Of a stretch of DNA of 64,000 nucleotides, positions 1 through 64,000 are shown piece by piece; position 1 is the first letter of the stretch, and each line of letters starts with the position of its first letter. The notes below the pieces were generated by a model. The model worked only from the letters and a program-made list of their open reading frames with translations, had not been told where the DNA came from and made no database searches. The stretch is from the sequence record OM386653.1; one strand, given 5' to 3'. Made by a program: the position numbers and the translations under genes. This stretch comes from Escherichia phage vB_EcoM_ESCO8.

Positions 1-330
1 ATTTGATAGTTTATTCCTTTGATGTTTTGTTGTTTGATAGTTATTAGCTATCAATATATAGCGGGATCTTCCGGTGATTATCTTCCCCTGTCCCCAGGTG
101 CCGCCCGTTCCATAATAATAATCAAAAGCAGGGTAAAAGGCAAGATAAAAAGCAAATTATTTCCTATGTGCTTTAAACGCTCTAGATAGCTTTATAACGG
201 CTTTTTCATCCTGGTAAGGTGATTAATCATCACTACCTTGTTTAAGCGGTTATAATCGGTTTTAGGCTGTTTTACGCCACCTTTACGCCTATTCTTTACG
301 TGTTGTTTCCATCGTGAAAAAAGAATACAA

Positions 331-360
331 AAAAGGGCGCTTAGTGCGCCCCTTTCTTTT
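331..360 (-). terminator. Rho-independent terminator-like hairpin (bidirectional)
   Basis: GGGCGC-ttagt-GCGCCC stem-loop at 335-351 flanked by A-run and T-rich tract, immediately 3' of minus-strand ORF 369..758. Confidence 0.55.
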
Positions 361-368
361 ACCGTGTA

Positions 369-758
369 TTAATATTCGTTATAATACATCGCTAATTTTT
401 CATCAAAAGCTGATTGACGATCCGCATACTCCCAGAACATTTCCTGATCCTGTTGTTCGTCATCATCCATCATGTTGAATTGCGCAACCTCCTGGTAAGT
501 GATCGCTATATTATAACGATAGGTGATCTCTTCTGCGATGTTTTCCGGTAAAGATGATTCTACACTGTCTAACAGCATATCTAACATCATTTCAGCCGCT
601 TTTTCATCATTATCAAAGCAGTAAGCAGACCATGCCGCATGATGTTTATTTTTCATCTTTGCAATCAAGCCGTTTACTAAAAAAGGCGCTACGTTGTTAA
701 CGATACCCTGTAAAGATTGGAATTTTTCAACGTTAGAAACAGAAACCAGGTTGCGCAT
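369..758 (-). CDS. hypothetical early protein, acidic C-terminus
   Basis: ORF track 129 aa; no domain recognised. Confidence 0.55.
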   Translation of the reverse strand: MRNLVSVSNVEKFQSLQGIVNNVAPFLVNGLIAKMKNKHHAAWSAYCFDNDEKAAEMMLDMLLDSVESSLPENIAEEITYRYNIAITYQEVAQFNMMDDDEQQDQEMFWEYADRQSAFDEKLAMYYNEY

Positions 759-813
759 AGTATTTACCTTTTTTGATTACCTGGCGGGAAACCATTTCCC
801 GCCTACGTGGTAA

Positions 814-841
814 ATAATACCATATTGGGGATCGGTGTCAA
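814..841 (-). promoter_or_regulatory. sigma70-like early promoter with 5' leader hairpin
   Basis: Minus strand reads TTGACA-16nt-TATTAT; conserved hairpin GGCGGGAAACCATTTCCCGCC (783-803) lies at predicted transcript 5' end upstream of ORF starting at 758. Confidence 0.5.
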
Positions 842-847
842 TACTTT

Positions 848-1234
848 TTATTCAATATAAATCAAATTATCTTCACCAATGTAAGCATGCACCGATGGCA
901 TTAATTTAGCTGCATTTGTTAGGCGGTTGGCGGTGTTAGTAGTGTATATTTCAGGGCGATCCCAAAAGCCTACGCCGTGACCGTTACGGGTGAAATGTAA
1001 GTCATTCCCGATCTGGTTTGCTGTTGCGCCGTCGCTCATTGCCTCAGAGATAGCAGCATCATTGGCATCACAATAAGCCGCTACGTCATGAATGATCCGC
1101 TGATGGGCTTGATCTGAAAAATCATAATCGTCTAAGTTATCAATAAAATAGCCTTCATGATCCCTGGCTGATTCAGCAAAAATAAAGGCTTCTTTATAAC
1201 CGTTGATGATTTCAATAATGATTTCAGTTTTCAT
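848..1234 (-). CDS. hypothetical protein
   Basis: ORF track 128 aa; no domain recognised. Confidence 0.55.
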   Translation of the reverse strand: MKTEIIIEIINGYKEAFIFAESARDHEGYFIDNLDDYDFSDQAHQRIIHDVAAYCDANDAAISEAMSDGATANQIGNDLHFTRNGHGVGFWDRPEIYTTNTANRLTNAAKLMPSVHAYIGEDNLIYIE

Positions 1235-1464
1235 GCTGTACGCTCGACAATAATAATGGTTTGCGGGATCTCGTTTTCTACTACTAACAAGGCTTTTTTC
1301 TGTGTGATAGATATTTTAACACGTTGTAAAGTAGCGGTAAAATCTTTCATTTCATTATGCGCGGATTTAGTGCAATGCCAGATCTCAGGTTTACCTATTT
1401 GCAAGCCGCGTAAAAATTCTGTTTTACCTGTCTTATTCGTGATCATTTGATTCACCTTATCCAA
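1231..1464 (-). CDS. hypothetical protein
   Basis: ORF track 77 aa; start overlaps upstream stop (ATGA). Confidence 0.5.
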   Translation of the reverse strand: MDKVNQMITNKTGKTEFLRGLQIGKPEIWHCTKSAHNEMKDFTATLQRVKISITQKKALLVVENEIPQTIIIVERTA

Positions 1465-1561
1465 TACCGTGGGAAGATAGGATCATGTTAGCCATAGTTG
1501 CAACCAATCCAACCGATAACGCCAGGCCAACTACTACAACCGTGAAAATTTTCTCTAACAT
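1457..1561 (-). CDS. small hydrophobic peptide (34 aa, putative membrane)
   Basis: Manually read ORF MLEKIFTVVVVGLALSVGLVATMANMILSSHGIG, below ORF-track cutoff; single predicted TM helix. Confidence 0.3.
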   Translation of the reverse strand: MLEKIFTVVVVGLALSVGLVATMANMILSSHGIG

Positions 1562-1642
1562 GATTCTACCCTCATTAATGGGCGTTGCCTTATTGCCCCG
1601 CCCTATGTCGTACACTTTACCAGATAACAGCATATTGTCAAA

Positions 1643-1867
1643 CTATTTTTTATAAGGGATCAGTAAACTTCTCGCTATTGCTTCACGTAAACCTTTACTT
1701 TTTATTAGATCTATTGTTGCAGGGTGGCAAGTAAAAGCCTTTGACCATTTTTGATCACCTGGTTTACGGGCGAAAATGTAAACTTCTCCGTCGATTTCAT
1801 CCCAACGAGTATTGCTTGTTAGTTTTTTAAGCGCCATGCTGATTTCTCTTTTAGTTGTGAGCGGCAC
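1643..1867 (-). CDS. hypothetical protein
   Basis: ORF track 74 aa; preceded by conserved leader hairpin 1859-1878. Confidence 0.5.
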   Translation of the reverse strand: MPLTTKREISMALKKLTSNTRWDEIDGEVYIFARKPGDQKWSKAFTCHPATIDLIKSKGLREAIARSLLIPYKK

Positions 1868-1917
1868 TATTGCCGCCCTACGAAATACATTCTACCCGAT
1901 TTATAATTGTTGTCAAA

Positions 1918-2187
1918 CTATTTTTTCAAGCTCGACCAGTCAAAACACGGGGCGATCTCGTTAAAACTTGTACCCTGTAAAGCACATAATTTTTTAGCAA
2001 TAGCCGCCGTAACCTGGCGTTGTACGCGAGGATCTGCTACTGATTGGAGAAAGTAGGCGGCTTTATATGTGATCATGCTTTCGCCTGTTTCCTTGTTAAC
2101 GTGGTGCACGGTTTTAGCCTTATCATCTTTTACCAGGGTGTAACCGGATTCGATGGCCTTGATTGCAACGTCCAAAGATATTTTCAT
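1918..2187 (-). CDS. hypothetical protein
   Basis: ORF track 89 aa. Confidence 0.5.
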   Translation of the reverse strand: MKISLDVAIKAIESGYTLVKDDKAKTVHHVNKETGESMITYKAAYFLQSVADPRVQRQVTAAIAKKLCALQGTSFNEIAPCFDWSSLKK

Positions 2188-2234
2188 GATTTACCTCTTT
2201 ATTGACGGCGGGGAATACTCCCCCGCCTTATTAA

Positions 2235-2435
2235 TTACTCTTCATCGTCGCCGTTATAGTATTCAATGCCGTTTTCATCGGTTACAGTAATGTTAACGCC
2301 ACCGATAGCAACACGATCACGGGCAAACGTCATGGCTTCATTTAAATCTTCAGACCAAAAAATATTGTGACCTTTGCGCGATACGTAAAACATAGTTGGG
2401 ATCATGATTTGTTTCTCTTCTGTTATGAGCGGCAC
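2235..2435 (-). CDS. hypothetical protein
   Basis: ORF track 66 aa; leader hairpin 2427-2446 upstream. Confidence 0.5.
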   Translation of the reverse strand: MPLITEEKQIMIPTMFYVSRKGHNIFWSEDLNEAMTFARDRVAIGGVNITVTDENGIEYYNGDDEE

Positions 2436-2486
2436 TATTGCCGCCCTATGTGATAAACTTTACTACGTTGTTTGCCTAGTGTCAAA

Positions 2487-2771
2487 TTATTTTTTAATGT
2501 TTTGCCCTACAAAATTAATCACTTCCTTAAGCTGTTTCTCAGTCATGATCGTGCCTGGCAATTCTTCTTTGATTTCTTCCGGTAGATAGATATTACCGCG
2601 CCAGGTTAATAAACAACCGTTTTGATCTTCGCAGATAGAATAAGAGAAGATCCACTCATTATCATTCTCAAGCTCCCAAAAGCACAAAAAATCTTCTTTC
2701 CCCAGGTTTTCAACGGTTAAACATAAGCCGCGACGTGCTGCATAGTTGGAAAGTGCTTTTGTGATCTTCAT
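2487..2771 (-). CDS. hypothetical protein
   Basis: ORF track 94 aa; leader hairpin 2791-2812 upstream. Confidence 0.5.
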   Translation of the reverse strand: MKITKALSNYAARRGLCLTVENLGKEDFLCFWELENDNEWIFSYSICEDQNGCLLTWRGNIYLPEEIKEELPGTIMTEKQLKEVINFVGQNIKK

Positions 2772-2825
2772 AGCTTATCTCTTCTTTTAAGGCGGGGGAA
2801 ACCATTTCCCCGCTCTATGAGATAC

Positions 2826-2854
2826 AATATACTACCCGTTCAGTGTGCTGTCAA
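2826..2854 (-). promoter_or_regulatory. sigma70-like early promoter with leader hairpin
   Basis: Minus strand TTGACA-17nt-TATATT followed by hairpin 2791-2812. Confidence 0.5.
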
Positions 2855-3178
2855 TCAATAATCTTCAATATTTTCTACATTGACAAAAGCATGTTTATTT
2901 TCTAAGTTTTCGCCGTACCATTGCCCCATGTTGATTTCTGCGGTGCGCAACCAGGACATGCCGCGTTCTATCTTTTTGCTCGCAATGTCGATCCGGCTTT
3001 TGCATAGTGATTTAGCTTGCAATGTAAAAACACTATTGCCCTGTAATGCTTCCAGGTCATCATGTGCAAGGCGATACTCTTTAAAGCCTGATTCTATCAT
3101 TTCAATCGCATCAAGGAAACGAGCGCGATGATAGAAAAAATCAGAGTTATCCAAATAAACACCGATCACAGATTTCAT
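2855..3178 (-). CDS. hypothetical protein
   Basis: ORF track frame; start moved to internal ATG (MKSVIGV) preceded by AAAGGG RBS. Confidence 0.5.
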   Translation of the reverse strand: MKSVIGVYLDNSDFFYHRARFLDAIEMIESGFKEYRLAHDDLEALQGNSVFTLQAKSLCKSRIDIASKKIERGMSWLRTAEINMGQWYGENLENKHAFVNVENIEDY

Positions 3179-3507
3179 AATTTTACCCTTTTGTTTGCGG
3201 CCTTTGCCGTTTTCAAGATATAGTTTAAAGCATAACAAAAAATTGTCAAGCCTTTAAAGCGTACAACTATAAAACCTATTAAAACACAATGTATAATAAC
3301 ATGGCTATAGTAGCAATACAACATAAAGCCATGCTTGTTTTCCTTCCTTCCTCGTATGCTGGATTTATTACGCTATATTGTACGGGAATAATTTTCATGC
3401 TGTTTCCTTAATGTCTTAAAACGTGGTTTACAATAGAAACAAGCATACAGAAGAAAAAAGATCCTGTCAATAAGATACCGAAAAATAAATGTAAATAGGG
3501 CATGGTT

Positions 3508-3810
3508 TTACTCCTTAAAAAAATCATTGACAATTAAACTGATAACGCCCAGCACCAGATCACCAGGTAGCGCCGCGCTTTCGTTGTTGCTTGTTTGCAC
3601 TTCCTCACTAGTACCAGCATGATAAATCGCATGGTAAGCAATAGTATAATAACCTTTCGTTATTTCTTTAAGATTAATGATTAGCACGTTATTTGTTTCA
3701 TCTTGAAACAATTTAGCGGTGATAGTATTGTTTTCTTTTACACTATCGACTTTTATTGATGGATCATTTACACCAGAAAAAAGAAAAAACGTTTTAGCTA
3801 TGCCGTTCAT
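3508..3810 (-). CDS. hypothetical protein
   Basis: ORF track 100 aa. Confidence 0.5.
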   Translation of the reverse strand: MNGIAKTFFLFSGVNDPSIKVDSVKENNTITAKLFQDETNNVLIINLKEITKGYYTIAYHAIYHAGTSEEVQTSNNESAALPGDLVLGVISLIVNDFFKE

Positions 3811-3857
3811 GTAGTTCTCCTTTGTTGTGTGTATCTTATAACGTGCTTTCTATGTTG

Positions 3858-4259
3858 TCAATCTTTTATCTCGGTGCATTTTGCTAGGGTATACGTTGCA
3901 AGTGCTGACACTAGTTTTTCATTGCTACGATCTGCGGCTGTACTGTGTACTTTTTGAATACTTTTTAACCACGGCGTAAAATTTTGAGTAGTGAGCACAC
4001 TGGTAATAATTTCACATGGCACATCTTCATTTAAGCCATTAACAATAGATTTATCTATTTTTGCCGTTAGTTGTGTAACAGCACCATAAGCGATCATGTG
4101 TGAATCCTCCATGATTTCATCGGGGATCGCATTATTAATAAGCATGACGTTTTCCATTGCATCAACGGCGCTTAATTCTGCTACTGTGGAGGATATCGCC
4201 GCGCTAGATGTTCCAACCATGCCAAAAGAGATTAAACCAGCGATCAATAATTTTTTCAT
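3858..4259 (-). CDS. hypothetical secreted protein (signal peptide)
   Basis: ORF track frame; start at MKKLLIAGLISFGMVGTSSA with GAGG RBS; N-terminal Sec-type signal. Confidence 0.5.
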   Translation of the reverse strand: MKKLLIAGLISFGMVGTSSAAISSTVAELSAVDAMENVMLINNAIPDEIMEDSHMIAYGAVTQLTAKIDKSIVNGLNEDVPCEIITSVLTTQNFTPWLKSIQKVHSTAADRSNEKLVSALATYTLAKCTEIKD

Positions 4260-4267
4260 TTCTTGCC

Positions 4268-4450
4268 TCATATATGTTTTATTGAGATTATATTGTCACT
4301 ATATACAACGTTTTTCAACGTGTCAATAAAAATCTTATTGCCTTCAATCCCCAGGATCACGCCGCTAGTTATGAAGCCATATTGATCACGATATCTGGCG
4401 CATAACCTTTGCCCCTGGGCTAGTGCCTTGCTTATTTCTTCTAATCTCAT
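4268..4450 (-). CDS. hypothetical protein
   Basis: ORF track 60 aa. Confidence 0.4.
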   Translation of the reverse strand: MRLEEISKALAQGQRLCARYRDQYGFITSGVILGIEGNKIFIDTLKNVVYSDNIISIKHI

Positions 4451-4720
4451 TTTAAAGCTCCTGTAAAGCCGTCTAACGTTGATTTATAGGCTTGCCCTGG
4501 CGTTACCATTGCCTATGGGTAACAAGCCTCTATATAAGCTAAAAGGGCGCTTATTGCGCCCTTTTTGTTATTCGTTCCAGTATCTTTTTGTGCTGCGATC
4601 TCTTTTTGTTTTGTTCCGCTTATCGCCTTTTTTGGTGATCTCTTCGTTCCAATTTTTACGCGCCTTGCTGCGGTTGAATTTTTCGATCTGCTGTGATGCG
4701 TTCATGTTTTTTCCTCTTAA

Positions 4721-5080
4721 TTACGCCACGTTATGCTGTTTTGCCAGGGTTACGATCATGCTTGCAATATATAACCAATAATTTTCCCGCTCACGGGTAA
4801 CGGTTGTTTCTTTACTTGTTTCTTTTATGTACTTCCATTCAATTAACAAGTGATCGATCTCGTTATAATCAAAAGCAATATTGATTTCTGACGGTAAACC
4901 TTGTAACCAGGAGGCTATCGCCTTGATCATGTTATGATTGTAACGTTTTTGATTATCGGGATACCAGTATTCAGATTTAAAACGGCGCATCAGTTCGGTG
5001 ATCTTTTCTTTTTCTGTTGTAGTACCATTAAAAGAAATAGCCGACACAATGTAAGTTTTAATTGCTTTTACTGATTTCAT
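4721..5080 (-). CDS. hypothetical protein
   Basis: ORF track 119 aa; leader hairpin 5101-5121 upstream. Confidence 0.55.
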   Translation of the reverse strand: MKSVKAIKTYIVSAISFNGTTTEKEKITELMRRFKSEYWYPDNQKRYNHNMIKAIASWLQGLPSEINIAFDYNEIDHLLIEWKYIKETSKETTVTRERENYWLYIASMIVTLAKQHNVA

Positions 5081-5130
5081 AATCTTATCTCTTTATTGAT
5101 GGCGGGAAACCATTTCCCGCCGTTGTTGTT

Positions 5131-5159
5131 ACTTTACTTATAAATCATGCTACTGTCAA
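5131..5159 (-). promoter_or_regulatory. sigma70-like early promoter with leader hairpin
   Basis: Minus strand TTGACA-17nt-TAAAGT then hairpin GGCGGGAAATGGTTTCCCGCC (5101-5121). Confidence 0.45.
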
Positions 5160-5169
5160 GCGGATATTA

Positions 5170-5337
5170 TTTATTTTTTAACGTTAATGTTCCCAGCTTA
5201 TCAGCGTGACGCAGACCAGGGAAGATCCATTTTCCTGATTCATCTTTTACCGGGGCTTTAAGCGTAGCGCCCAAGTTGGCGGCATTAACTTTACGTGCAA
5301 CGTTGCGAGCGGCTTCACGGGTGGCGAAAGTGATCAT
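5170..5337 (-). CDS. hypothetical small protein (55 aa)
   Basis: Manually read ORF MITFATREAARNVARKVNAANLGATLKAPVKDESGKWIFPGLRHADKLGTLTLKNK with GAGG-type RBS; below ORF-track cutoff. Confidence 0.4.
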
Positions 5338-5408
5338 GGTGTTTTCCTCTTCTCTTTGTTAGGCGGTTGGCTATTCCACCGCCTTGATGAATACAGTTTA
5401 CTCTATTT

Positions 5409-5567
5409 TTATTTCTTTGCAACTACTTTTATATTTTCTTTCTTTGCCTCTTCCACCTGATCCGCCCACTGCTTACCCCACGTTTGAGCGTTATAGTGAT
5501 ATTGACAAAGAGCAACGCCACGTTTTAAACCAGAGATAGACTTTTTACCACATTGGCAAGTTTTCAT
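5409..5567 (-). CDS. hypothetical small Cys-rich protein (52 aa, zinc-ribbon-like)
   Basis: Manually read ORF MKTCQCGKKSISGLKRGVALCQYHY...; CxC...CxxH pattern; AAGGG RBS. Confidence 0.4.
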   Translation of the reverse strand: MKTCQCGKKSISGLKRGVALCQYHYNAQTWGKQWADQVEEAKKENIKVVAKK

Positions 5568-5578
5568 TTTGTGATCCC

Positions 5579-5842
5579 TTAGTTGATAATTGTCAAAGTA
5601 AAATCATAATCTTTTGACAGTTTATATTGCACCTTGTTACCGTATATGTCACCTTTACGTAAAGATCCACGGATACCGATAACATCCTTCACGTCTTTTA
5701 AATTTTTCACGCCTGTAATGTCTTTGTTGAAATACTCGTCATCTGAAAATAAAACTTGACTTGCATTTTTTAACAGTGTGCGGATATTAGCCATTTTGAT
5801 AATCTCTCTTACTATGAGCGGCACTATTGCCGCCCTATGCAT
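5579..5842 (-). CDS. hypothetical protein
   Basis: ORF track 87 aa; hairpin 5806-5825 lies inside the 5' end of this ORF as tracked, so the true start may be an internal ATG. Confidence 0.5.
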   Translation of the reverse strand: MHRAAIVPLIVREIIKMANIRTLLKNASQVLFSDDEYFNKDITGVKNLKDVKDVIGIRGSLRKGDIYGNKVQYKLSKDYDFTLTIIN

Positions 5843-5881
5843 TACATTTTACTGATTTTAGTTATCTTGTCAAGATTATTT

Positions 5882-6109
5882 TTAGTTTAATCCATCCAGG
5901 CACAACAAGCGATCAACATTCAGATCGGTTAGGCTAATCGTTGGCACCTGGTAGGATTCGATGTACTCAACGCTCGACCATTGCCCGAAGTTAGCGACCG
6001 CCCAGCTATTCAAGGAAGAGTGAAGATCATCCCCTTTCTTCTCGGTGATAACTGCTACTACCTGGGAGCTTCCAACCGTACCGGATACGCGAACAATAAC
6101 GATAGCCAT
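5882..6109 (-). CDS. hypothetical protein
   Basis: ORF track 75 aa; leader hairpin 6123-6143 upstream. Confidence 0.5.
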   Translation of the reverse strand: MAIVIVRVSGTVGSSQVVAVITEKKGDDLHSSLNSWAVANFGQWSSVEYIESYQVPTISLTDLNVDRLLCLDGLN

Positions 6110-6154
6110 AATGATAACCTTTCTTTGATTTGGCGGGAAACCATTTCCCGCCCT

Positions 6155-6182
6155 ATGTGATATATCTTACACTAATTTAAAA
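6155..6182 (-). promoter_or_regulatory. sigma70-like early promoter with leader hairpin
   Basis: Minus strand TTGACA-16nt-TAAGAT followed by hairpin 6123-6143. Confidence 0.5.
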
Positions 6183-6286
6183 CGTTGTCAAATTATTTTC
6201 TATTTCTTCCGTAATAGCCTAATTTATGATCTAAGCTAAAACGTTTTGTGAGATAGGTCGAACGATGTTTCATTTTTATATCTCCT

Positions 6287-6526
6287 TTACATTCCAACCA
6301 TCGCGGCGCGGATTGCAGTTTTACTGAACTTGTAACCGTCTGGCGTTTTATCTTGATCCATACTTTCAAGAAATAACATCATATCACGCGCTGCGTCATT
6401 CTTATTGGTGTTAGCTGCGATAAATTCACGCGCAAGATTATAAAAACCTTCATCATTGTTGATCCAAAGGCTTACATTCCAATGAGTTTTGTTTTTGTGA
6501 CCTAAGAACATTTTTGATTTAGCCAT
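6287..6526 (-). CDS. hypothetical protein
   Basis: ORF track 79 aa; leader hairpin 6551-6567. Confidence 0.5.
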   Translation of the reverse strand: MAKSKMFLGHKNKTHWNVSLWINNDEGFYNLAREFIAANTNKNDAARDMMLFLESMDQDKTPDGYKFSKTAIRAAMVGM

Positions 6527-6614
6527 GATGTTAATCTCTTTTTCAGTGAGGCGGGAACTATTCCCGCTCTCTATGTAATACAGTTTACTCTTTTTATTCG
6601 TGCTGTCAATGCTT

Positions 6615-6980
6615 TTATAAATCTTTTTTACGTTTTACATCGCTTGCATGACTGTATACAGTGATCCCATTGTCACGGCAAAAACGGGAAAGGTAGGCAT
6701 AATTTGAAAACTCTTTACCTTCCAGGTTGATAACCTTGCTAAATTCTTCCATTGCTACAGTGTCAAAGTGATCCCCGTATCCATATTGGAACGGCACGTT
6801 TACTACTTCGATCAGTTTACCGCCGATCTCAACGTCAACCATCAAAGAGAAATAAGTATTACCATAAGACTTTTGAAACCAGCGACGGGCGCTAATATGT
6901 ACCGCTTCAATGCTGGATAGTTCAATTTTAGCAGTGTTAGCCAGGGTAGCATAAGCAGAAACATTGATATTTTTAGCCAT
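6615..6980 (-). CDS. hypothetical protein
   Basis: ORF track 121 aa. Confidence 0.55.
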   Translation of the reverse strand: MAKNINVSAYATLANTAKIELSSIEAVHISARRWFQKSYGNTYFSLMVDVEIGGKLIEVVNVPFQYGYGDHFDTVAMEEFSKVINLEGKEFSNYAYLSRFCRDNGITVYSHASDVKRKKDL

Positions 6981-7075
6981 AGTCTTTAATCTCTTTTGAT
7001 TAGTTAGGAGTATTCCCGATAAAAGTTATTATGCTTGTACTATCGTTCGTTGTCAATAGCACAAGACTAAAACTT

Positions 7076-7255
7076 TTAACGATAATCATCATAGGCTTTA
7101 TTGACCTGGCGAATATAGCATTCAAAAGCTAGATCAATAGATTTATATTCACGGATATAATCACCATAGGAAACCACATACATTTCTATAGCTTCCTCAT
7201 ATGCCAAGATGATAGAATCTAAACCTACGATCTCAGTCTTTGCAATAATAGCCAT
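7076..7255 (-). CDS. hypothetical small protein (59 aa)
   Basis: Manually read ORF MAIIAKTEIVGLDSIILAYEEAIEMYVVSYGDY...; just below ORF-track cutoff. Confidence 0.35.
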   Translation of the reverse strand: MAIIAKTEIVGLDSIILAYEEAIEMYVVSYGDYIREYKSIDLAFECYIRQVNKAYDDYR

Positions 7256-7401
7256 GCTTTTATTCCTTAGTAATGTTTCAATCTATATAAGCATTATAGC
7301 TTACTGATTTCAGGTGTCAAGTGATTTTTTATTTCACCTTATGGGGCGTTGCCCCGCTTTATGTGGTACATATTACGGGGCTTGTTTGCATATGTCAAGC
7401 C

Positions 7402-7947
7402 TTACACAATACAATTTTCATAATTTTTTAGGGCTTGTCTTTTTTCCTCTTCTGTCGGCATGTATGGCTGGATCTCTTCCTCTTCCAGGGTAGGCATGAT
7501 TTCTTCCTCTTCCTCCTGGTCTTCCTCTTGCGCTACGGCAACAAGTTTATTGATCTTCTCCTGGGCTTTAATCAATTTTGCATCTAGCACCATTTTAGCG
7601 GTGTTGTATACCGTCCATGCCATGCGTTTTTCTTCGTATGCTTTATCTAGTGCGGCTAATTTAGCGGGATACTCTTCTAACACCTTAAAAGCCGGATCAA
7701 TGCTATATAAGGGATTATTTTTAGCGTCATCGCTTGGATCTGCGGCGCTTGCAATGTCAGCGTTACCATTTGCCAGCCAACCAGGGCGAACGGATCGCGT
7801 CTTTGTGTGCCCGTTGCTCTTTGCCGCTCGATTCCCTATCTGCTCCCCGCTGTACCCTTCCATGTGATCGATCATGTCATCTGGTATTATGCGCGGATCA
7901 TTAGCGTCATGCTTTACCCATGACTGGATCACATATTCACGCCCCAT
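7402..7947 (-). CDS. hypothetical protein with highly acidic E-rich segment
   Basis: ORF track 181 aa; poly-Glu stretch; antisense ORF 7460..7867 judged shadow. Confidence 0.55.
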   Translation of the reverse strand: MGREYVIQSWVKHDANDPRIIPDDMIDHMEGYSGEQIGNRAAKSNGHTKTRSVRPGWLANGNADIASAADPSDDAKNNPLYSIDPAFKVLEEYPAKLAALDKAYEEKRMAWTVYNTAKMVLDAKLIKAQEKINKLVAVAQEEDQEEEEEIMPTLEEEEIQPYMPTEEEKRQALKNYENCIV

Positions 7948-8209
7948 GTTCGTTCGCCTCTTCTGTTAGTAGTTTACACACCTTAAACATGCTTGCCGCG
8001 TCTTTTGACGGTAGCCAGCCTATGCGATACACTCCAGGATCTGGATTCGTTATATCTGTTAATTGAGCGTTACGATGATTAAAGATAGTGTAACCGCCAC
8101 CAGCACGGGGATAAACATTATCTTTAAACCTGATAGCGTATCTCGCCAGGTTGAACGTTGTAGCATGTTCAAAAGCGATCACATTATCAAAAACTTTTAG
8201 AAAAAACAA
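7937..8209 (-). CDS. hypothetical protein
   Basis: ORF track 90 aa. Confidence 0.5.
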   Translation of the reverse strand: MFFLKVFDNVIAFEHATTFNLARYAIRFKDNVYPRAGGGYTIFNHRNAQLTDITNPDPGVYRIGWLPSKDAASMFKVCKLLTEEANEHGA

Positions 8210-8436
8210 GATTATCCTCCCCAGCGTTTAAAGCCCGTTGCACGGTTATTTTTTAACTCTCGTTTTAGTCTCTTGCAACGGTTTACAAGTGCAAACCGTG
8301 CCGGAGTTGTAACAGTAGCGCCGTTTTTGGTGTGAATACTCATTACATATTGTTTCATAAAGTTTTATCCTATGTAAGCGGGAATAGTTCCCGCTTTAAG
8401 ATAGCTTATCAGGTTTTAGTGCAATGTTAACCGTTT

Positions 8437-8799
8437 TTATTCGTAAATTTTACCGCTTTCTACCCATACCATAACACGGCGCATGTTATCCCATGCATCT
8501 TGTCGCAGATTTAAGGCATGCAATTCTTCGGTTGTGCTCATACCTGGTACGGGCTTGCTATATGTTACAAAGAGATCGCCAGCATATTCATAAGCCAGGG
8601 TAAGATCACATTGAATCATCTTTTTAAGCATAGCATTAAGCATCATATTAGCGGCATGTTGATCACGTTTTAGCGGTAGCGTTGCGATCTGTGAGCGATA
8701 GCTTTCGATCCGTGCATCCACTGCATCACGTGGAAGATTTTTCACGTCGTCGCGGAAAGATACCAGGTTTAACATGATAGTATTGATTTGCTTGCTCAT
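8437..8799 (-). CDS. hypothetical protein
   Basis: ORF track 120 aa; leader hairpin 8822-8843 upstream. Confidence 0.55.
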   Translation of the reverse strand: MSKQINTIMLNLVSFRDDVKNLPRDAVDARIESYRSQIATLPLKRDQHAANMMLNAMLKKMIQCDLTLAYEYAGDLFVTYSKPVPGMSTTEELHALNLRQDAWDNMRRVMVWVESGKIYE

Positions 8800-8885
8800 T
8801 GCATTACCCTTTCTTTGATTTGGCGGGAAACCATTTCCCCGCCTTATGTGGTATATATTACAAAATTATTTTTAAGTGTCAAGCC

Positions 8886-9158
8886 TTAAAGCAAAAACGC
8901 TACATCTTGCGCTTTTAGTGTAGTGTCGATCATTTTCGGGCTTTTATAATCCACAAAGCGCGCGGTTTTTTCAATAACGAAGCCGAGATAATCTTGTTTA
9001 TTGAAATTACATTCTTTTTTAAATGTTTCCCGTGCCACGGTGATCGCTGCATCCAGGGATAAACGCCCATCAATATTGATGTTAGCGAAAGATCCGCCAC
9101 CGCGCATAGGTTTACCAGTGATGCCAGCTACGATCATTGATGCGCTATATGATGCCAT
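8886..9158 (-). CDS. hypothetical protein
   Basis: ORF track 90 aa; leader hairpin 9181-9200 upstream. Confidence 0.55.
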   Translation of the reverse strand: MASYSASMIVAGITGKPMRGGGSFANINIDGRLSLDAAITVARETFKKECNFNKQDYLGFVIEKTARFVDYKSPKMIDTTLKAQDVAFLL

Positions 9159-9210
9159 GATTATTTCTCTCTTCTGTTATGAGCGGCACTATTGCCGCCC
9201 TATGTGATAC

Positions 9211-9238
9211 ATCTTATCAGATTAAAAAACGTTGTCAA
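9211..9238 (-). promoter_or_regulatory. sigma70-like early promoter with leader hairpin
   Basis: Minus strand TTGACA-16nt-TAAGAT followed by hairpin GGGCGGCAATAGTGCCGCTC (9181-9200). Confidence 0.5.
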
Positions 9239-9246
9239 GAATATTT

Positions 9247-9342
9247 TTAAAAGATAATAACCGCTACTACAATCCAAAATGGAACGGCTAGAATGATAGC
9301 GTTAATCGTTCCAACCGTCAAGCTGTTTTCTTTCTTGATCAT
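9247..9342 (-). CDS. small hydrophobic peptide (31 aa)
   Basis: Manually read ORF MIKKENSLTVGTINAIILAVPFWIVVAVIIF; first ORF downstream of promoter 9470-9498. Confidence 0.3.
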   Translation of the reverse strand: MIKKENSLTVGTINAIILAVPFWIVVAVIIF

Positions 9343-9469
9343 CGTTATCAACCTTTTATAAGTAATGTTATTGTGACGGTGGATTGTGGAGATCCTCACC
9401 TTTGCCCGTCCTGCATTGCGCCCTCCTTTTGTTTATTGTCGTTGTGCCTCGCCCCCCTCGACAAGATGA

Positions 9470-9498
9470 ATAATACGCTACCAGGTGAGGAACGTCAA
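9470..9498 (-). promoter_or_regulatory. near-consensus sigma70 promoter (leftward, head of early gene array)
   Basis: Minus strand TTGACG-17nt-TATTAT; GC-rich ~120-nt leader follows. Confidence 0.5.
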
Positions 9499-9532
9499 CC
9501 CCTTTTTTAATCTTTTTTCATTTCTTTTTTGC

Positions 9533-9562
9533 TTGCTATCTATAAAGGAAAGGGGCTATTAT
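9533..9562 (+). promoter_or_regulatory. sigma70-like promoter (rightward)
   Basis: TTGCTA-18nt-TATTAT upstream of ORF starting 9610. Confidence 0.4.
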
Positions 9563-9609
9563 CTTTCTACCGCGCCAACCAGGGCGCACATCAAAGAAAG
9601 GGCGATACC

Positions 9610-9876
9610 ATGACAAATACTACTTTACACCTCATGCACTCATTAGGCTGGCAAGGCGGCACGGTGCACCAGGTAGCAAGCGCAACGGGCTTAAAGGTTG
9701 AAACCGTTCTCAACCTGGGCGATCATAAGGTGGAAGAAATAGATCATTTTGATACGTTCGCAAATGGTTATCTATGGGCTTGCAGTGGCGGCGGGGAAAG
9801 CAAGATCCCGCCAGGGGCGCGGGGCGACATGTATTTTTGGCTAGGTGTCCTATCCTGGCAAGAAAACAAAAAATAA
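9610..9876 (+). CDS. hypothetical protein (88 aa) in GC-rich island
   Basis: ORF track frame 9529..9876 trimmed to ATG with AAGGG-type RBS; local GC content clearly above surrounding AT-rich genes. Confidence 0.4.
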   Translation: MTNTTLHLMHSLGWQGGTVHQVASATGLKVETVLNLGDHKVEEIDHFDTFANGYLWACSGGGESKIPPGARGDMYFWLGVLSWQENKK

Positions 9877-9878
9877 TC

Positions 9879-9907
9879 TTGACAAGCCCAGGGATCGGGC
9901 TTATACT
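9879..9907 (+). promoter_or_regulatory. near-consensus sigma70 promoter (rightward)
   Basis: TTGACA-17nt-TATACT; spacer contains inverted repeat AGCCC/GGGCT; no obvious CDS downstream before repeat region. Confidence 0.5.
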
Positions 9908-10140
9908 GTTTTACATACAGAAGAGGAAGCGCCACCCCCACGGCGTAAAGGCGGGGCTAACATACCAGGGCACTACTGGTTGGAAGGTTGATCGCCGGTA
10001 GCTCGTCTAAAATAAATTTGTAAAGAAATGTAAAGATAAAAATAATCGCTTGCTTTTGTTGTTGGTTATGCTATTCTTATTGTATGGCGAGGGGACACGG
10101 GAGCGCGAGACAAACACCGCCCCTGCGCGTTATTCTCTAA

Positions 10141-10250
10141 ATGAGAAAATTCTCATTTGCTAATGATTCTCATTCTCTTACTGAGAATGATTATCACTTA
10201 CATACTTAAATGATAATGATTCTCATTTACAAATGAAAATGATTATCATA
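10141..10250. repeat. Cluster of Fur-box-like / ATGAGAA-TTCTCAT palindromic repeats
   Basis: Repeated units AATGATTCTCATT, GAGAATGATTATCA, AATGATAATGATTCTCATT, AATGAAAATGATTATCA resembling GATAATGATAATCATTATC. Confidence 0.45.
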
Positions 10251-10269
10251 CGCACACCCATAAAAACAC

Positions 10270-10480
10270 GAAATTGAACTTTTCATTTTTGATTTTTCTA
10301 CGGAAAAAGGCAAAAAACTTTAAATAAACTGGGGAATTTTTAAAAAATTGAAGTTTTCATTTTCAAAATCTGGATAGAAATACGTACAAAAACTTTAAAT
10401 AATTTTGACCAAACTTGAACTTTTCATTTTCAAAATTTGTACCCAAAAATCTGTAAAAACTTTAAATAATTTTGTCCTTT
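10270..10480. repeat. Three tandem ~70-bp direct repeats (iteron-like)
   Basis: Unit TTGAAC/G-TTTTCATTTTCAAAAT...AACTTTAAATAA recurs at 10274, 10348, 10415 with 67-74 bp period. Confidence 0.6.
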
Positions 10481-10688
10481 TTATAAAAATGATTTTACTG
10501 TTCTGTTATAAGTAGTAGTTAAGAGATAGTATGCCTTTTAAAGATCAGATACCATAGTCAAACAAACAAATTAAATACTTTATTAACAGAGTACAGAATA
10601 ATATTTACTCTGGATATATTATTCAGAGGGTGGATTTCCGTACATGAAACCCACACCCCTTTTTATAAAAATAAAAATTTTCAAAATA

Positions 10689-11240
10689 TCAGGAAATATC
10701 AGATTGTGCTTTTAGATAAACAGCAAGGTCTGTATGCCATTTTCCTAAAAGATTTTGTCCTTTCCAACAGTCCTTATTTTCCACATCACGATCCCACATT
10801 CCCATTTTGATACCATAAATAGAATCATAAGGGCTTGCCTCTACGAACTCCTTATCTGCGTAAGCGATAAGTTTATTTTTGAGATCTTCATTTTGTGTGT
10901 ATTTAAGATACAAACCACGCTTGACAATCTTCTCCCGTAAAGAAGTCCAAGTAGCTTCATCGTAATCTTTAACTAATCTACCTAGTCGCTTATAATATGC
11001 CTGTTCTTTTTCTCCTGTATATCTTAGATCTCCGGTTAAAATAGAAGATGCAATGTTGTAATCATAAAACAAACATGCTTTTCTCCACATCATATATTGT
11101 TCCACACAAGTAAATTCAACAGAACTTGTAATAGAATTATTATACTTGGGAGCTAAAGGTTCAATAAAAGATGATAGATACCAGTTGCTAAATTCATCTT
11201 TTGCCGAGAAGAAGAACACATACTTATCAGTAATCCGCAT
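10689..11240 (-). CDS. NADAR-domain protein (YbiA-like)
   Basis: 183 aa; motifs FFFS..EFSNWY, VEQY..W.KA, and C-terminal GIKMGMW...G.N.LGK.H align with E. coli YbiA-type NADAR pattern. Confidence 0.65.
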   Translation of the reverse strand: MRITDKYVFFFSAKDEFSNWYLSSFIEPLAPKYNNSITSSVEFTCVEQYMMWRKACLFYDYNIASSILTGDLRYTGEKEQAYYKRLGRLVKDYDEATWTSLREKIVKRGLYLKYTQNEDLKNKLIAYADKEFVEASPYDSIYGIKMGMWDRDVENKDCWKGQNLLGKWHTDLAVYLKAQSDIS

Positions 11241-12413
11241 TTACATCTCCTTACTGTATACTAATTTGCCACCATATTGTGTAATAATTTTTTGAAGATT
11301 TTCCAAATCAGAAACACTTACTGTTTCTGTATAACCATCTTTCAACTCTCTTGCCGTTAAAATACCAGTTTTTAATTTTTTCTTTATAGCTCTTTCAGCA
11401 GCCCTACATTGTTTCACTGTGCTAAAATCATATAAACAAATACGCCCCATAAAAAACAGATTACGGCTCTTTTGACCGTTTAATCGTCTATCGCTATCTT
11501 TAGATATACCAAACTTAAGAGCAACTATAATATCATTATCTTTAACAATATTAATATATAATTGCTGTTGATTATGACCAGCACACTGTGGACAACCTTG
11601 ACCGAGGCTTAATAAATTACGAGCACTCCCTATCTGCTCACCATGCACAAGACAAAGATATTTAAACTTACCTATAGAAGAGGGTTTGGTAATCCAATCT
11701 ACCCAGACATACCCTTTCCCTTCTACTTCCTTTTTTACCCTATAGGTGATCTGGTCTTCTGTATACTGATAGTTCCCACAACGACACGGAATATACCCTT
11801 GTTTAAGGTTATGTCCTGCAGAGTAAAATTTACCATCACAAACACCTGCTTGAACATATTCATCATGGGAGCAAACAGGACACTCAACCATCCATACTGC
11901 ATCACGCTTGTTACGTTTCCCTGTATTGGTGAAGATAGTGCCTTCCTTAAATTCCCCTGTAGAAAAGAAATCTGCAATATGTTGATCGTCGGACATTGTT
12001 TGTCTCTCCCTCTTACATTGTGGACAACCGCTACCACGTTTAAAATTGTTAATACTTGTAGTATCCCATTTATTACCACAATGACACAACAAATCAAGTT
12101 TTGTTTTATTCCCTTTCCATTCTCCCACGTACCCTAACACCTGATACCCCCTCTTCTGTGCTATCTCTTCCAAGATCGGCAATTCTGTTTCCCATGTTAA
12201 CGGCTTCTTACCAGAACAGATAGGACAACCACGTCCCTTCTTAAAATCATTAATGTTCGTGGTGTTCCACTCTCCATGTTTAGGACAAGATAGCTTAAGT
12301 TTAGTCTTGTTCCCTTTCCATTCACCAACATAACCCAGGATTTGAATATTGCGATTTTTAGCAAGGGGTGTTAATTCTTCTTTATATTGTTCCCATGATT
12401 TTGGTGCTGTCAT
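11241..12413 (-). CDS. T5orf172 (GIY-YIG-like) domain protein with tandem zinc-ribbon modules
   Basis: 390 aa; three repeats of GYVGEWKGNKTKL..C..HG.W.TT.IN.FK.G.GCP.C followed by C-terminal LYINIV..GIS...RRL segment typical of T5orf172. Confidence 0.55.
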   Translation of the reverse strand: MTAPKSWEQYKEELTPLAKNRNIQILGYVGEWKGNKTKLKLSCPKHGEWNTTNINDFKKGRGCPICSGKKPLTWETELPILEEIAQKRGYQVLGYVGEWKGNKTKLDLLCHCGNKWDTTSINNFKRGSGCPQCKRERQTMSDDQHIADFFSTGEFKEGTIFTNTGKRNKRDAVWMVECPVCSHDEYVQAGVCDGKFYSAGHNLKQGYIPCRCGNYQYTEDQITYRVKKEVEGKGYVWVDWITKPSSIGKFKYLCLVHGEQIGSARNLLSLGQGCPQCAGHNQQQLYINIVKDNDIIVALKFGISKDSDRRLNGQKSRNLFFMGRICLYDFSTVKQCRAAERAIKKKLKTGILTARELKDGYTETVSVSDLENLQKIITQYGGKLVYSKEM

Positions 12414-12450
12414 CTATTACTCCTCTTATTAAATCTGGCATCAATACAAG

Positions 12451-12476
12451 AAAACCCGCCGGAGCGGGTTTTTATT
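12451..12476 (-). terminator. Rho-independent terminator (bidirectional)
   Basis: AAAACCCGC-cgga-GCGGGTTTT stem-loop with flanking T/A runs, 3' of ATPase gene. Confidence 0.65.
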
Positions 12477-12487
12477 TGCTGGCTTAC

Positions 12488-13615
12488 TTAAAACACGCTT
12501 GCCAAAGTTGCACCATTGGTGATAGTTGGTTCCAGAACAATACGGAAAGAATCTTCTGGATCATCACTAAACACAACGATTTTACCGCCTGTAATAAGAT
12601 CTGCTTTCATTTTTGTCGCATTCAATGGAATTCGAGCATCTCCTTCATCATCAAAAACCACGTAAGAGCTATTAGCAAGGGCTTCTTTAGAGTCTGCATC
12701 ACTTGGAGATGACAAGTACACGTCTAGTGTGCACGAGCCACCTAAAAAGATTGCAGGTGTGAAGTTATGCCAACTAGATACCCAGCTAACTTTCTGAAGT
12801 TTCCCATTAATAACAACGCTGCTGATATCCCACTTATTACCACCACCCAAAGAAACGCCCATCATAGAGATGCATTCTTTAAAGGATAAATCAGGGTAGA
12901 AATTAAGTTCTTCTACTATACCTTGGATCACATCAAAGGACAACTCTAAACTTACATCCCAAAGCCTTTGGAAATTATCAAAGTGTGCTTTGTTATCCAG
13001 GTTTTTATCTAAATAGTCAATCATAGTTTCTAGTGAGATTTTATCATAATTAAAATTATAAAACACACGACTAGGACGATTTAGAAAGAATTCAGAGATA
13101 AAGCCACTGTTTTTAGTTAGAATAAACAGTTTATTACCACTGCCAGTACCATCTAACAAAGTGAGAAGTGCTTCTTGATCTTGTTTCTTCTCATACACTT
13201 TATCAAACTCGTCAAAAATAATCACTGCTTTGTCGGTGATCTTGCTAATAAGTTCAATGAAATTAGCATCGCTGTAGGCTTGAGTAACCATAATAGTTGG
13301 AATACCTTCTTCTACAAGGTCACGACTAATGAGTTTGGCTAACATAGTTTTACCACTACCCTTAGTTCCTGTCAGAAGCAATCCTGTATTTTTACCTTGT
13401 GCACTCCGGCGATGGAATGTACGGATAACGTGATTTGCTCGTTTTTCTGTTTCACCATACAGAACATCCGGTACACCTGTCAGATTACCACGGCTTAAAA
13501 AATAATTGCCAAGGGGATCACGACTAACAGTATAGAATCCAGGTGGAAGATAGTTAGATTCCACGCCCATATCTTTATTTACACTTACAATATCACCATA
13601 AATCGTGTATTTCAT
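12488..13615 (-). CDS. AAA-type ATPase (paralog A)
   Basis: 375 aa; Walker A GTKGSGKT, Walker B IIFDEFDK; paralogous to 28181..29341. Confidence 0.7.
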   Translation of the reverse strand: MKYTIYGDIVSVNKDMGVESNYLPPGFYTVSRDPLGNYFLSRGNLTGVPDVLYGETEKRANHVIRTFHRRSAQGKNTGLLLTGTKGSGKTMLAKLISRDLVEEGIPTIMVTQAYSDANFIELISKITDKAVIIFDEFDKVYEKKQDQEALLTLLDGTGSGNKLFILTKNSGFISEFFLNRPSRVFYNFNYDKISLETMIDYLDKNLDNKAHFDNFQRLWDVSLELSFDVIQGIVEELNFYPDLSFKECISMMGVSLGGGNKWDISSVVINGKLQKVSWVSSWHNFTPAIFLGGSCTLDVYLSSPSDADSKEALANSSYVVFDDEGDARIPLNATKMKADLITGGKIVVFSDDPEDSFRIVLEPTITNGATLASVF

Positions 13616-13626
13616 TTTAACCCCTT

Positions 13627-14064
13627 TTATTTTTGTTGAGATGAACGAATTAAATCAGCAGCAAATTCAATCAGATACACTTTTGGTGCAATAATGATTT
13701 TTAGCCAATCAAAATTCGAAAAGAAAATAACAAATCCTAAAAAGAAAAAGAAAGCACAGACAACAAGGCCAACAATAGGTAAAGCAGATACTTCACCATA
13801 GCGATCTCGTGACCACAGGCATTCTTTATCTTTAATTGCTTTTACGAGGTTCCGCACAGCAATAAAAGTAATAAACATAAAGCAAATACTAAAAAGTTGC
13901 CATAAACCTGCGGATACTGCTTTCCACACTAATAGTTGATGGATTACTTCTGGAATTTGTTGTTTTCCAAACTCTACAACATCACTCATTGTTTGAATAG
14001 TGACGTTAACCATGTTCAGAAGTACATCCGTTGCTTTATCTGCGATTGCGTTTGTTTTACTCAT
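13627..14064 (-). CDS. hypothetical membrane protein
   Basis: ORF track 145 aa; multiple hydrophobic helices. Confidence 0.55.
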   Translation of the reverse strand: MSKTNAIADKATDVLLNMVNVTIQTMSDVVEFGKQQIPEVIHQLLVWKAVSAGLWQLFSICFMFITFIAVRNLVKAIKDKECLWSRDRYGEVSALPIVGLVVCAFFFFLGFVIFFSNFDWLKIIIAPKVYLIEFAADLIRSSQQK

Positions 14065-14078
14065 TCTTTATTCCTCAC

Positions 14079-14252
14079 TTACCTTTTAAGGAAACCAATC
14101 ATAATGAAGAACCACATCCAGGCAGGAGAGATAATAAAGCCAAAGAAACCGCAAATAACCGCTTTCTTAATCTCTTCCAGACAACCCACCAGGAAAAGAA
14201 CGAGTGAGACTACAATCCAGATAGCCATAAATACTGTAACAAAGAAACTCAT
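14079..14252 (-). CDS. small membrane protein (57 aa)
   Basis: Manually read ORF MSFFVTVFMAIWIVVSLVLFLVGCLEEIKKAVICGFFGFIISPAWMWFFIMIGFLKR; GGAGAAAGG RBS. Confidence 0.4.
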   Translation of the reverse strand: MSFFVTVFMAIWIVVSLVLFLVGCLEEIKKAVICGFFGFIISPAWMWFFIMIGFLKR

Positions 14253-14272
14253 ACCTTTCTCCCGTCTGTATT

Positions 14273-14524
14273 TTAAAATTCAACCACCACTTTATCGAGG
14301 TGCTCTGCTTCAACTTGATCTAATGTTAACACCTCAACTAAACCCTTGTCAATACCTAATTTAATAACATCAACATATTGTCCAAACAGATCCTGGATAG
14401 ATATCTTGTGTTCGACAACAACAACCACTTCATTCCCTTTTGTGAATTCTCTCCATACACGTCCACATTTGAAAATAAAGTCTGCTTCATCTGCTGTTAT
14501 CATTTTAGGTTTGATACTTAACAT
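14273..14524 (-). CDS. hypothetical protein
   Basis: ORF track 83 aa. Confidence 0.5.
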   Translation of the reverse strand: MLSIKPKMITADEADFIFKCGRVWREFTKGNEVVVVVEHKISIQDLFGQYVDVIKLGIDKGLVEVLTLDQVEAEHLDKVVVEF

Positions 14525-14862
14525 TATAAAACTCCGTACTCTGGTTCAATATTATGCTTACGACAAATGGCATCCCAACGCTCATTACCAAAACTTCTTC
14601 CATGTAGTGCATCGTATGCGAAATGTTCTGCCAACCACATTACTACACCATCTGGTTCAGTGTCAAGCGGAATTCGAAACTCTCGATCATAACGCATACG
14701 GAGAACAAACTCATTACCGTCTTCCAGCAGGTGCATATGACTTTTAGCTCGTGATGCCAAATCGAAGAAAGGAGGTTCATCGTTCCAAACGTGACGCTCA
14801 ACTTCAACACCATGATCAACTACCAAAGTGGCAATTACTTCTCTCATTTCTTTACTAAACAT
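14524..14862 (-). CDS. hypothetical protein
   Basis: ORF track 112 aa. Confidence 0.55.
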   Translation of the reverse strand: MFSKEMREVIATLVVDHGVEVERHVWNDEPPFFDLASRAKSHMHLLEDGNEFVLRMRYDREFRIPLDTEPDGVVMWLAEHFAYDALHGRSFGNERWDAICRKHNIEPEYGVL

Positions 14863-14960
14863 ATTAAAGCCCTCCTAATTTAATAGTCCACTCAACACCT
14901 GTTAGATAACTTCTTTACACAAGTATACTAAGAACATATAAGTGATTTTACCAGATATGT

Positions 14961-15314
14961 TTAGCTCCACAAATTATGGAAATACTTAGCAAACAAAATA
15001 CGACCTTCTAAACGCTCTTGCCGTTGTTTTTCATTAACTTCTTCAGGTGGAGTTGAATCCTTAAAAGAGGACTCCATTTTTTCAAGAATTTCTAACCAGT
15101 GTTCTGCTGCTCGTTCTTCCATATAAGGTAGATAGTCACCTTTAGCGTGTGGGTACATCCGACGAAGTAACCCGCTAGGAATTTTAACATTGTTTGTGGC
15201 TATCACTTTTGCACGATATGCAGAAAGTGCGTTGTAGATCAGTTTACTTAGTGTCACATCCAGATCAAGAAGATCACTCTCTTCAAATTGAATTTCATCG
15301 TGTACAATTTTCAT
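14961..15314 (-). CDS. hypothetical protein
   Basis: ORF track 117 aa. Confidence 0.55.
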   Translation of the reverse strand: MKIVHDEIQFEESDLLDLDVTLSKLIYNALSAYRAKVIATNNVKIPSGLLRRMYPHAKGDYLPYMEERAAEHWLEILEKMESSFKDSTPPEEVNEKQRQERLEGRILFAKYFHNLWS

Positions 15315-15325
15315 ATCACTCTCCT

Positions 15326-15616
15326 TTATAGTAAAACACGTTTTGCACTGCTTGGTGCATTGTCGAACATGTTTATCACTTTGTCAAGTTTGTGTATTAA
15401 CTCGTTCGTAATGTTCCACTCTTTGTATGATCTCCATTGTTTCTTATTCTCACCTACCTGGTGTAAAACTTTGATTGGTGCATTCAAACGTACATTGCGT
15501 TCTTTGTCCTCTTCAAAAGAGGCTAACCATTTTTCGTTATGCCCATGAACAGCAATAATAATGCCAAAACCATCAAAAGTTTCTGTAATATTCTTAGTTG
15601 CTAGTGTGATGTTCAT
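15326..15616 (-). CDS. hypothetical protein
   Basis: ORF track 96 aa; first gene of leftward block 10.7-15.6 kb. Confidence 0.55.
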   Translation of the reverse strand: MNITLATKNITETFDGFGIIIAVHGHNEKWLASFEEDKERNVRLNAPIKVLHQVGENKKQWRSYKEWNITNELIHKLDKVINMFDNAPSSAKRVLL

Positions 15617-15675
15617 ATCTAACCTCTTTTGTTACGATACCCACAGAGTACCAGAAACTAATTTCAAATCAAGTA

Positions 15676-15703
15676 TTGACATACATTTTTATTTTGTTAA
15701 GAT
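15676..15703 (+). promoter_or_regulatory. sigma70-like promoter (rightward block)
   Basis: TTGACA-16nt-TAAGAT with TGT immediately upstream, ahead of ORF at 15735. Confidence 0.5.
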
Positions 15704-15734
15704 TAGCGCATACCAAATGAAAGGAGAAAAACAA

Positions 15735-15881
15735 ATGCAAAACATCGAACTAACTTCTATCGAAGCTAAAGAAGCAATGAAGGAAGATAGACGTGTTGAA
15801 CATAACCGTTTTTGCGGTGGTGAGTGGTTTGAGATGGAATTCAGATCGGAAGTTTGGCAAGGGAGTGATGGGGGGGTGTAA
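15735..15881 (+). CDS. hypothetical small protein (48 aa)
   Basis: AAAGGAG RBS then ATG; C-terminal part of ORF-track entry 15561..15881. Confidence 0.4.
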   Translation: MQNIELTSIEAKEAMKEDRRVEHNRFCGGEWFEMEFRSEVWQGSDGGV

Positions 15882-15899
15882 TCAAAAAGGAAAGAAGAA

Positions 15900-16046
15900 A
15901 TGATCTACAAAAATAAGTTCACTGGCTGTCTGCGTAAATTTATTGACAAAAAAGGGTATGTTTCTGTTGACAATGGTGTTACGTGGGTGCAAAATGGCAC
16001 TTCAGAACAACTGATCAAGGCTTTACCTTACTATGAGGAGGTTTAA
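15900..16046 (+). CDS. hypothetical small protein (48 aa)
   Basis: Manually read ORF MIYKNKFTGCLRKFIDKKGYVSVDNGVTWVQNG... with RBS. Confidence 0.35.
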   Translation: MIYKNKFTGCLRKFIDKKGYVSVDNGVTWVQNGTSEQLIKALPYYEEV

Positions 16047-16370
16047 ATGTCAAACAGTCTGTTTAGCGTGTCAATTGCACCACGTGTCAATATCCGTTGT
16101 CAGTTTGTTACTTTACCTGGTGTAACGCATATCACATTAGAATACGATCCTCGCTCACGAGACAACCCAATCACAGGGAAAATTGATTGTGCTTATGGTG
16201 ATTTTGTTATGGATCACCAAACCATCTTATGCTGTGTGCAACGCTTACAGGCAGGATCTTTATACATCTTTAAGAAAACGGTGTTCCAAGAGATTGCTCA
16301 AGCAGTTGAAAGTGGTATGGAGACTCTTAACGCTATGATTGAAGCAGCCAACAAGAAGGAGGTTTTATGA
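16047..16370 (+). CDS. hypothetical protein
   Basis: ORF track 107 aa. Confidence 0.55.
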   Translation: MSNSLFSVSIAPRVNIRCQFVTLPGVTHITLEYDPRSRDNPITGKIDCAYGDFVMDHQTILCCVQRLQAGSLYIFKKTVFQEIAQAVESGMETLNAMIEAANKKEVL

Positions 16371-16624
16371 CACTTTATCACGTAACTACAGAAGGCGACT
16401 GTGAAGGCCGCACTACAAAAGATTTGGGGTATGTTGAAGCAGATTCACCTGAACATGCAATTAAGTATCTGCACTCTATTGGTAAGTATGCTTATTATGA
16501 ATATTATATTTATGAGGTTGAGGAAAATCCTATACAAGTAGCAACACCTATGGTAGAGTTGGAACCTCTTAAAGCAAAAGTTAAAACTGGCAGTACATCT
16601 GGATTTAAGGGGGTAGTACAATGA
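16367..16624 (+). CDS. hypothetical protein
   Basis: ORF track 85 aa; ATGA overlap with upstream gene. Confidence 0.5.
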   Translation: MTLYHVTTEGDCEGRTTKDLGYVEADSPEHAIKYLHSIGKYAYYEYYIYEVEENPIQVATPMVELEPLKAKVKTGSTSGFKGVVQ

Positions 16625-16890
16625 AAATTCGTGATAATATTGCAGACTACATTGTAACTTGTGAAGATGGTACAGATGTTTTGCTCCCGCAACCAATTGT
16701 TTGGGAGGATGGTGAAATGTACCGTGTAGCTACGGAACATTGTAAAGGTATTGACATTAAAGCTCTTTGTGCTATGCTTGTCGAAGATCAAGAATCTGAT
16801 CTCTCAGTTGTAACATACCAAGATGTGTATGAAATCTGTGAAACTTTACTACAAATGCATGAAGATGGACAAGAGGTATTTCCAAAATGA
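16621..16890 (+). CDS. hypothetical protein
   Basis: ORF track 89 aa. Confidence 0.5.
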   Translation: MKIRDNIADYIVTCEDGTDVLLPQPIVWEDGEMYRVATEHCKGIDIKALCAMLVEDQESDLSVVTYQDVYEICETLLQMHEDGQEVFPK

Positions 16891-17087
16891 CAGAATGGGT
16901 AAAAGTAGAAGATCCATACGATATCCCACTAGGTGAGTATGTGGTGGTAATGGAAGATGGTGAAAAAGGGTATTGTGAAGTGCATAAAAGTATGTCTGGT
17001 AAGATTATTGTGGTGAACCATCATTTTCACTTTGATTACCCTCCTATTGTGGCATATATGCCTTTACCTAAATATGAAGGGGATTAA
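16887..17087 (+). CDS. hypothetical protein
   Basis: ORF track 66 aa. Confidence 0.5.
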   Translation: MTEWVKVEDPYDIPLGEYVVVMEDGEKGYCEVHKSMSGKIIVVNHHFHFDYPPIVAYMPLPKYEGD

Positions 17088-17234
17088 ATGTTATTCTTTA
17101 GACTTAATATTGCTTTTTGTTTGTTTGCAAACATTGCATTCTGGGTATTGGGTAGTGTAAAATTAGGCTACTTCTTTATTGTACTACAAGCTATTTGTTT
17201 AGCTGGTCAAATAATCACTAAGGGGCGAGTATGA
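17088..17234 (+). CDS. small hydrophobic peptide (48 aa)
   Basis: Manually read ORF MLFFRLNIAFCLFANIAFWVLGSVKLGYFFIVLQAICLAGQIITKGRV. Confidence 0.3.
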   Translation: MLFFRLNIAFCLFANIAFWVLGSVKLGYFFIVLQAICLAGQIITKGRV

Positions 17235-17659
17235 CACAACAAATCCAAGATAAATTTAATGAACTCTATCCAGCAAGCGAAAGCGGCACTCATAACGTGC
17301 GTAAATCGCTCTATAACGTCTTTAAAGCAGGATGGGAGGCTTGCCTTCAGGCTCAAGAAAAACCAGCGTTAGGGACGCGTAACGGCTTTTATATCCCGAT
17401 TGTTGAAAGCGAGGAAGGATGGGGTAGCAAATATGATGGCTATATGGTAGGATTCACCATAGAAGATCTTGAAGAACGCCGTAAAGTCTTTGAGGCAGCT
17501 AATACAGAAAAGTATGGCTACTATTATGAACGACCTATTCGTTACACTCCTGTTGTGCTTAGTCCTAAAGCTGTTGAAACAATGTCTGCAACAGAAAAAG
17601 AAAGGACTCGCCATTGTGTATGGTTTGATGATATTGACGATTTTCGATTTGGAGAATAA
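17231..17659 (+). CDS. hypothetical protein
   Basis: ORF track 142 aa. Confidence 0.55.
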   Translation: MTQQIQDKFNELYPASESGTHNVRKSLYNVFKAGWEACLQAQEKPALGTRNGFYIPIVESEEGWGSKYDGYMVGFTIEDLEERRKVFEAANTEKYGYYYERPIRYTPVVLSPKAVETMSATEKERTRHCVWFDDIDDFRFGE

Positions 17660-17662
17660 TTT

Positions 17663-17935
17663 ATGAAAAATAAACACCCTTACTATCAACTATTGCATGT
17701 ACTGCGCCGATTGCGCAATAAGCAGATTGAAGATTTCCGTCACTTCAAGCGTGATCGTGTGAATCGTCAATGGATGGATCATCGTTTCTTCTCTTTAACT
17801 GTACGTAAGTTCCGTGAAGAGATTAAGAAGACAGACCAGGTAATTGCAGGTGCTAAACGTGCAATCTCTATGTCAAAAATCACAGGTGTAAATCATATGT
17901 ACGACTTCAAAACAGACTCTGTTGTACCTATGTAA
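17663..17935 (+). CDS. hypothetical basic protein
   Basis: ORF track 90 aa. Confidence 0.5.
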   Translation: MKNKHPYYQLLHVLRRLRNKQIEDFRHFKRDRVNRQWMDHRFFSLTVRKFREEIKKTDQVIAGAKRAISMSKITGVNHMYDFKTDSVVPM

Positions 17936-18099
17936 AAGTATTTTGTAAAGTTTTGTGGAGAGTATTGACTTTTTCAGAAAAACATGCTACCCTAAACCTG
18001 AAAGGTGACGAGCGAAGCGAGTTAGTATTCTCTATAGATATTGTTCCTGTCACTCATGGAGGGGCAGGAACAGAGTATATTACTGTATAGGAGAATACT

Positions 18100-18366
18100 A
18101 TGGATGTTACTACACTAAGGTTTATACTTCTCTTCTTACTTATAGTTATAGGATTAATTGTTATACCCTATCTATATGTCTACATGTTATCTCGTAAGTA
18201 TGGTTATGATCGTATACCATTTTACTATTTAATACCTGTCTTAGTTATCTATCTATTTCTCTTTTGTAGATATTGTCCTGAACTAGTTCCTGAACACTGG
18301 AAGTTAGAACCTGTTGAAGTTTACCATTGTGAATGGAAGACAGAGTACAGATCTAACAGTAATTAG
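18100..18366 (+). CDS. hypothetical membrane protein
   Basis: ORF track 88 aa; two hydrophobic helices. Confidence 0.5.
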   Translation: MDVTTLRFILLFLLIVIGLIVIPYLYVYMLSRKYGYDRIPFYYLIPVLVIYLFLFCRYCPELVPEHWKLEPVEVYHCEWKTEYRSNSN

Positions 18367-18426
18367 TTATTGACTCTACCTACTAAATAATCTAGATTCT
18401 ATGTAAAATTTACTAAGGAGACTACT

Positions 18427-18591
18427 ATGCAAAACATTTCTATCACTAAAACAAAAAGATCTGTACCTAAACTTACTCACTCTACCTACCCTGTTATCAT
18501 CCGAAAAGGAAAAGAATGGATTAAAGATGATCATGGTGGTTATGTAGAAGTGTCAAAGCTGAAAGAAGCAGAAGTTAACTTTGTACGCTAA
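18427..18591 (+). CDS. hypothetical small protein (54 aa)
   Basis: Manually read ORF MQNISITKTKRSVPKLTHSTYPVIIRKGKEW... with TAAGGAG RBS. Confidence 0.35.
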   Translation: MQNISITKTKRSVPKLTHSTYPVIIRKGKEWIKDDHGGYVEVSKLKEAEVNFVR

Positions 18592-18601
18592 GGAGTAGAT
18601 T

Positions 18602-18883
18602 ATGACTGAAGAGTTTAAGCAATGGTTTGATAAAAACTTTCTACCCCATCTGTGGCCTAATGAAGAAGAACGTCAAGAGATGATGATCTACACTTGGCTT
18701 GCCTGGCGGGATGGCATCCGTAGCAAAGAAGCACAGGAAGAGGAACCTATTGCTTACATCTTTAAACATCCGGCAGGTAAGTTGTTTTGGGCTTTAACAG
18801 ACGAAAGTAATAAAGATCACCATGATGTTATTCCTGTGTATGCCAAGAACAATGTGAAGGATCAATCAGATGACAATGTATAG
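18602..18883 (+). CDS. hypothetical protein
   Basis: ORF track 93 aa. Confidence 0.5.
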   Translation: MTEEFKQWFDKNFLPHLWPNEEERQEMMIYTWLAWRDGIRSKEAQEEEPIAYIFKHPAGKLFWALTDESNKDHHDVIPVYAKNNVKDQSDDNV

Positions 18884-19352
18884 CATATGGGGTAGAATGG
18901 GTGAAGACCATGACTACTATTGCTTGAAAAGTAACGTTGAACAGGTAGATGTTGATCAAATTATAAAGCACTACCTGAAAACATGGCGTGAGGTGGAGTT
19001 TAGAGAGTTCGCTATCCTCCATAGTCAAGAAGGAGAAAAGGAGATAGACATGAGTACACTAACTAAAGCAGTACAAACGCATAAAGAATATGAGGAAGCA
19101 GTTAAAGATGAAGTAAACCCTACTTCACTGACCTTCGAAAACCTTACCCCTTTGTTTTGGTCATATGATGGTAATGAAATCCTTACACATCATACACCAG
19201 AGGCTGTTAAAAATTGGGAAGGCTGTTGTAATTCCTATGAGGTACGGTATGTTGTAGAAGAAGATGATACGTACATTATGTTCCGCATAGATAACGGTTG
19301 TGGTGATCAATGGGATATTGTTCTTTCTAAACATTTGCAATTGGGTGGTTAA
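18870..19352 (+). CDS. hypothetical protein
   Basis: ORF track 160 aa. Confidence 0.55.
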   Translation: MTMYSIWGRMGEDHDYYCLKSNVEQVDVDQIIKHYLKTWREVEFREFAILHSQEGEKEIDMSTLTKAVQTHKEYEEAVKDEVNPTSLTFENLTPLFWSYDGNEILTHHTPEAVKNWEGCCNSYEVRYVVEEDDTYIMFRIDNGCGDQWDIVLSKHLQLGG

Positions 19353-19353
19353 A

Positions 19354-19716
19354 ATGCTAAAGTACCTGATGATTACTTGGTTATGTTTACTTTCATTTGC
19401 TGGACATGCAACAGAAGGTTTTAAACTTGGTGCTGACGGTACTAAATTCTTTACATATTGGGGTGGGAAAGCCTTATACCAAGAAGAAAAGAATAGCATA
19501 GAATGTACGGTTAGTAAGAAGATTAAATCAGTAGATCAATATGGGGATGCCTATACTGGTGTAGGTTTTAACTGTGGAAAAGATTTATTTCTATTTGTTA
19601 AAAAGTATTTAGATGTTAACCTTGTATTGCTTATTGTTGTAGATCCTGCTAAGTTTGAAGAGCGTAAAGCATATCGTGCAGATATGTTCCTAGAATATGA
19701 TGATAAGGAGAAATAA
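19354..19716 (+). CDS. hypothetical secreted protein
   Basis: ORF track frame trimmed to MLKYLMITWLCLLSFAGHA signal-peptide start. Confidence 0.5.
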   Translation: MLKYLMITWLCLLSFAGHATEGFKLGADGTKFFTYWGGKALYQEEKNSIECTVSKKIKSVDQYGDAYTGVGFNCGKDLFLFVKKYLDVNLVLLIVVDPAKFEERKAYRADMFLEYDDKEK

Positions 19717-20067
19717 ATGCTTGATGTAACTATTAATGGTGTTAAATATATTCCTTACGTAGAGAAAAGCAATCCTGATGCCCTGGATGTTATGTTTGAG
19801 GATTCAGATCTTGGTACTGTCACTGTACGGGAATATTTCCGACAACTACTCTCTACGTTATGGAGAGAAGAAGAGTGTTTTAATGGTAAACGTCCATTTG
19901 GTAACTCATGCTGGCAATTTGATATGATCCGCGCCTTAATTGAGGCAGGGTATATTGAAGGTACAGTTGTGTACGATGAAGATGGATATCCAGAAGAGAC
20001 TGACTACGACAGTAAAGAAGCTAATAAATTTATACAGGGCTTGATTGCACAGATGTGTTTGGGTTAA
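19717..20067 (+). CDS. hypothetical protein
   Basis: ORF track 116 aa. Confidence 0.55.
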   Translation: MLDVTINGVKYIPYVEKSNPDALDVMFEDSDLGTVTVREYFRQLLSTLWREEECFNGKRPFGNSCWQFDMIRALIEAGYIEGTVVYDEDGYPEETDYDSKEANKFIQGLIAQMCLG

Positions 20068-20068
20068 T

Positions 20069-20455
20069 ATGAAAGTATTAAATTTTTACCACTTAGGTAA
20101 AGTAATACCTGAAGGTGCAGTTTACATTGGCAGAGCTATGCCTCATATGGGGTTAAAAGCCTCAAAGTTTGCAAATCCTTTTAAGTTAAAGGATGATGAA
20201 CCACGAGGGTCAACTATACAAAGATATAAAGAGTGGTTGTGGGAACAAATTCGTTGTGGTAAAATCACTCTTGAGGATTTGTTAGAATTAGAAGGGAAAG
20301 ACTTAGTTTGCTTCTGCGCACCTCAACCTTGTCATGGTGATGTGTTGGTAGCAGCGGTTGCTTGGGCTAGAACAGAGTGGGATAAAAGGCATCCTACTTA
20401 CACAGATGATTATTGGATTTGGGAGGATATTTATGAAGACTACACAAGAAATTAA
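20069..20455 (+). CDS. hypothetical protein (DUF4326-like, tentative)
   Basis: ORF track frame trimmed to MKVLNF; G.A.P.......S.F.NPF and CFCAP.PCHGDV motifs. Confidence 0.45.
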   Translation: MKVLNFYHLGKVIPEGAVYIGRAMPHMGLKASKFANPFKLKDDEPRGSTIQRYKEWLWEQIRCGKITLEDLLELEGKDLVCFCAPQPCHGDVLVAAVAWARTEWDKRHPTYTDDYWIWEDIYEDYTRN

Positions 20456-20798
20456 CGTATTTGATCTGTCAGGTTTAGATATGGAAAAAGCAACCCTGTA
20501 TCATCACGATAAAGATAACATTACATACATCTACATCGGAGCAGATAAATATAACATTCCTGAAGACTCCCTGGCAGTAATGAAGGAAGGGGATATGCCT
20601 TTGCAAGAGAAGATGATTGGTTTTTCCTTTCGTCAAGATGTTAAGATGGATGGTGTTATTGCTATCTTCCAGGTGGACGAGTTTTATATGGTTACTTTTG
20701 TAACACCAAATTTCACCAATATCAATGGGGAAGAGGCAGCAAACGATGTTATTGTTCTAACGTTGGGTAATGCCTTAAAAGATTTAGAAAACGTTTAA
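20433..20798 (+). CDS. hypothetical protein
   Basis: ORF track frame trimmed to ATG after GGAGG RBS. Confidence 0.5.
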   Translation: MKTTQEINVFDLSGLDMEKATLYHHDKDNITYIYIGADKYNIPEDSLAVMKEGDMPLQEKMIGFSFRQDVKMDGVIAIFQVDEFYMVTFVTPNFTNINGEEAANDVIVLTLGNALKDLENV

Positions 20799-20819
20799 CA
20801 AACCAATAAGGAAAATATA

Positions 20820-21335
20820 ATGTTTTTTGATGCTCAATCTCCACTTGTTGACTCTGTAAGCAGAGCGGTAATATATCCAGACTTTGATGAAAGAGAAATA
20901 TGGCTTAAGGAACACCACTATGATCCAGAAAATGTCAACTGGTGCAATCTGGATGTTGGTAAGTATCCGCGAGATAAGGGCATCTTGAAATATTATGCTT
21001 GCTATACGGTGGATAACATCTATGAATACTACGTGTTTCGTAGTTTGATTATCCATCTAAATAAATTGGGTGCTCTAACAGGGGATTCTCAATTTACTCT
21101 AGGCCACTATAAACCATTTAAGAAAGGTGGAGAGCACTTTCCAAGCAATTGGATTATACAAACATTAAAAGATAATTCTCGTGCTAGTGATGTTATCCCA
21201 GACAAAAAAGAAAAGTGGACATGGCATGAGCAAATGGAGTATATTATACAACATATGCCACAACGTGTATTGTATGAGGAAAAGTTGGTCAACCGTTGTG
21301 CCGAGTTAATACAGATTGTTAAAGGGTTTTACTAG
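20820..21335 (+). CDS. hypothetical protein
   Basis: ORF track 171 aa. Confidence 0.55.
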   Translation: MFFDAQSPLVDSVSRAVIYPDFDEREIWLKEHHYDPENVNWCNLDVGKYPRDKGILKYYACYTVDNIYEYYVFRSLIIHLNKLGALTGDSQFTLGHYKPFKKGGEHFPSNWIIQTLKDNSRASDVIPDKKEKWTWHEQMEYIIQHMPQRVLYEEKLVNRCAELIQIVKGFY

Positions 21336-21343
21336 GGGGAAAT

Positions 21344-21820
21344 ATGTCTAAACGTTTTGGTCGTAATCAAAAAAGAAAGTTAAGTGCTCAACTAGCAACT
21401 TTGCAAAAAGAGGTTAACACTTTACAAAAAAGTGTTTGTGAACTTAAGGAACAAAACCAACTTGAAAAAGAGTGTATCCAGCTTACACAGGAAGTTATTG
21501 GTGAGTATTTTCCTTCACTAGTTCCTAAGAAGGTGGCTCTTAGGGAAAATCTACCTTTTACTTTATCCTTAATGCAAGCAAATGATAGATTCCAAACTGA
21601 AACTGATGATTTGATGTTTGCAATGCATCAATTACATGGTTTAGAATATACAGCACAAGTGGATAAACTTCGTAACATGTTATATGTGCGGGTAGAAACA
21701 CCTAAAGGTGAGACAGTAGCTTTTAATTATAATTTCCAACAGCTACCTGATCATATTATTGAACAAATTTTAAAACGAGATTTTGTTCCTATGCTTGTTA
21801 AACAAATTAAGAGAGGTTGA
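21344..21820 (+). CDS. hypothetical protein (coiled-coil N-terminus)
   Basis: ORF track 158 aa. Confidence 0.55.
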   Translation: MSKRFGRNQKRKLSAQLATLQKEVNTLQKSVCELKEQNQLEKECIQLTQEVIGEYFPSLVPKKVALRENLPFTLSLMQANDRFQTETDDLMFAMHQLHGLEYTAQVDKLRNMLYVRVETPKGETVAFNYNFQQLPDHIIEQILKRDFVPMLVKQIKRG

Positions 21821-21821
21821 A

Positions 21822-23558
21822 ATGGCTAAGAAAGAGTTGAGCTTCACTCCAACAGAAGAGCAAACAGCTATTAAGGAGGCTTTTCCAGACCATCGCTTTT
21901 TAACTATCCAAGCTAAATCTGGATCAGGCAAAACGTCAACACTTTATTTGCTGGCTAACAGTACAGAAGATCGCATTCTTTACTTAGCTTTCAATAAAAG
22001 CATGGCAGAAGAAGCACGACGTAAGATGCCACTAAATGTAGAATGCCGTACATTGCATTCTATTTGCTATCAATTCCTGGATCATCGTTTACGTGCAAAA
22101 CTGTCACGACCAGAAGGACAGTATGTTAACGTTGCAGGTACAGGTAGCGAGATAGCAAAGAAATTTAAGATTAATAATCTTATTGATAAACGAGGGAAAA
22201 CACTTTTAACTCGTGCTATGATCGGTTTAATGATCAAGCAAACCGTAGGTAAGTTTGAATTTTCGGATGATCCTTTTATCAGCCGTAAACATTTTCCTAG
22301 TGTACATCTTGCAGATATTAAAAGAAAAGGTATTAACGAACACAAACTAATTACAGAAGTAGTTAAGTATGCAAAACAACTGTGGCGAGAGCGCATCGAT
22401 CCTAACACAGATACTTTGATGACGCATGACACCTATGTAAAATTGTTTGAATTGTCTGGTGCTGATCTTGGTTATGATATTATTTTTGGTGATGAATTCC
22501 AGGATGTTAACCCTGCATTCTTGTCTATTCTGCGAAATGCTAAATCTGCAAAACAAGTAGTAGTGGTGGGTGACGAATATCAGAGCATCTACCAGTTCCG
22601 TGGAAGCCAAAATATGATGAAGGAAACCTCTACATATGGGGCAGAGCTTCCATTAACTGCTTGCTTCCGTTTTGGCCCCAAAGTGGCAAACATTGCCAAT
22701 ATGATTTTAAGCGATAAAGAACCTTTGCGTCATCCTTTGGTTGGTAAAGGCTTTGATACTGTAGTAGGTAGCTACAAATCAGATGTTGTAGACTATACAA
22801 AACCTTACACTATCATCTTTCGCAAGAATTTAACCTTGCTTATGGAGGCAATGGATCGTATTGCAGATGGGGAAGAAATTATTATTAACGTAGATACCAG
22901 AGATTTTATCTCTATGGTAGATAGTGTTAATGCTCTTCGGAGAGGAGATATTGAGAAAGTAAAACATGAAACTGTATTACCTTACGCAGACTGGAATGAA
23001 TTTGTTGAGTGTGCAGAGGCTGATCCAGATGCTAAACGCTTGTTAAACATCGTAGTTTCTGGTAAGGCGAACACTATAGCACATACACTTAGAACGCATA
23101 GAAATTCTCCTACAGCAAAAGTCACACTGACTACAGCACACAAGTCTAAAGGTTTGGAGTGGGATCAGGTTATTGTTGCTAATGATTTTCCTTCCAACTA
23201 TGATAAAAAGACTGGTGAATGGATAGGACTGGAAGAGGCAGAGCGAAACCTACTGTATGTAGCGCATACCCGTTGTGTTAAATGCTTACAATGGAACACA
23301 ACCGTACAGGAGATTATAGATATCAACCGTGTTGCAACAGAGAAAGTACCAACAAGCACCACTTTACCGATCAATGGTATTAAACTTGGTGTATTTGGCG
23401 CTGGCACATCTCGAAAAGCTGTAGAAAAATTTGTTGCAGATTCTTTTGATGGTAACTATAATCATGCACAAGCATATGAGAGTTGGTTAGAGGAAGGTGA
23501 AGGTGATTTTTTAGGTGAAATAAATCTTTTACCAGATATAAATAAACTGGTAAACTAA
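21822..23558 (+). CDS. SF1 (UvrD/Dda-like) DNA helicase
   Basis: Walker A AKSGSGKTS, motif II GDEFQDVN, later SF1-like motifs; start at ATG after GAGAGG RBS. Confidence 0.7.
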   Translation: MAKKELSFTPTEEQTAIKEAFPDHRFLTIQAKSGSGKTSTLYLLANSTEDRILYLAFNKSMAEEARRKMPLNVECRTLHSICYQFLDHRLRAKLSRPEGQYVNVAGTGSEIAKKFKINNLIDKRGKTLLTRAMIGLMIKQTVGKFEFSDDPFISRKHFPSVHLADIKRKGINEHKLITEVVKYAKQLWRERIDPNTDTLMTHDTYVKLFELSGADLGYDIIFGDEFQDVNPAFLSILRNAKSAKQVVVVGDEYQSIYQFRGSQNMMKETSTYGAELPLTACFRFGPKVANIANMILSDKEPLRHPLVGKGFDTVVGSYKSDVVDYTKPYTIIFRKNLTLLMEAMDRIADGEEIIINVDTRDFISMVDSVNALRRGDIEKVKHETVLPYADWNEFVECAEADPDAKRLLNIVVSGKANTIAHTLRTHRNSPTAKVTLTTAHKSKGLEWDQVIVANDFPSNYDKKTGEWIGLEEAERNLLYVAHTRCVKCLQWNTTVQEIIDINRVATEKVPTSTTLPINGIKLGVFGAGTSRKAVEKFVADSFDGNYNHAQAYESWLEEGEGDFLGEINLLPDINKLVN

Positions 23559-23568
23559 GGGGGTTAAA

Positions 23569-23820
23569 GTGGCAGGGTATCATTTGAAGGAGATTAGCAA
23601 AGAGGAATATGGTTCTATTGCTAAAATTCAAGAAGAGCTTTATGAACTTCAGGATGCTATTGATCAAGATTGCAAGCTGATGCAACTTATTGAGTTATCA
23701 GATATTGTAGGCGCTGTTGAAGGTGTTCTTGAACAGCATTTTCCTGATATGACGCTTCAAGATTTGATCACTATGTCGAACATTACTAAACGTGCATTCC
23801 GCAATGGAGGTCGCTCATGA
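23569..23820 (+). CDS. MazG-like nucleotide pyrophosphohydrolase domain protein (tentative)
   Basis: 83 aa, GTG start; IQEELYELQDAI ... ELSDIVGAV resembles the EExxE/D helix pair of small MazG proteins. Confidence 0.4.
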   Translation: MAGYHLKEISKEEYGSIAKIQEELYELQDAIDQDCKLMQLIELSDIVGAVEGVLEQHFPDMTLQDLITMSNITKRAFRNGGRS

Positions 23821-24389
23821 ATGTTGAAGTAATAGCCCAAGCTATTGATTACTATGGTCGGTTTGCACAAATGTTGGAAGTTCCATATCTCGTGGATGCT
23901 GATATACTGGTGTACACACTACCAGAAAATAAAGAGGATCGCCCATTAGGGCATCCTAACGGTAAATACTATGTAGCCAGTGCAGAACAATCTTTCCTGC
24001 AAATGGAGAAGGATGGTTTTGAATTTGCAGCAGGTAATCCTTATATGGCACTAACACCATGTTACCGTACAGAAGAAAATTTAGATGATACTCATTTCAA
24101 TATTTTCTTGAAATTGGAGTTGATTGAGTTCTATCCTGATGCTACAATTGAAGAGTATGCTAACTCTATGCGCTGTTTCTTCTCTACTTACTATGGAGTT
24201 AAAACATATTTAGTACCCACTAATATTGGGGTTGACGTAGAGGATGAATATGGTTTAGAATTAGGTTCATTCGGTATGAGGGAGTCTCCAAAAGGTCATC
24301 CTTATATCTATGCAACAGGTATTGCGGAGCCTAGGGCTTCACTGGCAATAAACCGTGTTGTAAATAAGATTCAAAGCATTAGCAAATAA
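23817..24389 (+). CDS. hypothetical protein
   Basis: ORF track 190 aa; weak class II aaRS-like motif (TPCYRTEE) not considered sufficient. Confidence 0.5.
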   Translation: MNVEVIAQAIDYYGRFAQMLEVPYLVDADILVYTLPENKEDRPLGHPNGKYYVASAEQSFLQMEKDGFEFAAGNPYMALTPCYRTEENLDDTHFNIFLKLELIEFYPDATIEEYANSMRCFFSTYYGVKTYLVPTNIGVDVEDEYGLELGSFGMRESPKGHPYIYATGIAEPRASLAINRVVNKIQSISK

Positions 24390-24401
24390 GAGGAGAATAG
24401 A

Positions 24402-24836
24402 ATGTCTATTGTGACACAAATGAAAGCAGATCGTATCTTAGCACGTACAACCGATAAGGGTGCTTTTGCTTTGTTAACTAATATTATTGGTGAGTTTGAC
24501 CTTGCTCGTACTCAAAAGGCAAATCTAAATAAATCAGAAGACGATATTATGATTAACATTGTTAAGATTGGTATTGCACACGCTAAAGAGGAGCTAGACT
24601 CACTTAAGAAAGTTAATGCTTCCCTTAGCAAATGTGAGCGAGCTATGCGTGATATCACCACTCTGGAAAAATATTTACCAGAAATGCTATCTGAAGATGA
24701 CCTTCGAGCGATTGCTGAAGAATTTGCCTTGACAGGCAAGAAAATGCCAGATATGATGAAACACCTTAAAGCAGAGTATCCGAATCAATATGATGGAAAA
24801 CTTGCTTCTACCATTGCAAAAGAAATTTTAAACTAA
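24402..24836 (+). CDS. hypothetical protein
   Basis: ORF track 144 aa. Confidence 0.5.
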   Translation: MSIVTQMKADRILARTTDKGAFALLTNIIGEFDLARTQKANLNKSEDDIMINIVKIGIAHAKEELDSLKKVNASLSKCERAMRDITTLEKYLPEMLSEDDLRAIAEEFALTGKKMPDMMKHLKAEYPNQYDGKLASTIAKEILN

Positions 24837-24853
24837 TTTAGAAGGAGAACATA

Positions 24854-25804
24854 ATGATTGCATTTTACGCTAATAAACTGGAAGTTAAAAAAGCAGCAGA
24901 AGAGATGGGTATCCTGCATATTCTTAACGAAGCAATTCACAAAAGTTTTGGTTACACGTCTGAAGCAGAAATCAATGATCTGATTCACAGTGTTAATGAC
25001 TTGTTCTTCTACCCTAACTTTCTACAGCAATTAGATGGTTGTGGATTTGAATATATGGAGCTTCATCCTGAATATACATTTATGGAAGTAACACCTGAAG
25101 GTTTTCTGGAGATTATTCGTACTGAATATCTTGCTAAAGAGGATAAAGAAAAAGATATGGCTGAAAAAGTACAACTGACTGTGCATAATACGTGTTTCCT
25201 GGATACTGAGGCCACGGAAGAAAATATTAATTACTTGCTTTCCGTTTGTAATCCTCATTGTCCACAACCACATTGGAAAAATGCAGATCATTATCTAATG
25301 TATTCAACTGAAGAAAACATTACTTTCTTCGATGAAAATAGTGGTATTAATGGTGCACATAAGAATTCTCCATATAGGAAAGATCGGTTTGTAGTTGATG
25401 TAAAAACATTTACTAAACTGTTTGAGGAGTATTATTCAAAAAATGAAAGTAAGACTGAATCTTCACCAAAACCACGTTTTCGCCGACCGCGTAAACCTGT
25501 GCCTACTCGTTCTGTAAGTTATGTTCGTATCATTTACACTACGCAGCAGGTATATACTCTTAAGAACGTAAGTACCCTTTCTGTACAAGAAGATGTAATT
25601 AATATTGTGCGTAATAATGTTATTACAGAGGGTATTGAGGAAAAGATTATGTCTGTTATCGATCCTAAACTTGTTATGGCAATCATTATTAATGAACCAA
25701 AAGGTGTAACAACATTGTTCCGAAATATTCATGGCACTTGGGAAACTCAAGTTGACGGTTTGACTTCTGATGGTTGTACACGTATTACCAAAAACCTTGA
25801 CTAA
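24854..25804 (+). CDS. hypothetical protein
   Basis: ORF track 316 aa. Confidence 0.55.
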   Translation: MIAFYANKLEVKKAAEEMGILHILNEAIHKSFGYTSEAEINDLIHSVNDLFFYPNFLQQLDGCGFEYMELHPEYTFMEVTPEGFLEIIRTEYLAKEDKEKDMAEKVQLTVHNTCFLDTEATEENINYLLSVCNPHCPQPHWKNADHYLMYSTEENITFFDENSGINGAHKNSPYRKDRFVVDVKTFTKLFEEYYSKNESKTESSPKPRFRRPRKPVPTRSVSYVRIIYTTQQVYTLKNVSTLSVQEDVINIVRNNVITEGIEEKIMSVIDPKLVMAIIINEPKGVTTLFRNIHGTWETQVDGLTSDGCTRITKNLD

Positions 25805-25852
25805 GATCAAGGACAATCTTACGAAAAAGATTTAAAATAAAGATCCACCCTA

Positions 25853-25880
25853 AAGCCAGCTTAATGCTGGCTTTTATTTT
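25853..25880 (+). terminator. Rho-independent terminator
   Basis: AAGCCAGC-ttaat-GCTGGCTT followed by TTATTTT. Confidence 0.65.
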
Positions 25881-25893
25881 CCACGGAGGATTA

Positions 25894-27693
25894 ATGACCC
25901 AAAAACTATATGAGGATGTAATCGGATTCCTCGAACAAACATCCGAAGAATTTACTCGTGAAAATGCAAACAAACCTGCAATGATTGTTAATACTCACCG
26001 AGACTTACTAGCAGGTATCCTAAGCAAGCACATGGCAATGACCCATATTTTACCGGAAGATCTGGCAGAATGGCATAAAAGTGGGTATGGTCACATTCAC
26101 GATTTAGATTATTTACTCTCACCTTTAACTAATTGTTGCCTGGTAAATTACCAAGATATGCTTGAGAACGGTTTCCGTATTGGTAATGCACATATTGAAA
26201 AACCAAAATCTATCGGTGTAGCGACTACTGTCCTAACTCAAATTATTCAAGCAGTAGCTTCTAGCCAATATGGTGGACAAACTTGTGCACATGTTGATAC
26301 TGGGCTTAGTCAATACGTTAAAGCAAGTTTTAATAAAATATATGCCGATGTTGGCGATTATGATATTGCTATGCGTATGGTAGATAAACAGGTCTATGAT
26401 GCAATGCAAACTTTAATCTACCAGGTGAACACTCTAATGAGTGTAAATGGTCAGTCACCTTTTATAACAATTAGTTTAGGTTTGGATACCTCTGCTTTTG
26501 GTAGAATGATCACTAAAAACTACCTAATGGTGCACAAACAAGGATTGGGAAAAGATAGGGTAACTCCTGTGTTTCCTAAAGTTATCTTCTTCTTGGAAGA
26601 TGGTGTTAACATGAAAGCTGGCGATCCAAATTATGATTTGAAGCAACTGGCAATGGAGTGTTGTGCTGAACGCATTTATCCTGATTTTATCTCTGTACCT
26701 TTAAACAAAGAAGTTACAGGATCTTCAGATGGTCGCGTCACAAGCATGGGTTGCCGTAGCTTCTTGTCATACTATGCAACAGAGCAAGGTGAAAAATATG
26801 ATGGTCGTTTCAACTTAGGCGTAGTTTCTTTAAACTTACCTATCATTGCAGCAGAGTCCCGTGAAAAGGGCATCTTATTTACTGAACTGTTGGAACAACA
26901 TATGGAGATGGCGTATAAGGCACATATGCTACGTGTTAACCGTATTAGACATACCAAAGCATCTCAAAACCCTACATTGTTTATGGAAGGGGCTTTAGCT
27001 CGACTAGAAGCTAATGAAGAGATTGGTAAGCTATTTGAAGGTGGTTATGCCTCTATTAGTATCGGTTATGTAGGTTTAGCAGAAGCTATGGAGATTTTAT
27101 ACCCAGGTAACACCAATCCAAAAGCAATGGGTAAAAACATCCTTCAATATATGAAGGATATCTGTGGCACATTTAAAGAACGTTCTGGTTTAGCTTTTAG
27201 TTTGTATGGAACACCAGCAGAATCCTTGTGCTATAAATTTGCCAAAGCATTAAATGATCGCTATCCTGGTTCTATTGATCGTGACTACTTGACAAACTCT
27301 TTCCATCAACCTGTGTGGATGCACACTACCCCGTTCCAAAAGTGGGATTATGAGGAAGGTTTTGCACAAATCAGTAATGGTGGGAACATAGGCTATGTAG
27401 AAACACCAAACCTTAAAAATAACTTGCAAGCACTGGAAACCCTTGTAGATTATGCCTACAACAAAATTCCTTATTTTGGCGTGAACCAACCTGTAGATCA
27501 GTGTTTCAAATGTGGTTTTCATGGTGAATTTAAGGCAACAGCTAAAGGCTTCGAGTGTCCAAGTTGTGGCAATCATGAGGAAGAATCTATATCTGTAATC
27601 AGAAGAGTGTCAGGATACCTGTCTGCCCCTAACTCTCGCCCTTATAATAAAGGTAAAATGCAAGAGGTATTAGAAAGGGAGAAACATTTTTGA
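25894..27693 (+). CDS. nrdD: Anaerobic ribonucleoside-triphosphate reductase (class III RNR)
   Basis: 600 aa; C-terminal Zn site CFKCGFHGEF...CPSCGN and glycyl-radical motif RRVSGYL; followed by nrdG. Confidence 0.85.
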   Translation: MTQKLYEDVIGFLEQTSEEFTRENANKPAMIVNTHRDLLAGILSKHMAMTHILPEDLAEWHKSGYGHIHDLDYLLSPLTNCCLVNYQDMLENGFRIGNAHIEKPKSIGVATTVLTQIIQAVASSQYGGQTCAHVDTGLSQYVKASFNKIYADVGDYDIAMRMVDKQVYDAMQTLIYQVNTLMSVNGQSPFITISLGLDTSAFGRMITKNYLMVHKQGLGKDRVTPVFPKVIFFLEDGVNMKAGDPNYDLKQLAMECCAERIYPDFISVPLNKEVTGSSDGRVTSMGCRSFLSYYATEQGEKYDGRFNLGVVSLNLPIIAAESREKGILFTELLEQHMEMAYKAHMLRVNRIRHTKASQNPTLFMEGALARLEANEEIGKLFEGGYASISIGYVGLAEAMEILYPGNTNPKAMGKNILQYMKDICGTFKERSGLAFSLYGTPAESLCYKFAKALNDRYPGSIDRDYLTNSFHQPVWMHTTPFQKWDYEEGFAQISNGGNIGYVETPNLKNNLQALETLVDYAYNKIPYFGVNQPVDQCFKCGFHGEFKATAKGFECPSCGNHEEESISVIRRVSGYLSAPNSRPYNKGKMQEVLEREKHF

Positions 27694-28160
27694 ATTACGC
27701 CGGATATGAACCTGTTGACATGCTCAACGGTGATGGTGTAAGATGCTCTTTGTGGGTGAGCGGTTGTAGCCACGGTTGCCGTGGCTGCTTTAACCAGAAA
27801 GCCTGGTCGTATAACTACGGACAAGAGTTCACTACTGAAACATTAGATCTTATCTTGAAAGATTTATCTCGACCTTTCATTAAAGGATTAACAGTTTTAG
27901 GTGGTGAACCTCTTGACAAAGAGAACATTGACACTGTAGAGTATGTTCTTGAGAAGGTAAGAGATTGTTTTGGAAACAAAAAAGATATTGTCTTATATAC
28001 AGGATATCTTTTTGAAGAAATTCCAGAGAAAATTAAAAAACTGGTTGACATAGTAATAGATGGTAAGTATGATATGACTCAACCAACAACGAAACGTTAT
28101 AGAGGTTCAGATAATCAACGAATGTGGGTTAAGAAAGACAACATTTGGGAATCTGACTAA
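27690..28160 (+). CDS. nrdG: Anaerobic RNR activating protein (radical SAM)
   Basis: TTG start; N-terminus MNYAGYEPVDMLNGDGVRCSLWVSGCSHGCRGCFN closely parallels E. coli NrdG N-terminus as recalled. Confidence 0.85.
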   Translation: MNYAGYEPVDMLNGDGVRCSLWVSGCSHGCRGCFNQKAWSYNYGQEFTTETLDLILKDLSRPFIKGLTVLGGEPLDKENIDTVEYVLEKVRDCFGNKKDIVLYTGYLFEEIPEKIKKLVDIVIDGKYDMTQPTTKRYRGSDNQRMWVKKDNIWESD

Positions 28161-28180
28161 ATTAAATAGAGGAGAAAACT

Positions 28181-29341
28181 ATGTTTACAGTATTCGGCAA
28201 TCAAATCTTCCTGCGTCAGAAGTCTGGTACAGATATTGAAGAAATTCCAGCAGGAACTTTTGGTGTAGGTGTTACTCAAAGTGGCGAGTTCTTCCTGTAT
28301 CCTAAAAACGATATGGAAGTCCCTTCAGTAACATACGGTGATACTGATGATAAATCAGAACGTATTATCAAGACGTTCCTTAGCCGCAAAGGTAAAAACA
28401 CAGGTGTTCTCCTTGAGGGTACGAAGGGTAGCGGTAAAACTTTGCAAGCTAAAATGCTGTCTTCTGCTCTTCGTGAAATGGGTATTCCTACTATTTCTAT
28501 CGGTAGTGCTTTTAATGGTGAAGGCTTTATCAATTTTATGTCTAAAATCACACAACCTGTGATGATTATGATCGATGAATTTGATAAACTGTATGCTGAA
28601 AAAGATGCACAGGATGGTTTGCTTACCCTGCTGGATGGTGTTGGTGGCTATGACAAGCTGTTTGTATTGACTAAAAATGATGGTTATGTATCAGAATTTT
28701 TGCGTAATCGCCCTAGCCGTATTTTCTACAGCTTTAACTATAAGAAACTACCTAAAGCTACTATGGATGATTATCTGGCTAAAAATCTGGAGAACAAAGC
28801 CTTTTTACCAGATTTTGAAACGCTTTATAATCTGTCCGTGGACTTGAACTTTGATATTGTTCAGTCATTAGTAGAAGAACTTAACCGTTACCCTAATGAC
28901 AAATTCTCTGATGCACTTGCATTAATGGGTATCAGTATTACTGAACACCGCTATGCTGCAAAAGAAGTTAAACTTCTGAAAGTTAACGGTGTAGATCGTA
29001 CAGGAGATGTTTCGGCAGATACCGATATTGACGGTATGACAGCACAGGGTTTGTTTAGCGGTAATCGTTATGTTGTAGCTGTAGACCATAAGCTAGGAGA
29101 AGAGCATCTTCCTGAAATGGAAGGAGTCGTTACCGTAGAAGATAAAGACGAAGAAGGTGACTACTACTGGGGTGTAGACCGTATCTTGCTGACGTATGAT
29201 GAAAAACACATCCGTACAATGGGCGGTGACGGTTATCACTTTATGTTCACCGATGATAAAGGTAACAACATTGAAGTTGTTATTAAAAACAAAGAACGTA
29301 AAAACTACACAGAGTATGTGTTTGGTGGTCGTTCTTACTAA
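28181..29341 (+). CDS. AAA-type ATPase (paralog B)
   Basis: 386 aa; GTKGSGKT, IMIDEFDK, RPSRIFYSFNY; N-terminal ~250 aa similar to 12488..13615. Confidence 0.7.
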   Translation: MFTVFGNQIFLRQKSGTDIEEIPAGTFGVGVTQSGEFFLYPKNDMEVPSVTYGDTDDKSERIIKTFLSRKGKNTGVLLEGTKGSGKTLQAKMLSSALREMGIPTISIGSAFNGEGFINFMSKITQPVMIMIDEFDKLYAEKDAQDGLLTLLDGVGGYDKLFVLTKNDGYVSEFLRNRPSRIFYSFNYKKLPKATMDDYLAKNLENKAFLPDFETLYNLSVDLNFDIVQSLVEELNRYPNDKFSDALALMGISITEHRYAAKEVKLLKVNGVDRTGDVSADTDIDGMTAQGLFSGNRYVVAVDHKLGEEHLPEMEGVVTVEDKDEEGDYYWGVDRILLTYDEKHIRTMGGDGYHFMFTDDKGNNIEVVIKNKERKNYTEYVFGGRSY

Positions 29342-29348
29342 GTGATAA

Positions 29349-29375
29349 AAGGAGGCGAAAGCCTCCTTTATTTGT
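29349..29375 (+). terminator. Rho-independent terminator
   Basis: AAGGAGGC-gaaa-GCCTCCTT followed by TATTTG. Confidence 0.6.
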
Positions 29376-29387
29376 ATGGAGGGTATT

Positions 29388-29579
29388 ATGGATCATTATT
29401 TTGTTTTTAAAGATAAAGTTGATACCGCAGGTGGTCACGTTGCTAAAAATGATCGTGACATTAAAGAAGTATTAGGAGATCTGATTAACATTTTAGAACA
29501 AAAAGAGTTGCTTTTAGATAAGGATATTGCTAGACTTCTTGGTGTGGGGATAAGTGACATACAAAGATTACCATTCTAA
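29388..29579 (+). CDS. hypothetical protein
   Basis: GGAGGG RBS then ATG; 63 aa. Confidence 0.4.
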   Translation: MDHYFVFKDKVDTAGGHVAKNDRDIKEVLGDLINILEQKELLLDKDIARLLGVGISDIQRLPF

Positions 29580-29590
29580 AGGGGAAGAAA

Positions 29591-29746
29591 ATGCTTACAG
29601 ATGATGAATATAAAGCTATCCAAGAAAAACTAACGGAACTTGAAATTCTTGCTGTCAATATTAAAGATCAATCACATGCTGGAAAGTTACTACATCAAGA
29701 GATCAATAAAATTAAGCAGATGATATTCTTTTGGACGGAGGATTAA
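29591..29746 (+). CDS. hypothetical small protein (51 aa)
   Basis: Manually read ORF MLTDDEYKAIQEKLTELEILAVNIKDQSHAGKLL...; RBS AAAGGGGAAG. Confidence 0.35.
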   Translation: MLTDDEYKAIQEKLTELEILAVNIKDQSHAGKLLHQEINKIKQMIFFWTED

Positions 29747-29748
29747 AA

Positions 29749-30405
29749 ATGACTGTTAAGCATATTTCTTTTGATGTATGGAATACTCTTATTACTGCTA
29801 ATCCTTTGTATGCAGAAGAACGCAACAAGGTTATTGCCGAGTATGCCTCTTGTTCTGAGGTAGAAGCAGCTACCGTATATAAAGAGGTAAAAACTCTCCT
29901 GGATTTAAAAGCAGAAAAAGGCATTTGTGGAACATCTAGAAATGCTTGGGAAACACTTTCTGCTCGTTTGAACATTGATCTTGATAAAGTAGATGGGTTA
30001 AAAAGAGACTGTTTAGCAATGTTTATAAAACATCCTCCAACATTAAACCCTGAACTTTGCAAGAAGTTGGAAGAGCTAAGTTCAACCTATTCTTTGAGTA
30101 TTAAAAGCAATACTAATTTTGTACCTGGTAGTTTTTTAGCTGTATATTCTGGCTTGACAAAATTACCATTCGACTTTATGCATTTTTCTGACGAGTTTTG
30201 CTTGTGTAAACCAGATCCTAGGTTTTTTAAACTCTCTTTTGATGAAATGGTAACGTTTGATCTCGCACCAGAGGAGATCTTACACGTTGGAGATAGTTTG
30301 ATCTATGATGGAAAAGCTGTTGACATAGGGATGAAGTTCTGTCATATTATTAATCCAGAAGACTTGTTGGCTAAACTTAAAAAAGAGGAACTTATTAATG
30401 CGTAA
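29749..30405 (+). CDS. HAD-superfamily hydrolase (phosphatase-like)
   Basis: Motif I FDVWNTL near N-terminus, motif IV VGDSLIYDGK near C-terminus; 8-nt overlap with next gene. Confidence 0.55.
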   Translation: MTVKHISFDVWNTLITANPLYAEERNKVIAEYASCSEVEAATVYKEVKTLLDLKAEKGICGTSRNAWETLSARLNIDLDKVDGLKRDCLAMFIKHPPTLNPELCKKLEELSSTYSLSIKSNTNFVPGSFLAVYSGLTKLPFDFMHFSDEFCLCKPDPRFFKLSFDEMVTFDLAPEEILHVGDSLIYDGKAVDIGMKFCHIINPEDLLAKLKKEELINA

Positions 30406-31255
30406 TCAAATTCAACATTTTGCTAATACTTTTACTAACCTGAAGGAAGCAAAATTTAACATTGCAGATTATTCCAAGCTAAAGTTTGGTAGTAACCAGG
30501 CAGCAAAAAGAATGGGGCGCATTCTGGCTGAAAGTTTCTTTTCCAAGTATGAAGAACGACTGGTAAATGAAAGTTTTGTTGTTATTCCATCTCCATATAA
30601 CTATGTGAAAAATGCAGCTACAGTGTTATCTGAACATTTTGTAGATCACCTCAACTACCTAATCTCTATCAAAGGAGGTAAAGCAGTGGAGTGGGATATC
30701 GTTCATCGTAAAGTGAGCTATATCAATGATTATGGATTTCTTAGCAAAGAAGATCGTAAGGCTTTGATCGATGGTGACACTTTCTCTATCAATCGTGATT
30801 TCTGGGGTAATAAAACTCTGATTTTCATTGATGATGTTAATATTACAGGAACGCACGAAGAAAAACTTATTGAAATTTTAGACAAAGAAGGTGTTGAAAA
30901 CGATACGTTTTTCCTGTACTTTGCAAAGTATGAAGGTACAGAAGCCAATACCGAAGCTGCACTTAACTTCAACTATATCAATAACCTGGCAGCTTTTATT
31001 AAAATGATTAAACAAGAAACTGATGCTAAATGTTTGGTTCGTCCTATTAAGTATCTAATGAGTCAAAGCGAAGTTGATTTTAAAATTGCACTTTCACAGC
31101 TTCCTTTGTATTATGTAGAACAACTGTTCTTTGGTTGCCTTGCAGAAGGCTACAATAACATTGAAAAATATAAAGAGAACTTTGATTTCCTACGTCAATT
31201 TTTTGAAAGCAACATTATCAACAAATCTAATGTTAAAGGGGATTATTATGTCTAA
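30398..31255 (+). CDS. Phosphoribosyltransferase-like protein (divergent type I PRTase)
   Basis: 285 aa; LIFIDDVNITGTHEE resembles PRPP-binding loop of type I PRTases; translationally coupled to HAD and macro genes. Confidence 0.45.
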   Translation: MRNQIQHFANTFTNLKEAKFNIADYSKLKFGSNQAAKRMGRILAESFFSKYEERLVNESFVVIPSPYNYVKNAATVLSEHFVDHLNYLISIKGGKAVEWDIVHRKVSYINDYGFLSKEDRKALIDGDTFSINRDFWGNKTLIFIDDVNITGTHEEKLIEILDKEGVENDTFFLYFAKYEGTEANTEAALNFNYINNLAAFIKMIKQETDAKCLVRPIKYLMSQSEVDFKIALSQLPLYYVEQLFFGCLAEGYNNIEKYKENFDFLRQFFESNIINKSNVKGDYYV

Positions 31256-31964
31256 TAAAGTAATGACTTTCGGAGATCCTATCACCAATATTACAGAAAA
31301 AGATTTTGGGCGTGTAGCAACAGATAAAGATGGTGTCTTAAGAATTCGTGTACAAGGTATTACAGCACAGGATGAATATGCTGTGTATGTTTCAGGTCTT
31401 AACTATATTGATGATCGCATTACACAAAACTTTGCACTGATCGGTGGTGTAGAGAAAATGTATTGGGAAGATGAAATTGTAACAAGTTATCCGGCAGGTA
31501 TCATTGAGGTATACGGTGATCTTTTAGCAGCAGCCGAGAGAGGCGATATAGACGCTATAGCACACTGCTGTAACTGTTTTTGCACTATGGGTAGTGGTAT
31601 TGCACCAAAAATTAAAAGCAAGTGGCCTGGTGCGTTTAAAGCAGATTGTGCCACTAAACATGGTGATTATAAAAAATTAGGTACGTTTACCAAATATATA
31701 GAAAACAATTTGACAATTTATAATTTATATGGACAATATGGTTATAGTCGTCGTGAGGAAGGTAAGCGTGACCTGAATTATGAAGCTATCTACAATGCGT
31801 TAGATAGTATGGGAGACGATGTTGTATCTTCAGGCGGTAAAATTGTAGGTTTACCAATGCTTGGTTGTGGTTTGGCTGGAGGTTCTTGGAGTATTGTAAA
31901 ACTTATGATCGAAGAAACTCTAGTAAACAAAGGTTTAAATGTAATTGTTTACAAACTGAAATAA
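31248..31964 (+). CDS. Macro-domain protein with unknown N-terminal domain
   Basis: ATG preceded by AAAGGGG; C-terminal half has macro-like IDAIAHCCNCFCTMGSGIA and LPMLGCGLAGGS motifs; ORF-track start 31131 rejected. Confidence 0.55.
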   Translation: MSNKVMTFGDPITNITEKDFGRVATDKDGVLRIRVQGITAQDEYAVYVSGLNYIDDRITQNFALIGGVEKMYWEDEIVTSYPAGIIEVYGDLLAAAERGDIDAIAHCCNCFCTMGSGIAPKIKSKWPGAFKADCATKHGDYKKLGTFTKYIENNLTIYNLYGQYGYSRREEGKRDLNYEAIYNALDSMGDDVVSSGGKIVGLPMLGCGLAGGSWSIVKLMIEETLVNKGLNVIVYKLK

Positions 31965-31973
31965 GGAGAAAGT

Positions 31974-32180
31974 ATGGCAGGTGTTTTAGCAGTATTAGGT
32001 TGTTTTATTGTTGTGTTTTTGATTGTGTTAATCCCTAGTTGGCTACTGCTTTTAGCATACAACTATATGATTGACATTATCGGCTTAGACTGGCATCATG
32101 TTCCTGTAACGTTTTGGAGTGTAGTCTGTGTGACGTTCATTCTTGCGGTACTTCGTGGTATCTTTCAATCTAACAAATAA
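31974..32180 (+). CDS. hypothetical small membrane protein
   Basis: ORF track 68 aa; two TM helices. Confidence 0.45.
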   Translation: MAGVLAVLGCFIVVFLIVLIPSWLLLLAYNYMIDIIGLDWHHVPVTFWSVVCVTFILAVLRGIFQSNK

Positions 32181-32194
32181 GAGAGGATTTTTAT

Positions 32195-32443
32195 ATGCGT
32201 AAAGTAAATGTTGAAGTGCTTGAAAAATTTAGAAACACTCGTGATTGTACTATCGGCAAGGTTTACGAGGCTATTCTCCTTGAAGATGGAGATCAAGTTC
32301 CTGCCCCGTATCACGCCTTTAATGGTCAAATCAGCAAAGTGGAAGGTGGTCTTGCTATTTGCTTTATTGATGACGTAGGTGATGCTGTAGCTTTCCCTGT
32401 CATTAACAAAGAAGATAAACTTAAAATTACAGAACTGAACTAG
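32195..32443 (+). CDS. hypothetical protein
   Basis: ORF track 82 aa. Confidence 0.5.
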   Translation: MRKVNVEVLEKFRNTRDCTIGKVYEAILLEDGDQVPAPYHAFNGQISKVEGGLAICFIDDVGDAVAFPVINKEDKLKITELN

Positions 32444-32471
32444 TTGACTTTCTTTAAAAACAGTTTATAGT
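32444..32471 (+). promoter_or_regulatory. sigma70-like promoter with leader hairpin ahead of TerC gene
   Basis: TTGACT-16nt-TATAGT followed by CATAGAG and hairpin GCGGAGGA-ttgt-CCTCCGC (32484-32502), same architecture as early-array promoters. Confidence 0.5.
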
Positions 32472-32520
32472 ATAAGACATAGAGCGGAGGATTGTCCTCC
32501 GCATTAAAGAGGAGAAAAGA

Positions 32521-33498
32521 ATGCAACTGGGTTTCCCAATTATTGATGTGGTTGTTTTAGTGGGTATTTTAGTCTTGTCGATTTGTATTGACTTCTTTGG
32601 ACACAGAGAAAACAAAGAAATTTCATTTAAATCTGCAATTGGCTGGTCAATTTTCTGGATTGGGGTATCATTAGCCTACTATGGTTTTGTATACTTCCAA
32701 CACGGTGCTGATTTTGCGAGCTTGTTCTTGAGTGGGTATGTGTTGGAGAAATCTCTTTCTGTAGATAACTTAGTAGTATTTGTAGCAGTATTCGCAAGTT
32801 TTGGTATTAAAAGCACACACTTGCAGCACAAGATTCTACTTTGGGGTATTGCAGGTGCGATTGTCTTCCGAGGTGTGTTTGTAGCAGTAGGTACTTACTT
32901 GTTGAGTTTGGGCTGGTATGTTAATATCTTCTTCGGTGCTGTCATCCTTTTCTGTGCGGCTAAAATGGTATTCGCTGGAGATAATGATGCAGAAGTTGAT
33001 TACTCTAAACACTGGGCTACTCGCATTGTTCGTAAGCTGTTCCCTGTATCTGATCAGATGGATGGTGAGAAGTTCTTCACAATCAAAAATGGTGTTCGTG
33101 TAGCAACTCCGGCTCTGGTTTGTGTGTTTGTAATGGAAATGGTTGACGTAATCTTTGCAGTAGACTCTGTTCCAGCAGTAATTGCAGTGACACAAGAACC
33201 TCTGCTGGTGTTCTCTTCGATGCTCTGTGCAATCTTAGGTTTACGTGCTCTGTTCTTTGTTCTTAGTGTTGCACTGAAGTATTTGGTTCATCTGGAGAAA
33301 GCAGTTATCGTAGTCCTGGTGTTTGTGGGTGTAAAACTGATGTATCACCCGTTTGCAGAAACTCTGCACGCAAAAGTGAGTTTCCTGCCAGCACACATTG
33401 ACCCGACGATCAGTATGTATATTGTGTTAGGTACTCTTGGGCTGGGTGTTCTTGCAAGTTTAATCTTCCCTGAAAAAGAAGACCAGGCTGTTGCTTAA
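32521..33498 (+). CDS. TerC-family integral membrane protein
   Basis: 325 aa, multi-TM; conserved EKSLSVDNLVVF and DVIFAVDSVPAV motifs. Confidence 0.75.
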   Translation: MQLGFPIIDVVVLVGILVLSICIDFFGHRENKEISFKSAIGWSIFWIGVSLAYYGFVYFQHGADFASLFLSGYVLEKSLSVDNLVVFVAVFASFGIKSTHLQHKILLWGIAGAIVFRGVFVAVGTYLLSLGWYVNIFFGAVILFCAAKMVFAGDNDAEVDYSKHWATRIVRKLFPVSDQMDGEKFFTIKNGVRVATPALVCVFVMEMVDVIFAVDSVPAVIAVTQEPLLVFSSMLCAILGLRALFFVLSVALKYLVHLEKAVIVVLVFVGVKLMYHPFAETLHAKVSFLPAHIDPTISMYIVLGTLGLGVLASLIFPEKEDQAVA

Positions 33499-33504
33499 TT
33501 CATT

Positions 33505-33528
33505 AAGCCCCTTCGGGGGCTTTATTGA
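33505..33528 (+). terminator. Rho-independent terminator
   Basis: AAGCCCC-ttcg-GGGGCTT followed by TATTGA. Confidence 0.55.
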
Positions 33529-33537
33529 GGTGATCTG

Positions 33538-33744
33538 ATGGTGGTTTTACGTGTTCTTTGGATTCTGTTTGAAAATATTTGTTTTGCTCTAGGTTTGTTT
33601 TGTTTGATTTTTATCTTGACAACATATATTGATAACCATACAATTACTATCAACAGGAACGGAGAACAGATGTATTGTTTCTCTAGGGATTTTAAAAATT
33701 GTGTTGAGATTTTAAATGAGAGGGTTACAAATGAAAAACATTAA
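33538..33744 (+). CDS. hypothetical small membrane protein
   Basis: ORF track 68 aa. Confidence 0.35.
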   Translation: MVVLRVLWILFENICFALGLFCLIFILTTYIDNHTITINRNGEQMYCFSRDFKNCVEILNERVTNEKH

Positions 33745-34321
33745 ATCTTTTATTGTTGCAGTTGTTTTAGGTAGTGCATTGCTGGTAGGTTGTGATGATT
33801 CTGAAAATGTACAAAATCAACGTTACCAACAAACACCAAATCAGATGGTAGATGAACAATATGTAAATCAGCCTGCACCTCAAGTTGTTCAAGCAGCACC
33901 TGCACAACCTTCAACAGTTGTTGTGCAAGGAGGCGGCAGTGGTTCTTCTGGCGTAGGTGAGTTTGCTACAGGTATGCTTCTTGGTCATATGTTGAGTGGT
34001 AATAGTGGCGGTGGTGGTTATAGAGATGGCGGTAGCAATACAACAATTATCAATAACAACGCTGCTCCTACAACTAATAGTAAAGCATATACAACACAAA
34101 AGCATAGGTTTTATGATAAACAAGGGAATACATATACAACCACTAAACAAAACACAATTAAGCAGCAAAGTGTACAAACGTATTCACGCCCATCAACAAC
34201 AAAAGTGAATAGTGATTACTCTGCTCGTAAGTCTTACTCAAGTCCTATTAGCTCTTATAGTAAGTCTTCGAAAAGTTATTCTTCGTCGAAACGTAGTTTT
34301 AGTAGCTCACGTCGTCGTTAA
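33731..34321 (+). CDS. Putative lipoprotein with Ser/Tyr-rich low-complexity tail
   Basis: Start MKNIKSFIVAVVLGSALLVGC (lipobox LVGC) after GAGAGGG RBS; G-rich and S/Y/K-rich C-terminus. Confidence 0.5.
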   Translation: MKNIKSFIVAVVLGSALLVGCDDSENVQNQRYQQTPNQMVDEQYVNQPAPQVVQAAPAQPSTVVVQGGGSGSSGVGEFATGMLLGHMLSGNSGGGGYRDGGSNTTIINNNAAPTTNSKAYTTQKHRFYDKQGNTYTTTKQNTIKQQSVQTYSRPSTTKVNSDYSARKSYSSPISSYSKSSKSYSSSKRSFSSSRRR

Positions 34322-34356
34322 TAATTTAATACAGATTAAATAAGAAGGAGAAACAG

Positions 34357-35208
34357 ATGAAACTAGAAGTTGGTAAAGTGTATCGCCTGGAAGGTTGGAT
34401 CTTTAATCAAGAAATTCTTGAGAAGAATAAAGATGGTTTTGAGTTTGTTGGTACTACCAAGGAAAGTATGCACAATGACGAATACTGTAAATTCGTTGGT
34501 AAAAATACAGGTCAAGAACAATTTTGCTTTAAGAGCGCAATCGGTGATTATGCTTCTGTAATGCCAACACCAGAAAAGACTTCGAAGCAATATACTGTCT
34601 TTGGTGTAAAACTTGAAGAACTTGTAGAACACCCACGTTTTGAAGAGTTCAAGGTTGCTGCAATGCGCAAGCATTCTGAAATTAAAATACATAATTTGTT
34701 TGATTTAGAAGATCGGTTTGATATCTTTATGTATGATCGCAGGGAAAAGCATTTTGATGCAACGACTTCAAAATTTGCTGCAACAGAGGATATTAAAATC
34801 CTTGATGTTGATACCTTTCTTGAGAGTGTATCGTTTGTATTCATTCCTAAATACAAAAAACGTAGTGATCATAAACGTGTGAAAGGAACTCCTCGTAAAA
34901 AACGTACTGTAAACAAAGCAACTTTGCACTTCACTTCTGGTGATAAATATACTCTCAAAGGGTTTGAAAGTGTTTTGTATGATGCTGGAACGGGTAATAT
35001 CAAGTTTATCATTAAGGCAACCTACAAAGGTACGGTATTGCACGAAGAGGCTGTTACACTACCTGTATTCGATATCTCTCGTGTTGAGGTACGGGGTGTT
35101 AAAGAGTCCTTCGATCTGGATTTCTTAACTGCTAATACCACGGGTTATGTTAATCTGGAAGCAGATGGAGCATTTATTACTACAAATTATTTAGATATGT
35201 TTGTTTAA
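34357..35208 (+). CDS. hypothetical protein
   Basis: ORF track 283 aa. Confidence 0.55.
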   Translation: MKLEVGKVYRLEGWIFNQEILEKNKDGFEFVGTTKESMHNDEYCKFVGKNTGQEQFCFKSAIGDYASVMPTPEKTSKQYTVFGVKLEELVEHPRFEEFKVAAMRKHSEIKIHNLFDLEDRFDIFMYDRREKHFDATTSKFAATEDIKILDVDTFLESVSFVFIPKYKKRSDHKRVKGTPRKKRTVNKATLHFTSGDKYTLKGFESVLYDAGTGNIKFIIKATYKGTVLHEEAVTLPVFDISRVEVRGVKESFDLDFLTANTTGYVNLEADGAFITTNYLDMFV

Positions 35209-35276
35209 TACTTAACTTGTGTTATGATGGTGGTATAGAAGTATCACCATCTACTAAAGAATATGGAGGAAATTGA

Positions 35277-36380
35277 ATGTCCAGTCCTTTTATCAGTGCC
35301 GTAAAAAGCAAACCGTCTGAAATGAGTGTATTCACGGCAACAACAGAAAAAAGTAAGTCTTTGTTTGCTCCAACTGCTATGGATGCAAGTCCTGTATATG
35401 CCCCTGCTGTTGCACGACCTGTACAAATGCTGCCTCCAATGTCTCGTGAAGAGATTGAACAGGTTGGTGCTGATGCAGGACTTACTCTTCGTAACCTTAA
35501 TGCTGAAGTGCTTAAACACCAGCGTTCATCTCAGGGAGATGAAATGAGTGAACGTTTAACTGCGCTTATTAAGCAAGCAAAGCAACTTGATCCTAACTCT
35601 ATTAAACAATCTAAAGGTTTAGGTAAACTAGTTAAGAAAGTTTTAGGTATGAAAGAAGATTTGTTTGGAGAATTTGACACCATCAATAACCGTATTGAAG
35701 GTTTGGTAAAGACACTCCAAACAGACTTGAAAAAAGAAGAAGATTCTTTACGATATCTGCAACGTTTAGAAGAGGCTATTGCAAAATATGCCCTTAGTTT
35801 AAACAGGGATATAGAGCTTCTAACAGCTACTTATGAAAAAGAAGAAATTCGCCTTAATACACTGCCTGAAAATGAGGTAGAAGAGCGTCAACGTACTCGT
35901 GATACTATGGATCTGCTTGAAATTCGTATTGCAGACCTGAAAGCCTTACGCTTACTATGTGTTCAGATGGGGCCACGTGTACAAAGTATGCAGAAAGTAT
36001 CTGCAAGTTTGATGCGATCAGCCCGTAATATTGTGAATAATGTTATCCCTGCTTACTCTGCAAACTTTTCTATGCATATTGAAAGTCTACGCCAGAAGAA
36101 AGCAGCCGATACACAGAACAATGTACTAAATGAATTTAATGCTGCTATTGCAATGGGTAGTGATTTGGCTGCACAAAACCAAATTGAAGCTACACAACTT
36201 GCTAATCGTCAAGTATTGGATATTGAAACATTACGTCGTGATCAAGAAAACTTGGTTAAAATGTTGGAAGAAACTAACCGAATCAACACTGAAGCCCGTG
36301 CTGCTCGTATTGATTACATTCAAGAAGTGCAATCTCTTGAAGATGGTATGATTCAAACTGTTAAACGTGGTCTACTTTAA
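35277..36380 (+). CDS. TelA-like (toxic anion resistance family) protein, tentative
   Basis: 367 aa, predominantly coiled-coil, size and context (between TerC and TerD/vWA) fit TelA/KlaA family; not confirmed by motif. Confidence 0.4.
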   Translation: MSSPFISAVKSKPSEMSVFTATTEKSKSLFAPTAMDASPVYAPAVARPVQMLPPMSREEIEQVGADAGLTLRNLNAEVLKHQRSSQGDEMSERLTALIKQAKQLDPNSIKQSKGLGKLVKKVLGMKEDLFGEFDTINNRIEGLVKTLQTDLKKEEDSLRYLQRLEEAIAKYALSLNRDIELLTATYEKEEIRLNTLPENEVEERQRTRDTMDLLEIRIADLKALRLLCVQMGPRVQSMQKVSASLMRSARNIVNNVIPAYSANFSMHIESLRQKKAADTQNNVLNEFNAAIAMGSDLAAQNQIEATQLANRQVLDIETLRRDQENLVKMLEETNRINTEARAARIDYIQEVQSLEDGMIQTVKRGLL

Positions 36381-36393
36381 GGAGAAATATATT

Positions 36394-36600
36394 ATGAATA
36401 TTAAAATTTACAAACTGTCTGGTTCTATGATTGCTGTTCAGTATGATAATGAAGATCGTTATGTTCTCCTCCAGGATGCTTGGTTAGATGATCCTAATGT
36501 ATTCACTGTCCTGCGAGAACTACGTTCTGTCTATACCTATTCTTCTAAAGATGGTTTTGACAATTCAACGATGGAATTGGTAAAAGAGGAGAATGTGTAA
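36394..36600 (+). CDS. hypothetical protein
   Basis: ORF track frame trimmed to ATG after GGAG RBS. Confidence 0.45.
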   Translation: MNIKIYKLSGSMIAVQYDNEDRYVLLQDAWLDDPNVFTVLRELRSVYTYSSKDGFDNSTMELVKEENV

Positions 36601-36800
36601 TGAGTAAAGATATTCACTTAACTCGTGAAGAATTGCAAACCATTATGGAAGATGCTTTCATTGATGGTTGGAAACAAGGTCAAGAATCAGATTGGTATGA
36701 TGCCGAAGATTTTTTGTATTATCATATGACTGCACCTGTAGACGAGCAAACACACTCTGAAACAACTTTGGCTTTAATTGATCTTAAGGCTGGTGTATAA
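36600..36800 (+). CDS. hypothetical protein sharing motif with C-terminus of next gene
   Basis: 66 aa; LTREELQTIMEDAFIDGWKQG matches ISLNELQKITREAFYLGWKVG in 36800..37363. Confidence 0.45.
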   Translation: MSKDIHLTREELQTIMEDAFIDGWKQGQESDWYDAEDFLYYHMTAPVDEQTHSETTLALIDLKAGV

Positions 36801-37363
36801 TGGGGTGTTTTAGTTTCTTGTGCAAAGAGTCTGGTAATGCTGCTCTTTCTACCTCTTTTGATGGCTCTCCTTGCTACCTATTTCTTTTGAAAGGTGGTAA
36901 GGTTGTCGAAGAGATGTATGGGAATTATGATAGCTATGGTAGTGTTTTCTCTAACGAAGAAGATAAACATGGCAATCGTAAAAGATTTAAGTGGTCTATG
37001 CCTTGGGAAGAAGTTTGTAATTTGATGTTCTCTTCCGATCTTGGAGATGGGATTGCTCTGGTATTAGAAGAGCACTTTACAGGTGAGATCCCAACAGAAA
37101 GATCTGAAGAAGATCCTAACCAGGGTTGGGGTGATGGAGAAGAAGATCCAGATTGCTTCTTCAACACTGAAAATAATAAATTTAAACGTGTTGACAATCC
37201 TTACCACAAAGTGCATAATACTTGCATTGAGACAGAAGAAGACTCAAAGCTAGAAATTGAAGATGATTTAGTTGTAACTATCTCTTTAAACGAGTTGCAA
37301 AAAATCACTAGAGAGGCTTTCTATTTAGGTTGGAAAGTAGGTAAAGGAGGAGATAGTGCTTAA
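36800..37363 (+). CDS. hypothetical protein
   Basis: ORF track 187 aa. Confidence 0.5.
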   Translation: MGCFSFLCKESGNAALSTSFDGSPCYLFLLKGGKVVEEMYGNYDSYGSVFSNEEDKHGNRKRFKWSMPWEEVCNLMFSSDLGDGIALVLEEHFTGEIPTERSEEDPNQGWGDGEEDPDCFFNTENNKFKRVDNPYHKVHNTCIETEEDSKLEIEDDLVVTISLNELQKITREAFYLGWKVGKGGDSA

Positions 37364-37625
37364 ATTTAATATCAAAGACGACAAATCAGATGAACCTAAA
37401 TGTTTTGGAGAACTTGACGTAGGTGATACATTTGTATATTATGTTGCCTATCAAGATTCTGGTTTAGATACGTTCAGAAACTTAGTGTTTATTAAAGTTA
37501 ATACAAACCAAGCAATGTGTCTGAACGGTTCGCAAAGAGGTCAACTTAGCTGTATTTCGTATGATACAGAAATGGTAGAAGTGGATTTAGAAGTTACTAA
37601 CATTACACTCAGAAAGGAGAAATAA
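37356..37625 (+). CDS. hypothetical protein
   Basis: ORF track 89 aa; GTG start. Confidence 0.4.
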   Translation: MLKFNIKDDKSDEPKCFGELDVGDTFVYYVAYQDSGLDTFRNLVFIKVNTNQAMCLNGSQRGQLSCISYDTEMVEVDLEVTNITLRKEK

Positions 37626-37626
37626 T

Positions 37627-38421
37627 ATGTCCAATAAAATCAGTCTTAAAAAACGTCAAGAAACTCTTACCGTATCTCTGCGTAAGAAAAAGATTAACGA
37701 TGTTGTTCTTCGTGTCGGTAGCGCCTTAGATATTTCGGGTAGTATGTGTGAGCTGTATCGTGATGGCACTGTTAGTGATTTTGTAGGTAAGCTACTGCCG
37801 TTTGGTATGAAGTTTGATGATAATGCACAGATTGACATGTGGGCTTTCAATAGTTCTTCTTTTGAACTGCCTCCTGCAACGGCTGATGTATATGATGATT
37901 ATGTCGGCTCTTGTATGTCTAATGTTTGCATCAATGGTGGTACAGCTTATGCTCCAGTAATGCAAGAGATCTATGATACATACTTCGGTAGTGTACCTAT
38001 GAAAAATATTACACGCGAAGTCGTTGAGTATGAAGAAGTTCCGGCTAAGGGTTTCCTTGCTAAACTAACTGGTAAAAAAGAACGTGTAGAAGTTACACGT
38101 ACTGTTGTAGAACAGGTTGTAGATACTGATGCACAAGTTGATCGTACTCCTGCAATGATTTTCTTCCAAACTGACGGGGAGAACATGGATACTTCAGCAG
38201 TACGTAGTTTGCTGAACAAACACCGCAACACTCCTGTTTACTGGTTTATGGTTGGTGTAGGTAATGCAAACTTTAAATTCCTGAAAGACTTGGCAAAAGA
38301 ATACGATAACGTTGATTTTATCGGTATTGCAGATTTGTCCTTGTCTGACGAAGAACTTTACGATAAACTGCTATCCGAAGAGTTTGGCGAGTGGGTTAAA
38401 AAATTTGGAGCAAAAGCGTAA
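37627..38421 (+). CDS. von Willebrand factor A (vWA) domain protein (TerY-like)
   Basis: 264 aa; MIDAS motif LDISGSM near N-terminus, later FFQTDGEN; adjacent to TerD. Confidence 0.6.
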   Translation: MSNKISLKKRQETLTVSLRKKKINDVVLRVGSALDISGSMCELYRDGTVSDFVGKLLPFGMKFDDNAQIDMWAFNSSSFELPPATADVYDDYVGSCMSNVCINGGTAYAPVMQEIYDTYFGSVPMKNITREVVEYEEVPAKGFLAKLTGKKERVEVTRTVVEQVVDTDAQVDRTPAMIFFQTDGENMDTSAVRSLLNKHRNTPVYWFMVGVGNANFKFLKDLAKEYDNVDFIGIADLSLSDEELYDKLLSEEFGEWVKKFGAKA

Positions 38422-38493
38422 AAAACGCTTGACTTTGTAGAAAAGATTAGTAAAATAGACAACGTAAATTAACAACAAAGGAGATAATAAATT

Positions 38494-39090
38494 ATGACTC
38501 AGAAAATTTCCCTGAAAAAAGGTTCTAGCGAAAAAGTTTCTCTGAAAAAGATTGCACCAGCACTGAAACGCATTCGTCTGGAATTCTCTTGGAAATCTAA
38601 CGAAAAACTGGATCTGGATGTTAGTGCTCTGATTTGCCGACACAATGCATCTGGTCTGCCGGAACTGTTGTCTCCTCGCCACCTGGTATGCTACGCACAG
38701 AAATTTGATCCTGAACGTTCTACTTTTGCAGGTGAAGATGTTCGTGACGGTGTAGGACAAATGGAGCAGATTGATGTTACACTGGATAATATCTCTGCTG
38801 AAGCACAGGAAATTGCATTCGTAATCACTATTGATGACGAAACGGGTAAGAAACGCCTTGGTCACGCTACCGAAGGTTTCCTTAAAATCTTCGATGATGA
38901 ACGTAACGTTGAACTGCTGGATTTTGACTTCTTGGCTCCAGAACTTGCAGGTAATACCATTTGCCACGTTGCCTCCCTGGTGCGGGAAGATAGCGAATGG
39001 AAACTGAAAGCATATGGTGTAGGTAAAGCTGGACTTGACATTTATGATGTAGTTAAAGCGTTTGGCGCTGGCGACGATTGGTTCGAGTAA
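38494..39090 (+). CDS. TerD-family protein
   Basis: 198 aa; ISLKKGSSEKVSLKK, DLDVSAL, ITIDD, EWKLKAYGVG pattern matches TerD/TerE/TerZ family as recalled. Confidence 0.75.
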   Translation: MTQKISLKKGSSEKVSLKKIAPALKRIRLEFSWKSNEKLDLDVSALICRHNASGLPELLSPRHLVCYAQKFDPERSTFAGEDVRDGVGQMEQIDVTLDNISAEAQEIAFVITIDDETGKKRLGHATEGFLKIFDDERNVELLDFDFLAPELAGNTICHVASLVREDSEWKLKAYGVGKAGLDIYDVVKAFGAGDDWFE

Positions 39091-39099
39091 TAAATCATA

Positions 39100-39124
39100 G
39101 CGCCCTTCGGGGCGCATATTTTAA
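39100..39124 (+). terminator. Rho-independent terminator
   Basis: GCGCCC-ttcg-GGGCGC followed by ATATTTT. Confidence 0.6.
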
Positions 39125-39142
39125 ATAGAAGAGGAGAAAACA

Positions 39143-39745
39143 ATGGGTATTACTTTAGAAGGTCAAAAACTTATTCGCAGCGGTAATTTTCTTGTGGATA
39201 TTGACAACAATGAAGATTATGCTTTAGAAGTTAGTGATGTACTGTTTAATGCTTTGCAGTCTGGTTTCAATTTTGAAGTTTATGAAGTAATCCGTGGAAC
39301 TAAACTCAGAGAAACCCTTGGATCAACTAGTGATGTTTATTCTGCGATCTGGCAATATTTCGGGTTAATGGATGGTAAGACATACCTTACTGATAGTTAT
39401 TCTGAAGATGTTGTTTATCTTGATATGGAAGAGTTTCGTCGTCTGTTCAAAAGTGAAGAAAATGAAGAAGAGGGTGAACTTTTTGAAGGAATTACTCTCG
39501 AAGGTAATGTTGAAATTGTGTATAAAGCAGGAAAAACATTCCACTTGCGTGAAAACGGTAAAGCAAAAGTTGATTTTGTAAACAAGACAGTAACAACTGA
39601 ACATAATTATCTTAAAGATGGTCAACCAGCTTTTGAACGTGTAACAATTAAATTTAAAGTATTGTCTGCACTAGTTACGGATCAAGAACGTATTGATTTT
39701 GTAGAAGATGGTGTAGTAACTCATACAAAGGTTTACAACATCTAA
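39143..39745 (+). CDS. hypothetical protein
   Basis: ORF track 200 aa. Confidence 0.55.
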   Translation: MGITLEGQKLIRSGNFLVDIDNNEDYALEVSDVLFNALQSGFNFEVYEVIRGTKLRETLGSTSDVYSAIWQYFGLMDGKTYLTDSYSEDVVYLDMEEFRRLFKSEENEEEGELFEGITLEGNVEIVYKAGKTFHLRENGKAKVDFVNKTVTTEHNYLKDGQPAFERVTIKFKVLSALVTDQERIDFVEDGVVTHTKVYNI

Positions 39746-39777
39746 CAGGGTGTAAGAGGGGGATAATCCCCCTCCAC

Positions 39778-39806
39778 TTGCAAAACAGCCTCTTCTGTGT
39801 TACAAT
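39778..39806 (+). promoter_or_regulatory. sigma70-like promoter
   Basis: TTGCAA-17nt-TACAAT; preceded by hairpin GAGGGGG-ataat-CCCCCTC (39759-39777). Confidence 0.45.
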
Positions 39807-39837
39807 AAAAGTTCGTTTAACAAAATAGGAGGCAAGT

Positions 39838-40347
39838 TTGTCAATAAAAACCTTTGTCGCAATTGCGTTACTATCCTTAACTGCTTTTACATTTACACCT
39901 GTTGTGGCGCAAGCCGAAGCTGCAAACGTAAAAACTGCTAAAGTAGTTCACAAGTGTACAAAGCGTGATAGTAAAGAAAATCTATTAGCTTGTGCAATCT
40001 ATGCAGAAAGTCGTAATCAAGGAAAGCGAGGTATGTCTGCTGTTGGTAATGTAGTATTGAATAGGGCTAGAGATTCATATTTCCCTGATACTATAAAAGA
40101 AGTTTTGTTTCAAAAAGGACAATTCTCTTACACAAAGACATTCAACGTTATGGAACGTGATAAGTGGAAGGAAGCTAAGACTATAGCAGAACGTCTACGT
40201 TATCTCGATACGCATTTTCCAGAATTACGAATTGCATTAGATATTACAAAAGGAGCATTATACTTTAAAAAATCTACAATAAGAGCACACTGGGAAAAAG
40301 ATATGGTTCTAGTGTACCGCTACAAAGAACATCAATTCTATCGCTAA
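39838..40347 (+). CDS. Cell-wall hydrolase (SleB/Hydrolase_2-like) with signal peptide
   Basis: TTG start after AGGAGG RBS; signal peptide ending AQA; LACAIYAESRNQG...GNVVLNRAR motif. Confidence 0.55.
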   Translation: MSIKTFVAIALLSLTAFTFTPVVAQAEAANVKTAKVVHKCTKRDSKENLLACAIYAESRNQGKRGMSAVGNVVLNRARDSYFPDTIKEVLFQKGQFSYTKTFNVMERDKWKEAKTIAERLRYLDTHFPELRIALDITKGALYFKKSTIRAHWEKDMVLVYRYKEHQFYR

Positions 40348-40357
40348 GGAGATATAG

Positions 40358-40636
40358 ATGAAAGATGGCGTTATCGTTGCAAGTTATCTTGTTATTGGTC
40401 TTACAGAAGAGGATGTACATTACATTAGGAAACATTTAGAACAGTTTGCAATGATGTTCATCGAAGACGAAGACAATATGGATGTTTATTCAATTGAAAT
40501 GATCAATGATAACGTCTATCCTTGTATAGCTTTACGAGTCGATGAAGATGTTTGGGAACGTTTTTCACGTAGTCACGATAATGTTGAATGTTCTATGGTT
40601 ATGTCACAAAGCAACATACTGGGAGTGTTACACTGA
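40358..40636 (+). CDS. hypothetical protein
   Basis: ORF track 92 aa. Confidence 0.5.
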   Translation: MKDGVIVASYLVIGLTEEDVHYIRKHLEQFAMMFIEDEDNMDVYSIEMINDNVYPCIALRVDEDVWERFSRSHDNVECSMVMSQSNILGVLH

Positions 40637-40866
40637 TGGCTGATGTTATTGAAGTTAACTTTAAAACAAAAAAGAAAGTTGATAAGTATACAATCTTAAA
40701 AAATATTTGCGTTGTGTGCTTCAATTCTGTAATATATGACTCACGTAAGGGCGAAAATGAAAATGAACCTTACATCCAGATTTCTAAAGGTAAAGGGCAG
40801 TGTATCTGCAAAAACTGTGCTGTAGCAATTAAGGAGGTTGTAGATGAAAACCATTGGGATCAATGA
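40636..40866 (+). CDS. hypothetical small Cys-rich protein
   Basis: ORF track frame trimmed to MADVIEV; CVVCF...CICKNC. Confidence 0.4.
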   Translation: MADVIEVNFKTKKKVDKYTILKNICVVCFNSVIYDSRKGENENEPYIQISKGKGQCICKNCAVAIKEVVDENHWDQ

Positions 40867-41038
40867 TACTGGCGAAGTTGTAAAATCTTGGGATGATCTT
40901 AGTGGTATCCCTACAGATAAATTGATTAAACTGCGTGATGTTTGTCGTGATCATCTTAATGAAACGTATAAAGAGTATATGGAAGCACGAGATCACAGTT
41001 TAGCTATCCAAATGGAACTCGCAAAACGTAATCAATAG
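40844..41038 (+). CDS. hypothetical protein
   Basis: ORF track 64 aa. Confidence 0.4.
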   Translation: MKTIGINDTGEVVKSWDDLSGIPTDKLIKLRDVCRDHLNETYKEYMEARDHSLAIQMELAKRNQ

Positions 41039-41095
41039 GTAAAACCATTTAGACTTTTTAGTCTAAAAATGCTAAAGTAATAATACGGAGGGAGT

Positions 41096-41659
41096 ATGAT
41101 ATTTCACATAACTCCCTATCTTTCTGGAGATATTGGAAAAGGTATCAATGACACAATAAGTGTCTTACCAGAAGATAGTTGGATTTGCCTAAGAGACATT
41201 GATACAATGTTTCTTCTTCCAGAACAACCTGCTTGGCTGGAATCAATAGTCCGTTCAAATCCTGATTTTGATGTTCTTGGTGCATCTTGTAATAGATTGG
41301 GATCAACATATCAATTATTTAATAATGAAAGAAGTGAAGATCCGAATATACTACACCACATTGAGATTGCAAAAAGAGCACATCTAGAATGGGGAAACTC
41401 AATAGAGGAAGTACCTACAGATGCTATCTTAGCAGGATTCTTTCTTCTCTTTCGTAAGAGTCTGTGGAATGAAATCCCTTTTGAGGAAAGATCAATACAG
41501 TTTGATATAATTTTCTCTAAAGCATTGCACGCTAACAATAAAAGGCTAGGTTTACTACGTGGGTTATATTTATTTCACACATACCGTTTAGGTAATGATG
41601 ATCCTAGAAAAGCTATTTCACACCTTTTACATTGTCAAGACATGAATAAAATTATTTAA
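41096..41659 (+). CDS. hypothetical protein (possible nucleotide-sugar transferase fold)
   Basis: ORF track 187 aa; DxD-like LRDIDTMF; assignment weak. Confidence 0.45.
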   Translation: MIFHITPYLSGDIGKGINDTISVLPEDSWICLRDIDTMFLLPEQPAWLESIVRSNPDFDVLGASCNRLGSTYQLFNNERSEDPNILHHIEIAKRAHLEWGNSIEEVPTDAILAGFFLLFRKSLWNEIPFEERSIQFDIIFSKALHANNKRLGLLRGLYLFHTYRLGNDDPRKAISHLLHCQDMNKII

Positions 41660-41668
41660 GGAGTTATT

Positions 41669-42355
41669 TTGGAAAATACAAAAATTGGTGTTGGTGTTAT
41701 TACTGTAGGTAAGCGTCCTCTTAAAGATTATCTTGTGACTGATCCTAATGCTACTTTTGTTGTACAGTATGATCGGGAGCGAAAAGGTGTTGCATATGCT
41801 CGTAATGAACTGATGAAAAAGTTTTATGATGAAGGGTATGATTACTGGTTTATTTTTGATGATGATTGCTATCCTGTTGTTCAAGGTTGGGAAACATATT
41901 TTGTAAAACAGGCGAAGGAAAATGGTTGGGATTTCTTTGGTATGCCTGAATACTTTAAAGATAAAGTAAAAGGTATTGAAGGGGAAGTGGTTATTTGGGA
42001 ACTAGGTATGTGCCAGTTTGGTATGTATTCCCGTGCAGTTATTGAGAAAGCTGGCTATTTCCGCTCATACACCCACGGTTATGGATATGAAGATGCAGAG
42101 TGGATTCATCGCGTTCCACTGGCAGGTTTGAACCGAGGTATTCAAGGCGTGCCATGTCCTATTCGAATTATGGCGTTTATCCATCCTGATGATGTATTTG
42201 GAGACAATCCTTTACCTTTTGCGAATCTGTCAAAAGAAGAGAAAGAACAGGGGATTGGTGTAAACTGGGAACAATATAAACAATCCTTGGAGGATCTTCG
42301 CAATGGTAAAACTTTTATCTCTTATGAGGAGGCTCAAAAATATGGTAAATCCTAA
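41669..42355 (+). CDS. Putative glycosyltransferase (GT-A-like)
   Basis: 228 aa, TTG start; Rossmann-like N-terminus and FIFDDDCYP DxD-type motif. Confidence 0.45.
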   Translation: MENTKIGVGVITVGKRPLKDYLVTDPNATFVVQYDRERKGVAYARNELMKKFYDEGYDYWFIFDDDCYPVVQGWETYFVKQAKENGWDFFGMPEYFKDKVKGIEGEVVIWELGMCQFGMYSRAVIEKAGYFRSYTHGYGYEDAEWIHRVPLAGLNRGIQGVPCPIRIMAFIHPDDVFGDNPLPFANLSKEEKEQGIGVNWEQYKQSLEDLRNGKTFISYEEAQKYGKS

Positions 42356-43316
42356 TACTCCTGTACTTAAGTGTGATAATAAGTTAGGCAGTGGTTGTGA
42401 TTACCATCGTATTGTAATGCCATTTGCTGGAAATACGTTTAAACCTAAGAAAGACGTTTTAGTTTTTAATAGAGTGTATTCTCGTGGAGCAGACGAGGTT
42501 AAACGCCTGAAGGCACAAGGTGTTAAGATTATTGTTGATTTAGATGACTTTTATTCACTTAATCCTGAACATTATATGGCTGGCGTATTTACTAATCATT
42601 CAAAGACTATTGTAGAGATGGTTAAGTTAGCAGATGTTGTTACTGTAACAACAGAATACCTAGCTTACAAAATTCGTCATTTAAATCGTAATGTTGTCGT
42701 AATTAGAAACGCACTACCTTACGACGAAGGTCAATTTACTTTGACAAAAGACCGTAATTCTGACACGCCTATTATCTGGGCTGGAGGAGCAAGCCACGAG
42801 CCTGATTTATCTCTTGTAGCTAATACATTTGATGATACACTATTGACAATTGCAGGGTATGAAGTGTATCCTTCTGCACCTGTTGGAAATAACAGTCAGT
42901 ATCTAACTACTGCGGAGTGGGTTAAAATAAAACGTAAAATTCCAAATGCACAGTATAAACCAGCTATTAAAAATTTAGGTGAGTATATGTCTGTGTATGA
43001 CGGTCACAGCATTGCAATTGCTCCCCTGGTAGATAATGACTTCAACAACTGTAAAAGCAATTTGAAGATTTTGGAAGCAGGTGCAAAGGGTCTTCCTATT
43101 ATCTGTTCTCCTGTGCTGCCGTACTTCAATCCGGTAGATGCAAAGGCTGTTATCTATGCAGACTCTAAAGCATCTTGGCATTATGAAGTTGTCAAGCTAA
43201 TGAGGAACCCTAGATACACAGAAGATCGTGGTATGATGCTTGCAGAACACGTTCGTCTTAATTATAATCTTGCAGATGCCAATGAACTGCGTCGTCAAGT
43301 TATTGAAAGTCTTTAA
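42342..43316 (+). CDS. Putative glycosyltransferase (GT-B-like), paralog 1
   Basis: Start ATG after AGGAGG; LKILEAGAKGLPIICSP motif; paralog of 43328..44272. Confidence 0.5.
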   Translation: MVNPNTPVLKCDNKLGSGCDYHRIVMPFAGNTFKPKKDVLVFNRVYSRGADEVKRLKAQGVKIIVDLDDFYSLNPEHYMAGVFTNHSKTIVEMVKLADVVTVTTEYLAYKIRHLNRNVVVIRNALPYDEGQFTLTKDRNSDTPIIWAGGASHEPDLSLVANTFDDTLLTIAGYEVYPSAPVGNNSQYLTTAEWVKIKRKIPNAQYKPAIKNLGEYMSVYDGHSIAIAPLVDNDFNNCKSNLKILEAGAKGLPIICSPVLPYFNPVDAKAVIYADSKASWHYEVVKLMRNPRYTEDRGMMLAEHVRLNYNLADANELRRQVIESL

Positions 43317-43327
43317 CAAGGAGTTAT

Positions 43328-44272
43328 ATGCCTAATATTATTCTTGACACACGCGGAAATGAAAAGTATAGTGTATGTGATTTTCATAGAATCATTTTGC
43401 CATATAAACGCAAACTGACCATTAATCCTAAGCATAATATTTTTGTGTTCAATGGTGTACCAACACGTGGAAAGCCAGGTTTCCTGGCTCTTAAACAACT
43501 TGGGTTTAAATTGGTAATGGATCTGGATGATTCTTTAATTATTCCTGAAGGACATATGCTTGAAGGACTATTTGAAAATCAAATCCGAGATGACCTAAAA
43601 TGGTTTCTTGAAAGAAGCGATCTTGTAACTACAACAACTCCGGCATTAAAGGTTGAATTAAGCCAATACAATGATAATGTACATATTGTGCCTAACGGAC
43701 TACCTTTTGATGAAGGACAGTTTGTTCTTACTAAAGATCGTTATTCTAAAAGTCCACTGGTTTGGGCGGGAAGTGAAACCCATAAACATGATTTAGCAAT
43801 TCTTCCTGATTTTGGTAAAGATTTAACTTTATGTGGATTTCGTAGAGATCACGAAGAGTTAAGTAGTGCTCAATGGTTGCAAATTAAAGAAGATATTCAA
43901 CCAGATTGTGTTTATGAAGGTATTCGTCCTTATGAGTGTTATATGGAAGCATACGATGGTCATCAAATCTCCATAGCTCCATTAGTAAATAATCATTTTA
44001 ATAATGCCAAAAGTAATTTAAAAATTCTTGAAGCTGGTGCTAAAGGTTTGCCACTCGTTTGTTCGCCACGAGAGAACTATTATACTGAAGAATTTAAAGA
44101 TCTAATCTTCTTTGCTGATTCAGTTAAAGAGTGGAAAGATATTGTAGAATACTTAATCGAATCTCCTGATGTTTGTATTGAGAAAGGATTGGCTCTTGCT
44201 AAGTATGTAAGAGATAACTACAATATTGATGATTTAAATGAAACCCGCAGACTGCTTATCGAGGATTTATAA
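43328..44272 (+). CDS. Putative glycosyltransferase (GT-B-like), paralog 2
   Basis: 314 aa; shares GQF.LTKDR, ISIAPLV.N.FNN.KSNLKILEAGAKGLP blocks with 42342..43316. Confidence 0.5.
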   Translation: MPNIILDTRGNEKYSVCDFHRIILPYKRKLTINPKHNIFVFNGVPTRGKPGFLALKQLGFKLVMDLDDSLIIPEGHMLEGLFENQIRDDLKWFLERSDLVTTTTPALKVELSQYNDNVHIVPNGLPFDEGQFVLTKDRYSKSPLVWAGSETHKHDLAILPDFGKDLTLCGFRRDHEELSSAQWLQIKEDIQPDCVYEGIRPYECYMEAYDGHQISIAPLVNNHFNNAKSNLKILEAGAKGLPLVCSPRENYYTEEFKDLIFFADSVKEWKDIVEYLIESPDVCIEKGLALAKYVRDNYNIDDLNETRRLLIEDL

Positions 44273-44541
44273 TGAACACTTTTGATTTTGAGTATAAACA
44301 AGATAATAAAGAACCTATTATTGTTGAAGTAGATTACTATTATGAAGAACCTAACCCTTTCTCACGAGAAAGTGATTGGGATTATTATGGTGGTCTTATT
44401 GTTGATGGTATTAGGTTTTATTCTGGTACAAAAGAACTTTTTGATATAGATATTTCCCCATCGGAAATTGTTTACCAATTTAAGAAACATATGGAAGATT
44501 TGGAAATGCAATATATTATGGAGACAAACGAATCATTTTAG
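44272..44541 (+). CDS. hypothetical protein
   Basis: ORF track 89 aa. Confidence 0.5.
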   Translation: MNTFDFEYKQDNKEPIIVEVDYYYEEPNPFSRESDWDYYGGLIVDGIRFYSGTKELFDIDISPSEIVYQFKKHMEDLEMQYIMETNESF

Positions 44542-44553
44542 TAGGAGAATCCT

Positions 44554-46326
44554 GTGTCTTATGTTGTAAATAAATATGGGTATAACATTGATCTAAGTCA
44601 AGAAGGACATACTGGGTGTCCTCGTTGTATGAAAGGAGGGCGTGATCGATCACAAAACAATTTGATGGTATATGGCTTAGATGCCGATGAAGACCATCGA
44701 GGCGCACATTGTTTTTCTTGTGGCTTTACTATCCCTGATCAAAAATGGTTAAATGCACACGGCGAAGAAATTGAAGAGGAGGATATCTTGGGTAGTGAGT
44801 TTAATCCAGAAGTACATGATAAACTAAAAGCCAGCACTGGAACTAATCCAAAAGGTTATCGCGGTATTCGTGAAGATATCTCTAAGCCTTTCGGTGTACG
44901 TTATATGTACGATGAAGCTACTGGCGAAGTAATTTCAACACTATACCCTACAACTAAAGATTACAATATTGCTGGGTATAAACAACGTATCGATCCAAAA
45001 GATTTCTCGCATCCTATCGGTGAAACAGGAAAGGATTGTGATCTTTTTGGGGAGTTTAAATATCGTAACCACAGCGGTACTATTCTAATCGTTGGTGGTG
45101 AACACGATATGCTGGCTGCAACACAGATGCTAAAAGATTATAACAAGGGTGGTAAATATCCTGTTCCTGCTGTAGTATCTGGTACTTGTGGCGAAACATC
45201 TCTGCATAAGCAGCTTCAACATCGTTATAAATTCTTAGATCAATTTAAAAAGATTGTTCTATGTATGGATAATGATGAAGCTGGACGTGCAGCAGTTGAG
45301 AAATGTGTTAAAATCTTACCACGTAATAAAGTTTACGTGATGGAACTAACGGATGTTAAAGATCCTAACCAGGCACTAGTAGAAGGAAAAATTGATCATT
45401 TTATTGATCGCTTTTTCAAAGCTAAATTGTACACACCTGCTGGTGTTTACGCTTCTAACGTACTGTATGAAGCAGCCTTGGAATGCCTGGAAGCTAAAAT
45501 GATCACCCTTCCTCCATTCATGCGTGTTGCTTCTAATATGTTAGGTGGAGGCTTGGTAGAAGAAGAAATTACTGTTATACTTGCAAAAACAAGTATCGGT
45601 AAGACACTGTTGGTTAACGAGATTACAAAGCACATTATTCTTGCACATCCAGAACATACTCTTGGTATTTTATCTTTGGAGGCAACGTATAAGAAGTATT
45701 CTCGTAACTTACTGTCTTCATTCTTGCATATCCCTCTTCACCGTAAAACGAAAGAAGAGAAGGAAAAGATTTTAAAAGATAATGAAGAAAAGATTCGTGA
45801 TTTTTACGAACGAGAAGATGGAACACCACGTTTCTATGTTTGTGATGATCGTGGAGCTAACGTAGATGTGATTAAAGAGAAGGTTCTGGAAATGATTATT
45901 TATTTCGGAGTAACCATTCTTGTTATCGACCCTTATTCTGATTTGCTTTCTGGTATGGACGTGTCACAACAAGAGGAACTTGCGACGTGGCTGAAACGCA
46001 TTATGAAAGAGTATGCAATAACCATTGTTGTAATTTCACACGTTAAAAAGTCTTCTAACAATAGTAATGAACATATTGTAGAAGATGATGCAATGGGTAG
46101 TAGCTTCCTTGCTAAAGGTGCTGGTATCACAATTGCGCTGGAGCGTGATAAACAAGCTGAAGATCCTATGGAACGTAACCGCACATATTGCTACATTCTA
46201 AAGAACCGTGAGTTCTCAGAGACTGGTGCAGCAGGTAGTTTCTTCTATGAGATTAAAACAGCTACACTTCACGATTACGATCAATACACAAGTAACCCAG
46301 AGAACATCTCTGCTGGTTCTTATTAA
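44554..46326 (+). CDS. Bifunctional DNA primase-helicase (T7 gp4-like)
   Basis: GTG start; N-terminal Zn ribbon CPRC...CFSCGF, TOPRIM-like GGEHDM and CMDNDEAGR, C-terminal helicase Walker A KTSIGKT and Walker B VIDPY. Confidence 0.8.
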   Translation: MSYVVNKYGYNIDLSQEGHTGCPRCMKGGRDRSQNNLMVYGLDADEDHRGAHCFSCGFTIPDQKWLNAHGEEIEEEDILGSEFNPEVHDKLKASTGTNPKGYRGIREDISKPFGVRYMYDEATGEVISTLYPTTKDYNIAGYKQRIDPKDFSHPIGETGKDCDLFGEFKYRNHSGTILIVGGEHDMLAATQMLKDYNKGGKYPVPAVVSGTCGETSLHKQLQHRYKFLDQFKKIVLCMDNDEAGRAAVEKCVKILPRNKVYVMELTDVKDPNQALVEGKIDHFIDRFFKAKLYTPAGVYASNVLYEAALECLEAKMITLPPFMRVASNMLGGGLVEEEITVILAKTSIGKTLLVNEITKHIILAHPEHTLGILSLEATYKKYSRNLLSSFLHIPLHRKTKEEKEKILKDNEEKIRDFYEREDGTPRFYVCDDRGANVDVIKEKVLEMIIYFGVTILVIDPYSDLLSGMDVSQQEELATWLKRIMKEYAITIVVISHVKKSSNNSNEHIVEDDAMGSSFLAKGAGITIALERDKQAEDPMERNRTYCYILKNREFSETGAAGSFFYEIKTATLHDYDQYTSNPENISAGSY

Positions 46327-46336
46327 GGAGAAAAAT

Positions 46337-46732
46337 ATGAAAGACAACGAAAACATCCTCTATGGGGTATGCCCTTCTGCTTTAGCGTATGATTATACGA
46401 AAACTATTGCTAAGTTTAAATTTCAAGACGGATCAGAATTAGAACCATACGGTTATGCTTATGGTGAACATTTGTGGTTTGAGGATGGTTGTCTATACCT
46501 TCTCATTCAAACTACCAGTGGTTTTGTGGGAGAGCTTGTAGATCGTATGTTGAAAAATGTCAGTGATAAAGTTATTCTTGATATCACTAGTAAGGATGAA
46601 AACATTAATAACATTGTTTCCACTTTTAATGGTTTGACAGGCACTGTTAAAATTGAACGTGTAGGCTTGAGAAATACCAATGGTGTCCCTAATTGCCTTA
46701 TTAAAGTACAACTAAGTGCTGACAATAAATAA
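46337..46732 (+). CDS. hypothetical protein
   Basis: ORF track frame trimmed to ATG after AAGGAG RBS. Confidence 0.5.
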   Translation: MKDNENILYGVCPSALAYDYTKTIAKFKFQDGSELEPYGYAYGEHLWFEDGCLYLLIQTTSGFVGELVDRMLKNVSDKVILDITSKDENINNIVSTFNGLTGTVKIERVGLRNTNGVPNCLIKVQLSADNK

Positions 46733-46736
46733 CAAG

Positions 46737-46754
46737 AAGGGGCGAAAGCCCCTT
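46737..46754 (+). terminator. Hairpin, weak terminator
   Basis: AAGGGGC-gaaa-GCCCCTT; weak T tract. Confidence 0.35.
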
Positions 46755-46781
46755 TACAAAACAATTAATTTGTGGTACAGT
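46753..46781 (+). promoter_or_regulatory. sigma70-like promoter ahead of DNA polymerase gene
   Basis: TTTACA-17nt-TACAGT. Confidence 0.4.
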
Positions 46782-46822
46782 ATTAACAAATTAAGACTTT
46801 AGAAATATTTTAAGGAGGGAGA

Positions 46823-49402
46823 ATGGGAGCTTTTACTTTCGACATTGAAAGTAACAACTTGCTTAATGACGAAAGTGTAGATTACTTGGCAAGTCCATAT
46901 CGTTTAAAAGATAGTTTTGCAATGCACTGTATTGTGTGCGAAAGTCATGATACTGGAGAGATTATTGCTTTCCATGATGGTGATAAATATCTTTTCGATG
47001 GTCGTCCGTATGTTGAGACTGACGGAAAGTATGAATACCGACTGGAGGAATATGAGCATTTAGAATATACCCATTTCCCTCTTAAAGATTTTCCTGATTT
47101 TGTAAATGGAACAGGTAAATTTAAAGGTAATTCAAACTATAAAATTACCAAAGTAGTTGGACATAACATCATTAACTTTGACTTACTGGCAATTAAATTA
47201 TTTTTTAAACTCAACTACAGTATTAAGTACAATACTTGGGGTAATAGTAACATTGAAATTTGTGATACTATGATCTTAAGTAAGACACTAAACCCTGATC
47301 GCTTCGGTGGTCATAGTCTGGCAGAGTTATCTAAGAAAGCTGGAGGGGATGTTAAAATTGATTTTAGAAAAAACATTCCTGAAACTGAAAGATTTAAAAC
47401 ATTTGCAGCAGATATGCTGTATTACTGTATTTACGATAACAAAGCTAACACCGCAGTGTTCCGTTATTTGATGGAAGAGTGGGGTGATTATAACAAGTGG
47501 TCTGAACCATTTAACTTAGAACAACGTGTAGCTGATATTATTACACGTCAAGAGCACCGTGGCTTTGCTTTCAATATGAAACAAGCAGAAGATAATATTC
47601 GTGATCTGGATGCTCGAATGGAAGCATGTCGTTTAGAGGCAGAACCTGTGCTACCTCCTAAACCTGCTACTAAAGGTTATTTGAAATCATTCATTCCACC
47701 TAAACTACAGTTTAAAAAGAATGGTGAACCTTCAAGTAACATGATAAAGTTTGCAGAGAAACATTCTGGTGAACTTGTACAAAAAGAAGATGGTTGGTGG
47801 CTATTTGCATTAGGTAAAGAGTTTAAACTACCTATTCCAGCAGAAGAACCTATTTGTGATCCTACAGTACCTGCTACTTTAGACGACACTACACATATTA
47901 AAAACTGGTTAGTTGGTTTAGGTTGGAGTCCATCTGAATATAAAGATAAAGATATCACTCTTAAATCTGGCACTAAGATTAAGAAAGATGAAGCACAAAT
48001 GGAGAAAGCTATTCGTGACTATGTTGATCAAACATTAGCATCTAACTTCTGCCAGGACAGATGTGATCATCTGGAGTGCACACCAGAAACTTTGGAATGG
48101 AAACTAAGAGATCGTATTGCTAAAGCTAAAGGTCGTGGTGTTAAAGTGCTTACGAACCCTTCCTTTACAAAAGGGCAAGAGAAAGATATTTGTCCTAACT
48201 TGGAAGCACTAGGTGAAAAGTTTCCTTATGCTACGCAGATTGTGCAGTATCTTACGTATAAACACCGTAGGAACTCTATTCTAGGGGGTGGTGCTGATTG
48301 GGAAGAAGATGAAGAGGATTACGATAAAGGTTATCTGGCAGCAGTAAGGGCTGATGGTCGTATACCAACTCCTGCTGCAACGTGTGATGCAGCTACGTCT
48401 CGTATGAAACATAGGCTAGTAGCAAATATCCCACGTGTAACATCTCTGTACGGATATGAAATGCGTAACTTATTTGGTGTAGAAGTTCCAAAATACTTCC
48501 AAATTGGTTATGACTTTGATTCTCTTGAGGCAAAAATAGAATCACACTACTGTTGGCGGTACGAGCAGGAACCACACGAATATTGTAATGCTCTGTTATT
48601 GGAAAAACCTAATGACGTTCATACAATGATGGCTCGACGTATTTCTGACACTATTGGTCGTAAGTTTGAACGAAGCCCTGCTAAATCTGTTAAGTATGGT
48701 ATTACTTATGGTGCTCAAGCTGCAAAAGTAGCAAAAACTATAGGTAGTGATATGTATACAGGACAGCTTGTATACGATGCTTTCTGGGAAGCTGCAAAAC
48801 CTCTTGCGCTTCTTAAAGAACGTCTGCATGACTTTTGGGTTAAAACAGGTAAGAAATACATTCTGGGTATTGATGGTAGGAAAGTACCTACACGATCTGC
48901 ACACGCAATACTTAACTCTCTGTTCCAGAGTGGTGGTGTTATTTGTGCAAAAAGAGCAATGGTTATCTACGACGATCTTATCGAAGAAGAAGGATTAGCT
49001 GTTGACTTTTTTGTTGATGACTGGAAAAATAAGTCATTCGTTCAACAAATGATTGCATATCACGATGAAGCACAGCTTGAAGTAACTCGTGATCTGGTGC
49101 ATTTTAAATGGTTCTCTAAAGAATCTTTAGGTTGGACTCAAGTTGATGATCCAGAAGAACAAAAGAAAATTGATAAAGAATGTTTGGATAAAGTTAATGC
49201 CTGGAAAGAAGAGGAAGAGAAACGTACTGGCAAGATTTGGGCTAACGTACATGAATCTCCGAAAGGTGGTTGGTTTACAGCCTACAGTCGTGCTGGAGAA
49301 TTAGCATCTATCGCTGTTAATAAAGCTGGTGAGTATTACAATCTTAATGTACCTCTCACTGCTGGTTACGATGTTGGTAACTCATGGGCGTCTTGTCACT
49401 GA
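46823..49402 (+). CDS. DNA polymerase, family A, with 3'-5' exonuclease domain
   Basis: 859 aa; exo I FDIESNNL; pol motif A GYDFDSLEAKI, motif B RSPAKSVKYGITYG, motif C AYHDEAQLEV. Confidence 0.85.
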   Translation: MGAFTFDIESNNLLNDESVDYLASPYRLKDSFAMHCIVCESHDTGEIIAFHDGDKYLFDGRPYVETDGKYEYRLEEYEHLEYTHFPLKDFPDFVNGTGKFKGNSNYKITKVVGHNIINFDLLAIKLFFKLNYSIKYNTWGNSNIEICDTMILSKTLNPDRFGGHSLAELSKKAGGDVKIDFRKNIPETERFKTFAADMLYYCIYDNKANTAVFRYLMEEWGDYNKWSEPFNLEQRVADIITRQEHRGFAFNMKQAEDNIRDLDARMEACRLEAEPVLPPKPATKGYLKSFIPPKLQFKKNGEPSSNMIKFAEKHSGELVQKEDGWWLFALGKEFKLPIPAEEPICDPTVPATLDDTTHIKNWLVGLGWSPSEYKDKDITLKSGTKIKKDEAQMEKAIRDYVDQTLASNFCQDRCDHLECTPETLEWKLRDRIAKAKGRGVKVLTNPSFTKGQEKDICPNLEALGEKFPYATQIVQYLTYKHRRNSILGGGADWEEDEEDYDKGYLAAVRADGRIPTPAATCDAATSRMKHRLVANIPRVTSLYGYEMRNLFGVEVPKYFQIGYDFDSLEAKIESHYCWRYEQEPHEYCNALLLEKPNDVHTMMARRISDTIGRKFERSPAKSVKYGITYGAQAAKVAKTIGSDMYTGQLVYDAFWEAAKPLALLKERLHDFWVKTGKKYILGIDGRKVPTRSAHAILNSLFQSGGVICAKRAMVIYDDLIEEEGLAVDFFVDDWKNKSFVQQMIAYHDEAQLEVTRDLVHFKWFSKESLGWTQVDDPEEQKKIDKECLDKVNAWKEEEEKRTGKIWANVHESPKGGWFTAYSRAGELASIAVNKAGEYYNLNVPLTAGYDVGNSWASCH

Positions 49403-49429
49403 CATCTCTTTGATTTTAAAGGAGTTTTT

Positions 49430-50026
49430 ATGCTTACCGTATATGGTGAAGGTATTAATGATTTGGAAGGCGAGAGTACGCTACCTGGTAGTAAGAAACT
49501 AACGCCGCATTATATGAAATGGATGGCTATGTTGGGGAGGTGTTACTCCCCTTGTCAACAAGAACGTGATCCTTGTTATAATGGGGTGACGGTTTGTGAA
49601 GAATGGAAACTGTTCTCCAATTTCTACTCCTGGTTGCAAACTTGGGATAACTGGGAAAACTTAGAACTTGATAAAGATATTATAGGAGGGAGAGTTTACT
49701 CTCCCGATACCTGTCTTTTAGTAACAGGAGATCTTAACAAGTTCTTAGCTTATAGAGTAAGTAAAAGATCTCATGGGACTATGGTAGGATGTAGTTACGA
49801 AAAAGATCGTAAAAAGTATAAAGCCCATATTCAACGTGATGGACGTATTATAACGCTGGGACGTTTTAATACTGAAATTGAAGCGCATCTTTGCTGGTTG
49901 AAAGCTAAGGCAGAGCAGCTTACAAAATTCTTTGAAACTGAAGATGAAAGAGTTGTTCCACATCTTAAAGCACTATATAATGAAATGCTTGAGTATGTAG
50001 AACAACACAAAGAGTGGACACGATAG
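49430..50026 (+). CDS. AP2-domain DNA-binding protein (homing-endonuclease-associated type)
   Basis: 198 aa; GCSYEKDRKKYKAHIQRDGRIITLGRFNTEIEAH matches AP2/HNH-associated DNA-binding module; catalytic HNH motif not identified. Confidence 0.45.
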   Translation: MLTVYGEGINDLEGESTLPGSKKLTPHYMKWMAMLGRCYSPCQQERDPCYNGVTVCEEWKLFSNFYSWLQTWDNWENLELDKDIIGGRVYSPDTCLLVTGDLNKFLAYRVSKRSHGTMVGCSYEKDRKKYKAHIQRDGRIITLGRFNTEIEAHLCWLKAKAEQLTKFFETEDERVVPHLKALYNEMLEYVEQHKEWTR

Positions 50027-50034
50027 GAGAAAAT

Positions 50035-50628
50035 ATGAATATTGAAGATCAAAAAGTACGAGCTTTAGAAGTATTACGTATGTGCCAACTGGTAGATCCG
50101 TTTGCAATTGTAGCTGGCGGCGCTGTACGTGATTGGCGATTAGAGAAACCTGCGCAAGATATTGACATTTACTTGCGTATGCCTAACCACAATACACTCG
50201 TACTAGTAGAGAAATTTTTGATGTTGGGTGTTGGTGCACGTAATGTTAAACAACTTACTAAGCAAACAGAACACACTTATGCCGAACTACCACATTTGAA
50301 ATGGGTATTTGAAGCATACTATAAAGATCTTAAGTTTAACTTTATGATCATGGAAGAGGGTGTACGCAGTGAAATCGTATGGAACTTTGATGTGGCTATT
50401 TGCCTGTGTTACTGGGATGGTCAAAATTATGTATATCATCCAGACTTTGAATTTGCACTGAAAACTAATATTTGTACTATTAATCACCGATACACAGGTA
50501 AGGAAGCACACGTCCGTAAAATGGCAGAACGTTTCCCTATGTTCCGCTTTGTAAAAGACGTTTTCATTCCCAAAGAACCAGAAGTACGTACACTGGATTC
50601 ATTTAACAACGAAGAATTTAAGATTTAA
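50035..50628 (+). CDS. Nucleotidyltransferase, CCA-adding-enzyme head-domain-like
   Basis: Start ATG after AGGAG; AIVAGGAVRDWRL...DIDIY parallels GGAVRD...D.D motif of tRNA nucleotidyltransferases; only ~197 aa. Confidence 0.5.
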   Translation: MNIEDQKVRALEVLRMCQLVDPFAIVAGGAVRDWRLEKPAQDIDIYLRMPNHNTLVLVEKFLMLGVGARNVKQLTKQTEHTYAELPHLKWVFEAYYKDLKFNFMIMEEGVRSEIVWNFDVAICLCYWDGQNYVYHPDFEFALKTNICTINHRYTGKEAHVRKMAERFPMFRFVKDVFIPKEPEVRTLDSFNNEEFKI

Positions 50629-50671
50629 GTGTTGACAAACATTATAATTATGTGTTATTATGAGGACTTGA

Positions 50672-51070
50672 ATGACAGATAATCGTTCTAAAATCTTAGT
50701 CGAGACGTTCTACAGTAGAGAAACTAACCGTCTTGAGCTAACTAAAAAAGATGTTGAACCTCAAGATAATACCTTTTTTATTCAAATACTATGTCTCTTT
50801 GGTGGATACAACCGTTTAACAGTGCGGGTAGAAAACAAAGAGATATCTGAAACCACTATCACAAAACGTGAGCTTATGTTACTACAGGATACAATACGAG
50901 ATGTTTTGGATAATCCTGGAAAAGCAAAAGTAATTAACCTTGGTGGAGAAAAGATACAAATCCTCCATTTCGAAAGTGGTGAAATAGGATTTGGTATTGG
51001 TCTTGGTAAATACCTGTTGGAAGAAACTGACGCTACTCTTTTACGAGAGTTTTGTGTTAAAGTAATGTAA
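50672..51070 (+). CDS. hypothetical protein
   Basis: ORF track 132 aa. Confidence 0.5.
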   Translation: MTDNRSKILVETFYSRETNRLELTKKDVEPQDNTFFIQILCLFGGYNRLTVRVENKEISETTITKRELMLLQDTIRDVLDNPGKAKVINLGGEKIQILHFESGEIGFGIGLGKYLLEETDATLLREFCVKVM

Positions 51071-51086
51071 TTATAGAGGAGAATTT

Positions 51087-52034
51087 ATGCCAGTAATTAA
51101 TTCTGAAATCGACCGTCGTACTAAAAAAGAAGCATTCTGGGCTGAAGGTATCGTTGAATATGTCAAACTGGATAAGTTTGATGAAATGAAAGTCTCTTAT
51201 ATTAAGGTTGCAGGTCAGCCAGATAAGAAAATTGAATCAACTCACAAAGCATCTCTGCTTATTAAAGAGAAAGGTGCTAGTGCTGATGATAAAGGTGTTT
51301 GGGTTAGCCTAGGTGAAGTTAAACTGCATCCAGAACATGAAAACCTGCAAGTTAAAGATGGTGACAAGTGGGTTACTATCGAAAAAGGTGTAGAACTAAC
51401 TATGGATGTTAAACCTTCTGAATGGAATGGCAAAACATACTACAATTCCTCTAAAGGTAAAATCACTATTCTTTCAACAGAAGGTGTTCAGCAAGCACAA
51501 TCTTCTTCAAAAGGTGGAAATAAGCCATCTAATAACGAAGGTAGCAAGCCTAACTACAAAAAACGTGATACCGTAGGGATTGAAACAGGACACGCTGTAA
51601 ACGGCGCTCTGGAGCTTCTACGTGCTGGTGTGAAAGGTGATGCTTTCGACTTGGCTGGTGTGGTACAATCTGCAACTGTTACTCTGAAAGCAGAAATTGC
51701 TAAAGATCGTGGCGTTGATGTGACTGACTATGATCTTGGTGCTTCAGTTGGACACGCAATTCTTAACGCTTGTCGTGATCATACAGGTAAAACTGTAACG
51801 GCAGAAGAGATTATTGAAGCTGCTCGTGAAGTTCTTGCTTTGTCTGATAAAGTAGCTGCTGCTATCCGTGGAATGTCTACCCCAGTACAAGAAGTTAAGA
51901 AAGAAACTAAAAAAGTAGAGAAGAAAGAGCCAGCACCGAAAGAACCAGAACCTGTTGTTCAAGATTTCGATGATGATATCCCATTTGCTCCTATTGGTTT
52001 GCAGTATGGTCGAAACTTCCTGCACTGTTTCTAA
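51087..52034 (+). CDS. SSB-like protein with internal DFDDDIPF motif
   Basis: 315 aa; DFDDDIPF (E. coli SSB C-terminal tip) located 15 residues before C-terminus; context among replication genes. Confidence 0.45.
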   Translation: MPVINSEIDRRTKKEAFWAEGIVEYVKLDKFDEMKVSYIKVAGQPDKKIESTHKASLLIKEKGASADDKGVWVSLGEVKLHPEHENLQVKDGDKWVTIEKGVELTMDVKPSEWNGKTYYNSSKGKITILSTEGVQQAQSSSKGGNKPSNNEGSKPNYKKRDTVGIETGHAVNGALELLRAGVKGDAFDLAGVVQSATVTLKAEIAKDRGVDVTDYDLGASVGHAILNACRDHTGKTVTAEEIIEAAREVLALSDKVAAAIRGMSTPVQEVKKETKKVEKKEPAPKEPEPVVQDFDDDIPFAPIGLQYGRNFLHCF

Positions 52035-52056
52035 TAGTTAAATATTGTGTAAATAT

Positions 52057-52083
52057 AAGGAGCCTAACGGCTCCTTTTCTTTG
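52057..52083 (+). terminator. Rho-independent terminator
   Basis: AAGGAGCC-taac-GGCTCCTT followed by TTCTTTG. Confidence 0.6.
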
Positions 52084-52094
52084 AAGGAGATATA

Positions 52095-52826
52095 ATGAGC
52101 GAATTTGTAAACAACACCGCGTTAAACTACCTGCAAACCCTCGAAAGCAATAGTGTAGATTTGATTCTTACTGACCCACCATATGCTATTTCTCGTGACA
52201 CAAATTTTCAATCTGGAGAGCCTACTGGAAAAGATACAGATAGATTCCGTGTATCTTACAACTTTGGGGATTGGGATGTTGTAGATATTCCTTACTTTAA
52301 AGAAGTATTCAAAGAAGCCTATAGGGTGCTTAGAAAAGGTGGTACTTGCATAGTTTGGTATGATATCTGGAAGATCCAGGAGCTACGTGAAATCCTTGAA
52401 CCGCTTGGTTTTCGTATGTTCCGTACTATTGAATGGATTAAAACAAACCCTGTACCCATCAACAGTGGTGTTAACTACCTTAGTAACGCTAAAGAGATGG
52501 CTATTGTTTGTGTTAAAGGTTCTAAGCCAACCTTCAATGCCTCCTACCACAAGGGTGTGTTTGAGTATCCTATCTATCAAGGAGCAGATCGTTTTCATCC
52601 GACACAAAAACACTTGACTTTGTTTTGTGACCTTATTAATATACATACCAACGAAGGAGATGTAGTCTTAGACTTCTTCTCTGGAAGTGCAACAACACAA
52701 GTTGCGGCACTTTTAACAGGTAGAGAATACTTAGGCTGTGAAGCCGATGTAAATATTTTTAAGCAAGCGGAGGAACGACTAAATGAGTACACTGAACAGC
52801 AAAATCACCCTGAAAGCACTGATTAA
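52095..52826 (+). CDS. DNA methyltransferase, beta-class amino-MTase (N6A or N4C)
   Basis: 243 aa; motif IV LILTDPPYAI near N-terminus, motif I DFFSGSATT near C-terminus (beta-class order). Confidence 0.7.
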   Translation: MSEFVNNTALNYLQTLESNSVDLILTDPPYAISRDTNFQSGEPTGKDTDRFRVSYNFGDWDVVDIPYFKEVFKEAYRVLRKGGTCIVWYDIWKIQELREILEPLGFRMFRTIEWIKTNPVPINSGVNYLSNAKEMAIVCVKGSKPTFNASYHKGVFEYPIYQGADRFHPTQKHLTLFCDLINIHTNEGDVVLDFFSGSATTQVAALLTGREYLGCEADVNIFKQAEERLNEYTEQQNHPESTD

Positions 52827-53214
52827 CAACGGTATGAACCTGGACTCTGGTCTGTCTCCAAAGATTTCTATGGCACGACTAGAACAAGTTACTGGTCTTC
52901 GTCAAGTAAGTAATGGCGGTAAGATTATTCGTGATGACGCTGTACCTTTTAATAAATTTCAGATTGAACGTCATTACGATCCTGTAACTGCAAGTCTCAC
53001 TGGTGTAACTTTCTCAGGTTATCGTACTGCCGGATACCAACGTAAGGTTGTAGCTGAACGTATTAAAAATCGCAAACAGAAAATTGCAACATTGAAGAAA
53101 CTAGTAGAGAAAGATGTTTCAGAACTTCTTAACCTGTATGAAACTCTTGAGACAAAAGGTGAAGATCATAAACTCTTCTCTAAAGAAGATGTGAGCGTAA
53201 TTTTCACTGATTAA
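52783..53214 (+). CDS. hypothetical protein (start uncertain)
   Basis: ORF track 143 aa; overlaps MTase 3' end by 44 nt, later ATG possible. Confidence 0.4.
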   Translation: MSTLNSKITLKALINNGMNLDSGLSPKISMARLEQVTGLRQVSNGGKIIRDDAVPFNKFQIERHYDPVTASLTGVTFSGYRTAGYQRKVVAERIKNRKQKIATLKKLVEKDVSELLNLYETLETKGEDHKLFSKEDVSVIFTD

Positions 53215-53223
53215 GATAAAAGA

Positions 53224-53248
53224 AAAGGAGCCTATTGGCTCCTTTTTG
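53224..53248. terminator. Bidirectional terminator between convergent genes
   Basis: AAAAGGAGCC-tatt-GGCTCCTTTT with T/A runs both sides. Confidence 0.65.
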
Positions 53249-53249
53249 T

Positions 53250-55136
53250 TTATGTAACATTGACTGTAAATCTGACAAGAGGTGATAACACGTCATTATC
53301 AGCATCATAGTGTGCAACATCAAACACTGCTGTACCTGCTGCAAACCCGTATTGTTCAACCTGATCTGCATAAGTAAATGTGTAAGTGTTAGTATCAAGA
53401 GTTTGTTCTGTAAGAATTGCTGCTGTGAGGACGTTTACATTTCGGAAGTAATGTTTGGTATATCCTGCTGGTTCCCAAGAAATAATTGCATCTTGGTTAG
53501 CTTGTCTTACAGCGGCTCCTCCTGTTGGAACAGACATATCAACCCAAACAGGTGGTGTTGATGTTAAATCTGTACCGTCTGCTGCTGATTTAGCAAGTTT
53601 TGTAGCTGCTGTTTGATATACAGAAGAAATATAATGGATACGACCATCAATACCTTCTTCATAAACATAACCACTGTAACGTTCAGCACCATCTACCCAA
53701 GAACCAATGATAACATCATCACGTGCTGTAGAGATGGTTCTTTGTACATTTCTGTACTTCTGCCAATCCACACCATTAACTTCTACACCATATAAATAAG
53801 AACGTCCTAGGATCTGCCAAACAATTTTTGCTTGAGAAGCAGGAACTATTGTACGCATCTTATCAAAGATAGCTATCGTAGCATCATGGTAACGTGTAGT
53901 GTTACTGTACCTACCTGCAACAGTCGAAGATGCTGATACAGCATCATTTTCACCTTGTCCCCAAATAATTGCTTTAACCTTACTTGCATAAGGTGTGACT
54001 TTAGTGATAAAGTTAGTTAAGCATGGCCCATCTGCTGTGTTATCCAGATCATACCAGTAGTTGTCTGGTGTACCTGTTCCAGCTTTATCGTCAGCATATT
54101 TATCTGCTGCTGATGATCCAGAAGCTGTATTTAACGGAAGAACTTCAGCATTTGCTAAACCACGTTGCGTAGCATATGCATTACGGGTTGTTGTGCTACT
54201 CATTACTGCTTTATTTGCACCAGATAATTCTGTAAAGTGTGCATTTACGTTATCTTGTCCAGCAAAGACAATAACTTCTTTAATGAACGAATCATCTGTA
54301 GCTATTGAGTTATTAAAGATAACGGCTGCTGCTTTGGTGCTCTTAACGCTAATTTTAAGGTATGTTGGAGCAAACCCATAAAGAGGAATAGAGTCAGAGA
54401 TATCAAAGTAAGCGTAAGTATTCGTGGTTGTTGTAGTCCACTGAACACTATTATCACTTAAATCTAATACTTCTACAGTATAAGTATCACCGTCTAGTGG
54501 ATCAGTTACATCCCAAGCAACACGAACGTCTCCATAACTGTTTGCCACGGCTGTTACATTAGAAATAACAGGAATAGCATTAACACCTAAATAAGAACTA
54601 TCAGAGGCCACAACTGTTCCTTGATACGTTGCAGTACAACCTATACGGCAATTGCCATCTTTAAGAGCAGTTATTAATCCTGTAGGGCTTACAGTAGCTA
54701 CTTCTGGATCTGTTGTGGTGTATGTAATTACCATATCTGGAAGGTCTTTAGCACCTTCTGGACTGATTGTAGCAACCAACTGTTGAGTAGTGCCTACATC
54801 CATAGCCGATAGACTTTCAGTGTACACACTTAATTCTGAAGCATAACCACCAGATTGATCAGTTAAGACAGCACCTAAATTATTTTTAGCTGTCATTATT
54901 GCATCAAAACCACCTTCAGCAACAAACTCCATCATACCATTATTATCTATAACCATTTTGGTATTATCTGAAGATGAAAAAGCTATATCAAATAACGCAC
55001 CATCTTCGGGTGTAACTGTATATGTCAGTTGTTTTTTACTACCAACTATTGCAATGCCAATAGAGGAAGTGGTTATAGATGTAGCTGTTACTACTGAAGC
55101 TGATGTTGTTGACATAAATAAAGGAATAGGATACAT
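53250..55136 (-). CDS. Tail fiber / receptor-binding protein with Ig-like (Big_2) domains and SASA-type carbohydrate esterase domain
   Basis: 628 aa; Big_2-like ATVSPTGLITALKDGNCRIGCTA; esterase-like motifs IVFAGQDNVNAH and IIWGQGENDA. Confidence 0.55.
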   Translation of the reverse strand: MYPIPLFMSTTSASVVTATSITTSSIGIAIVGSKKQLTYTVTPEDGALFDIAFSSSDNTKMVIDNNGMMEFVAEGGFDAIMTAKNNLGAVLTDQSGGYASELSVYTESLSAMDVGTTQQLVATISPEGAKDLPDMVITYTTTDPEVATVSPTGLITALKDGNCRIGCTATYQGTVVASDSSYLGVNAIPVISNVTAVANSYGDVRVAWDVTDPLDGDTYTVEVLDLSDNSVQWTTTTTNTYAYFDISDSIPLYGFAPTYLKISVKSTKAAAVIFNNSIATDDSFIKEVIVFAGQDNVNAHFTELSGANKAVMSSTTTRNAYATQRGLANAEVLPLNTASGSSAADKYADDKAGTGTPDNYWYDLDNTADGPCLTNFITKVTPYASKVKAIIWGQGENDAVSASSTVAGRYSNTTRYHDATIAIFDKMRTIVPASQAKIVWQILGRSYLYGVEVNGVDWQKYRNVQRTISTARDDVIIGSWVDGAERYSGYVYEEGIDGRIHYISSVYQTAATKLAKSAADGTDLTSTPPVWVDMSVPTGGAAVRQANQDAIISWEPAGYTKHYFRNVNVLTAAILTEQTLDTNTYTFTYADQVEQYGFAAGTAVFDVAHYDADNDVLSPLVRFTVNVT

Positions 55137-55154
55137 TTAATCTCCTTAAACAAT

Positions 55155-55172
55155 AAGCCCCCGAAGGGGCTT
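55155..55172 (-). terminator. Hairpin terminator
   Basis: AAGCCCC-cgaa-GGGGCTT 3' of minus gene 55176..57137. Confidence 0.5.
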
Positions 55173-55175
55173 TGA

Positions 55176-57137
55176 TTATGTGCGTTTAGCAACAATAGCA
55201 TCCACGTAATCACCAACACCACAATATGTTAGTTGTAGTATTGTTACTCCGTTAGGATCTGTATTAATATCACTAGAACCAATTACTTTATAAGATGGAT
55301 CTAAAGTAACAGTACGACCTCCAGTGGCATCTTGGATAAGATAAACTATTGCAGAGAATGGTTTAGGTTTTGTGCTATCTTCGACACCAGGCCATGCTTT
55401 TATAGTAGAGTTACCAGTAAGATTCAACACATTCATGTTATGTGTTCCTGGAGGTGTCCAGTCACCTGTAACAGAGTTGTTGGTATATGCTGTAACCTCT
55501 ATAAAATTAGTTGTTACTTTTGTTGGAACTATATCTTGACCATCTACAGAACTGGTGAGTTCTTCCCATGCTCCATCTTTACGAGCATAGATCTTACCGT
55601 CACTAGGTGCATCTGTAATGCTAGGTAGTGTACCTTGAGAAGTCCAGACAGTTGCAGATGTTTTTAAGAACACCTCGCCAGTGGAGATATTAAAGGCATA
55701 ATCCCCTTGTTTACCATCACTAGAGATTGGATCTGTTGTTTTAACAATCCAAGTTGCACCGTCTGTACCGTTAGTACCAGCGTCACCTTTCTCACCCTTA
55801 TCACCTTTCAAACTGCCCATATCTACATATTCAGCAGTTTGAGTTTGTTCATCATAGGTGTAAATGTAAAGATGACCTGTGTCTTCCGTTAGATAAGCAT
55901 CACCGTAATTGGATGTAGGAGGAAGTGCACTTGCAGACGCAACGTGTCCTTTTGCAGTGATTGGAGTACCAGCTAAACGACCAACATTTGTCCACTGTGT
56001 GGCTCCTTGCAACCAAACCCAAAGTTCATTATTGATCAGATAACCATCACCATCTTCTCCAGTTTGTGGTAGTTCAGAAGTGTCAGTCAGAATATCAATA
56101 ATGGTCAACCCTGCACCAGTTGGCCCCGTCAAGCCTTGTATACCCTGCTCACCTTGATCACCCTTGTCTCCCTTATCACCTTTTTCTCCTTTCAGAGAGG
56201 CAATATATTCGTCAATAGTACCAACGTTACCAGCGTTTAACCAGACTTGATAAGCTGAATCACCAGTGTTACCCTTATCTCCTTTGTCGCCTTTATCTCC
56301 TTTTGGCCCCACTATAGCACCCATATTGATCCATTCTACACCGTTTGACACGTATAGATATGTACCAATACTCCATGCTTGAGATGTGTTTCCAGGAGAT
56401 GCAGAAGGAAGATCTGAAACGGAATTAGCTGCACCTTGGTAATCAAAACCATTAGCATTGTTACCTGGTACACCTTGTGGCCCCTCTGGGCCAGGCTCCC
56501 CTTTATCACCTTTAATTGAAGCAAGATAATCTAGTTCTGTACCTTGGTTTCCTGCTGCAAGCCAAACTTGATAAGCTGATTTACCTTCTGGCCCCTGTGA
56601 GTTTACTTTTCTCCAAGCAGTACCATCCCAAGCATACATATTCTCGCCTACAATCCATGCATCTCCTGCATTGTTTCCAGTTGTAGGTAATTGGTTGGTA
56701 TTAGATAGCGTCCCTAGCAGCTTTAATGGAGCACCTGGATCACCTTTTAAAGAAGCCAACCACTCTGTCTCAGTACCTTGGAAACCATTGTCTACGGCAA
56801 TCTGGTAAGCTGATTTACCAGCTTCTGGAATGGATTCTCTAAGATCTTCAATTTCAGCTTCAATAGCATCTAATTCTGATTCTATTTGAGCAATGTCATC
56901 TGCATTACCCACATTTTTCCAAGCTGTATCTGAAATACCTCCAGTAGATGTAGGAGTAGAGTTAGCAGGTACAACTTTAGGTAGAGAACCTTTCCACTGA
57001 TAGTAGTTACCGTCAGTTTCAAAGAGCAATGCTTCACGAGCATCTCTTAAGGTAAAACCACTTGCAAAACTTCTACGCTTTCTATAGCGAGACTCTACCA
57101 TGTCTGCAATGGCACTATTTGGACGTGTTAAAATCAC
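55176..57137 (-). CDS. Tail fiber protein with collagen-like Gly-X-Y repeats
   Basis: 653 aa; runs GDKGDKGDKGNTG and GEKGDKGDKGDQGEQGIQGLTGPTG. Confidence 0.65.
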   Translation of the reverse strand: MILTRPNSAIADMVESRYRKRRSFASGFTLRDAREALLFETDGNYYQWKGSLPKVVPANSTPTSTGGISDTAWKNVGNADDIAQIESELDAIEAEIEDLRESIPEAGKSAYQIAVDNGFQGTETEWLASLKGDPGAPLKLLGTLSNTNQLPTTGNNAGDAWIVGENMYAWDGTAWRKVNSQGPEGKSAYQVWLAAGNQGTELDYLASIKGDKGEPGPEGPQGVPGNNANGFDYQGAANSVSDLPSASPGNTSQAWSIGTYLYVSNGVEWINMGAIVGPKGDKGDKGDKGNTGDSAYQVWLNAGNVGTIDEYIASLKGEKGDKGDKGDQGEQGIQGLTGPTGAGLTIIDILTDTSELPQTGEDGDGYLINNELWVWLQGATQWTNVGRLAGTPITAKGHVASASALPPTSNYGDAYLTEDTGHLYIYTYDEQTQTAEYVDMGSLKGDKGEKGDAGTNGTDGATWIVKTTDPISSDGKQGDYAFNISTGEVFLKTSATVWTSQGTLPSITDAPSDGKIYARKDGAWEELTSSVDGQDIVPTKVTTNFIEVTAYTNNSVTGDWTPPGTHNMNVLNLTGNSTIKAWPGVEDSTKPKPFSAIVYLIQDATGGRTVTLDPSYKVIGSSDINTDPNGVTILQLTYCGVGDYVDAIVAKRT

Positions 57138-57154
57138 TTTACTACTCCTTTTAT

Positions 57155-57176
57155 AAAGGGGCTTTCGCCCCTTTTT
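57155..57176 (-). terminator. Rho-independent terminator
   Basis: AAAGGGGC-tttc-GCCCCTTT with flanking T run, 3' of tailspike gene. Confidence 0.6.
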
Positions 57177-57178
57177 AA

Positions 57179-59593
57179 TTAAGCATTATTGACAGTAACA
57201 AAAGTAACAGGATTCAGAGCTTTAATTTGTGTATTCTCTGCTGTAGGTGTTACAATTGGATCTGCAATATCTATTGTGTACAAACTATTTGTCACGTATG
57301 TAGCACGTGCTATAGTTGTCACAAGATCGCCGCCATTTGCACCTGCACCTGGAATAACAATCTTAGTACCTGCTGCTTTAGCGTAGCCATTACTAGCCCA
57401 GTTTAAAGCATTAGACTGTAGATAGGTTTGACCTGTAACAGTTGCTTTTATTTTCTCGTTGGCACTAAAGAAAGCACCACCTACTGTAACAACATGTTTT
57501 TTACCGCTTGCACAATGAATAACTGTTCCAGTAGGGAATTCACGCCCACCTGGGAATTCATCATAAGCTGTAAAATATTGTTCAGAAATAGTAGTTAAAA
57601 CTGGCCCACGATGACCTGTACCATCAACAGCAGTTGGAACACCAAAGTTATTTCCAACCTGATCGCAACGATCAGTGTAGATTTTAGCAAAAGAAACTGT
57701 TGTTTCATCTCCGCTAAGTGCTGTACATCCTACCCACTTCATATACGTGAATTGGCTGCGAGTATAGAAACCGCCACCACTTCCTTCTCCGCTTCCGTGT
57801 TGACCAATAAAGTCAATACTACGGCAACGAATATTATTAAAGGTAGAGCTAGATGGTAGCCCACGCCATTTAAAAACATTACAATTGATGTTACTAACAA
57901 TTGTAGAGTTTTCCCAGGCATCTGATCCAGCCGTTGCAATCTCAATTGAAGATTCTGGAATATCCAAATTCTTAATTGTAAAGTTAATTGGTGGCCCCGC
58001 ATATCTTCCACTGTTAACACCCCAGTCAATAAAGACCATGCGTGTTGAAACAGACGGATCATTAAGCAGATAACCAGTTAAACCATCAACTTCAAAATCT
58101 TGGCATCCGTATAATGCAACACCACAAGTAGTTAAACCTGTACCTGTTGAAACTGCTGTGTTAGGATAAACTTCGTTATCACGTATTGTGAAGTTTTTAC
58201 CCATTTCAACGTGTAGACATTGACGGCAATTGTAAACCCTATTCCCAACGATACTGAAATTACGTACATATTGTGAGTCAGGAACATCAACACCATATGG
58301 GCCACTACCTGCTACACCAATACCAATACCCCAGTTTGCCCCTTGTCCAGAAGCATCTACGTTAGCAATGTGGTTATTCTCGATAATCAAACCTTCAGTG
58401 TAGTGTTTTTGAACTACGTTAAGTTCAATAGCATCACCTTTAATATCGTGAATATAGTTGTTAGAGTAACGCCCGTAGGTCATTACTTCTCCAGTACCTT
58501 GTTGCAGGATCGCATATTTACAACCATACATTTCGTTGTAACTGAAGTCCAACGTACCTTCACTTGTCATTGCTTGCATTAAGAATGCTGCTGTAGATGT
58601 TGCGTTGGAGAAGATATTACGATAGAATCGGCAATCACCACCTAACATCTTAACATAACATTTTTCAAAGCGAACGTTTTCCATCCAACAGGACACAGTA
58701 GAAATCATTGTTCCACCGTTACCAGTGAATGTACCACCATACCAACGAATACCAGACATAGCAATTGAGCTTGTGAATCTATAATTCTTATCTGCACGTA
58801 CTTGAATGTTATTCGTGTTAGCGAAAGTAATAGTTTTTAAAATTGCTTGAGTATCATCGGTAACTCCATCACCAATTGCACCAAACTGCTCAGGCGTTAC
58901 AAAGTATTGAGCTTGTAACAGGTTGCCTCCAGATGGAAGACCAACCATTGCTGCACCAGTGGTAGATGACAAAAGGTTTTTCTCTACGTAAGAAGTAGAG
59001 GCTGTTGTTTTACCAATAAAAGCAAACAATTTGTTAGGTAGACCAGTAGACGGATCTAAACCTAATGGTTCTGCCAGAATAATTTTACTATCTCTGATAG
59101 TAAATGCTTCACCTTGAATCTGAATTACACCGTTAATGGTGACAATAGCATTATCAAAGATATAAGGAGGACTGATTTCTGTTTCATATCCTGTAGCACC
59201 TTTAAAATACCAAGGATACACATCTGAAGCTAACTGTTCAGTTTTAAGAGCGTATAGAGTCCAGTTACTGTCTCCTACAGGTGTACCCTGCATAGGTACA
59301 GGGTTCGCAGTAGTGGCAGATGGGGCATAATAGTACCCACTCAAGATACCGTTTTCAAAATAACGTAACTGGTTAAATACAGTTTCAGTTGATCCTGCTG
59401 ACCAAGCAACAGGACTCTTAAAGAAGAAGTTATCAACAAGTGCTTTACGCAGTGTAGGTATTAAACCTGTTTCGGTTTCTACAGTTGCTGTAGCATCTCC
59501 ATTAATAACATCATGCATCTGGTTAGACGAGAATATAACAAGATCAACACCTTGTTCTAGTGTCGTAGCAGGATATGTTGGAAAATTCGCCAT
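57179..59593 (-). CDS. Tailspike protein (pectate-lyase-like beta-helix)
   Basis: 804 aa; GAIGDGVTDDTQAIL motif typical of beta-helix depolymerases; G/N/S-rich repeats. Confidence 0.65.
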   Translation of the reverse strand: MANFPTYPATTLEQGVDLVIFSSNQMHDVINGDATATVETETGLIPTLRKALVDNFFFKSPVAWSAGSTETVFNQLRYFENGILSGYYYAPSATTANPVPMQGTPVGDSNWTLYALKTEQLASDVYPWYFKGATGYETEISPPYIFDNAIVTINGVIQIQGEAFTIRDSKIILAEPLGLDPSTGLPNKLFAFIGKTTASTSYVEKNLLSSTTGAAMVGLPSGGNLLQAQYFVTPEQFGAIGDGVTDDTQAILKTITFANTNNIQVRADKNYRFTSSIAMSGIRWYGGTFTGNGGTMISTVSCWMENVRFEKCYVKMLGGDCRFYRNIFSNATSTAAFLMQAMTSEGTLDFSYNEMYGCKYAILQQGTGEVMTYGRYSNNYIHDIKGDAIELNVVQKHYTEGLIIENNHIANVDASGQGANWGIGIGVAGSGPYGVDVPDSQYVRNFSIVGNRVYNCRQCLHVEMGKNFTIRDNEVYPNTAVSTGTGLTTCGVALYGCQDFEVDGLTGYLLNDPSVSTRMVFIDWGVNSGRYAGPPINFTIKNLDIPESSIEIATAGSDAWENSTIVSNINCNVFKWRGLPSSSTFNNIRCRSIDFIGQHGSGEGSGGGFYTRSQFTYMKWVGCTALSGDETTVSFAKIYTDRCDQVGNNFGVPTAVDGTGHRGPVLTTISEQYFTAYDEFPGGREFPTGTVIHCASGKKHVVTVGGAFFSANEKIKATVTGQTYLQSNALNWASNGYAKAAGTKIVIPGAGANGGDLVTTIARATYVTNSLYTIDIADPIVTPTAENTQIKALNPVTFVTVNNA

Positions 59594-59934
59594 TAATTTT
59601 TGTCCTTACTTTGTGTGCGCTTTGTAATCTCCTCTAGCATTAATTGAACAGGAGCATTTTTTAAATCCATTATTTTTTCAATCTTCTGTTCTAAGGCAGT
59701 ATTATTTGCCATTAATGTAGAGTTGATCTGGTTAAGCATTTGAGCAAGTTCTGCTTTGGTAGCATAAGTGGATTCAACAAACACCAACTTCTTTTCTAGT
59801 TCGCGGTATTTGTCTTCCATTTTATCCAAATCACTTGCCATATCATCTATCTTCTGTTTGAAGACCACCCAGATTACGCCAATAAGAGGGATAATCGCCT
59901 CTTTAGCGATATCCCATACTTCTGTTAGCTCCAT
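59593..59934 (-). CDS. hypothetical membrane/coiled-coil protein
   Basis: ORF track 113 aa; one TM helix then coiled coil. Confidence 0.5.
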   Translation of the reverse strand: MELTEVWDIAKEAIIPLIGVIWVVFKQKIDDMASDLDKMEDKYRELEKKLVFVESTYATKAELAQMLNQINSTLMANNTALEQKIEKIMDLKNAPVQLMLEEITKRTQSKDKN

Positions 59935-59943
59935 ACATTGCCC

Positions 59944-60495
59944 CTATTTCTTAGGTCTTGTAGGCCAAGTTATATTAGGTGCATCTTCAACGTTAATTTG
60001 AATTAATGTTGCACGATAGAGTTTAACTTTTCCTAACCAATCTTTTTGTTCTTCAGATAAACCTTGTAATTCCTCTAAATCTTGAATCGCAGACACTTGA
60101 TTCGTAGCCCAAGTTAGCTCCTTTTCTAACTTAAGAGTAGCATCTTCAATAGCAAGATTATTGTGAGGAACAAACTTACCTTCAACATATTGCCAAGAGC
60201 CAATGTTACTTTCATCTTCTATTTTATCTGGTACATTATATGTAACTAAAATAGATTGTCCGGCAGGGAAATAGGTAGTAACATCTTTAGTAGCACCACG
60301 TACAATATTATTATCATCTAAGGTAATAAAATAAGCGTCGGGATATTCTACCATCAAAGTTTTTTGAAGCTGATACCAGTCGTTACCATCTTTGTCTTGC
60401 AAAAAACCACCACCAACAGAAAGATAAAGAATATTTTCTTCTGTTAACTCTGGTTCATACAATTCAAAACCTGTAAAAATAACGTCTTTTTTCAT
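59944..60495 (-). CDS. hypothetical tail-associated protein
   Basis: ORF track 183 aa; in tail gene block. Confidence 0.5.
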   Translation of the reverse strand: MKKDVIFTGFELYEPELTEENILYLSVGGGFLQDKDGNDWYQLQKTLMVEYPDAYFITLDDNNIVRGATKDVTTYFPAGQSILVTYNVPDKIEDESNIGSWQYVEGKFVPHNNLAIEDATLKLEKELTWATNQVSAIQDLEELQGLSEEQKDWLGKVKLYRATLIQINVEDAPNITWPTRPKK

Positions 60496-60504
60496 AGACT
60501 CTCC

Positions 60505-61488
60505 TTACGAAACGTTGGTTACTGTTATCCAGCTACCATTAATATAATATTGTAGCGGGGCTGACCAATACCAAGCACCACGAAGTTCTTTCTTGTCACC
60601 AAAACCCCAACCTGTGATCACGTGACCAGCATAGAAACGAGACTCAGATACACCAGCTTGGATACGTGTTCCAAGACGGATAGCAGACACAACAGAAGAA
60701 ACTCTATTGTTAATGCTATTAATTTGGCCTTGCAAGTTACTATTAACGTTGTTAATATTATTTTGCAGTGTGCTTTGCAATGAGTTTAGTCTGGAGTTAA
60801 GATAATCTAATCTTACAAGAGCATTACCATTGCCAGTATCTTGACCAGAATTAGAACGAGGATTGTCTATTAAAACATAACCTGCATCATACAAACGGAC
60901 TCCACAAGATGTTCCTCCAGTAGATGGATTTATTCTATAAATATAGAGTTGACCACCTGCACCTGGTTCAGAAGACATATTGCCTACTGTTTGTCCATTA
61001 TAGTTTCTAAAAAATAATGTTGCAGGATCTGTAGCACCTGTACCACAAGTGTAAATATCACCTGCATAGATAGCACCACCATTATCACGCTTAACAAGGA
61101 CATTCCCTACAACTTGGTTTGATGTTGCGTCTGTAATGTTAGCTGATAAGTGATTATGGCTGTTATCTACTACTTGAATAGATAATGTTACAGCAGCATT
61201 ACCATTCCATGTGACTTCACCTGTAGCATCACCTGCCATTGTAATTTTAGTACCGACTATAGGAAGATATGTAGTAGGCAATGTTGGGAAGAATTCATCT
61301 TGCATATAGCGAATCCAAGACCCAATATTGTTTAAGATCCAGTTCATTTCTTCACAAGTCATAATCTGACCAAAGTCCATACCAACATTACGGATGGTTT
61401 CTTTTGGTCTAATCTTGTTTGTGTTTCCCGTTCCTGGGAGGGTTACTGTTTGTGTCGCCCAGTCAGGGTAGTATTGTGGCTTTGCCAT
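60505..61488 (-). CDS. Putative tail fiber protein
   Basis: 327 aa; G/N/T-rich repeats and C-terminal coiled coil. Confidence 0.45.
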   Translation of the reverse strand: MAKPQYYPDWATQTVTLPGTGNTNKIRPKETIRNVGMDFGQIMTCEEMNWILNNIGSWIRYMQDEFFPTLPTTYLPIVGTKITMAGDATGEVTWNGNAAVTLSIQVVDNSHNHLSANITDATSNQVVGNVLVKRDNGGAIYAGDIYTCGTGATDPATLFFRNYNGQTVGNMSSEPGAGGQLYIYRINPSTGGTSCGVRLYDAGYVLIDNPRSNSGQDTGNGNALVRLDYLNSRLNSLQSTLQNNINNVNSNLQGQINSINNRVSSVVSAIRLGTRIQAGVSESRFYAGHVITGWGFGDKKELRGAWYWSAPLQYYINGSWITVTNVS

Positions 61489-61501
61489 TAAGAGTAACTC
61501 C

Positions 61502-62131
61502 TTATTCTATTTGAGCTATCAGCATAGTCATTCGCCCTGTATCATCTCCTTCAGCCTCGGTGTAAAGAGAACCTAAACCACCTATACCATGAGGTGGAGT
61601 TGTGGCATAATAGGAAGTGAAACCAAAGGCTGCACCCGCTTTCGCACCTAAGCGATAACTACTTAGGATCGGGAAAACGTTAAGTAACTGTGCTACTGCC
61701 TGATCGGATTGTAGACACAAATTATAAAAGAATACGTCGAATGTTTTATTTAATCCAACGTATGTATTGATCGTTTCTTTTTCTGTTCCTGTAAAACGAG
61801 CGAACATATCAATGATATCATCTCGCGTACCAGAAGACGCAACACGATAAGCCCTGATTTTTAATATTGTACGATACTCTTCATCTGTAGCACCATTTCT
61901 TTCCATTCCCATCTCTTCACCAATAAGATCTAAATACTTACCAGTTGCAGTAGAGATTAAGCGGTGTTTGGCAAGATAGATCATTGCCTGATCTATCTTT
62001 TGTTTTTCGCTAGAAATGATATAGAGTAGTTTGACAATGTTCGGAGAAGATTTAAAATCTTCAATCAGTAGGTCTTTAACATCTTCATTGATACTATCCC
62101 ACGTTGTCACATGGTCAACACTCACTGCCAT
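61502..62131 (-). CDS. hypothetical baseplate/tail protein
   Basis: ORF track 209 aa; adjacent to baseplate J-like gene. Confidence 0.45.
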   Translation of the reverse strand: MAVSVDHVTTWDSINEDVKDLLIEDFKSSPNIVKLLYIISSEKQKIDQAMIYLAKHRLISTATGKYLDLIGEEMGMERNGATDEEYRTILKIRAYRVASSGTRDDIIDMFARFTGTEKETINTYVGLNKTFDVFFYNLCLQSDQAVAQLLNVFPILSSYRLGAKAGAAFGFTSYYATTPPHGIGGLGSLYTEAEGDDTGRMTMLIAQIE

Positions 62132-62133
62132 TT

Positions 62134-63621
62134 TTAGACTCCGTACTCGTAGGAAATATTATCAAGGTCAAAGGATGGTACAACATTGTACGCTGGAGTG
62201 ATATCTCCCTCATTATATTTACTGTCATCCTCAGTATTAAGTTTAACATAAACACGGAGAGAAGTCAAGCGTCCGAACGCAAGTGCAGAATAAATTACAC
62301 CTTTTATCTGATCGTTAGTTACTGTTGACCCTAGCTCAAAATAAGCCTGTAAGTTTGCAAGAGCAGAAACAATATTTTCCCTTTCTGTTGTACTTAGCAC
62401 ACTACCATTGCCAGTTTGATACACCAGTTTAAGTGAATATTCAGCATTGTCACCAGGAGAAAAACGAATTACTTCTTGACCGCCATCTTCTGTTACGATA
62501 GTAATTGCTGTTGTACCATAGGTTAAGGTGTTAATAGGCTTAGTATTATAAATAACCTGTGCAACTTCTTCTGCTGTACCACCATACACAATAGTCTGGA
62601 ATGTCATAGCTGGAGCATGTTCCTGATCATGTAATGTAGGGTTATCATAAATCTTAACCTTTGTCACACCATCTGTCAGTAGCAGAGCTTTAACAATAGC
62701 AGCACGAGTAGCAGCATTAGCTTCATCCATATTATCATTGAAACGAGAACGGAATTCTGCATCTGTTTCAACATCTGTACCTGGAGAGAATGGATAGAAG
62801 TTACCTGTATCTAAAAAGCCTGTAAACGTTGAAGAAATACCTGTGATACTTTCTGTACCTACTGGATTATAACCAACGTCTGAACACGTAACTGGAATTT
62901 CACTCCATTTTGTACCAATTGCAATAGATGCGTAAAATTTCACTGGTGTTACTAGACCTATTGGGTTAACATTATCTTCTGGATTATAACCCATATAAAC
63001 ATTACTAGCATCATTCCATACTAAAGCACGATCTGTTGTTGATACGTTAGCTTTAATGAAATTCGTGAGATCTAAAATAAAGTTTGTATTGCTAGGACTT
63101 AATGTTTTACTGTTAAGACCACCATCAATAGCACTTTGAATGTAGAAAGTAATAGAAGTTTCACCAGAAGCTGTTGCGTTTGCTTTAGAAATGGTGTATG
63201 CTCCAATCTTAGCATTCAACATTGTTGGTGCACTGATATAATATGTCAAATCGTTATCGGCATTAAAATAAACATCTGTGCTTAGTTCATAAGTCCAAGC
63301 TGCCTTATTGTTAGATTTAACATAAGCATAACCACTACCAGCAGAAGCAGCTTTACGATAAAAACCTCTTTTAGAGAAGATTTCATCAAGGTAAATACCT
63401 TCTGCACCATCTAAGGTTTGGGTATTGTAAACACCTTGCATACCTTCCCAAAGGGTGTAATCTGTATATGCAATAATACGAAACAGTTGACCAAAGACAG
63501 TATCTTCAGATGTAGCTGTATCTGCACCGAAAGTGTTTTTCAATGCTGTCATATAATTATTTAAAATATCATCAAACGTTGGAATTACAAAACCAGCATC
63601 TGTTAAACCATAATCTGCCAT
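62134..63621 (-). CDS. Baseplate J-like protein (tentative)
   Basis: 495 aa; size, position and N-terminal pattern consistent with baseplate J family; not motif-verified. Confidence 0.4.
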   Translation of the reverse strand: MADYGLTDAGFVIPTFDDILNNYMTALKNTFGADTATSEDTVFGQLFRIIAYTDYTLWEGMQGVYNTQTLDGAEGIYLDEIFSKRGFYRKAASAGSGYAYVKSNNKAAWTYELSTDVYFNADNDLTYYISAPTMLNAKIGAYTISKANATASGETSITFYIQSAIDGGLNSKTLSPSNTNFILDLTNFIKANVSTTDRALVWNDASNVYMGYNPEDNVNPIGLVTPVKFYASIAIGTKWSEIPVTCSDVGYNPVGTESITGISSTFTGFLDTGNFYPFSPGTDVETDAEFRSRFNDNMDEANAATRAAIVKALLLTDGVTKVKIYDNPTLHDQEHAPAMTFQTIVYGGTAEEVAQVIYNTKPINTLTYGTTAITIVTEDGGQEVIRFSPGDNAEYSLKLVYQTGNGSVLSTTERENIVSALANLQAYFELGSTVTNDQIKGVIYSALAFGRLTSLRVYVKLNTEDDSKYNEGDITPAYNVVPSFDLDNISYEYGV

Positions 63622-63866
63622 TAATTATCCTCCTTATCAGGGGCAGGTGATCTGCCCCAACGTAAATCTATTAAATTCTTCATTAGTCTGGATGGTGTGA
63701 TCATAAAAACAAAAGCCCAGCCCATCCATTCAGGAATTTCTTTATCAATTCCCAAATAAATAAACATACTGGACATAACAATCATACCAATAGCATTCCA
63801 AACTTTAGTAGAACTGACTTTATTATCAGGATATGTACAGAACATACCTATTAAAAATTTTCTCAT
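63621..63866 (-). CDS. hypothetical small membrane protein
   Basis: ORF track 81 aa; two hydrophobic helices. Confidence 0.4.
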   Translation of the reverse strand: MRKFLIGMFCTYPDNKVSSTKVWNAIGMIVMSSMFIYLGIDKEIPEWMGWAFVFMITPSRLMKNLIDLRWGRSPAPDKEDN

Positions 63867-64000
63867 GGTGCGTTCTCATTACTTTTTAAATCACGATATA
63901 CAGCTAATTCCCCAAGGTCTACAGAACCCGCTGAATGCACAAGTACAGCAGCACTAAGACTAAAAGCAGTTCACCTGATTCATTCATAATATTACCGTAA

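Follow-up and report, generated by a model that had tools for sequence, protein, structure and literature searches.

The window analysed here, a 64,000-nucleotide stretch of Escherichia phage vB_EcoM_ESCO8 (OM386653.1), belongs to a Justusliebigvirus (phi92-like) myophage of E. coli. Fifteen copies of one element lie on its minus strand between positions 759 and 9238, and a 16th, on the plus strand, precedes a TerC-family gene (32521-33498; Pfam TerC, E=1.2e-38) that ends at a terminator-like hairpin (33500-33528). The element precedes most of the small early genes of the array, whose tested proteins are all of unknown function, and it is restricted to this single temporal class. It constitutes a composite early-gene expression cassette of ~80-90 nt (Table 1). 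From 5' to 3', the cassette consists of an A-rich stretch, in many cases shared with the ...KK-stop end of the gene before it, a -35 box, a 16/17-nt spacer, a -10 box, the sequence GTATYAC, a purine, UAG, and a hairpin of 17-24 nt with a G-rich 5' arm and a C-rich 3' arm. An A-rich, unstructured spacer of 17-24 nt carrying the Shine-Dalgarno sequence then leads to the ATG.

Table 1. Cassettes and intrinsic terminators in the window
Feature	Coordinates	Strand	Promoter	Hairpin	Downstream gene or remark
Cassette 1	759..841	-	TTGACA-N16/17-TAnnnT, -35 836-841, -10 814-819	783-803	spacer, then ATG of gene 369-758
Cassette 2	1562..1641	-	TTGACA-16-TAAAGT, -35 at 1641	1580-1603	ATG of 34-aa hydrophobic ORF 1457-1561
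Cassette 3	1838..1916	-	TTGACA-16-TAGAAT, -35 at 1916	1859-1878	gene 1643-1837
Half cassette	2188..2234	-	absent	2207-2227	ribosome site of gene 1918-2187
Cassette 5	2406..2485	-	TTGACA-17-TAAAGT, -35 at 2485	2427-2446	gene 2235-2405
Cassette 6	2772..2854	-	TTGACA-17-TATATT, -35 at 2854	2790-2816	gene 2487-2771
Cassette 7	5081..5159	-	TTGACA-17-TAAAGT, -35 at 5159	5101-5121	gene 4721-5080
Cassette 8	5338..5422	-	TTGCAA (5417-5422)-16-TAAACT (5395-5400)	5361-5384	gene 5167-5337
Cassette 9	5795..5873	-	TTGACA-16-TAAAAT, -35 at 5873	5816-5835	gene 5579-5794
Cassette 10	6110..6191	-	TTGACA-16-TAAGAT, -35 at 6191	6132-6152	gene 5882-6109
Cassette 11	6527..6609	-	TTGACA-16-TAAACT, -35 at 6609	6548-6571	gene 6287-6526
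Cassette 12	7321..7398	-	TTGACA-17-TAATAT, -35 at 7398	7342-7356 (weaker, 5 bp)	then second consensus promoter 7293-7320 without hairpin, before gene 7076-7255
Cassette 13	8359..8430	-	weak TTAACA (8425-8430)-16-TAAGCT (8403-8408)	8376-8396	gene 8212-8358
Cassette 14	8800..8882	-	TTGACA-16-TAATAT, -35 at 8882	8822-8843	gene 8437-8799
Cassette 15	9159..9238	-	TTGACA-16-TAAGAT, -35 at 9238	9181-9200	gene 8886-9158
Cassette 16	32444..32520	+	TTGACT-16-TATAGT, ..GACATAGA	32484-32502	spacer, then ATG 32521 (TerC family)
Intrinsic terminator	329..357	-			A-tract, GC stem, U-tract; closes leftward array
Probable bidirectional terminator	4541..4565				AAAAGGGCGC..GCGCCCTTTT; mid-array

Hairpin and promoter are linked at a fixed distance

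The initial annotation had listed twelve intergenic hairpins in the array. All are real, including the variants at 2207, 2791, 6551 and 8377, and three more (1580-1603, 5361-5384 and 7342-7356) bring the array total to 15. Exact motif searches place GGCGGGAAACCATTTCCCGCC at 783, 5101 and 6132, with a 2-mismatch copy at 8822, and GAGCGGCACTATTGCCGCCC at 1859, 2427, 5816 and 9181, where chance predicts zero matches to either; the earlier positions 6123 and 5806 thus miss by 9-10 nt. The two motifs had been taken for two hairpin families. They are a single family: the GGGCGG 5' arm is common to both, and what distinguishes them is compensatory changes and variants of the loop.

Twelve of the 15 array copies carry a TTGACA-N16/17-TAnnnT promoter, with the hairpin 9-11 nt past its -10, and two a weaker one (those of the hairpins at 5361 and 8376), and none was found upstream of the hairpin at 2207. 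The five promoters originally reported are all present, and the CACATAG junction described with them is replaced at 5101 by AACAACAAC. With the seven hairpins left unchecked at that stage now checked for promoters, the lack of one at 2207 is confirmed, and the proposed architecture proves wider than claimed, extending to 14 of the 15 array copies, to the TerC gene, where the same design had been noted, and to four other phage genomes.

The association was quantified on the minus strand of positions 1-10000, with 100 dinucleotide shuffles as control. Promoter matches numbered 19 against a shuffle mean of 2.4, and strict cases of promoter plus hairpin 11 against 0.03; the remaining 54 kb, both strands included, held two strict cases, the TerC copy and a chance match within coding sequence. 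When a hairpin model was searched against 160 kb, 91 of the 92 matches fell on the gene-sense strand, and the 16 within the window were all cassettes. Hairpins lacking any promoter (-35 match of at most 3/6) make up 1 of 16 in the window and 2 of 20 in phage tuntematon, and most copies keep an offset of 10-12 nt between -10 and hairpin. With few exceptions, then, hairpin and promoter come together, at a set spacing. The reverse holds less strictly: promoter matches without a hairpin occur six times in the array (-35 at 3249, 3470, 3861, 4326, 7056 and 7320) and in 4 of 22 cases in tuntematon, from which it follows that the hairpin is not required for early expression.

CACATAG corresponds to the junction consensus GTATYAC-R-TAG, which among 83 distinct copies has its C in 73 and its purine in 78. 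From this conserved pyrimidine-purine step, we infer that transcription probably starts at the purine 8 nt past the -10 box; no mapped start sites were found in the literature for ESCO8 or related phages.

The closest published concept is the promoter-early stem-loop (PeSL) of the T4-like phages RB49/phi1, PST/T4 and nt-1/KVP40 (Arbiol et al. 2010, PMC2839356; Comeau et al. 2014, PMC4122927). Like the cassettes, PeSLs are repeated intergenic composites of an AT-rich region, a near-consensus sigma-70 promoter, a G-rich/C-rich stem-loop and a Shine-Dalgarno sequence; they cluster among small ORFan early genes, indel and replacement junctions between close relatives fall in the motifs, and "half" elements exist. 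The position of the stem-loop differs. It varies over five PeSL subclasses, preceding the promoter in PST and nt-1 and, as seen in the sequence, within the promoter spacer in RB49 (TTGACA-GGGGATC..GATCCCC-TATACT), whereas in ESCO8 it always follows the predicted start and would be transcribed as the 5' end. The cassettes have no sequence similarity to those of RB49, and the lineages that carry them are Stephanstirmvirinae, Vequintavirinae and Asteriusvirus rather than T4-like phages.

Hairpin structure and the terminator label

The stems are GC-rich, of about 7-10 bp with a short loop, and have stabilities of -12 to -16 kcal/mol; perfect palindromes are frequent among the copies. The loops differ from copy to copy in both sequence and length (UGG, AUAG, AUGG, UAG, GUA, ACAAG, UUG and others), and the lower stem GCGG/CCGC is kept in 60-74 of 83 copies, a conservation that could stem from recent shared ancestry and gene conversion instead of selection. 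With paralogues aligned to the model, which biases the counts towards structure, 81% of cells are paired, compared with 70% in shuffles and 36-64% with the partner slid, and cells changed on both sides number 96 against 44 expected, a value reached in 0 of 500 shuffles; a plain MAFFT alignment gives support as well. In 14 of 15 copies, the antisense fold is no more stable than the sense fold, and in 8 of the 15 the sense fold is the better one because of its G·U pairs. The hairpin keeps to one orientation: in 91 of 92 matches, it is the G-rich arm that comes first on the sense strand. On that strand, the hairpin is under selection as a structure.

Folding of the leaders, which the initial annotation had proposed as a check, gave in each of eight cases a single 5' hairpin after a tail of 3-4 nt, joined in three of the eight by minor extra pairing, with z-scores of -2.8 to -5.0. 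These predicted leaders span 47-51 nt, or 44 nt in the case of TerC, and their ribosome site is largely open.

The Paula and ASO2A records annotate such hairpins as terminators, the latter naming TransTermHP/WebGeSTer. Terminators or attenuators that stop transcription from upstream promoters would indeed share the GC-rich stem of 7-10 bp, the short loop and the intergenic position; the stems are stable, the PeSL authors read their own stem-loops in this way, and one RB49 stem-loop cut lacZ expression as much as rrnB T1 (PMC2839356). We nevertheless regard this role as highly improbable for the ESCO8 hairpins and the GenBank label as unlikely. The tail after the hairpin is A-rich; its first 8 nt contain 0-3 U in 84 of 88 copies, and no copy reaches 5. 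A terminator scan flagged no cassette hairpin on the sense strand, in line with the original remark that these are not classical terminators; the Paula annotation assigns them to the antisense strand. The hairpin lies 3' of its own promoter, and as a terminator it would abort the transcript of that promoter at ~25 nt. The genuine terminators of the window have the form AAA-stem-TTT, and the phage places such canonical A-tract/U-tract terminators where arrays end.

Relatives and crossovers within the unit

The same geometry recurs in tuntematon, FV3, LTH01 and EJP2, and the same design is found in Phapecoctavirus, Vequintavirinae and Asteriusvirus phages. Large E. coli myophages of three lineages share the unit, and crossovers fall in it preferentially. 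In a comparison with phage muut, which is 97% identical, three of four indels prove to be crossovers in register within units, mapping to the -35, the -10 and the stretch from -10 to hairpin, with none in the palindrome; cassettes 8 and 9 are the two partners of one such crossover, cassette 11 is a gene-insertion site in muut and the -35 of cassette 13 is a crossover point. Long matches to tuntematon stop within cassettes at 11 of their 18 ends. Unit-bounded gene modules are shared with Vequintavirinae, array genes also match Asteriusvirus phages, and the bare unit is shared with the jumbo phage EJP2, where one cassette is 87.5% identical to cassette 11 over 64 nt. The whole ~80-nt unit is a recombination module at which phages exchange genes, an aspect that the initial annotation had missed; given the likeness of the units, small genes would be swapped by homologous recombination from one unit to another.

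It could be argued from the location of these crossovers, from the genus-specific loop variants and exchange of modules between lineages, and from the many perfect palindromes that the hairpin has no RNA role and that the palindrome acts at the DNA level within a recombination linker (as a cruciform, or as a site for a nuclease or recombinase), carried along with the promoter. We consider this very unlikely, as the observed crossovers lie outside the palindrome, the G·U pairs that favour the sense RNA would be mismatches in cruciform DNA, and both the strict orientation and the fixed distances to -10 and to ATG speak against it.

Proposed role of the leader hairpin

Our preferred reading, held at about even confidence, is that of a mobile expression cassette of the PeSL type, in which the hairpin forms the 5'-terminal leader of the mRNA and probably stabilises it. 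Transcription by the host polymerase with sigma-70 would start at the conserved purine, and the first ~25 bases of the early mRNA would comprise 3-4 unpaired nucleotides and the hairpin. So near to the 5' end, the hairpin may impede RppH and the 5'-end-dependent RNase E route, and short early messages would therefore live longer while their ribosome site remains open. The 5'-terminal stabilising stem-loops of ompA and papA were reportedly described by Emory, Bouvet and Belasco in 1992, with protection said to be limited to ~2-4 unpaired 5' nucleotides, and the predicted tail of 3-4 nt lies at the upper edge of that range. RNase E cleavage is far slower when the 5' end is base paired (review PMC3997798). 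The ompA and papA leaders likewise combine a stable hairpin a few nucleotides from the 5' end, a position predicted here, with an accessible ribosome site, and are expected to hinder 5'-end-dependent decay (PMC3997798), an effect predicted for the cassettes too. They serve single cellular genes, whereas the cassettes are modular and mobile, used ~15 times in 9 kb and in several phage lineages.

A promoter-proximal hairpin in early transcripts also recalls the lambda nut site (boxA plus boxB). It is conceivable that a phage or host protein binds the hairpin, as an antiterminator acting on polymerase in the manner of N at boxB, or in translation or early shut-off, and the nutL-like position, the conserved lower stem and the limitation to one temporal gene class are consistent with this. 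We judge it unlikely. The loops are conserved in neither sequence nor length, which disfavours a sequence-specific regulator site; no boxA was found in the window, the hairpin matches no Rfam family, and there are many copies, one per gene. With only two terminators within the array, there is little to antiterminate, and, as all tested array proteins are of unknown function, no candidate binder emerges among them.

Most cassettes are not separated by a terminator, and nested polycistronic RNAs are therefore expected. Within read-through RNAs from upstream promoters, the leader hairpins of our preferred reading would in addition structurally part the cistrons. Alternatively, the hairpins might act mainly inside such RNAs, as barriers to RNase E scanning or by protecting the 3' ends that cleavage in the A/U-rich flanks produces, their 5' position being incidental. 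In favour of this, the promoter-less hairpin at 2207, which abuts the stop of gene 2235-2405, is retained in two genera, its tuntematon counterpart occupying the equivalent site but having another stem sequence; this suggests an internal role or simple inheritance. An internal element would need neither the tight -10 offset nor the pyrimidine-purine step before the stem, promoter-less hairpins are seldom found, and RNase III would need longer stems; we assign this possibility a low probability, comparable to that of a protein-binding site.

The functions offered in the initial annotation can be ranked accordingly, and its interpretation is partly supported: a putative stabilising leader fits best, and a regulator site is disfavoured, as is RNase III-type processing, because the stems are only 8-10 bp. 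For the leader cassette, recombination between units would delete, insert or exchange small genes and leave a working promoter-leader hybrid behind, as has been proposed for PeSLs.

Leader hairpins tied to promoters in one repeated architecture

Over its first 10 kb the window is 97% identical to Nernie and Paula, two Escherichia phages of the phi92-like myophage group (Justusliebigvirus, Stephanstirmvirinae) with genomes of about 146 kb. In its leftward array of small early genes, 13 intergenic regions of 80-89 nt each are built on one plan, here called the cassette: a sigma-70 promoter, a leader hairpin, an A-rich spacer with a Shine-Dalgarno sequence, and an ATG. The cassette is a real and well-defined feature and its architecture is securely established. 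Most hairpin coordinates in the initial annotation are correct, two (6123 and 5806) lying about 10 nt from the true positions, 6132 and 5816; the variant copies that it listed are real, and three further copies were absent from it (see the table). What had been described as two hairpin families is a single one, with the 5' arm GGGCGG common to both and only a G-C to C-G swap and loop variants between them.

The promoter TTGACA-N16/17-TAnnnT precedes 12 hairpins, previously unchecked ones included, and weaker promoters stand before those at 5361 (TTGCAA-16-TAAACT) and 8376 (TTAACA-16-TAAGCT). As had been noticed, the hairpin at 2207 has no promoter, and it is the sole such copy in the array. 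Strict pairs of promoter and hairpin number 11 on the array strand (minus) of positions 1-10000, against 0.03 in 100 dinucleotide shuffles, and the other 54 kb hold two on both strands together, namely a chance match within coding sequence and the copy which, as initially reported, precedes the TerC gene. This gene, for a TerC-family membrane protein, has its own cassette promoter, leader hairpin and terminator-like hairpin; being self-contained and far from the early array, it is moron-like.

Within the cassette, the positions downstream of the -10 element follow the consensus G-T-A-T-Y-A-C-R-T-A-G among 83 distinct copies from five phages, with the C conserved in 73 and the purine after it in 78. 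Lying 8 nt past the -10, this C-then-purine step matches the pyrimidine(-1)/purine(+1) context typical of E. coli start sites. The stem starts at a fixed position past the predicted start, 9-12 nt (mostly 10-12) beyond the -10, and the hairpin is 17-24 nt long, with a stem of 7-10 bp, a G-rich 5' arm, a C-rich 3' arm and a free energy of -12 to -16 kcal/mol. A spacer of 17-24 nt, 52% A and with an AAGAG- or AAAGG-type Shine-Dalgarno sequence, leads to the ATG. The predicted leaders, from start purine to ATG, are 47-51 nt long and comprise 3-4 unpaired nucleotides, the hairpin and a largely open ribosome site; folding of the leaders, which had been proposed at the outset, returned a single 5' hairpin, with minor extra pairing in three of eight, and z-scores of -2.8 to -5.0. 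Upstream of the -35, an A-tract often overlaps the Lys-Lys-stop end of the preceding gene, so that the coding end AAAAAA(TAA) also serves the next promoter as its A-tract (UP-like element), a coding and regulatory overlap. Many proteins of the array have Lys-Lys or Lys-x-Lys at the C-terminus.

Coordinates of cassette hairpins and associated features in the window
Feature	Coordinates	Strand	Remark
Leftward array	369-9342	-	about 30 small genes
Hairpins of former family 1	783, 5101, 6132, 8822	-	motif search; chance expectation zero
Hairpins of former family 2	1859, 2427, 5816, 9181	-	motif search; chance expectation zero
Variant hairpins	2207, 2790, 6548, 8376	-	hairpin scan and covariance model
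Further hairpins	1580-1603, 5361-5384, 7342-7356	-	hairpin scan and covariance model
Promoter-plus-hairpin unit before TerC	32444-32520	+	
TerC gene with its unit	32444-33528	+	
Genuine terminators (examples)	329-357, 4541-4565, 12451, 25852, 29348, 53223		AAA-stem-TTT form
Gene ends coding for Lys-Lys or Lys-x-Lys	848, 1643, 1918, 2487, 5167, 5409	-	
Very short ORFs	1457-1561, 3408-3503, 6193-6273, 9247-9342	-	26-34 aa
Sub-threshold RT-17 match	7255-7353	-	overlaps a tandem-promoter region between genes
Promoter and strong hairpin of other geometry	27715-27788	+	
Gene-free region	10158-10248, 10270-10477		right of divergent promoters

Searches of the array proteins against Pfam and PHROGs found no known function, TerC being the sole exception among the proteins searched, and they consequently offer no candidate RNA-binding partner. 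Very short ORFs occupy cassette positions and have good ribosome sites; some are hydrophobic and several are unannotated in Paula. A tRNA scan returned none. Elsewhere in the window, a TTGACA-18-TAAGAT promoter is followed by the strong hairpin GTAGCCACGGTTGCCGTGGCTGC (-16.9 kcal/mol), which begins about 21 nt past the -10, a geometry unlike that of the cassettes.

Sense-strand structure and the terminator label

Evidence for structure comes from an alignment of 92 covariance-model hits. In this alignment, which consists of paralogues and was fitted to the model, 81% of cells pair, as against 70% in shuffles and 36-64% with slid partners, and both sides have changed in 96 cells where 44 are expected, a count reached in 0 of 500 shuffles. 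Pair 26:38, for example, occurs as G-C 42 times and as C-G 20 times, and pair 27:37 as A-U 44 times and as G-C 23 times. RNAalifold predicted no structure from a plain MAFFT alignment of 41 cassettes, since stems of unequal length were misaligned, and the structure was thereafter supplied by hand and then through the covariance model; the pairing signal in the plain MAFFT alignment runs in the same direction. G·U pairs are common; in 14 of the 15 window copies the sense fold is at least as good as the antisense fold, and in 8 it is better, and 91 of the 92 model hits lie on the gene-sense strand. Taken together, the pairing changes, the strand bias from G·U pairs and the strand placement indicate a structure of the mRNA and not a DNA cruciform. 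No Rfam family matched the window at its gathering score. The sole match below threshold, to the RT-17 sRNA (27.4 bits, E=0.08; the gathering score is 40.4), overlaps a tandem-promoter intergenic region and is probably due to chance and unrelated.

GenBank records label these hairpins terminators, on the antisense strand in Paula and right after an annotated promoter in ASO2A. That they are rho-independent terminators is unlikely, as each would abort the transcript of its own promoter. An intrinsic terminator is a GC-rich hairpin followed directly by a U-tract, as in the AAA-stem-TTT form of the genuine terminators here, whereas the 8 nt after the cassette hairpins contain 0-3 U; a terminator scan flagged none of them on the sense strand, in agreement with the first view of them as something other than classical terminators. 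Only two genuine terminators lie inside the array, and transcripts from successive promoters should thus be nested and co-terminal. The error appears systematic, with dozens of 'rho-independent terminators' annotated right after promoters in phi92-, phAPEC8- and rV5-like genomes, and these are most likely 5' leaders.

Crossovers between cassettes and their distribution among phages

Comparison with phage muut, which is 97% identical, places three of four indels at in-register crossovers between cassettes. Two genes (window 5403-5829) are missing from muut through a crossover in the -10, which put the leader of cassette 5361 behind the promoter of cassette 5873. At window 6578/6580 muut has an extra gene, and the window cassette there consists of the promoter of one muut cassette and the hairpin of the other. 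Three further genes (8439-9490) are missing from muut through a crossover in the -35. Against tuntematon (Phapecoctavirus), 11 of 18 long-match ends fall inside cassettes, which make up about 15% of the sequence, and one cassette-flanked gene is transposed. FV3 (Vequintavirinae) has two modules in common with the window that are bounded by cassettes and about 90% identical, with a different gene between them. Loop variants are genus-specific (AAUAGU in all Justusliebigvirus copies, AAUGGU in all Phapecoctavirus copies), and orthologous genes sometimes bear different hairpin types; both observations suggest that cassettes exchange sequence or convert one another. Cassettes do not account for every indel, as the single one against Eryne (gene 5409-5567) does not lie between two of them.

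In Paula the design is restricted to about 9 kb beside the divergent control region, plus TerC, with one more copy only among the tightly packed genes further left. The same geometry occurs at 18 of 22 promoters in tuntematon, at a minority of promoters in FV3 and LTH01 (both Vequintavirinae), and as 13 distinct model hits, many with a TTGCAT or TTGCAA -35, in the first 9 kb of the Asteriusvirus jumbo phage EJP2, one of whose cassettes is 87.5% identical to that at window 6547-6609. No copy was found in E. coli genomes, which rules out a host repeat or prophage as the source of the cassette. Near-identical early-region sequence or cassettes also occur in records named as Campylobacter, Acinetobacter, Pseudomonas and Enterococcus phages, host names that are probably mislabels or contamination. 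The alternative -35 TTGCAA/TTGCAT recurs ahead of many leader hairpins, spaced 16 nt from TATAAT or TAAACT. It is seen in EJP2 (locus L007, 1-9000), where it is particularly common, in LTH01 (locus L009) and at window 5417-5422. Relatives of EJP2 are believed to rely on RNA polymerases of their own.

The closest known concept is the promoter-early stem-loop (PeSL) cassette of T4-like phages, which is likewise a composite and likewise takes part in ORFan shuffling (PMC2839356, PMC4122927); with it this unit would combine the known principle of a 5'-terminal stabilising hairpin. Both repeat sigma-70-like early promoters with AT-rich upstream sequence between genes (12 of the TTGACA type here), both set beside them a stable stem-loop with a G-rich then a C-rich arm, and both flank ORFans in variable regions, with indel or replacement junctions between close relatives in the motif (three of four muut indels). 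They differ in that the PeSL stem-loop lies inside or upstream of the promoter at a variable position, outside its own transcript, where it can stop upstream transcription (PMC2839356), whereas the stem-loop here is fixed 9-12 nt past the -10, in the leader. In RB49 the stem-loop is seen in the -35/-10 spacer, its intergenic sequences are by eye unrelated to the cassettes, and the phage lineages differ; a blastn search with the cassette gave no Krischvirus among the matches listed. The idea of regulatory cassettes as recombination linkers that shuffle ORFans is thereby extended beyond T4-like phages, on the strength of base-level crossover junctions and of evidence for exchange among three lineages, a jumbo phage included.

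Possible roles of the leader hairpin

Were transcription to start at the conserved purine, 7-8 nt past the -10, the hairpin would be 5'-terminal behind a tail of 3-4 nt. Emory et al. (1992) reportedly found that a 5' hairpin makes an E. coli mRNA more stable provided that the unpaired stretch ahead of it is no longer than about 2-4 nt. A stabiliser hairpin of the ompA type begins within about 4 nt of the 5' end of its transcript, and the start predicted here would leave 3-4 nt. As RNase E cleavage is much slower when the 5' end is base-paired (PMC3997798), such a leader would stabilise short early messages and leave the ribosome site clear of pairing with upstream sequence. Hairpins seldom occur without a promoter and promoters without a hairpin are common, a dependence that suits a function tied to the 5' end more than a generic one between cistrons. 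We give the inferred stabilising role even chances; of the three functions first suggested it fits best. A binding site for a regulator is less likely, as the loops vary, although the lower stem is conserved. RNase III processing of the T7 early type is disfavoured, since it requires about 20 bp of double-stranded RNA and the stems here have 7-10 bp.

Two other candidates were rejected. A lambda-type nut site pairs boxA with a boxB of conserved loop, whereas here a boxA search was negative and the loops are variable. For an N4-type hairpin promoter, every hairpin (2207 aside) already has a sigma-70 promoter upstream, and these phages, to our knowledge, have no virion RNA polymerase.

It could further be speculated, though we consider it improbable, that the promoter-leader unit is a truly mobile regulatory element that moves ORFans among unrelated phage lineages (Stephanstirmvirinae, Vequintavirinae and the jumbo Asteriusvirus), and that its hairpin either serves as a 'self' tag sparing phage early messages from phage-provoked decay of host mRNA (e.g., through a Srd-like RNase E activator, as suggested for rV5 gp11) or is recognised by a dedicated factor. 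On either version, the hairpin would be needed for early-gene expression in infected cells only. Within the library searched, the literature yielded nothing relevant on transcriptomes of Stephanstirmvirinae or Vequintavirinae or on maps of their start sites, and no published description of these hairpins in these phages; the rV5 paper gives promoters and terminators but no leader hairpins. About 90 natural variants of one short 5' leader offer a means of studying the influence of 5'-terminal hairpins on mRNA lifetime as a phage takes over its host, and the strong promoter, leader hairpin and open ribosome site make the unit a compact, insulated expression part for engineering.

Beside the array, the gene-free region holds four 15-nt repeats, TGAnAATGATTnTCA, similar to the E. 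coli Fur box, and three AT-rich direct repeats in tandem, each about 67 nt long and 61-81% identical to one another. Relatives carry a 'repeat_region' annotation at this place, which may serve as an origin or in regulation.

Follow-up and report, generated by a model that had tools for sequence, protein, structure and literature searches.

The window, a 64,000-nucleotide stretch of Escherichia phage vB_EcoM_ESCO8 (OM386653.1), is assigned to Justusliebigvirus, the phi92-like E. coli myoviruses (lineage Stephanstirmvirinae). Several micro-ORFs lie in a region that, as the initial annotation supposed, is early-type: a dense array of small genes, mostly behind near-consensus sigma-70 promoters. 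That annotation listed four of them (c1–c4), all with exact coordinates, and mentioned two further minus-strand candidates in 3290–3510, which are present as c5 and c6. Another ORF, c7, was absent from its list. The features are as follows.

1457..1561, minus strand: c1, 34 aa, Shine-Dalgarno GAGGG-N7-ATG
1580..1641, minus strand: predicted c1 promoter and 5' hairpin (TTGACA 1641..1636, 16-nt spacer, TAAAGT 1619..1614, GC hairpin 1603..1580)
3175..3324, minus strand: c7, 49 aa, annotated in BASEL and some other GenBank records
3279..3398, minus strand: c5, 39 aa, Shine-Dalgarno AAGGA-N6-ATG
3408..3503, minus strand: c6, 31 aa, Shine-Dalgarno AAGGAG-N7-ATG
9247..9342, minus strand: c2, 31 aa, Shine-Dalgarno AAGG-N10 (weak)
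14079..14252, minus strand: c3, 57 aa, Shine-Dalgarno GGGAG-N6-ATG
17088..17234, plus strand: c4, 48 aa, Shine-Dalgarno GAAGGGG-N5

Every listed ORF is hydrophobic, and each of c1–c6 occupies a space between larger genes, runs with the local coding strand and is preceded by a Shine-Dalgarno sequence (weak in c2), much as initially described. The single TM helix ascribed to all of them does not fit c3 and c4, each of which has two uncharged hydrophobic runs split by charged residues. Based on hydrophobicity alone, the candidates are no better than chance: of 132 ORFs of 28–60 aa in positions 1..18500, 17 reach a Kyte-Doolittle(19) value of at least 1.9, and 10 of these 17 are non-candidates. 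Such a background of equally hydrophobic small ORFs within 18.5 kb would be expected if the candidates had arisen by chance as open frames in AT-rich, T-rich DNA between genes, with U-rich codons as the source of the hydrophobicity and the near-identity of genomes within the genus as that of the conservation. The same reading accommodates the restriction of c3, c4, c6 and c7 to genomes at least 95% identical, the synonymous/non-synonymous ratios of c4–c7, which are indistinguishable from neutral, and the negative codon scores of c6 (−0.17) and c7 (−0.08). However, all candidates but c7 combine a correctly spaced Shine-Dalgarno sequence with a place that fills a gap on the coding strand, and c1–c5 are set apart by position, strand, Shine-Dalgarno sequence, codon usage and conservation. 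Codon scores are positive for c1–c4, at about the 85–90th percentile among small ORFs, and neutral for c5. For c3 and c4, restricted to a single genus at ≥96% nucleotide identity, substitution tests have no power (among the genus copies, one variant in c3 and five synonymous versus four non-synonymous in c4). Also at odds with chance frames are an in-frame natural indel and a syntenic, divergent orthologue of c4, described below, and the retention of length and motifs by c1, c2 and c5 at 42–59% amino-acid identity, where synonymous sites are saturated. As an account of the whole set we therefore consider chance frames quite improbable; the explanation holds for c7 only and is possible for c6.

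Conservation in related phages, suggested initially as a check, is seen for c1, c2 and c5 across genera or subfamilies. The pN/pS values across these three (0.12–0.57) and the retained lengths and motifs indicate proteins of fixed length and motif under purifying selection across those groups. Each of the three also has, either here or in relatives, a sigma-70-type promoter of its own, after which come a 5' GC hairpin and a Shine-Dalgarno sequence.

We regard c1 as a real gene and as the first cistron of a cassette in the order promoter, hairpin, c1, g1231. Its 34-aa single-TM product (MLEKIFTVVVVGLALSVGLVATMANMILSSHGIG) matches phrog_14631 end to end (E 1e-22). The 34-codon ORF is common to Justusliebig-, Phapecocta- and Vequintavirinae phages; rV5-type copies are 56–59% identical, and the C-terminus (L/V)(V/I)ATMANxILSSxGIG is kept in all copies. 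At ≥80% identity, copies occur in 150 phage records. Codon position 3 accounts for 10 of the 16 variant sites, pN/pS is 0.12–0.36 and the codon score +0.19. One Vequintavirus, DrSchubert, carries an in-frame nonsense codon in c1. The promoter was located by a consensus scan, the hairpin has a folding energy of −14.9 kcal/mol (z −4.2), and the cassette is a member of a family, with at least 12 similar cassettes on the minus strand.

The c2 product, a 31-aa protein with a TM segment anchored at the C-terminus (MIKKENSLTVGTINAIILAVPFWIVVAVIIF), is present in 111 phage records. ESCO13 has it as an annotated 96-nt CDS, behind a promoter and hairpin of its own and a GAGG Shine-Dalgarno sequence, and the divergent contig L006 has an orthologue 55% identical that likewise has its own cassette. 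Variant sites fall at codon position 3 in 15 of 22 cases (p = 0.0009), pN/pS is 0.15–0.50, and a frame extension upstream of c2 is not conserved; c2 is thus read as a real gene. So is c5, a 39-aa tail-anchored protein (MKIIPVQYSVINPAYEEGRKTSMALCCIATIAMLLYIVF) that matches phrog_10979 over its whole length and that we place in this family ("membrane protein"; E 1e-8; PHROG category moron/host takeover). Its homologues, at 42–50% identity, come from Phapecoctavirus and from 52-kb Rosemountvirus Salmonella phages. The Phapecoctavirus homologues ESCO13 gp148 and phAPEC8 gp259 each have their own promoter, which in the phAPEC8 record is annotated immediately 5' of the gene, and the pattern V-x-Y-x-V-x-NPA-xx-EG is invariant in all four aligned members.

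An alternative is that the DNA under some ORFs is conserved as regulatory sequence (promoters, 5' hairpins), with the open frames as by-products. Parts of the data do look like this. A 58-aa version of c1, with its start at 1633, reaches into the promoter, which makes the 34-aa start the correct one; what this extension and the 61–63-aa "long" versions called in certain records translate is the promoter-hairpin cassette. A site TTGACA-N17-TATGCT was found by consensus scan within c6, and c7 overlaps TTGACA-N16-TAAACT, where changes of the spacer from 16 to 17 nt and of the −10 element from TAAACT to TAAAAT suit a promoter better. However, the cassette is upstream of c1, c2 and c5, whereas the ORFs themselves vary in a codon-position-specific manner; the c6 TTGACA is TTGTCA in half of the genomes and is therefore not a conserved promoter; and the consensus scan gave no strong promoter match inside c3 or c4. 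We judge a purely regulatory origin less probable still than chance frames.

The ORFs c3 and c4 fit tightly between larger genes, at distances typical of translational coupling. The case is stronger for c4, which corresponds to phi92 gp211 (48 aa, two hydrophobic segments), matches phrog_27111 end to end (E 1e-35) and is, we conclude, a real gene for a predicted helical-hairpin membrane protein. Its ATG directly follows the TAA stop of the upstream gene and its stop overlaps the next start as ATGA; it is apparently coupled translationally at both ends. In L006 a 44-aa orthologue, 33% identical, has the orthologues of the same two neighbouring genes on either side, again with an ATGA overlap and with AAGGAGG, and a natural one-codon deletion in c4 is in frame. 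The AlphaFold2 model has helices at 2–21 and 24–47 joined by a turn.

The c3 ORF, which corresponds to phi92 gp219 and also has two hydrophobic segments, is very likely a genuine gene, one confined to the genus. It matches phrog_22950 end to end (E 7e-40), has a codon score of +0.16 and fills a 208-nt gap, with the next start 14 nt away. Among 55 genus matches covering at least 80% of the query, the 17 full-length ones listed, all at ≥98.4% identity, contain no indels. In a large protein database hits came from the same cluster only; outside the genus the counterparts are weak and alike in the two segments only (ESCO13 gp178, 26% identity, and gp174). The AlphaFold2 model is a single long helix, which leaves the topology unsettled.

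Such positions could mean that the proteins are real but serve the phage's own programme, as holin/antiholin-like factors in lysis timing or as anchors or assembly partners of the neighbours' products. For example, c3 might serve the 145-aa protein and the AAA ATPase operon next to it, and c4 the 66-aa and 142-aa proteins on either side. In addition to the location of c3 and c4 inside operons with coupling-type spacing, the 145-aa neighbour of c3 weakly matches a PHROG "membrane protein" family, and ESCO13 gp174, a different two-segment protein of 54 aa, takes the corresponding position ahead of that AAA ATPase. However, the L006 ATPase operon has a 42-nt gap where c3 would be, without a micro-ORF; Pfam gave no match to a holin or spanin family; and the genes lie among early genes with sigma-70 promoters, outside any lysis cassette. 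The c1, c2 and c5 genes are stand-alone cassettes whose neighbours differ between phages. We regard a role in the phage's own programme as possible, if on balance unlikely.

Between 3175 and 3503 the evidence is mixed. The 31-aa hydrophobic ORF c6 (MPYLHLFFGILLTGSFFFCMLVSIVNHVLRH) is a probable gene: its ATG begins 5 nt past the upstream stop, its own stop is 9 nt ahead of the c5 ATG, and the frame is open and free of indels in 13 genomes. It was not found outside the genus, and its variants comprise two synonymous and three non-synonymous changes. By contrast, c7 is probably not a gene. It has no Shine-Dalgarno sequence within range, overlaps c5 as well as a promoter-like site belonging to the next gene, has no homologue outside the genus, and shows two synonymous versus six non-synonymous variants. 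Two independent sequences, L004 and JLBYU50, carry a 1-nt T insertion that throws c7 out of frame; this insertion sits in the spacer of the TTGACA(3249) site and would be tolerable to a promoter. Frameshifts in relatives, which the initial annotation named as a counter-indication, were found for c7 alone.

The flagged micro-ORFs thus probably comprise five real, conserved genes for tiny membrane proteins and a sixth probable one. They had been called unannotated and missed by length-filtered ORF calling, which is correct in part: about 8 of 28 sampled records annotate c1 and about 19 of 28 c2, leaving no feature under c1 in ~70%; c6 is annotated in about one third of the annotated genus records listed, and c5 almost never within its own genus. 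The description fails for c3 and c4, which are annotated in the type phage phi92 and in 7 of 7 full-length Justusliebigvirus records examined, so two of the four listed ORFs were not missed. Genes of this kind are ordinary and already catalogued.

We consider it likely that the flagged ORFs, with c6 probable and c7 rejected, are genes for very small inner-membrane proteins (31–57 aa) in an early accessory small-gene region. For phage rV5, promoters of the sigma-70 type have been described, together with a block of 88 ORFs, most of them small (PMC3606486). Host RNA polymerase would drive early synthesis, and the micro-proteins, judging from hydropathy, would insert into the host inner membrane: c1 with an N-terminal TM segment and the conserved tail at the C-terminus, c2 and c5 tail-anchored with a short polar N-terminus in the cytoplasm, and c3 and c4 as two-helix hairpins. 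Once inserted, they may bind to host membrane proteins or disturb them, with transport, DNA entry or superinfection, and envelope homeostasis as conceivable targets. That c1 and c5 have conserved polar motifs speaks for a specific partner over general membrane damage. They may be dispensable accessory factors, as the sporadic distribution and the c1 nonsense allele in one phage argue. None of the candidates is similar to a protein of known function, Pfam returned no similarity of any of them to known exclusion, lysis or toxin families, and the proposal that they are host-takeover or exclusion factors therefore stays a guess. A literature search found neither transcriptome nor Ribo-seq work on this group of phages.

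Compared with known systems, the closest entries are the same proteins or direct homologues: the PHROG families of c1, c3, c4 and c5, of equal length (c2 and c6 have none), and, in GenBank, phi92 gp219 and gp211, ESCO13 gp148 and gp162, phAPEC8 gp259 and EmilieFrey bas61_0135, 0110, 0103 and 0094. From these the candidates differ by strain-level substitutions and nothing more. T4 Imm, Sp and rI and HK97 gp15 are small phage membrane proteins that prevent superinfection or alter the host envelope; they have one or two TM segments and are encoded by non-essential accessory genes with early host-type promoters. The candidates resemble them in being small and in TM number, accessory character and promoter type but are shorter (31–57 versus roughly 80–100 aa) and without sequence similarity; Pfam, its superinfection-immunity family included, gave no match at E ≤1. 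The bacterial small membrane regulators AcrZ, MgtS and MgrB and the type I toxins Hok, Ldr, TisB and Ibs, of ~20–50 aa, have a single TM helix and bind larger membrane proteins or depolarise the membrane. Here the likeness is one of size class and single helix, whereas the candidates are encoded by a phage, have constitutive-type promoters of their own, are not similar to the Pfam families of these proteins, and lie in a region where Rfam matched no antisense RNA family. The arrangement is also reminiscent of the PeSL (promoter-early stem-loop) cassettes in hyperplastic regions of T4-type phages (PMC2839356, PMC4122927): in both, the small ORFan genes of a variable region are flanked by repeated units that combine a strong sigma-70-like promoter with a GC stem-loop. 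The lineage differs, being Stephanstirmvirinae here, and whereas a terminator is described for PeSLs, the hairpin here follows the −10 element without a U tract and so resembles a 5'-UTR hairpin. Positions 1233..1649 are 87.5% identical in nucleotide sequence to the Vequintavirus CarlMeissner, and the shared block extends from close to the promoter as far as the stop codon of the gene, boundaries that would be expected from cassette-wise exchange.

The small hydrophobic ORFs that the initial annotation had placed between the larger genes of this region are real, with two of their descriptors excepted. The coordinates of the four ORFs listed individually (c1 to c4) are exact, and the two further candidates announced for 3290-3510 exist (c5 and c6). 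A seventh ORF (c7) overlaps c5.

Small ORFs considered in the analysis, with their Shine-Dalgarno sites
1457..1561, minus strand: c1, 34 aa; Shine-Dalgarno GAGGG-N7
9247..9342, minus strand: c2, 31 aa; Shine-Dalgarno AAGG-N10, weak
14079..14252, minus strand: c3, 57 aa; Shine-Dalgarno GGGAG-N6
17088..17234, plus strand: c4, 48 aa; Shine-Dalgarno GAAGGGG-N5
3279..3398, minus strand: c5, 39 aa; Shine-Dalgarno AAGGA-N6
3408..3503, minus strand: c6, 31 aa; Shine-Dalgarno AAGGAG-N7
3175..3324, minus strand: c7, 49 aa; no Shine-Dalgarno site in range; annotated by some GenBank records

The start codon of a coding gene was expected to follow a Shine-Dalgarno site at a distance of 5-10 nt. Good sites precede c1, c3, c4, c5 and c6; the site of c2 is weak here and good in phage ESCO13, and c7 has none. 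All candidates are strongly hydrophobic, and the AlphaFold2 models of c3 and c4 are helical. For membrane proteins we looked for at least one uncharged hydrophobic stretch able to span the bilayer. There is one such run in c1, c2, c5 and c6, in agreement with the single transmembrane helix first ascribed to the whole set, but c3 and c4 each have two uncharged runs of 19-25 residues with charged residues between them. Hydrophobicity alone is weak evidence for gene status. Among the 132 ORFs of 28-60 aa in 1..18500, 17 reach the same hydropathy threshold as the candidates, and 10 of these 17 are antisense or overlapping non-candidates, almost all of which lack a Shine-Dalgarno site. Codon usage was scored as log-odds after training on the 28 long ORFs of the window. 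Based on this score, c1 to c4 (+0.13 to +0.19) lie at about the 85-90th percentile of small ORFs, where the upper end of the distribution consists mainly of annotated small genes. The score of c5 is about 0, that of c6 -0.17 and that of c7 -0.08, with a null median of -0.2.

More generally, a gene should keep its frame open at similar length in divergent relatives, with non-synonymous changes below synonymous ones. This pattern is found for c1, c2 and c5, which are conserved across genera, and for c4 by way of a syntenic orthologue, but not for c7; c3 and c6 show too little variation for this comparison. Profile HMM searches against PHROGs place c1 in phrog_14631 (E 1.3e-22, residues 1-34 of 34), c3 in phrog_22950 (E 6.9e-40, residues 1-57 of 57), c4 in phrog_27111 (E 1.1e-35, residues 1-48 of 48) and c5 in phrog_10979, labelled 'membrane protein' (E 1.2e-8, residues 6-39 of 39). 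The same search with c2, c6 and c7 returned no family. In Pfam, no candidate matched any family at E <=1, including superinfection immunity, holin families, Hok/Gef, Ldr and TisB; the sole sub-threshold match is between a 41-aa, TTG-start version of c6 and a viral 'small hydrophobic protein' (12.4 bits, cut-off 27).

About 290 phage records match bases 1-18000 of the window. The closest, Escherichia phages outra (98.7%), EmilieFrey/Bas61, ESCO32, UAB_1, muut and phi92, are all Justusliebigvirus (Stephanstirmvirinae, phi92-like myoviruses). Small genes run along the stretch, on the minus strand between about 1 and 15600 and, starting at 15561, on the plus strand. A tRNA search of the stretch found none, and an Rfam search of the stretch and the candidates found no family. 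Every gene neighbouring a candidate belongs to a PHROG of unknown function, and the neighbourhood offers no functional clue. We found no transcriptomic or Ribo-seq study in the literature on this phage group.

The 34-codon c1 ORF is present in Justusliebigvirus, in Phapecoctavirus (ESCO13) and in Vequintavirinae (A5-4, CarlMeissner, rV5_ev147 and phita32). The rV5-type copies share just 56-59% identity with it yet keep its length and the C-terminus (L/V)(V/I)ATMANxILSSxGIG, a tail motif common to two phage subfamilies. With tblastn, 150 records contain c1 at >=80% identity; an exhaustive HMMER search returned 2 clusters, and an IMG/VR scan with the back-translated motif 5 loci. Third codon positions hold 10 of the 16 variant sites, and pN/pS is 0.12-0.36. 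Upstream lie a near-consensus promoter, TTGACA-16-TAAAGT (1641..1614), then a GC hairpin (-14.9 kcal/mol, z -4.2) and then the Shine-Dalgarno site. Because promoter and hairpin directly precede the 34-aa start, the 58-aa reading of c1 and the 61-63-aa versions that some records and databases give result from translating the promoter cassette; the start chosen initially is right, since the longer frame runs through that cassette. About 20 of 28 sampled annotated records (~70%) have nothing annotated beneath c1, which bears out the description of these ORFs as missed, but each of the seven full-length genus records inspected annotates c3 and c4. In the Vequintavirus DrSchubert (locus L014, 1028-1129), codon 16 of the c1 orthologue is an in-frame stop, which suggests that c1 is dispensable. 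The DrSchubert record annotates another ORF there, overlapping the c1 orthologue.

Among c5, c6 and c7, only c5 has homologues in other phage genera. These share 42-50% identity. Two are the Phapecoctavirus proteins ESCO13 gp148 and phAPEC8 gp259, whose genes both have a promoter of their own; others are encoded by Rosemountvirus Salmonella phages of 52 kb. In the four sequences aligned, the VxYxVxNPAxxEG head that precedes a C-terminal anchor is invariant; Stephanstirmvirinae and the unrelated Rosemountvirus have it in common. A search with a four-sequence profile returned 12 clusters, and those with a source name are phage proteins. In Justusliebigvirus records c5 is annotated almost never; the GenBank records that do annotate micro-ORFs (BASEL phages, Nernie and others; loci L002, L017 and L019) give c7 (150 nt) and c6 (96 nt), not c5.

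The alternative that c7 is the gene at this position fares poorly. It has no Shine-Dalgarno site and overlaps both c5 and the promoter-like site of the next gene (TTGACA at 3249, N16, TAAACT); its variants are 2 synonymous vs 6 non-synonymous. Frameshifts in relatives had been proposed as a refuting sign, and a T insertion shifts the c7 frame in two independent sequences of 13. The same insertion adds one nt to the promoter spacer (16 to 17 nt), a change compatible with promoter function. On these grounds c7 is probably spurious. For c6, an excellent Shine-Dalgarno site, tightly packed neighbours and the lack of any indel in 13 genomes stand against its restriction to the genus, the missing PHROG family, the negative codon score and 2 synonymous vs 3 non-synonymous variants; we regard it as a probable gene.

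Present in 111 records, c2 is an annotated 96-nt CDS in ESCO13, where a promoter, hairpin and GAGG cassette of its own lies ahead of it. In the divergent IMG/VR contig L006 an orthologue at 55% identity has an arrangement like that of ESCO13. Third codon positions hold 15 of its 22 variant sites (p = 0.0009), and pN/pS is 0.15-0.50. The upstream in-frame extension (GTG at 9399) is not conserved, being absent from ESCO13 and L006. It adjoins the following ORF, which we considered as a leader peptide.

9396..9416, minus strand: mini-ORF MQDGQR, six codons; strong AAGGAGG-type Shine-Dalgarno site; stop overlaps the GTG (GTGA) of the 50-aa c2 frame

Its second codon is a stop in one relative (L004) and its Shine-Dalgarno site is gone in another (L005); the mini-ORF is probably not functional, and we dropped the leader reading.

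The two-segment candidates correspond to phi92 gp219 (c3) and gp211 (c4). A single-sequence AlphaFold2 run for c3 gave one continuous long helix, uninformative for topology; c4 was modelled as a helix-turn-helix. The previous stop lies 20 nt from c3 and the next start 14 nt away, and c4 starts directly after the upstream TAA with its stop overlapping the following ATG as ATGA; both spacings read as coupling-type. Based on a nucleotide search and a search of 5.8 billion proteins, which returned same-cluster sequences only, both are confined to the genus, and substitution tests on them are therefore underpowered. In L006, the orthologues of the two flanking genes directly enclose a 44-aa orthologue of c4 (33% identity) with an AAGGAGG site and the ATGA overlap. 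A natural allele of c4 has an in-frame deletion of one codon.

L006 has no counterpart of c3. ESCO13 has weak two-segment counterparts: gp178, at 26% identity, and gp174, which occupies the corresponding place upstream of the AAA ATPase. Variation in c3 is lower than in its flanks (Fisher p = 0.005), but a 100-nt sliding count finds equally quiet windows nearby, and its near-invariance falls within the local background. The idea that the AAA ATPase has c3 for an obligatory partner was considered and rejected, because L006 has no micro-ORF at the c3 position. An IMG/VR scan with the neighbouring AAA ATPase returned 4 loci. In Phapecoctavirus, the operon that precedes this AAA ATPase encodes two predicted two-segment micro-membrane proteins of 58 and 54 aa (ESCO13, L011, 2096..2272 and 3060..3224), at positions unlike that of c3. 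Small hairpin membrane proteins appear to have been repeatedly gained and lost in this operon.

Other features of the region deserve mention. A 375-aa protein at 12488..13615 (minus strand) is labelled 'FtsH-like protease' or 'ATPase or Zn metalloprotease' in relatives; Pfam detects AAA/P-loop domains only, and a peptidase domain was not found. Next to it, 11241..12413 encodes a CapR-domain/T5orf172-type endonuclease, followed by a NADAR protein. The AT-rich stretch at ~9900-10690 has few ORFs and, in the 10158-10248 / 10270-10477 region, two kinds of repeat: four copies of TGAnAATGATTnTCA spaced by 23-29 nt, and three 67-nt direct repeats. The E. coli Fur-box consensus is GATAATGATAATCATTATC. 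Two sites in the stretch fit it with 3 mismatches, against 0.05 expected by chance in the window. An origin or iteron region is one possible explanation of the repeats, a cluster of Fur-binding sites another. Phage rV5 has an ORF-free block within its small-gene region (PMC3606486).

As candidates for host takeover or exclusion, the role initially proposed for such peptides, these ORFs are reasonable. They would be small inner-membrane proteins, made early from transcripts of the host RNA polymerase, dispensable and acting on host membrane components. Conservation is widest for c1 and c5, and they may have specific partners because their polar motifs are conserved. A bolder and rather doubtful proposal is that c1 and c5 are specific, mobile micro-effectors, carried between phage lineages on promoter-hairpin cassettes of their own. 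Each would bind one defined machine of the host inner membrane and thereby prevent superinfection or knock out a host function. If true, this would make them a new family of factors in phage-host interaction. Novelty is low, because public annotations and PHROGs already contain the candidate genes; the importance is modest and no new principle is involved. The sub-60-codon genes for predicted membrane proteins in these widely used therapeutic and BASEL-type coliphages are real and unevenly annotated. Pangenome and host-takeover screens would benefit from the corrections: the 34-aa start of c1, c5 in place of c7 as the real gene, and c6 as a probable one. The deeply conserved c1 and c5 are well-defined peptides that could be assayed cheaply for toxicity and superinfection exclusion.

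The cassette ahead of c1 belongs to a repeated family that is found before most of the small genes. Between 800 and 9300, at least 12 minus-strand genes are preceded by TTGACA, a 16-17-nt spacer, a -10 element and a GC hairpin.

841, 1641, 1916, 2485, 2854, 5159, 5873, 6191, 6609, 7398, 8882 and 9238, minus strand: first base of TTGACA in the promoter-hairpin cassettes (at least 12)

Most of the hairpins match (C/G)(A/G)TAG(A/G)GCGG...CCGC(C/T); they lie in the 5' UTR, with energies of -14 to -16 kcal/mol (z -3.3 to -5.1). In the phAPEC8 record, promoters are annotated at the equivalent sites. The block 1233..1649, a unit of promoter, hairpin, c1 and the gene after it (g1231), has 87.5% nucleotide identity with Vequintavirus, which suggests cassette-wise exchange. 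The promoter-hairpin element alone (1557-1641) has ~80% identity over 67-85 nt to Klebsiella phage KP13-26 and the T7-like Kayfunavirus CLBP1, and the regulatory element is therefore also present outside the rV5/phi92 group. Phage rV5 itself has sigma-70-type promoters and a small-ORF block of 88 genes (PMC3606486). The cassette hairpins lie downstream of the -10 element and have no U tract, so a terminator role is doubtful. The arrangement is like the promoter-early stem-loops (PeSL) of T4-type hyperplastic regions (PMC2839356): here too, repeated sigma-70-like promoters and conserved GC stem-loops flank small ORFan genes, and this is the context of c1, c2 and c5.

Follow-up and report, generated by a model that had tools for sequence, protein, structure and literature searches.

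Genome region and its features

The DNA analysed here, a window of 64,000 nucleotides from Escherichia phage vB_EcoM_ESCO8 (OM386653.1), contains a GC-rich island in which one small rightward gene is accompanied by a series of predicted control elements. Over the 1.2 kb around this island, BLAST gave 99.9% identity to Escherichia phage outra and 97–99% identity to phi92, alia, VEcB, and other Justusliebigvirus phages (Stephanstirmvirinae), which by sequence comparison identifies the source as a phi92-like E. coli myovirus. The repeats had prompted a guess at the first-step-transfer or injection-stop region of T5, which was rejected in view of the BLAST result. In the phi92 and outra records, the sole annotated feature between a leftward array of small genes and a leftward gp223-like gene is the rightward gene Phi92_gp224/outra_145. 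The equivalent of 9877–10688 is without any annotation in the outra record and bears two "repeat_region" features in that of alia. The following features were recognized in the window.

9470–9498, minus strand: leftward sigma70-type promoter, TTGACG-17-TATTAT (score 10/12), heading the early small-gene array
9533–9562, plus strand: promoter of the gp224-family gene, TTGCTA-18-TATTAT (9/12)
9610–9876, plus strand: gene of an 88-aa protein, Phi92_gp224/outra_145, phrog_19316 (no function assigned), from homologues
9879–9907, plus strand: P1, predicted RNA1 promoter, TTGACA-17-TATACT (11/12, the best in 8500–11000)
9914–10008, plus strand: RNA1, structured non-coding RNA of about 95 nt, from conservation, covariance model, and covariation
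10020–10034, plus strand: GTAAA-N5-GTAAA direct repeat, candidate CpxR-type response-regulator box, just upstream of P2
10050–10077, plus strand: P2, predicted promoter, TTGCTT-16-TATTCT (−35 at 10050–10055, −10 at 10072–10077)
10084–10135, plus strand: conserved block after P2, GAGACAAACACC ... CUGCGCGUUAUUC, from alignment
10158–10248, no strand: four 15-bp palindromes, TGAnAATnATTnTCA, matching the Fur-box 7-1-7 motif in a motif scan
10270–10477, plus strand: three 67-nt direct repeats, iteron-like and unwinding-element-like, 22–25% GC
10625–10664, plus strand: hairpin followed by UUUUUAU, from folding, candidate terminator of rightward non-coding transcripts

The order P1, RNA1, GTAAA-N5-GTAAA box, P2, conserved block, palindromes, and genus-specific repeats is fixed in the alignment, and synteny of the entire layout extends across Stephanstirmvirinae and Vequintavirinae. 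To the right of the region, every gene lies on the opposite strand and runs leftward, so the transcripts from P1 and P2 would be non-coding. A preliminary description of the sequence had called this stretch a control region, and the promoters and layout kept in relatives bear this out: by comparison with related phages, the island is a conserved control region of phi92/rV5-type phages. ARAGORN detected no tRNA or tmRNA in the 64-kb window.

The GC content of 9350–10135 is 47.5%, against 37.9% for the window, a value within the top 0.05% for stretches of 786 nt and exceeded by none elsewhere in the 64 kb. The preliminary description had rightly noted this contrast with the flanks and offered two sources for it. 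Horizontal acquisition does not agree with a layout that is syntenic across two subfamilies. The other, a structured RNA, fits, since the GC-rich helices of RNA1 (59.8% GC in its core, 9914–10005) and a hairpin in the P1 spacer account for the excess. The repeat region at 10136–10688 has 25.1% GC. At a finer scale, horizontal exchange does occur, to judge from the compared loci, in which a homing-endonuclease cassette swaps RNA alleles (see below).

Predicted promoters and the gp224-family gene

Promoters were scanned for by a hexamer match score out of 12 with shuffled sequences as the control, and 15 promoter-like sites were found, compared with 7.7 ± 2.8 in the shuffles. The three consensus promoters of the preliminary description were all located where it had placed them, and each retains its hexamers and spacing in diverged relatives. 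The leftward one is conserved in alia, ESCO5, and the relative L044, in support of its assignment to the early array. For the gp224-family gene, a −35/−10 pair lies at the same distance from the start codon in eight relatives, some of whose proteins are only 41–69% identical. P1 keeps both hexamers in 27 distinct versions with a spacer of 17–18 nt, and the distance from its −10 hexamer to the first stem of RNA1 (S1) is a constant 18–22 nt across relatives. These three promoters and P2 all have the −35 and −10 hexamers, the spacing of the sigma70 pattern (16–18 nt), and the retention in relatives that would mark predicted sigma70 promoters.

A GC-rich hairpin (9884–9902; fold energy −8.8 kcal/mol) lies within the P1 spacer. 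Its sequence is genus-specific, often with a GCAA or GAAA loop, and the hairpin is kept in most genera; in Mydovirus and Seunavirus, a hairpin encloses the P1 −35 hexamer instead. The terminator scan listed the hairpin as terminator-like, with the tail ATACTGTTTT, in which the U-tract is interrupted by the −10 hexamer. The hairpin probably also terminates the gp224 transcript, which would give RNA1 an insulated and defined 5′ end.

The 88-aa ORF at 9610–9876 proposed in the preliminary description is a real gene, with 21 homologues of identity down to 41%, differences concentrated at third codon positions (18/13/40 for the three positions against the relative L026), and its own conserved promoter. 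The AlphaFold model of the protein is a confident five-helix fold (pLDDT 93). The protein has no Pfam match, and its model has no match among solved folds in the PDB.

A conserved structured RNA downstream of P1

Sensitive BLAST of 9877–10140 matched 234 phage records, which include Mydovirus, Seunavirus, Certrevirus, and Henunavirus phages and hosts such as Klebsiella, Proteus, Salmonella, Cronobacter, Pectobacterium, and Erwinia. The core at 9910–10036 is 82–85% identical in distant genera whose flanking genes fail to align. When ten 3.1-kb Vequintavirinae loci were compared with the whole 64 kb, DNA similarity was confined to 9910–10036, the palindromes, and the P2 block (six of ten loci, in which it extends to 10157), and RNA1 was the strongest DNA-level similarity between the two subfamilies in these ten loci. 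The covariance model R1 gave scores of 63–108 bits, with a single match in the window and in each fetched locus, cassette cases excepted, and places the conserved RNA at 9909–10008. RNA1 is unannotated in all records examined.

Two invariant anchors of RNA1 are separated by ten different distances from 52 to 63 nt, which cover all three residues modulo 3; indels thus leave no reading frame in RNA1, in line with the earlier statement that no convincing ORF follows 9907. Small proteins in 9845–9991 or 9774–10001 were likewise ruled out, the frame being broken by indels in relatives. Rfam searches, with 2.5 kb at E ≤ 1 and with 246 nt at E ≤ 10, gave no match for the RNA, and Rfam and ARAGORN matched it to no known riboswitch, ribozyme, tRNA, or tmRNA class. 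A scan of bacterial genomes with the tail pattern, which is too short for a search of the whole collection, returned 120 chance matches, none with the pseudoknot core.

The elements of RNA1 were parsed from 36 distinct sequences and are, on the plus strand of the window, as follows.

9914–9929: leader
9930–9933 with 9942–9945: S1, a 4-bp stem, CGCC/GGCG
9935–9939 with 9953–9956: S2, the pseudoknot helix, CCCC/GGGG
9957–9986: P3, a long irregular hairpin, loop at 9969–9975
9987–10005: invariant single-stranded tail, GUUGAUCGCCGGUAGCUCG

The 7-nt loop of S1 carries the CCCC of S2, whose GGGG partner lies seven nucleotides further on, forming an H-type pseudoknot; its A-rich linking loop has two invariant A residues. 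S2 reads CCAA/UUGG or CCAG/CUGG in other lineages and CUCC/GGGG in phage 4MG. P3 contains an A·A or G·A mismatch, a bulge, and a loop variable in both length and sequence. The unpaired tail (invariant motif AUCGCCGGUAG) is nearly constant as (G/A)AUCGC-GG-A, is more conserved than any helix, and does not vary among phages of E. coli, Klebsiella, Salmonella, Cronobacter, Pectobacterium, Erwinia, and Proteus.

In the alignment fitted to R1, 88.9% of cells hold standard pairs, compared with 23–46% when the partners are slid by 1–3 columns. Both partners change in ten of the 19 pairs (8 of 11 in P3 and 2 of 4 in the pseudoknot), and none of 500 shuffles reached the observed covariation values, a control that overstates significance as the sequences are related to one another. 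A structure-blind MAFFT alignment gave 85.1% paired cells, changes on both sides in 7 of 17 pairs, and a score of 0.160, where slid partners gave no more than 0.074. S1 and the tail are without variation and hence uninformative for covariation; the G-U pairs of RNA1 occur on the plus strand. The single-sequence fold is no better than shuffles (z = −0.21). The covariation supports a predicted fold of S1, H-type pseudoknot, P3, and unpaired tail, and compensatory changes combined with the lack of a conserved reading frame are the pattern of a structured RNA. The comparison of homologues therefore shows, at the level of sequence, a non-coding RNA of about 95 nt with its own dedicated predicted promoter, P1.

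The preliminary description had proposed a structured RNA of about 200 nt at 9914–10135. The structured RNA stands and the length does not: RNA1 runs for about 95 nt, from 9914 to about 10008, and 10016–10135 holds P2 and a conserved block without supported structure. The covariance analysis across related phages that it had recommended yielded the compensatory changes described above, and the homologous regions, on whose conservation it had staked its proposal, are conserved at 82–85% in the core of distant genera.

The region downstream of RNA1

The GTAAA-N5-GTAAA direct repeat, whose sequence is that of a CpxR-type box, is the sole exact occurrence in the 64-kb window (one per window was also seen in 33 of 100 shuffles) and stands at a fixed +14 nt from the RNA1 tail in 14 of 20 relatives. 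P2 has a weak sequence in this phage, where it fell short of the promoter-scan threshold, and is nearer to consensus in relatives; its hexamers are kept at fixed spacing across 33 distinct sequences, with a variable spacer sequence. A conserved structure in the block after P2 was rejected: RNAalifold found only three pairs at −0.96 kcal/mol and no consensus fold, and the single-sequence fold gave z = 0.00. Pairing of the RNA1 tail with this block was also discarded, as alignments inspected by eye showed no covariation.

The palindromes resemble Fur boxes in sequence. Four sites match the 7-1-7 motif (TGATAATnATTATCA) with 1–2 mismatches within 91 bp, and matches of this kind number five in the window, where 0.90 would be expected. 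For the 19-mer consensus (GATAATGATAATCATTATC), four of the window's top five sites fall in this cluster. A Fur-like site is present in 17 of 20 relatives, mostly about 125–130 nt after the RNA1 tail. The candidate Fur-like and CpxR-like boxes would be two unexpected links to host physiology. The stretch downstream of RNA1 includes the most AT-rich DNA of the area, and relatives have different, genus-specific repeats in the same place, such as GATCGAGACCC in the relative L046. The hairpin at 10625–10664 (−11.8 kcal/mol, z = −2.13) was not listed by the simple terminator scan.

Direct repeats, an AT-rich stretch, and a promoter firing into it, the sequence features of an iteron-type or transcription-activated origin, are all present, and the Fur-box-like palindromes, iterons, and AT-rich repeats together look like a replication-origin region. 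Within 9800–10700 there is no DnaA box or IHF core, which counts against this reading. Literature searches on the origin of such phages found no paper, and those on Vequintavirinae transcriptomes and origins, phage Fur boxes, and Proteo-phage-1 (the RNA motif discussed below) found nothing relevant.

A homing cassette in the RNA1 tail

The RNA1 tail is interrupted at the same bond in two genera by an insert of about 740 bp, which follows directly on ...GATCGCTGGTA; the phages concerned are Raoultella phage Ro1 (Mydovirus) and Escherichia phage cardinal (Justusliebigvirus). The insert contains an HNH endonuclease gene (phrog_953, E = 7.6e-79), followed by a new promoter, TTGACA-17-CATAAT, with its own spacer hairpin. 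Its 3′ part is a divergent RNA allele, "B", which runs into the shared tail and, beyond it, the downstream sequence native to the phage. Klebsiella phage P8734 has allele B alone at the site. The sequence organization matches that of a homing endonuclease, which would cut the most conserved stretch and carry an immune replacement allele. That the cassette brings a complete replacement RNA suggests that the phage needs a working copy.

Possible function of RNA1

We tentatively propose, as a possibility that stops short of being probable, that RNA1 is the cis-acting folded 5′ domain of an origin-directed, non-coding rightward transcript. From P1, the transcript would cross the GTAAA box, P2, the Fur-box-like palindromes, and the iterons, enter the repeats of 22–25% GC, and end at the candidate terminator near 10664. 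The partner bound by the scaffold and tail of RNA1 would be conserved among hosts; the most plausible candidate is RNA polymerase in the act of transcription, as for the put RNAs of HK022, the other being a replication protein. Such binding would sustain transcription across a protein-laden region. Rightward transcription might then open or prime a replication origin, following the logic of T4 oriF/oriG, T7, and ColE1 RNA II. The tail, invariant across phages of seven host genera, fits a conserved host partner. Against this reading, the rightward transcripts converge on leftward genes, so that antitermination beyond 10664 would be unproductive, and the Proteo-phage-1 RNAs, which RNA1 resembles in architecture, lie in the lambdoid late region and not at an origin.

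A rather doubtful alternative is that RNA1 is a stable trans-acting small RNA, cleaved in the AU-rich 10006–10050, whose tail titrates a host protein or RNA; it could be an anti-defence decoy, a mimic of a tRNA 5′ half (GCCGGUAGCUCG resembles an acceptor strand and D-stem), or some other sponge. Its nearest family, Proteo-phage-1, is filed in Rfam as an sRNA gene and has its canonical copies in the lambdoid late region, with tRNA genes after one of them; accessory genes are often inserted in this region of lambdoid phages. The insulated promoter, the conserved unpaired tail that is invariant across hosts, and the cassette's supply of a complete replacement gene with its own promoter also suit an independent RNA. 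However, neither an intrinsic terminator nor a 3′ hairpin that could protect the RNA follows the tail, the tail keeps a fixed 14-nt distance from the GTAAA box and P2, which suggests coupling in cis, and no target was identified, nor any ToxI-like repeat, tRNA, or tmRNA. Another, unlikely reading would make RNA1 the 5′ domain of a replication primer precursor like ColE1 RNA II, its fold deciding whether a persistent RNA-DNA hybrid forms in the AT-rich repeats. The succession of promoter, structured RNA, iterons, and AT-rich stretch, the differences in iterons between genera, and an AAA ATPase 2.5 kb to the right, weakly similar to helicase loaders and clamp loaders, speak for it; P2, lying between RNA1 and the repeats, could nevertheless supply a primer alone, and no antisense regulator was seen.

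It is quite improbable that the conserved element acts as DNA, the hairpin and GGATCGCCGGTA^GCTCG forming a recognition, nicking, or cleavage site for packaging, an origin nick, or a homing endonuclease, with compensatory changes that preserve a DNA hairpin or cruciform. Such a site would agree with a tail more conserved than any helix, with the position of the HNH cassette junction, which follows GGTA in two genera, and with the linearization of the LTH01 phage record in GenBank at exactly this bond. The pseudoknot and the G-U pairs on one strand nevertheless fit RNA better, a consensus promoter stands at a fixed upstream distance in every relative, and only 1 of the 234 records ends at the junction bond. 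Very little weight is given to a riboswitch-like sensor, in which ligand binding in the pseudoknot would control whether the tail is exposed or masked, and thereby the read-through into P2 and the repeats; the CGCC of the tail could compete with S1 for GGCG. The compactness of the H-type pseudoknot, the two invariant A residues of its linking loop, and the possible GGCG-CGCC pairing are compatible with a sensor, but that pairing is without covariation support, known classes are unmatched even at E ≤ 10, and RNA1 is followed by no terminator or ribosome-binding site that could act as an expression platform.

Phages of the rV5, phi92, and PVP-SE1 types are widely isolated and are candidates for therapy and biocontrol. 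With no annotation in the records examined, RNA1 is a concrete and testable object, and a homing cassette that carries a spare RNA gene is a natural experiment on it.

Comparison with known RNA families and systems

The nearest Rfam family by sequence comparison is RF03044, the Proteo-phage-1 RNA motif (Weinberg et al., 2017). RNA1 resembles it in architecture and falls outside it by score: at a gathering threshold of 42 bits, RNA1 gave no match and allele B of Ro1 reached 21.6 bits, and six Proteo-phage-1 loci checked against Rfam scored 62–94 bits. More than 120 genuine Proteo-phage-1 loci were fetched for comparison. In RF03044, a CCAGG/CCUGG helix is interleaved with a 4-bp stem and followed by a hairpin and an unpaired tail; RNA1 has the same arrangement, a likeness in architecture alone. 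In each RNA, the 5′ strand of the second helix lies in the 7-nt loop of a 4-bp stem, which makes an H-type pseudoknot; downstream come a hairpin, a linker rich in A or in purines, and an unpaired tail that is conserved (CACCGGCAGCC vs. CGCCGGUAGCU). In the canonical copies, the crossing 4-bp stem, unmarked in the Rfam structure line, covaries in 68 of 81 copies with 11 pair combinations, so the same pseudoknot topology as in RNA1 is indicated. The conserved loop of RF03044, AUAAGCCGGUAGUGC, is absent from the P3 loop of RNA1 and has a similar counterpart only in allele B (AUAGCCGCAGGGC), which aligns to the whole RF03044 model.

The differences are also marked. The R1 model scores canonical copies at only 9–13 bits, several of these weak matches falling exactly on the motif, and the hairpin loop is not conserved in the RNA1 type. 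Canonical copies occur in lambdoid phages of 40–55 kb (11 loci with flanking ORFs were listed), in the late region rather than at an origin, between early-region genes (NinG, by Pfam at one locus) and lysis or terminase genes and often after a terminator. About 170–200 nt of further covarying structure follows them. A protein partner that RNA1 might share with the Proteo-phage-1 loci was sought and rejected: of 85 canonical loci, no more than 27 have the upstream phrog_3373, and the 64-kb window contains no homologue of it. A mimic of the ToxI antitoxin, like the pseudo-ToxI of Pectobacterium phage phiTE, was rejected as well, with no ToxI-like sequence in a 142,349-bp contig presumed to be phiTE. 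It is conceivable, and on balance unlikely, that RNA1 and Proteo-phage-1 belong to one broad, unrecognized superfamily of phage pseudoknot RNAs whose target would be a host machine common to Enterobacterales and Pseudomonas/Burkholderia hosts, such as RNA polymerase in a put-like manner; in rV5/phi92-type phages it would couple transcription to Fur- and Cpx-responsive origin firing, and the homing endonuclease would invade only with a substitute allele.

The putL and putR RNAs of phage HK022 are cis-acting and cause factor-independent antitermination (PMC9378689). They are about 70 nt long with two domains, comprise two stem-loops and a triplex, precede long operons with terminators, and bind the zinc-binding domain of the RNA polymerase β′ subunit in cis, suppressing downstream terminators (PMC9378689). 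Like them, RNA1 is phage-encoded and promoter-adjacent with two folded domains, both RNAs being about 70–95 nt. In the first domain of each, a strand, A-rich in RNA1, is able to lie in a helix groove, both have non-canonical stem pairs, and both could use a partner conserved across hosts. The two share no sequence similarity, however: put forms a triplex where RNA1 forms a predicted pseudoknot, and RNA1 precedes about 650 nt of non-coding DNA whereas put precedes long operons.

The transcription-activated or transcription-primed origins T4 oriF/oriG, the T7 primary origin, and ColE1 RNA II have been mapped experimentally. The RNA1 region shares with them one or two promoters firing into an AT-rich, repeat-containing non-coding region. 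It differs from the T4 and T7 origins in its conserved folded RNA domain, a kind they do not have, and in being recognized as a putative origin from sequence alone. Intron-less homing by free-standing HNH endonucleases is exemplified by the seg/mob genes of T-even phages. The RNA1 cassette resembles these in placing an HNH gene at one precise bond of a highly conserved target and in the conversion of flanking sequence to a divergent, presumably resistant allele. In contrast to the T-even cases, the target here is a non-coding RNA gene, and the cassette comes with a complete promoter and a substitute RNA instead of a protein-coding segment.

Insertion bond in the RNA tail

RNA1, the pseudoknotted non-coding RNA of the control region, is interrupted in its tail by the same HNH-endonuclease cassette in two phages of different genera, Raoultella phage Ro1 and Escherichia phage cardinal, and the insertion point lies after GATCGCTGGTA in both.

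L009 (Raoultella phage Ro1), 1595-2244: HNH-endonuclease cassette in the RNA tail
L018 (Escherichia phage cardinal), about 1012-1652: HNH-endonuclease cassette in the RNA tail

The cassettes of Ro1 and cardinal bring a promoter of their own together with an RNA allele that is divergent, and the HNH gene has the truncated original RNA as its 5' UTR. The record of Escherichia phage vB_EcoM-LTH01 (PP430345.1) ends with ...GGATCGCCGGTA (L289, 1533) and starts with GCTCGCC... (L290, 1), indicating linearisation at the exact bond where the cassette is inserted in the other phages. This agreement may have arisen by chance, or the prepared DNA may really have contained a hotspot of double-strand breaks here. 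Klebsiella phage KB57 (L004, 1501-1602) lacks the cassette, yet its tail contains a C-to-T change (GATCGCTGG) identical to that in the interrupted RNA copies of Ro1 and cardinal, and this tail allele may be cleavage-resistant.

Exchange of the gene upstream of the RNA promoter

In the Vequintavirinae, the position upstream of P1, the RNA1 promoter, is occupied by a gene for a 61-aa DUF7170 protein (PF23776, E = 1.2e-25; L004, 1268-1453, and equivalents), which is unrelated to the gp224 family (88 aa in ESCO8) whose slot it takes. The gene adjoining the RNA has thus been exchanged, with the RNA and its promoter retained.

The nucleotide search over the RNA region also matched Campylobacter phage A150 (MG065639.1) at 100% identity, and Acinetobacter phage ABPW7 (OP562383.1) and Pseudomonas phage PsgM04F (OR584014.1) at 89-91% identity, so that all three records contain E. 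coli-phage-type sequence. Judged by these matches, the host labels of the three records look doubtful, or the phages look to have been propagated on contaminating hosts.

Putative regulatory sites and repeats around the RNA

The following elements were identified in the control region and at the far end of the leftward early array.

10020-10034: exact GTAAA-N5-GTAAA box (GTAAAGAAATGTAAA), 15 nt upstream of the -35 element of P2, the second rightward promoter
10158-10248: four 15-bp palindromes matching the Fur-box 7-1-7 motif (TGATAATnATTATCA)
10270-10477: three 67-nt units with GAACTTTTCATTTTCAAAAT and AACTTTAAATAA, downstream of the palindromes
9396-9426, minus strand: perfect GGAGG, 5 nt, and the ATG of a six-codon mini-ORF (MQDGQR, stop), located on the leftward early transcript, in its leader
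9247-9399, minus strand: small ORF immediately after the leftward promoter, encoding 31-50 aa according to which start codon is used and ending in a hydrophobic C-terminus
9321-9293, minus strand: second promoter-like site, inside the small ORF
27-300, minus strand: second module with a control-region-like layout

When sites in the 64-kb window are ranked against the 19-mer Fur consensus, four of the top five fall within the palindrome interval, and at least one Fur-box-like site is kept downstream of the RNA in 17 of 20 relatives. Such a cluster of putative host Fur sites in the control region of a lytic phage could provide iron-dependent control or titrate Fur; no report of a Fur-site cluster in a phage control region was found in the literature searched. 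The box upstream of P2, whose sequence is that of the CpxR-box consensus, is conserved across five genera, and its second half-site is degenerate in Erwinia-type phages.

The repeats 3' of the palindromes differ by genus, with many GATCGAGACCC units at the corresponding place in a Certrevirus contig (L046, 6900-7110), the pattern that would be expected of iterons co-evolving with an initiator. The module at 27-300, at the far end of the early array, comprises, in order, three CGTAAA(G/A) repeats, TTGCCT-17-TATTAT, a GC-rich block and TGATAG-N7-CTATCA palindromes. It is oriented leftward, is incomplete at the window edge and was detected weakly by the control-region profile search (E = 5e-4). 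A second copy of comparable kind is present in some relatives, where it is inverted and lies ~7 kb away. In the early leader, the mini-ORF is possibly a leader peptide or a ribosome stand-by site, and the small ORF at 9247-9399 is without annotation in the relative outra.

Relation to Proteo-phage-1 RNAs

Genuine loci of Proteo-phage-1, the Rfam family nearest to RNA1, were considered in four IMG/VR lambdoid contigs (L050, L058, L070 and L099). Their RNAs contain a covarying 4-bp stem that is unmarked in the structure line of the Rfam model, indicating that genuine Proteo-phage-1 RNAs are pseudoknots. Beyond the motif they run on for a further ~170-200 nt with more covarying hairpins (e.g., TCGA/TCGA, CCGA/TCGG and CTGG/CCAG), followed in L058 by two tRNA genes. 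This covarying extension suggests that the full RNA may be larger, with the Rfam model covering just its 5' domain.
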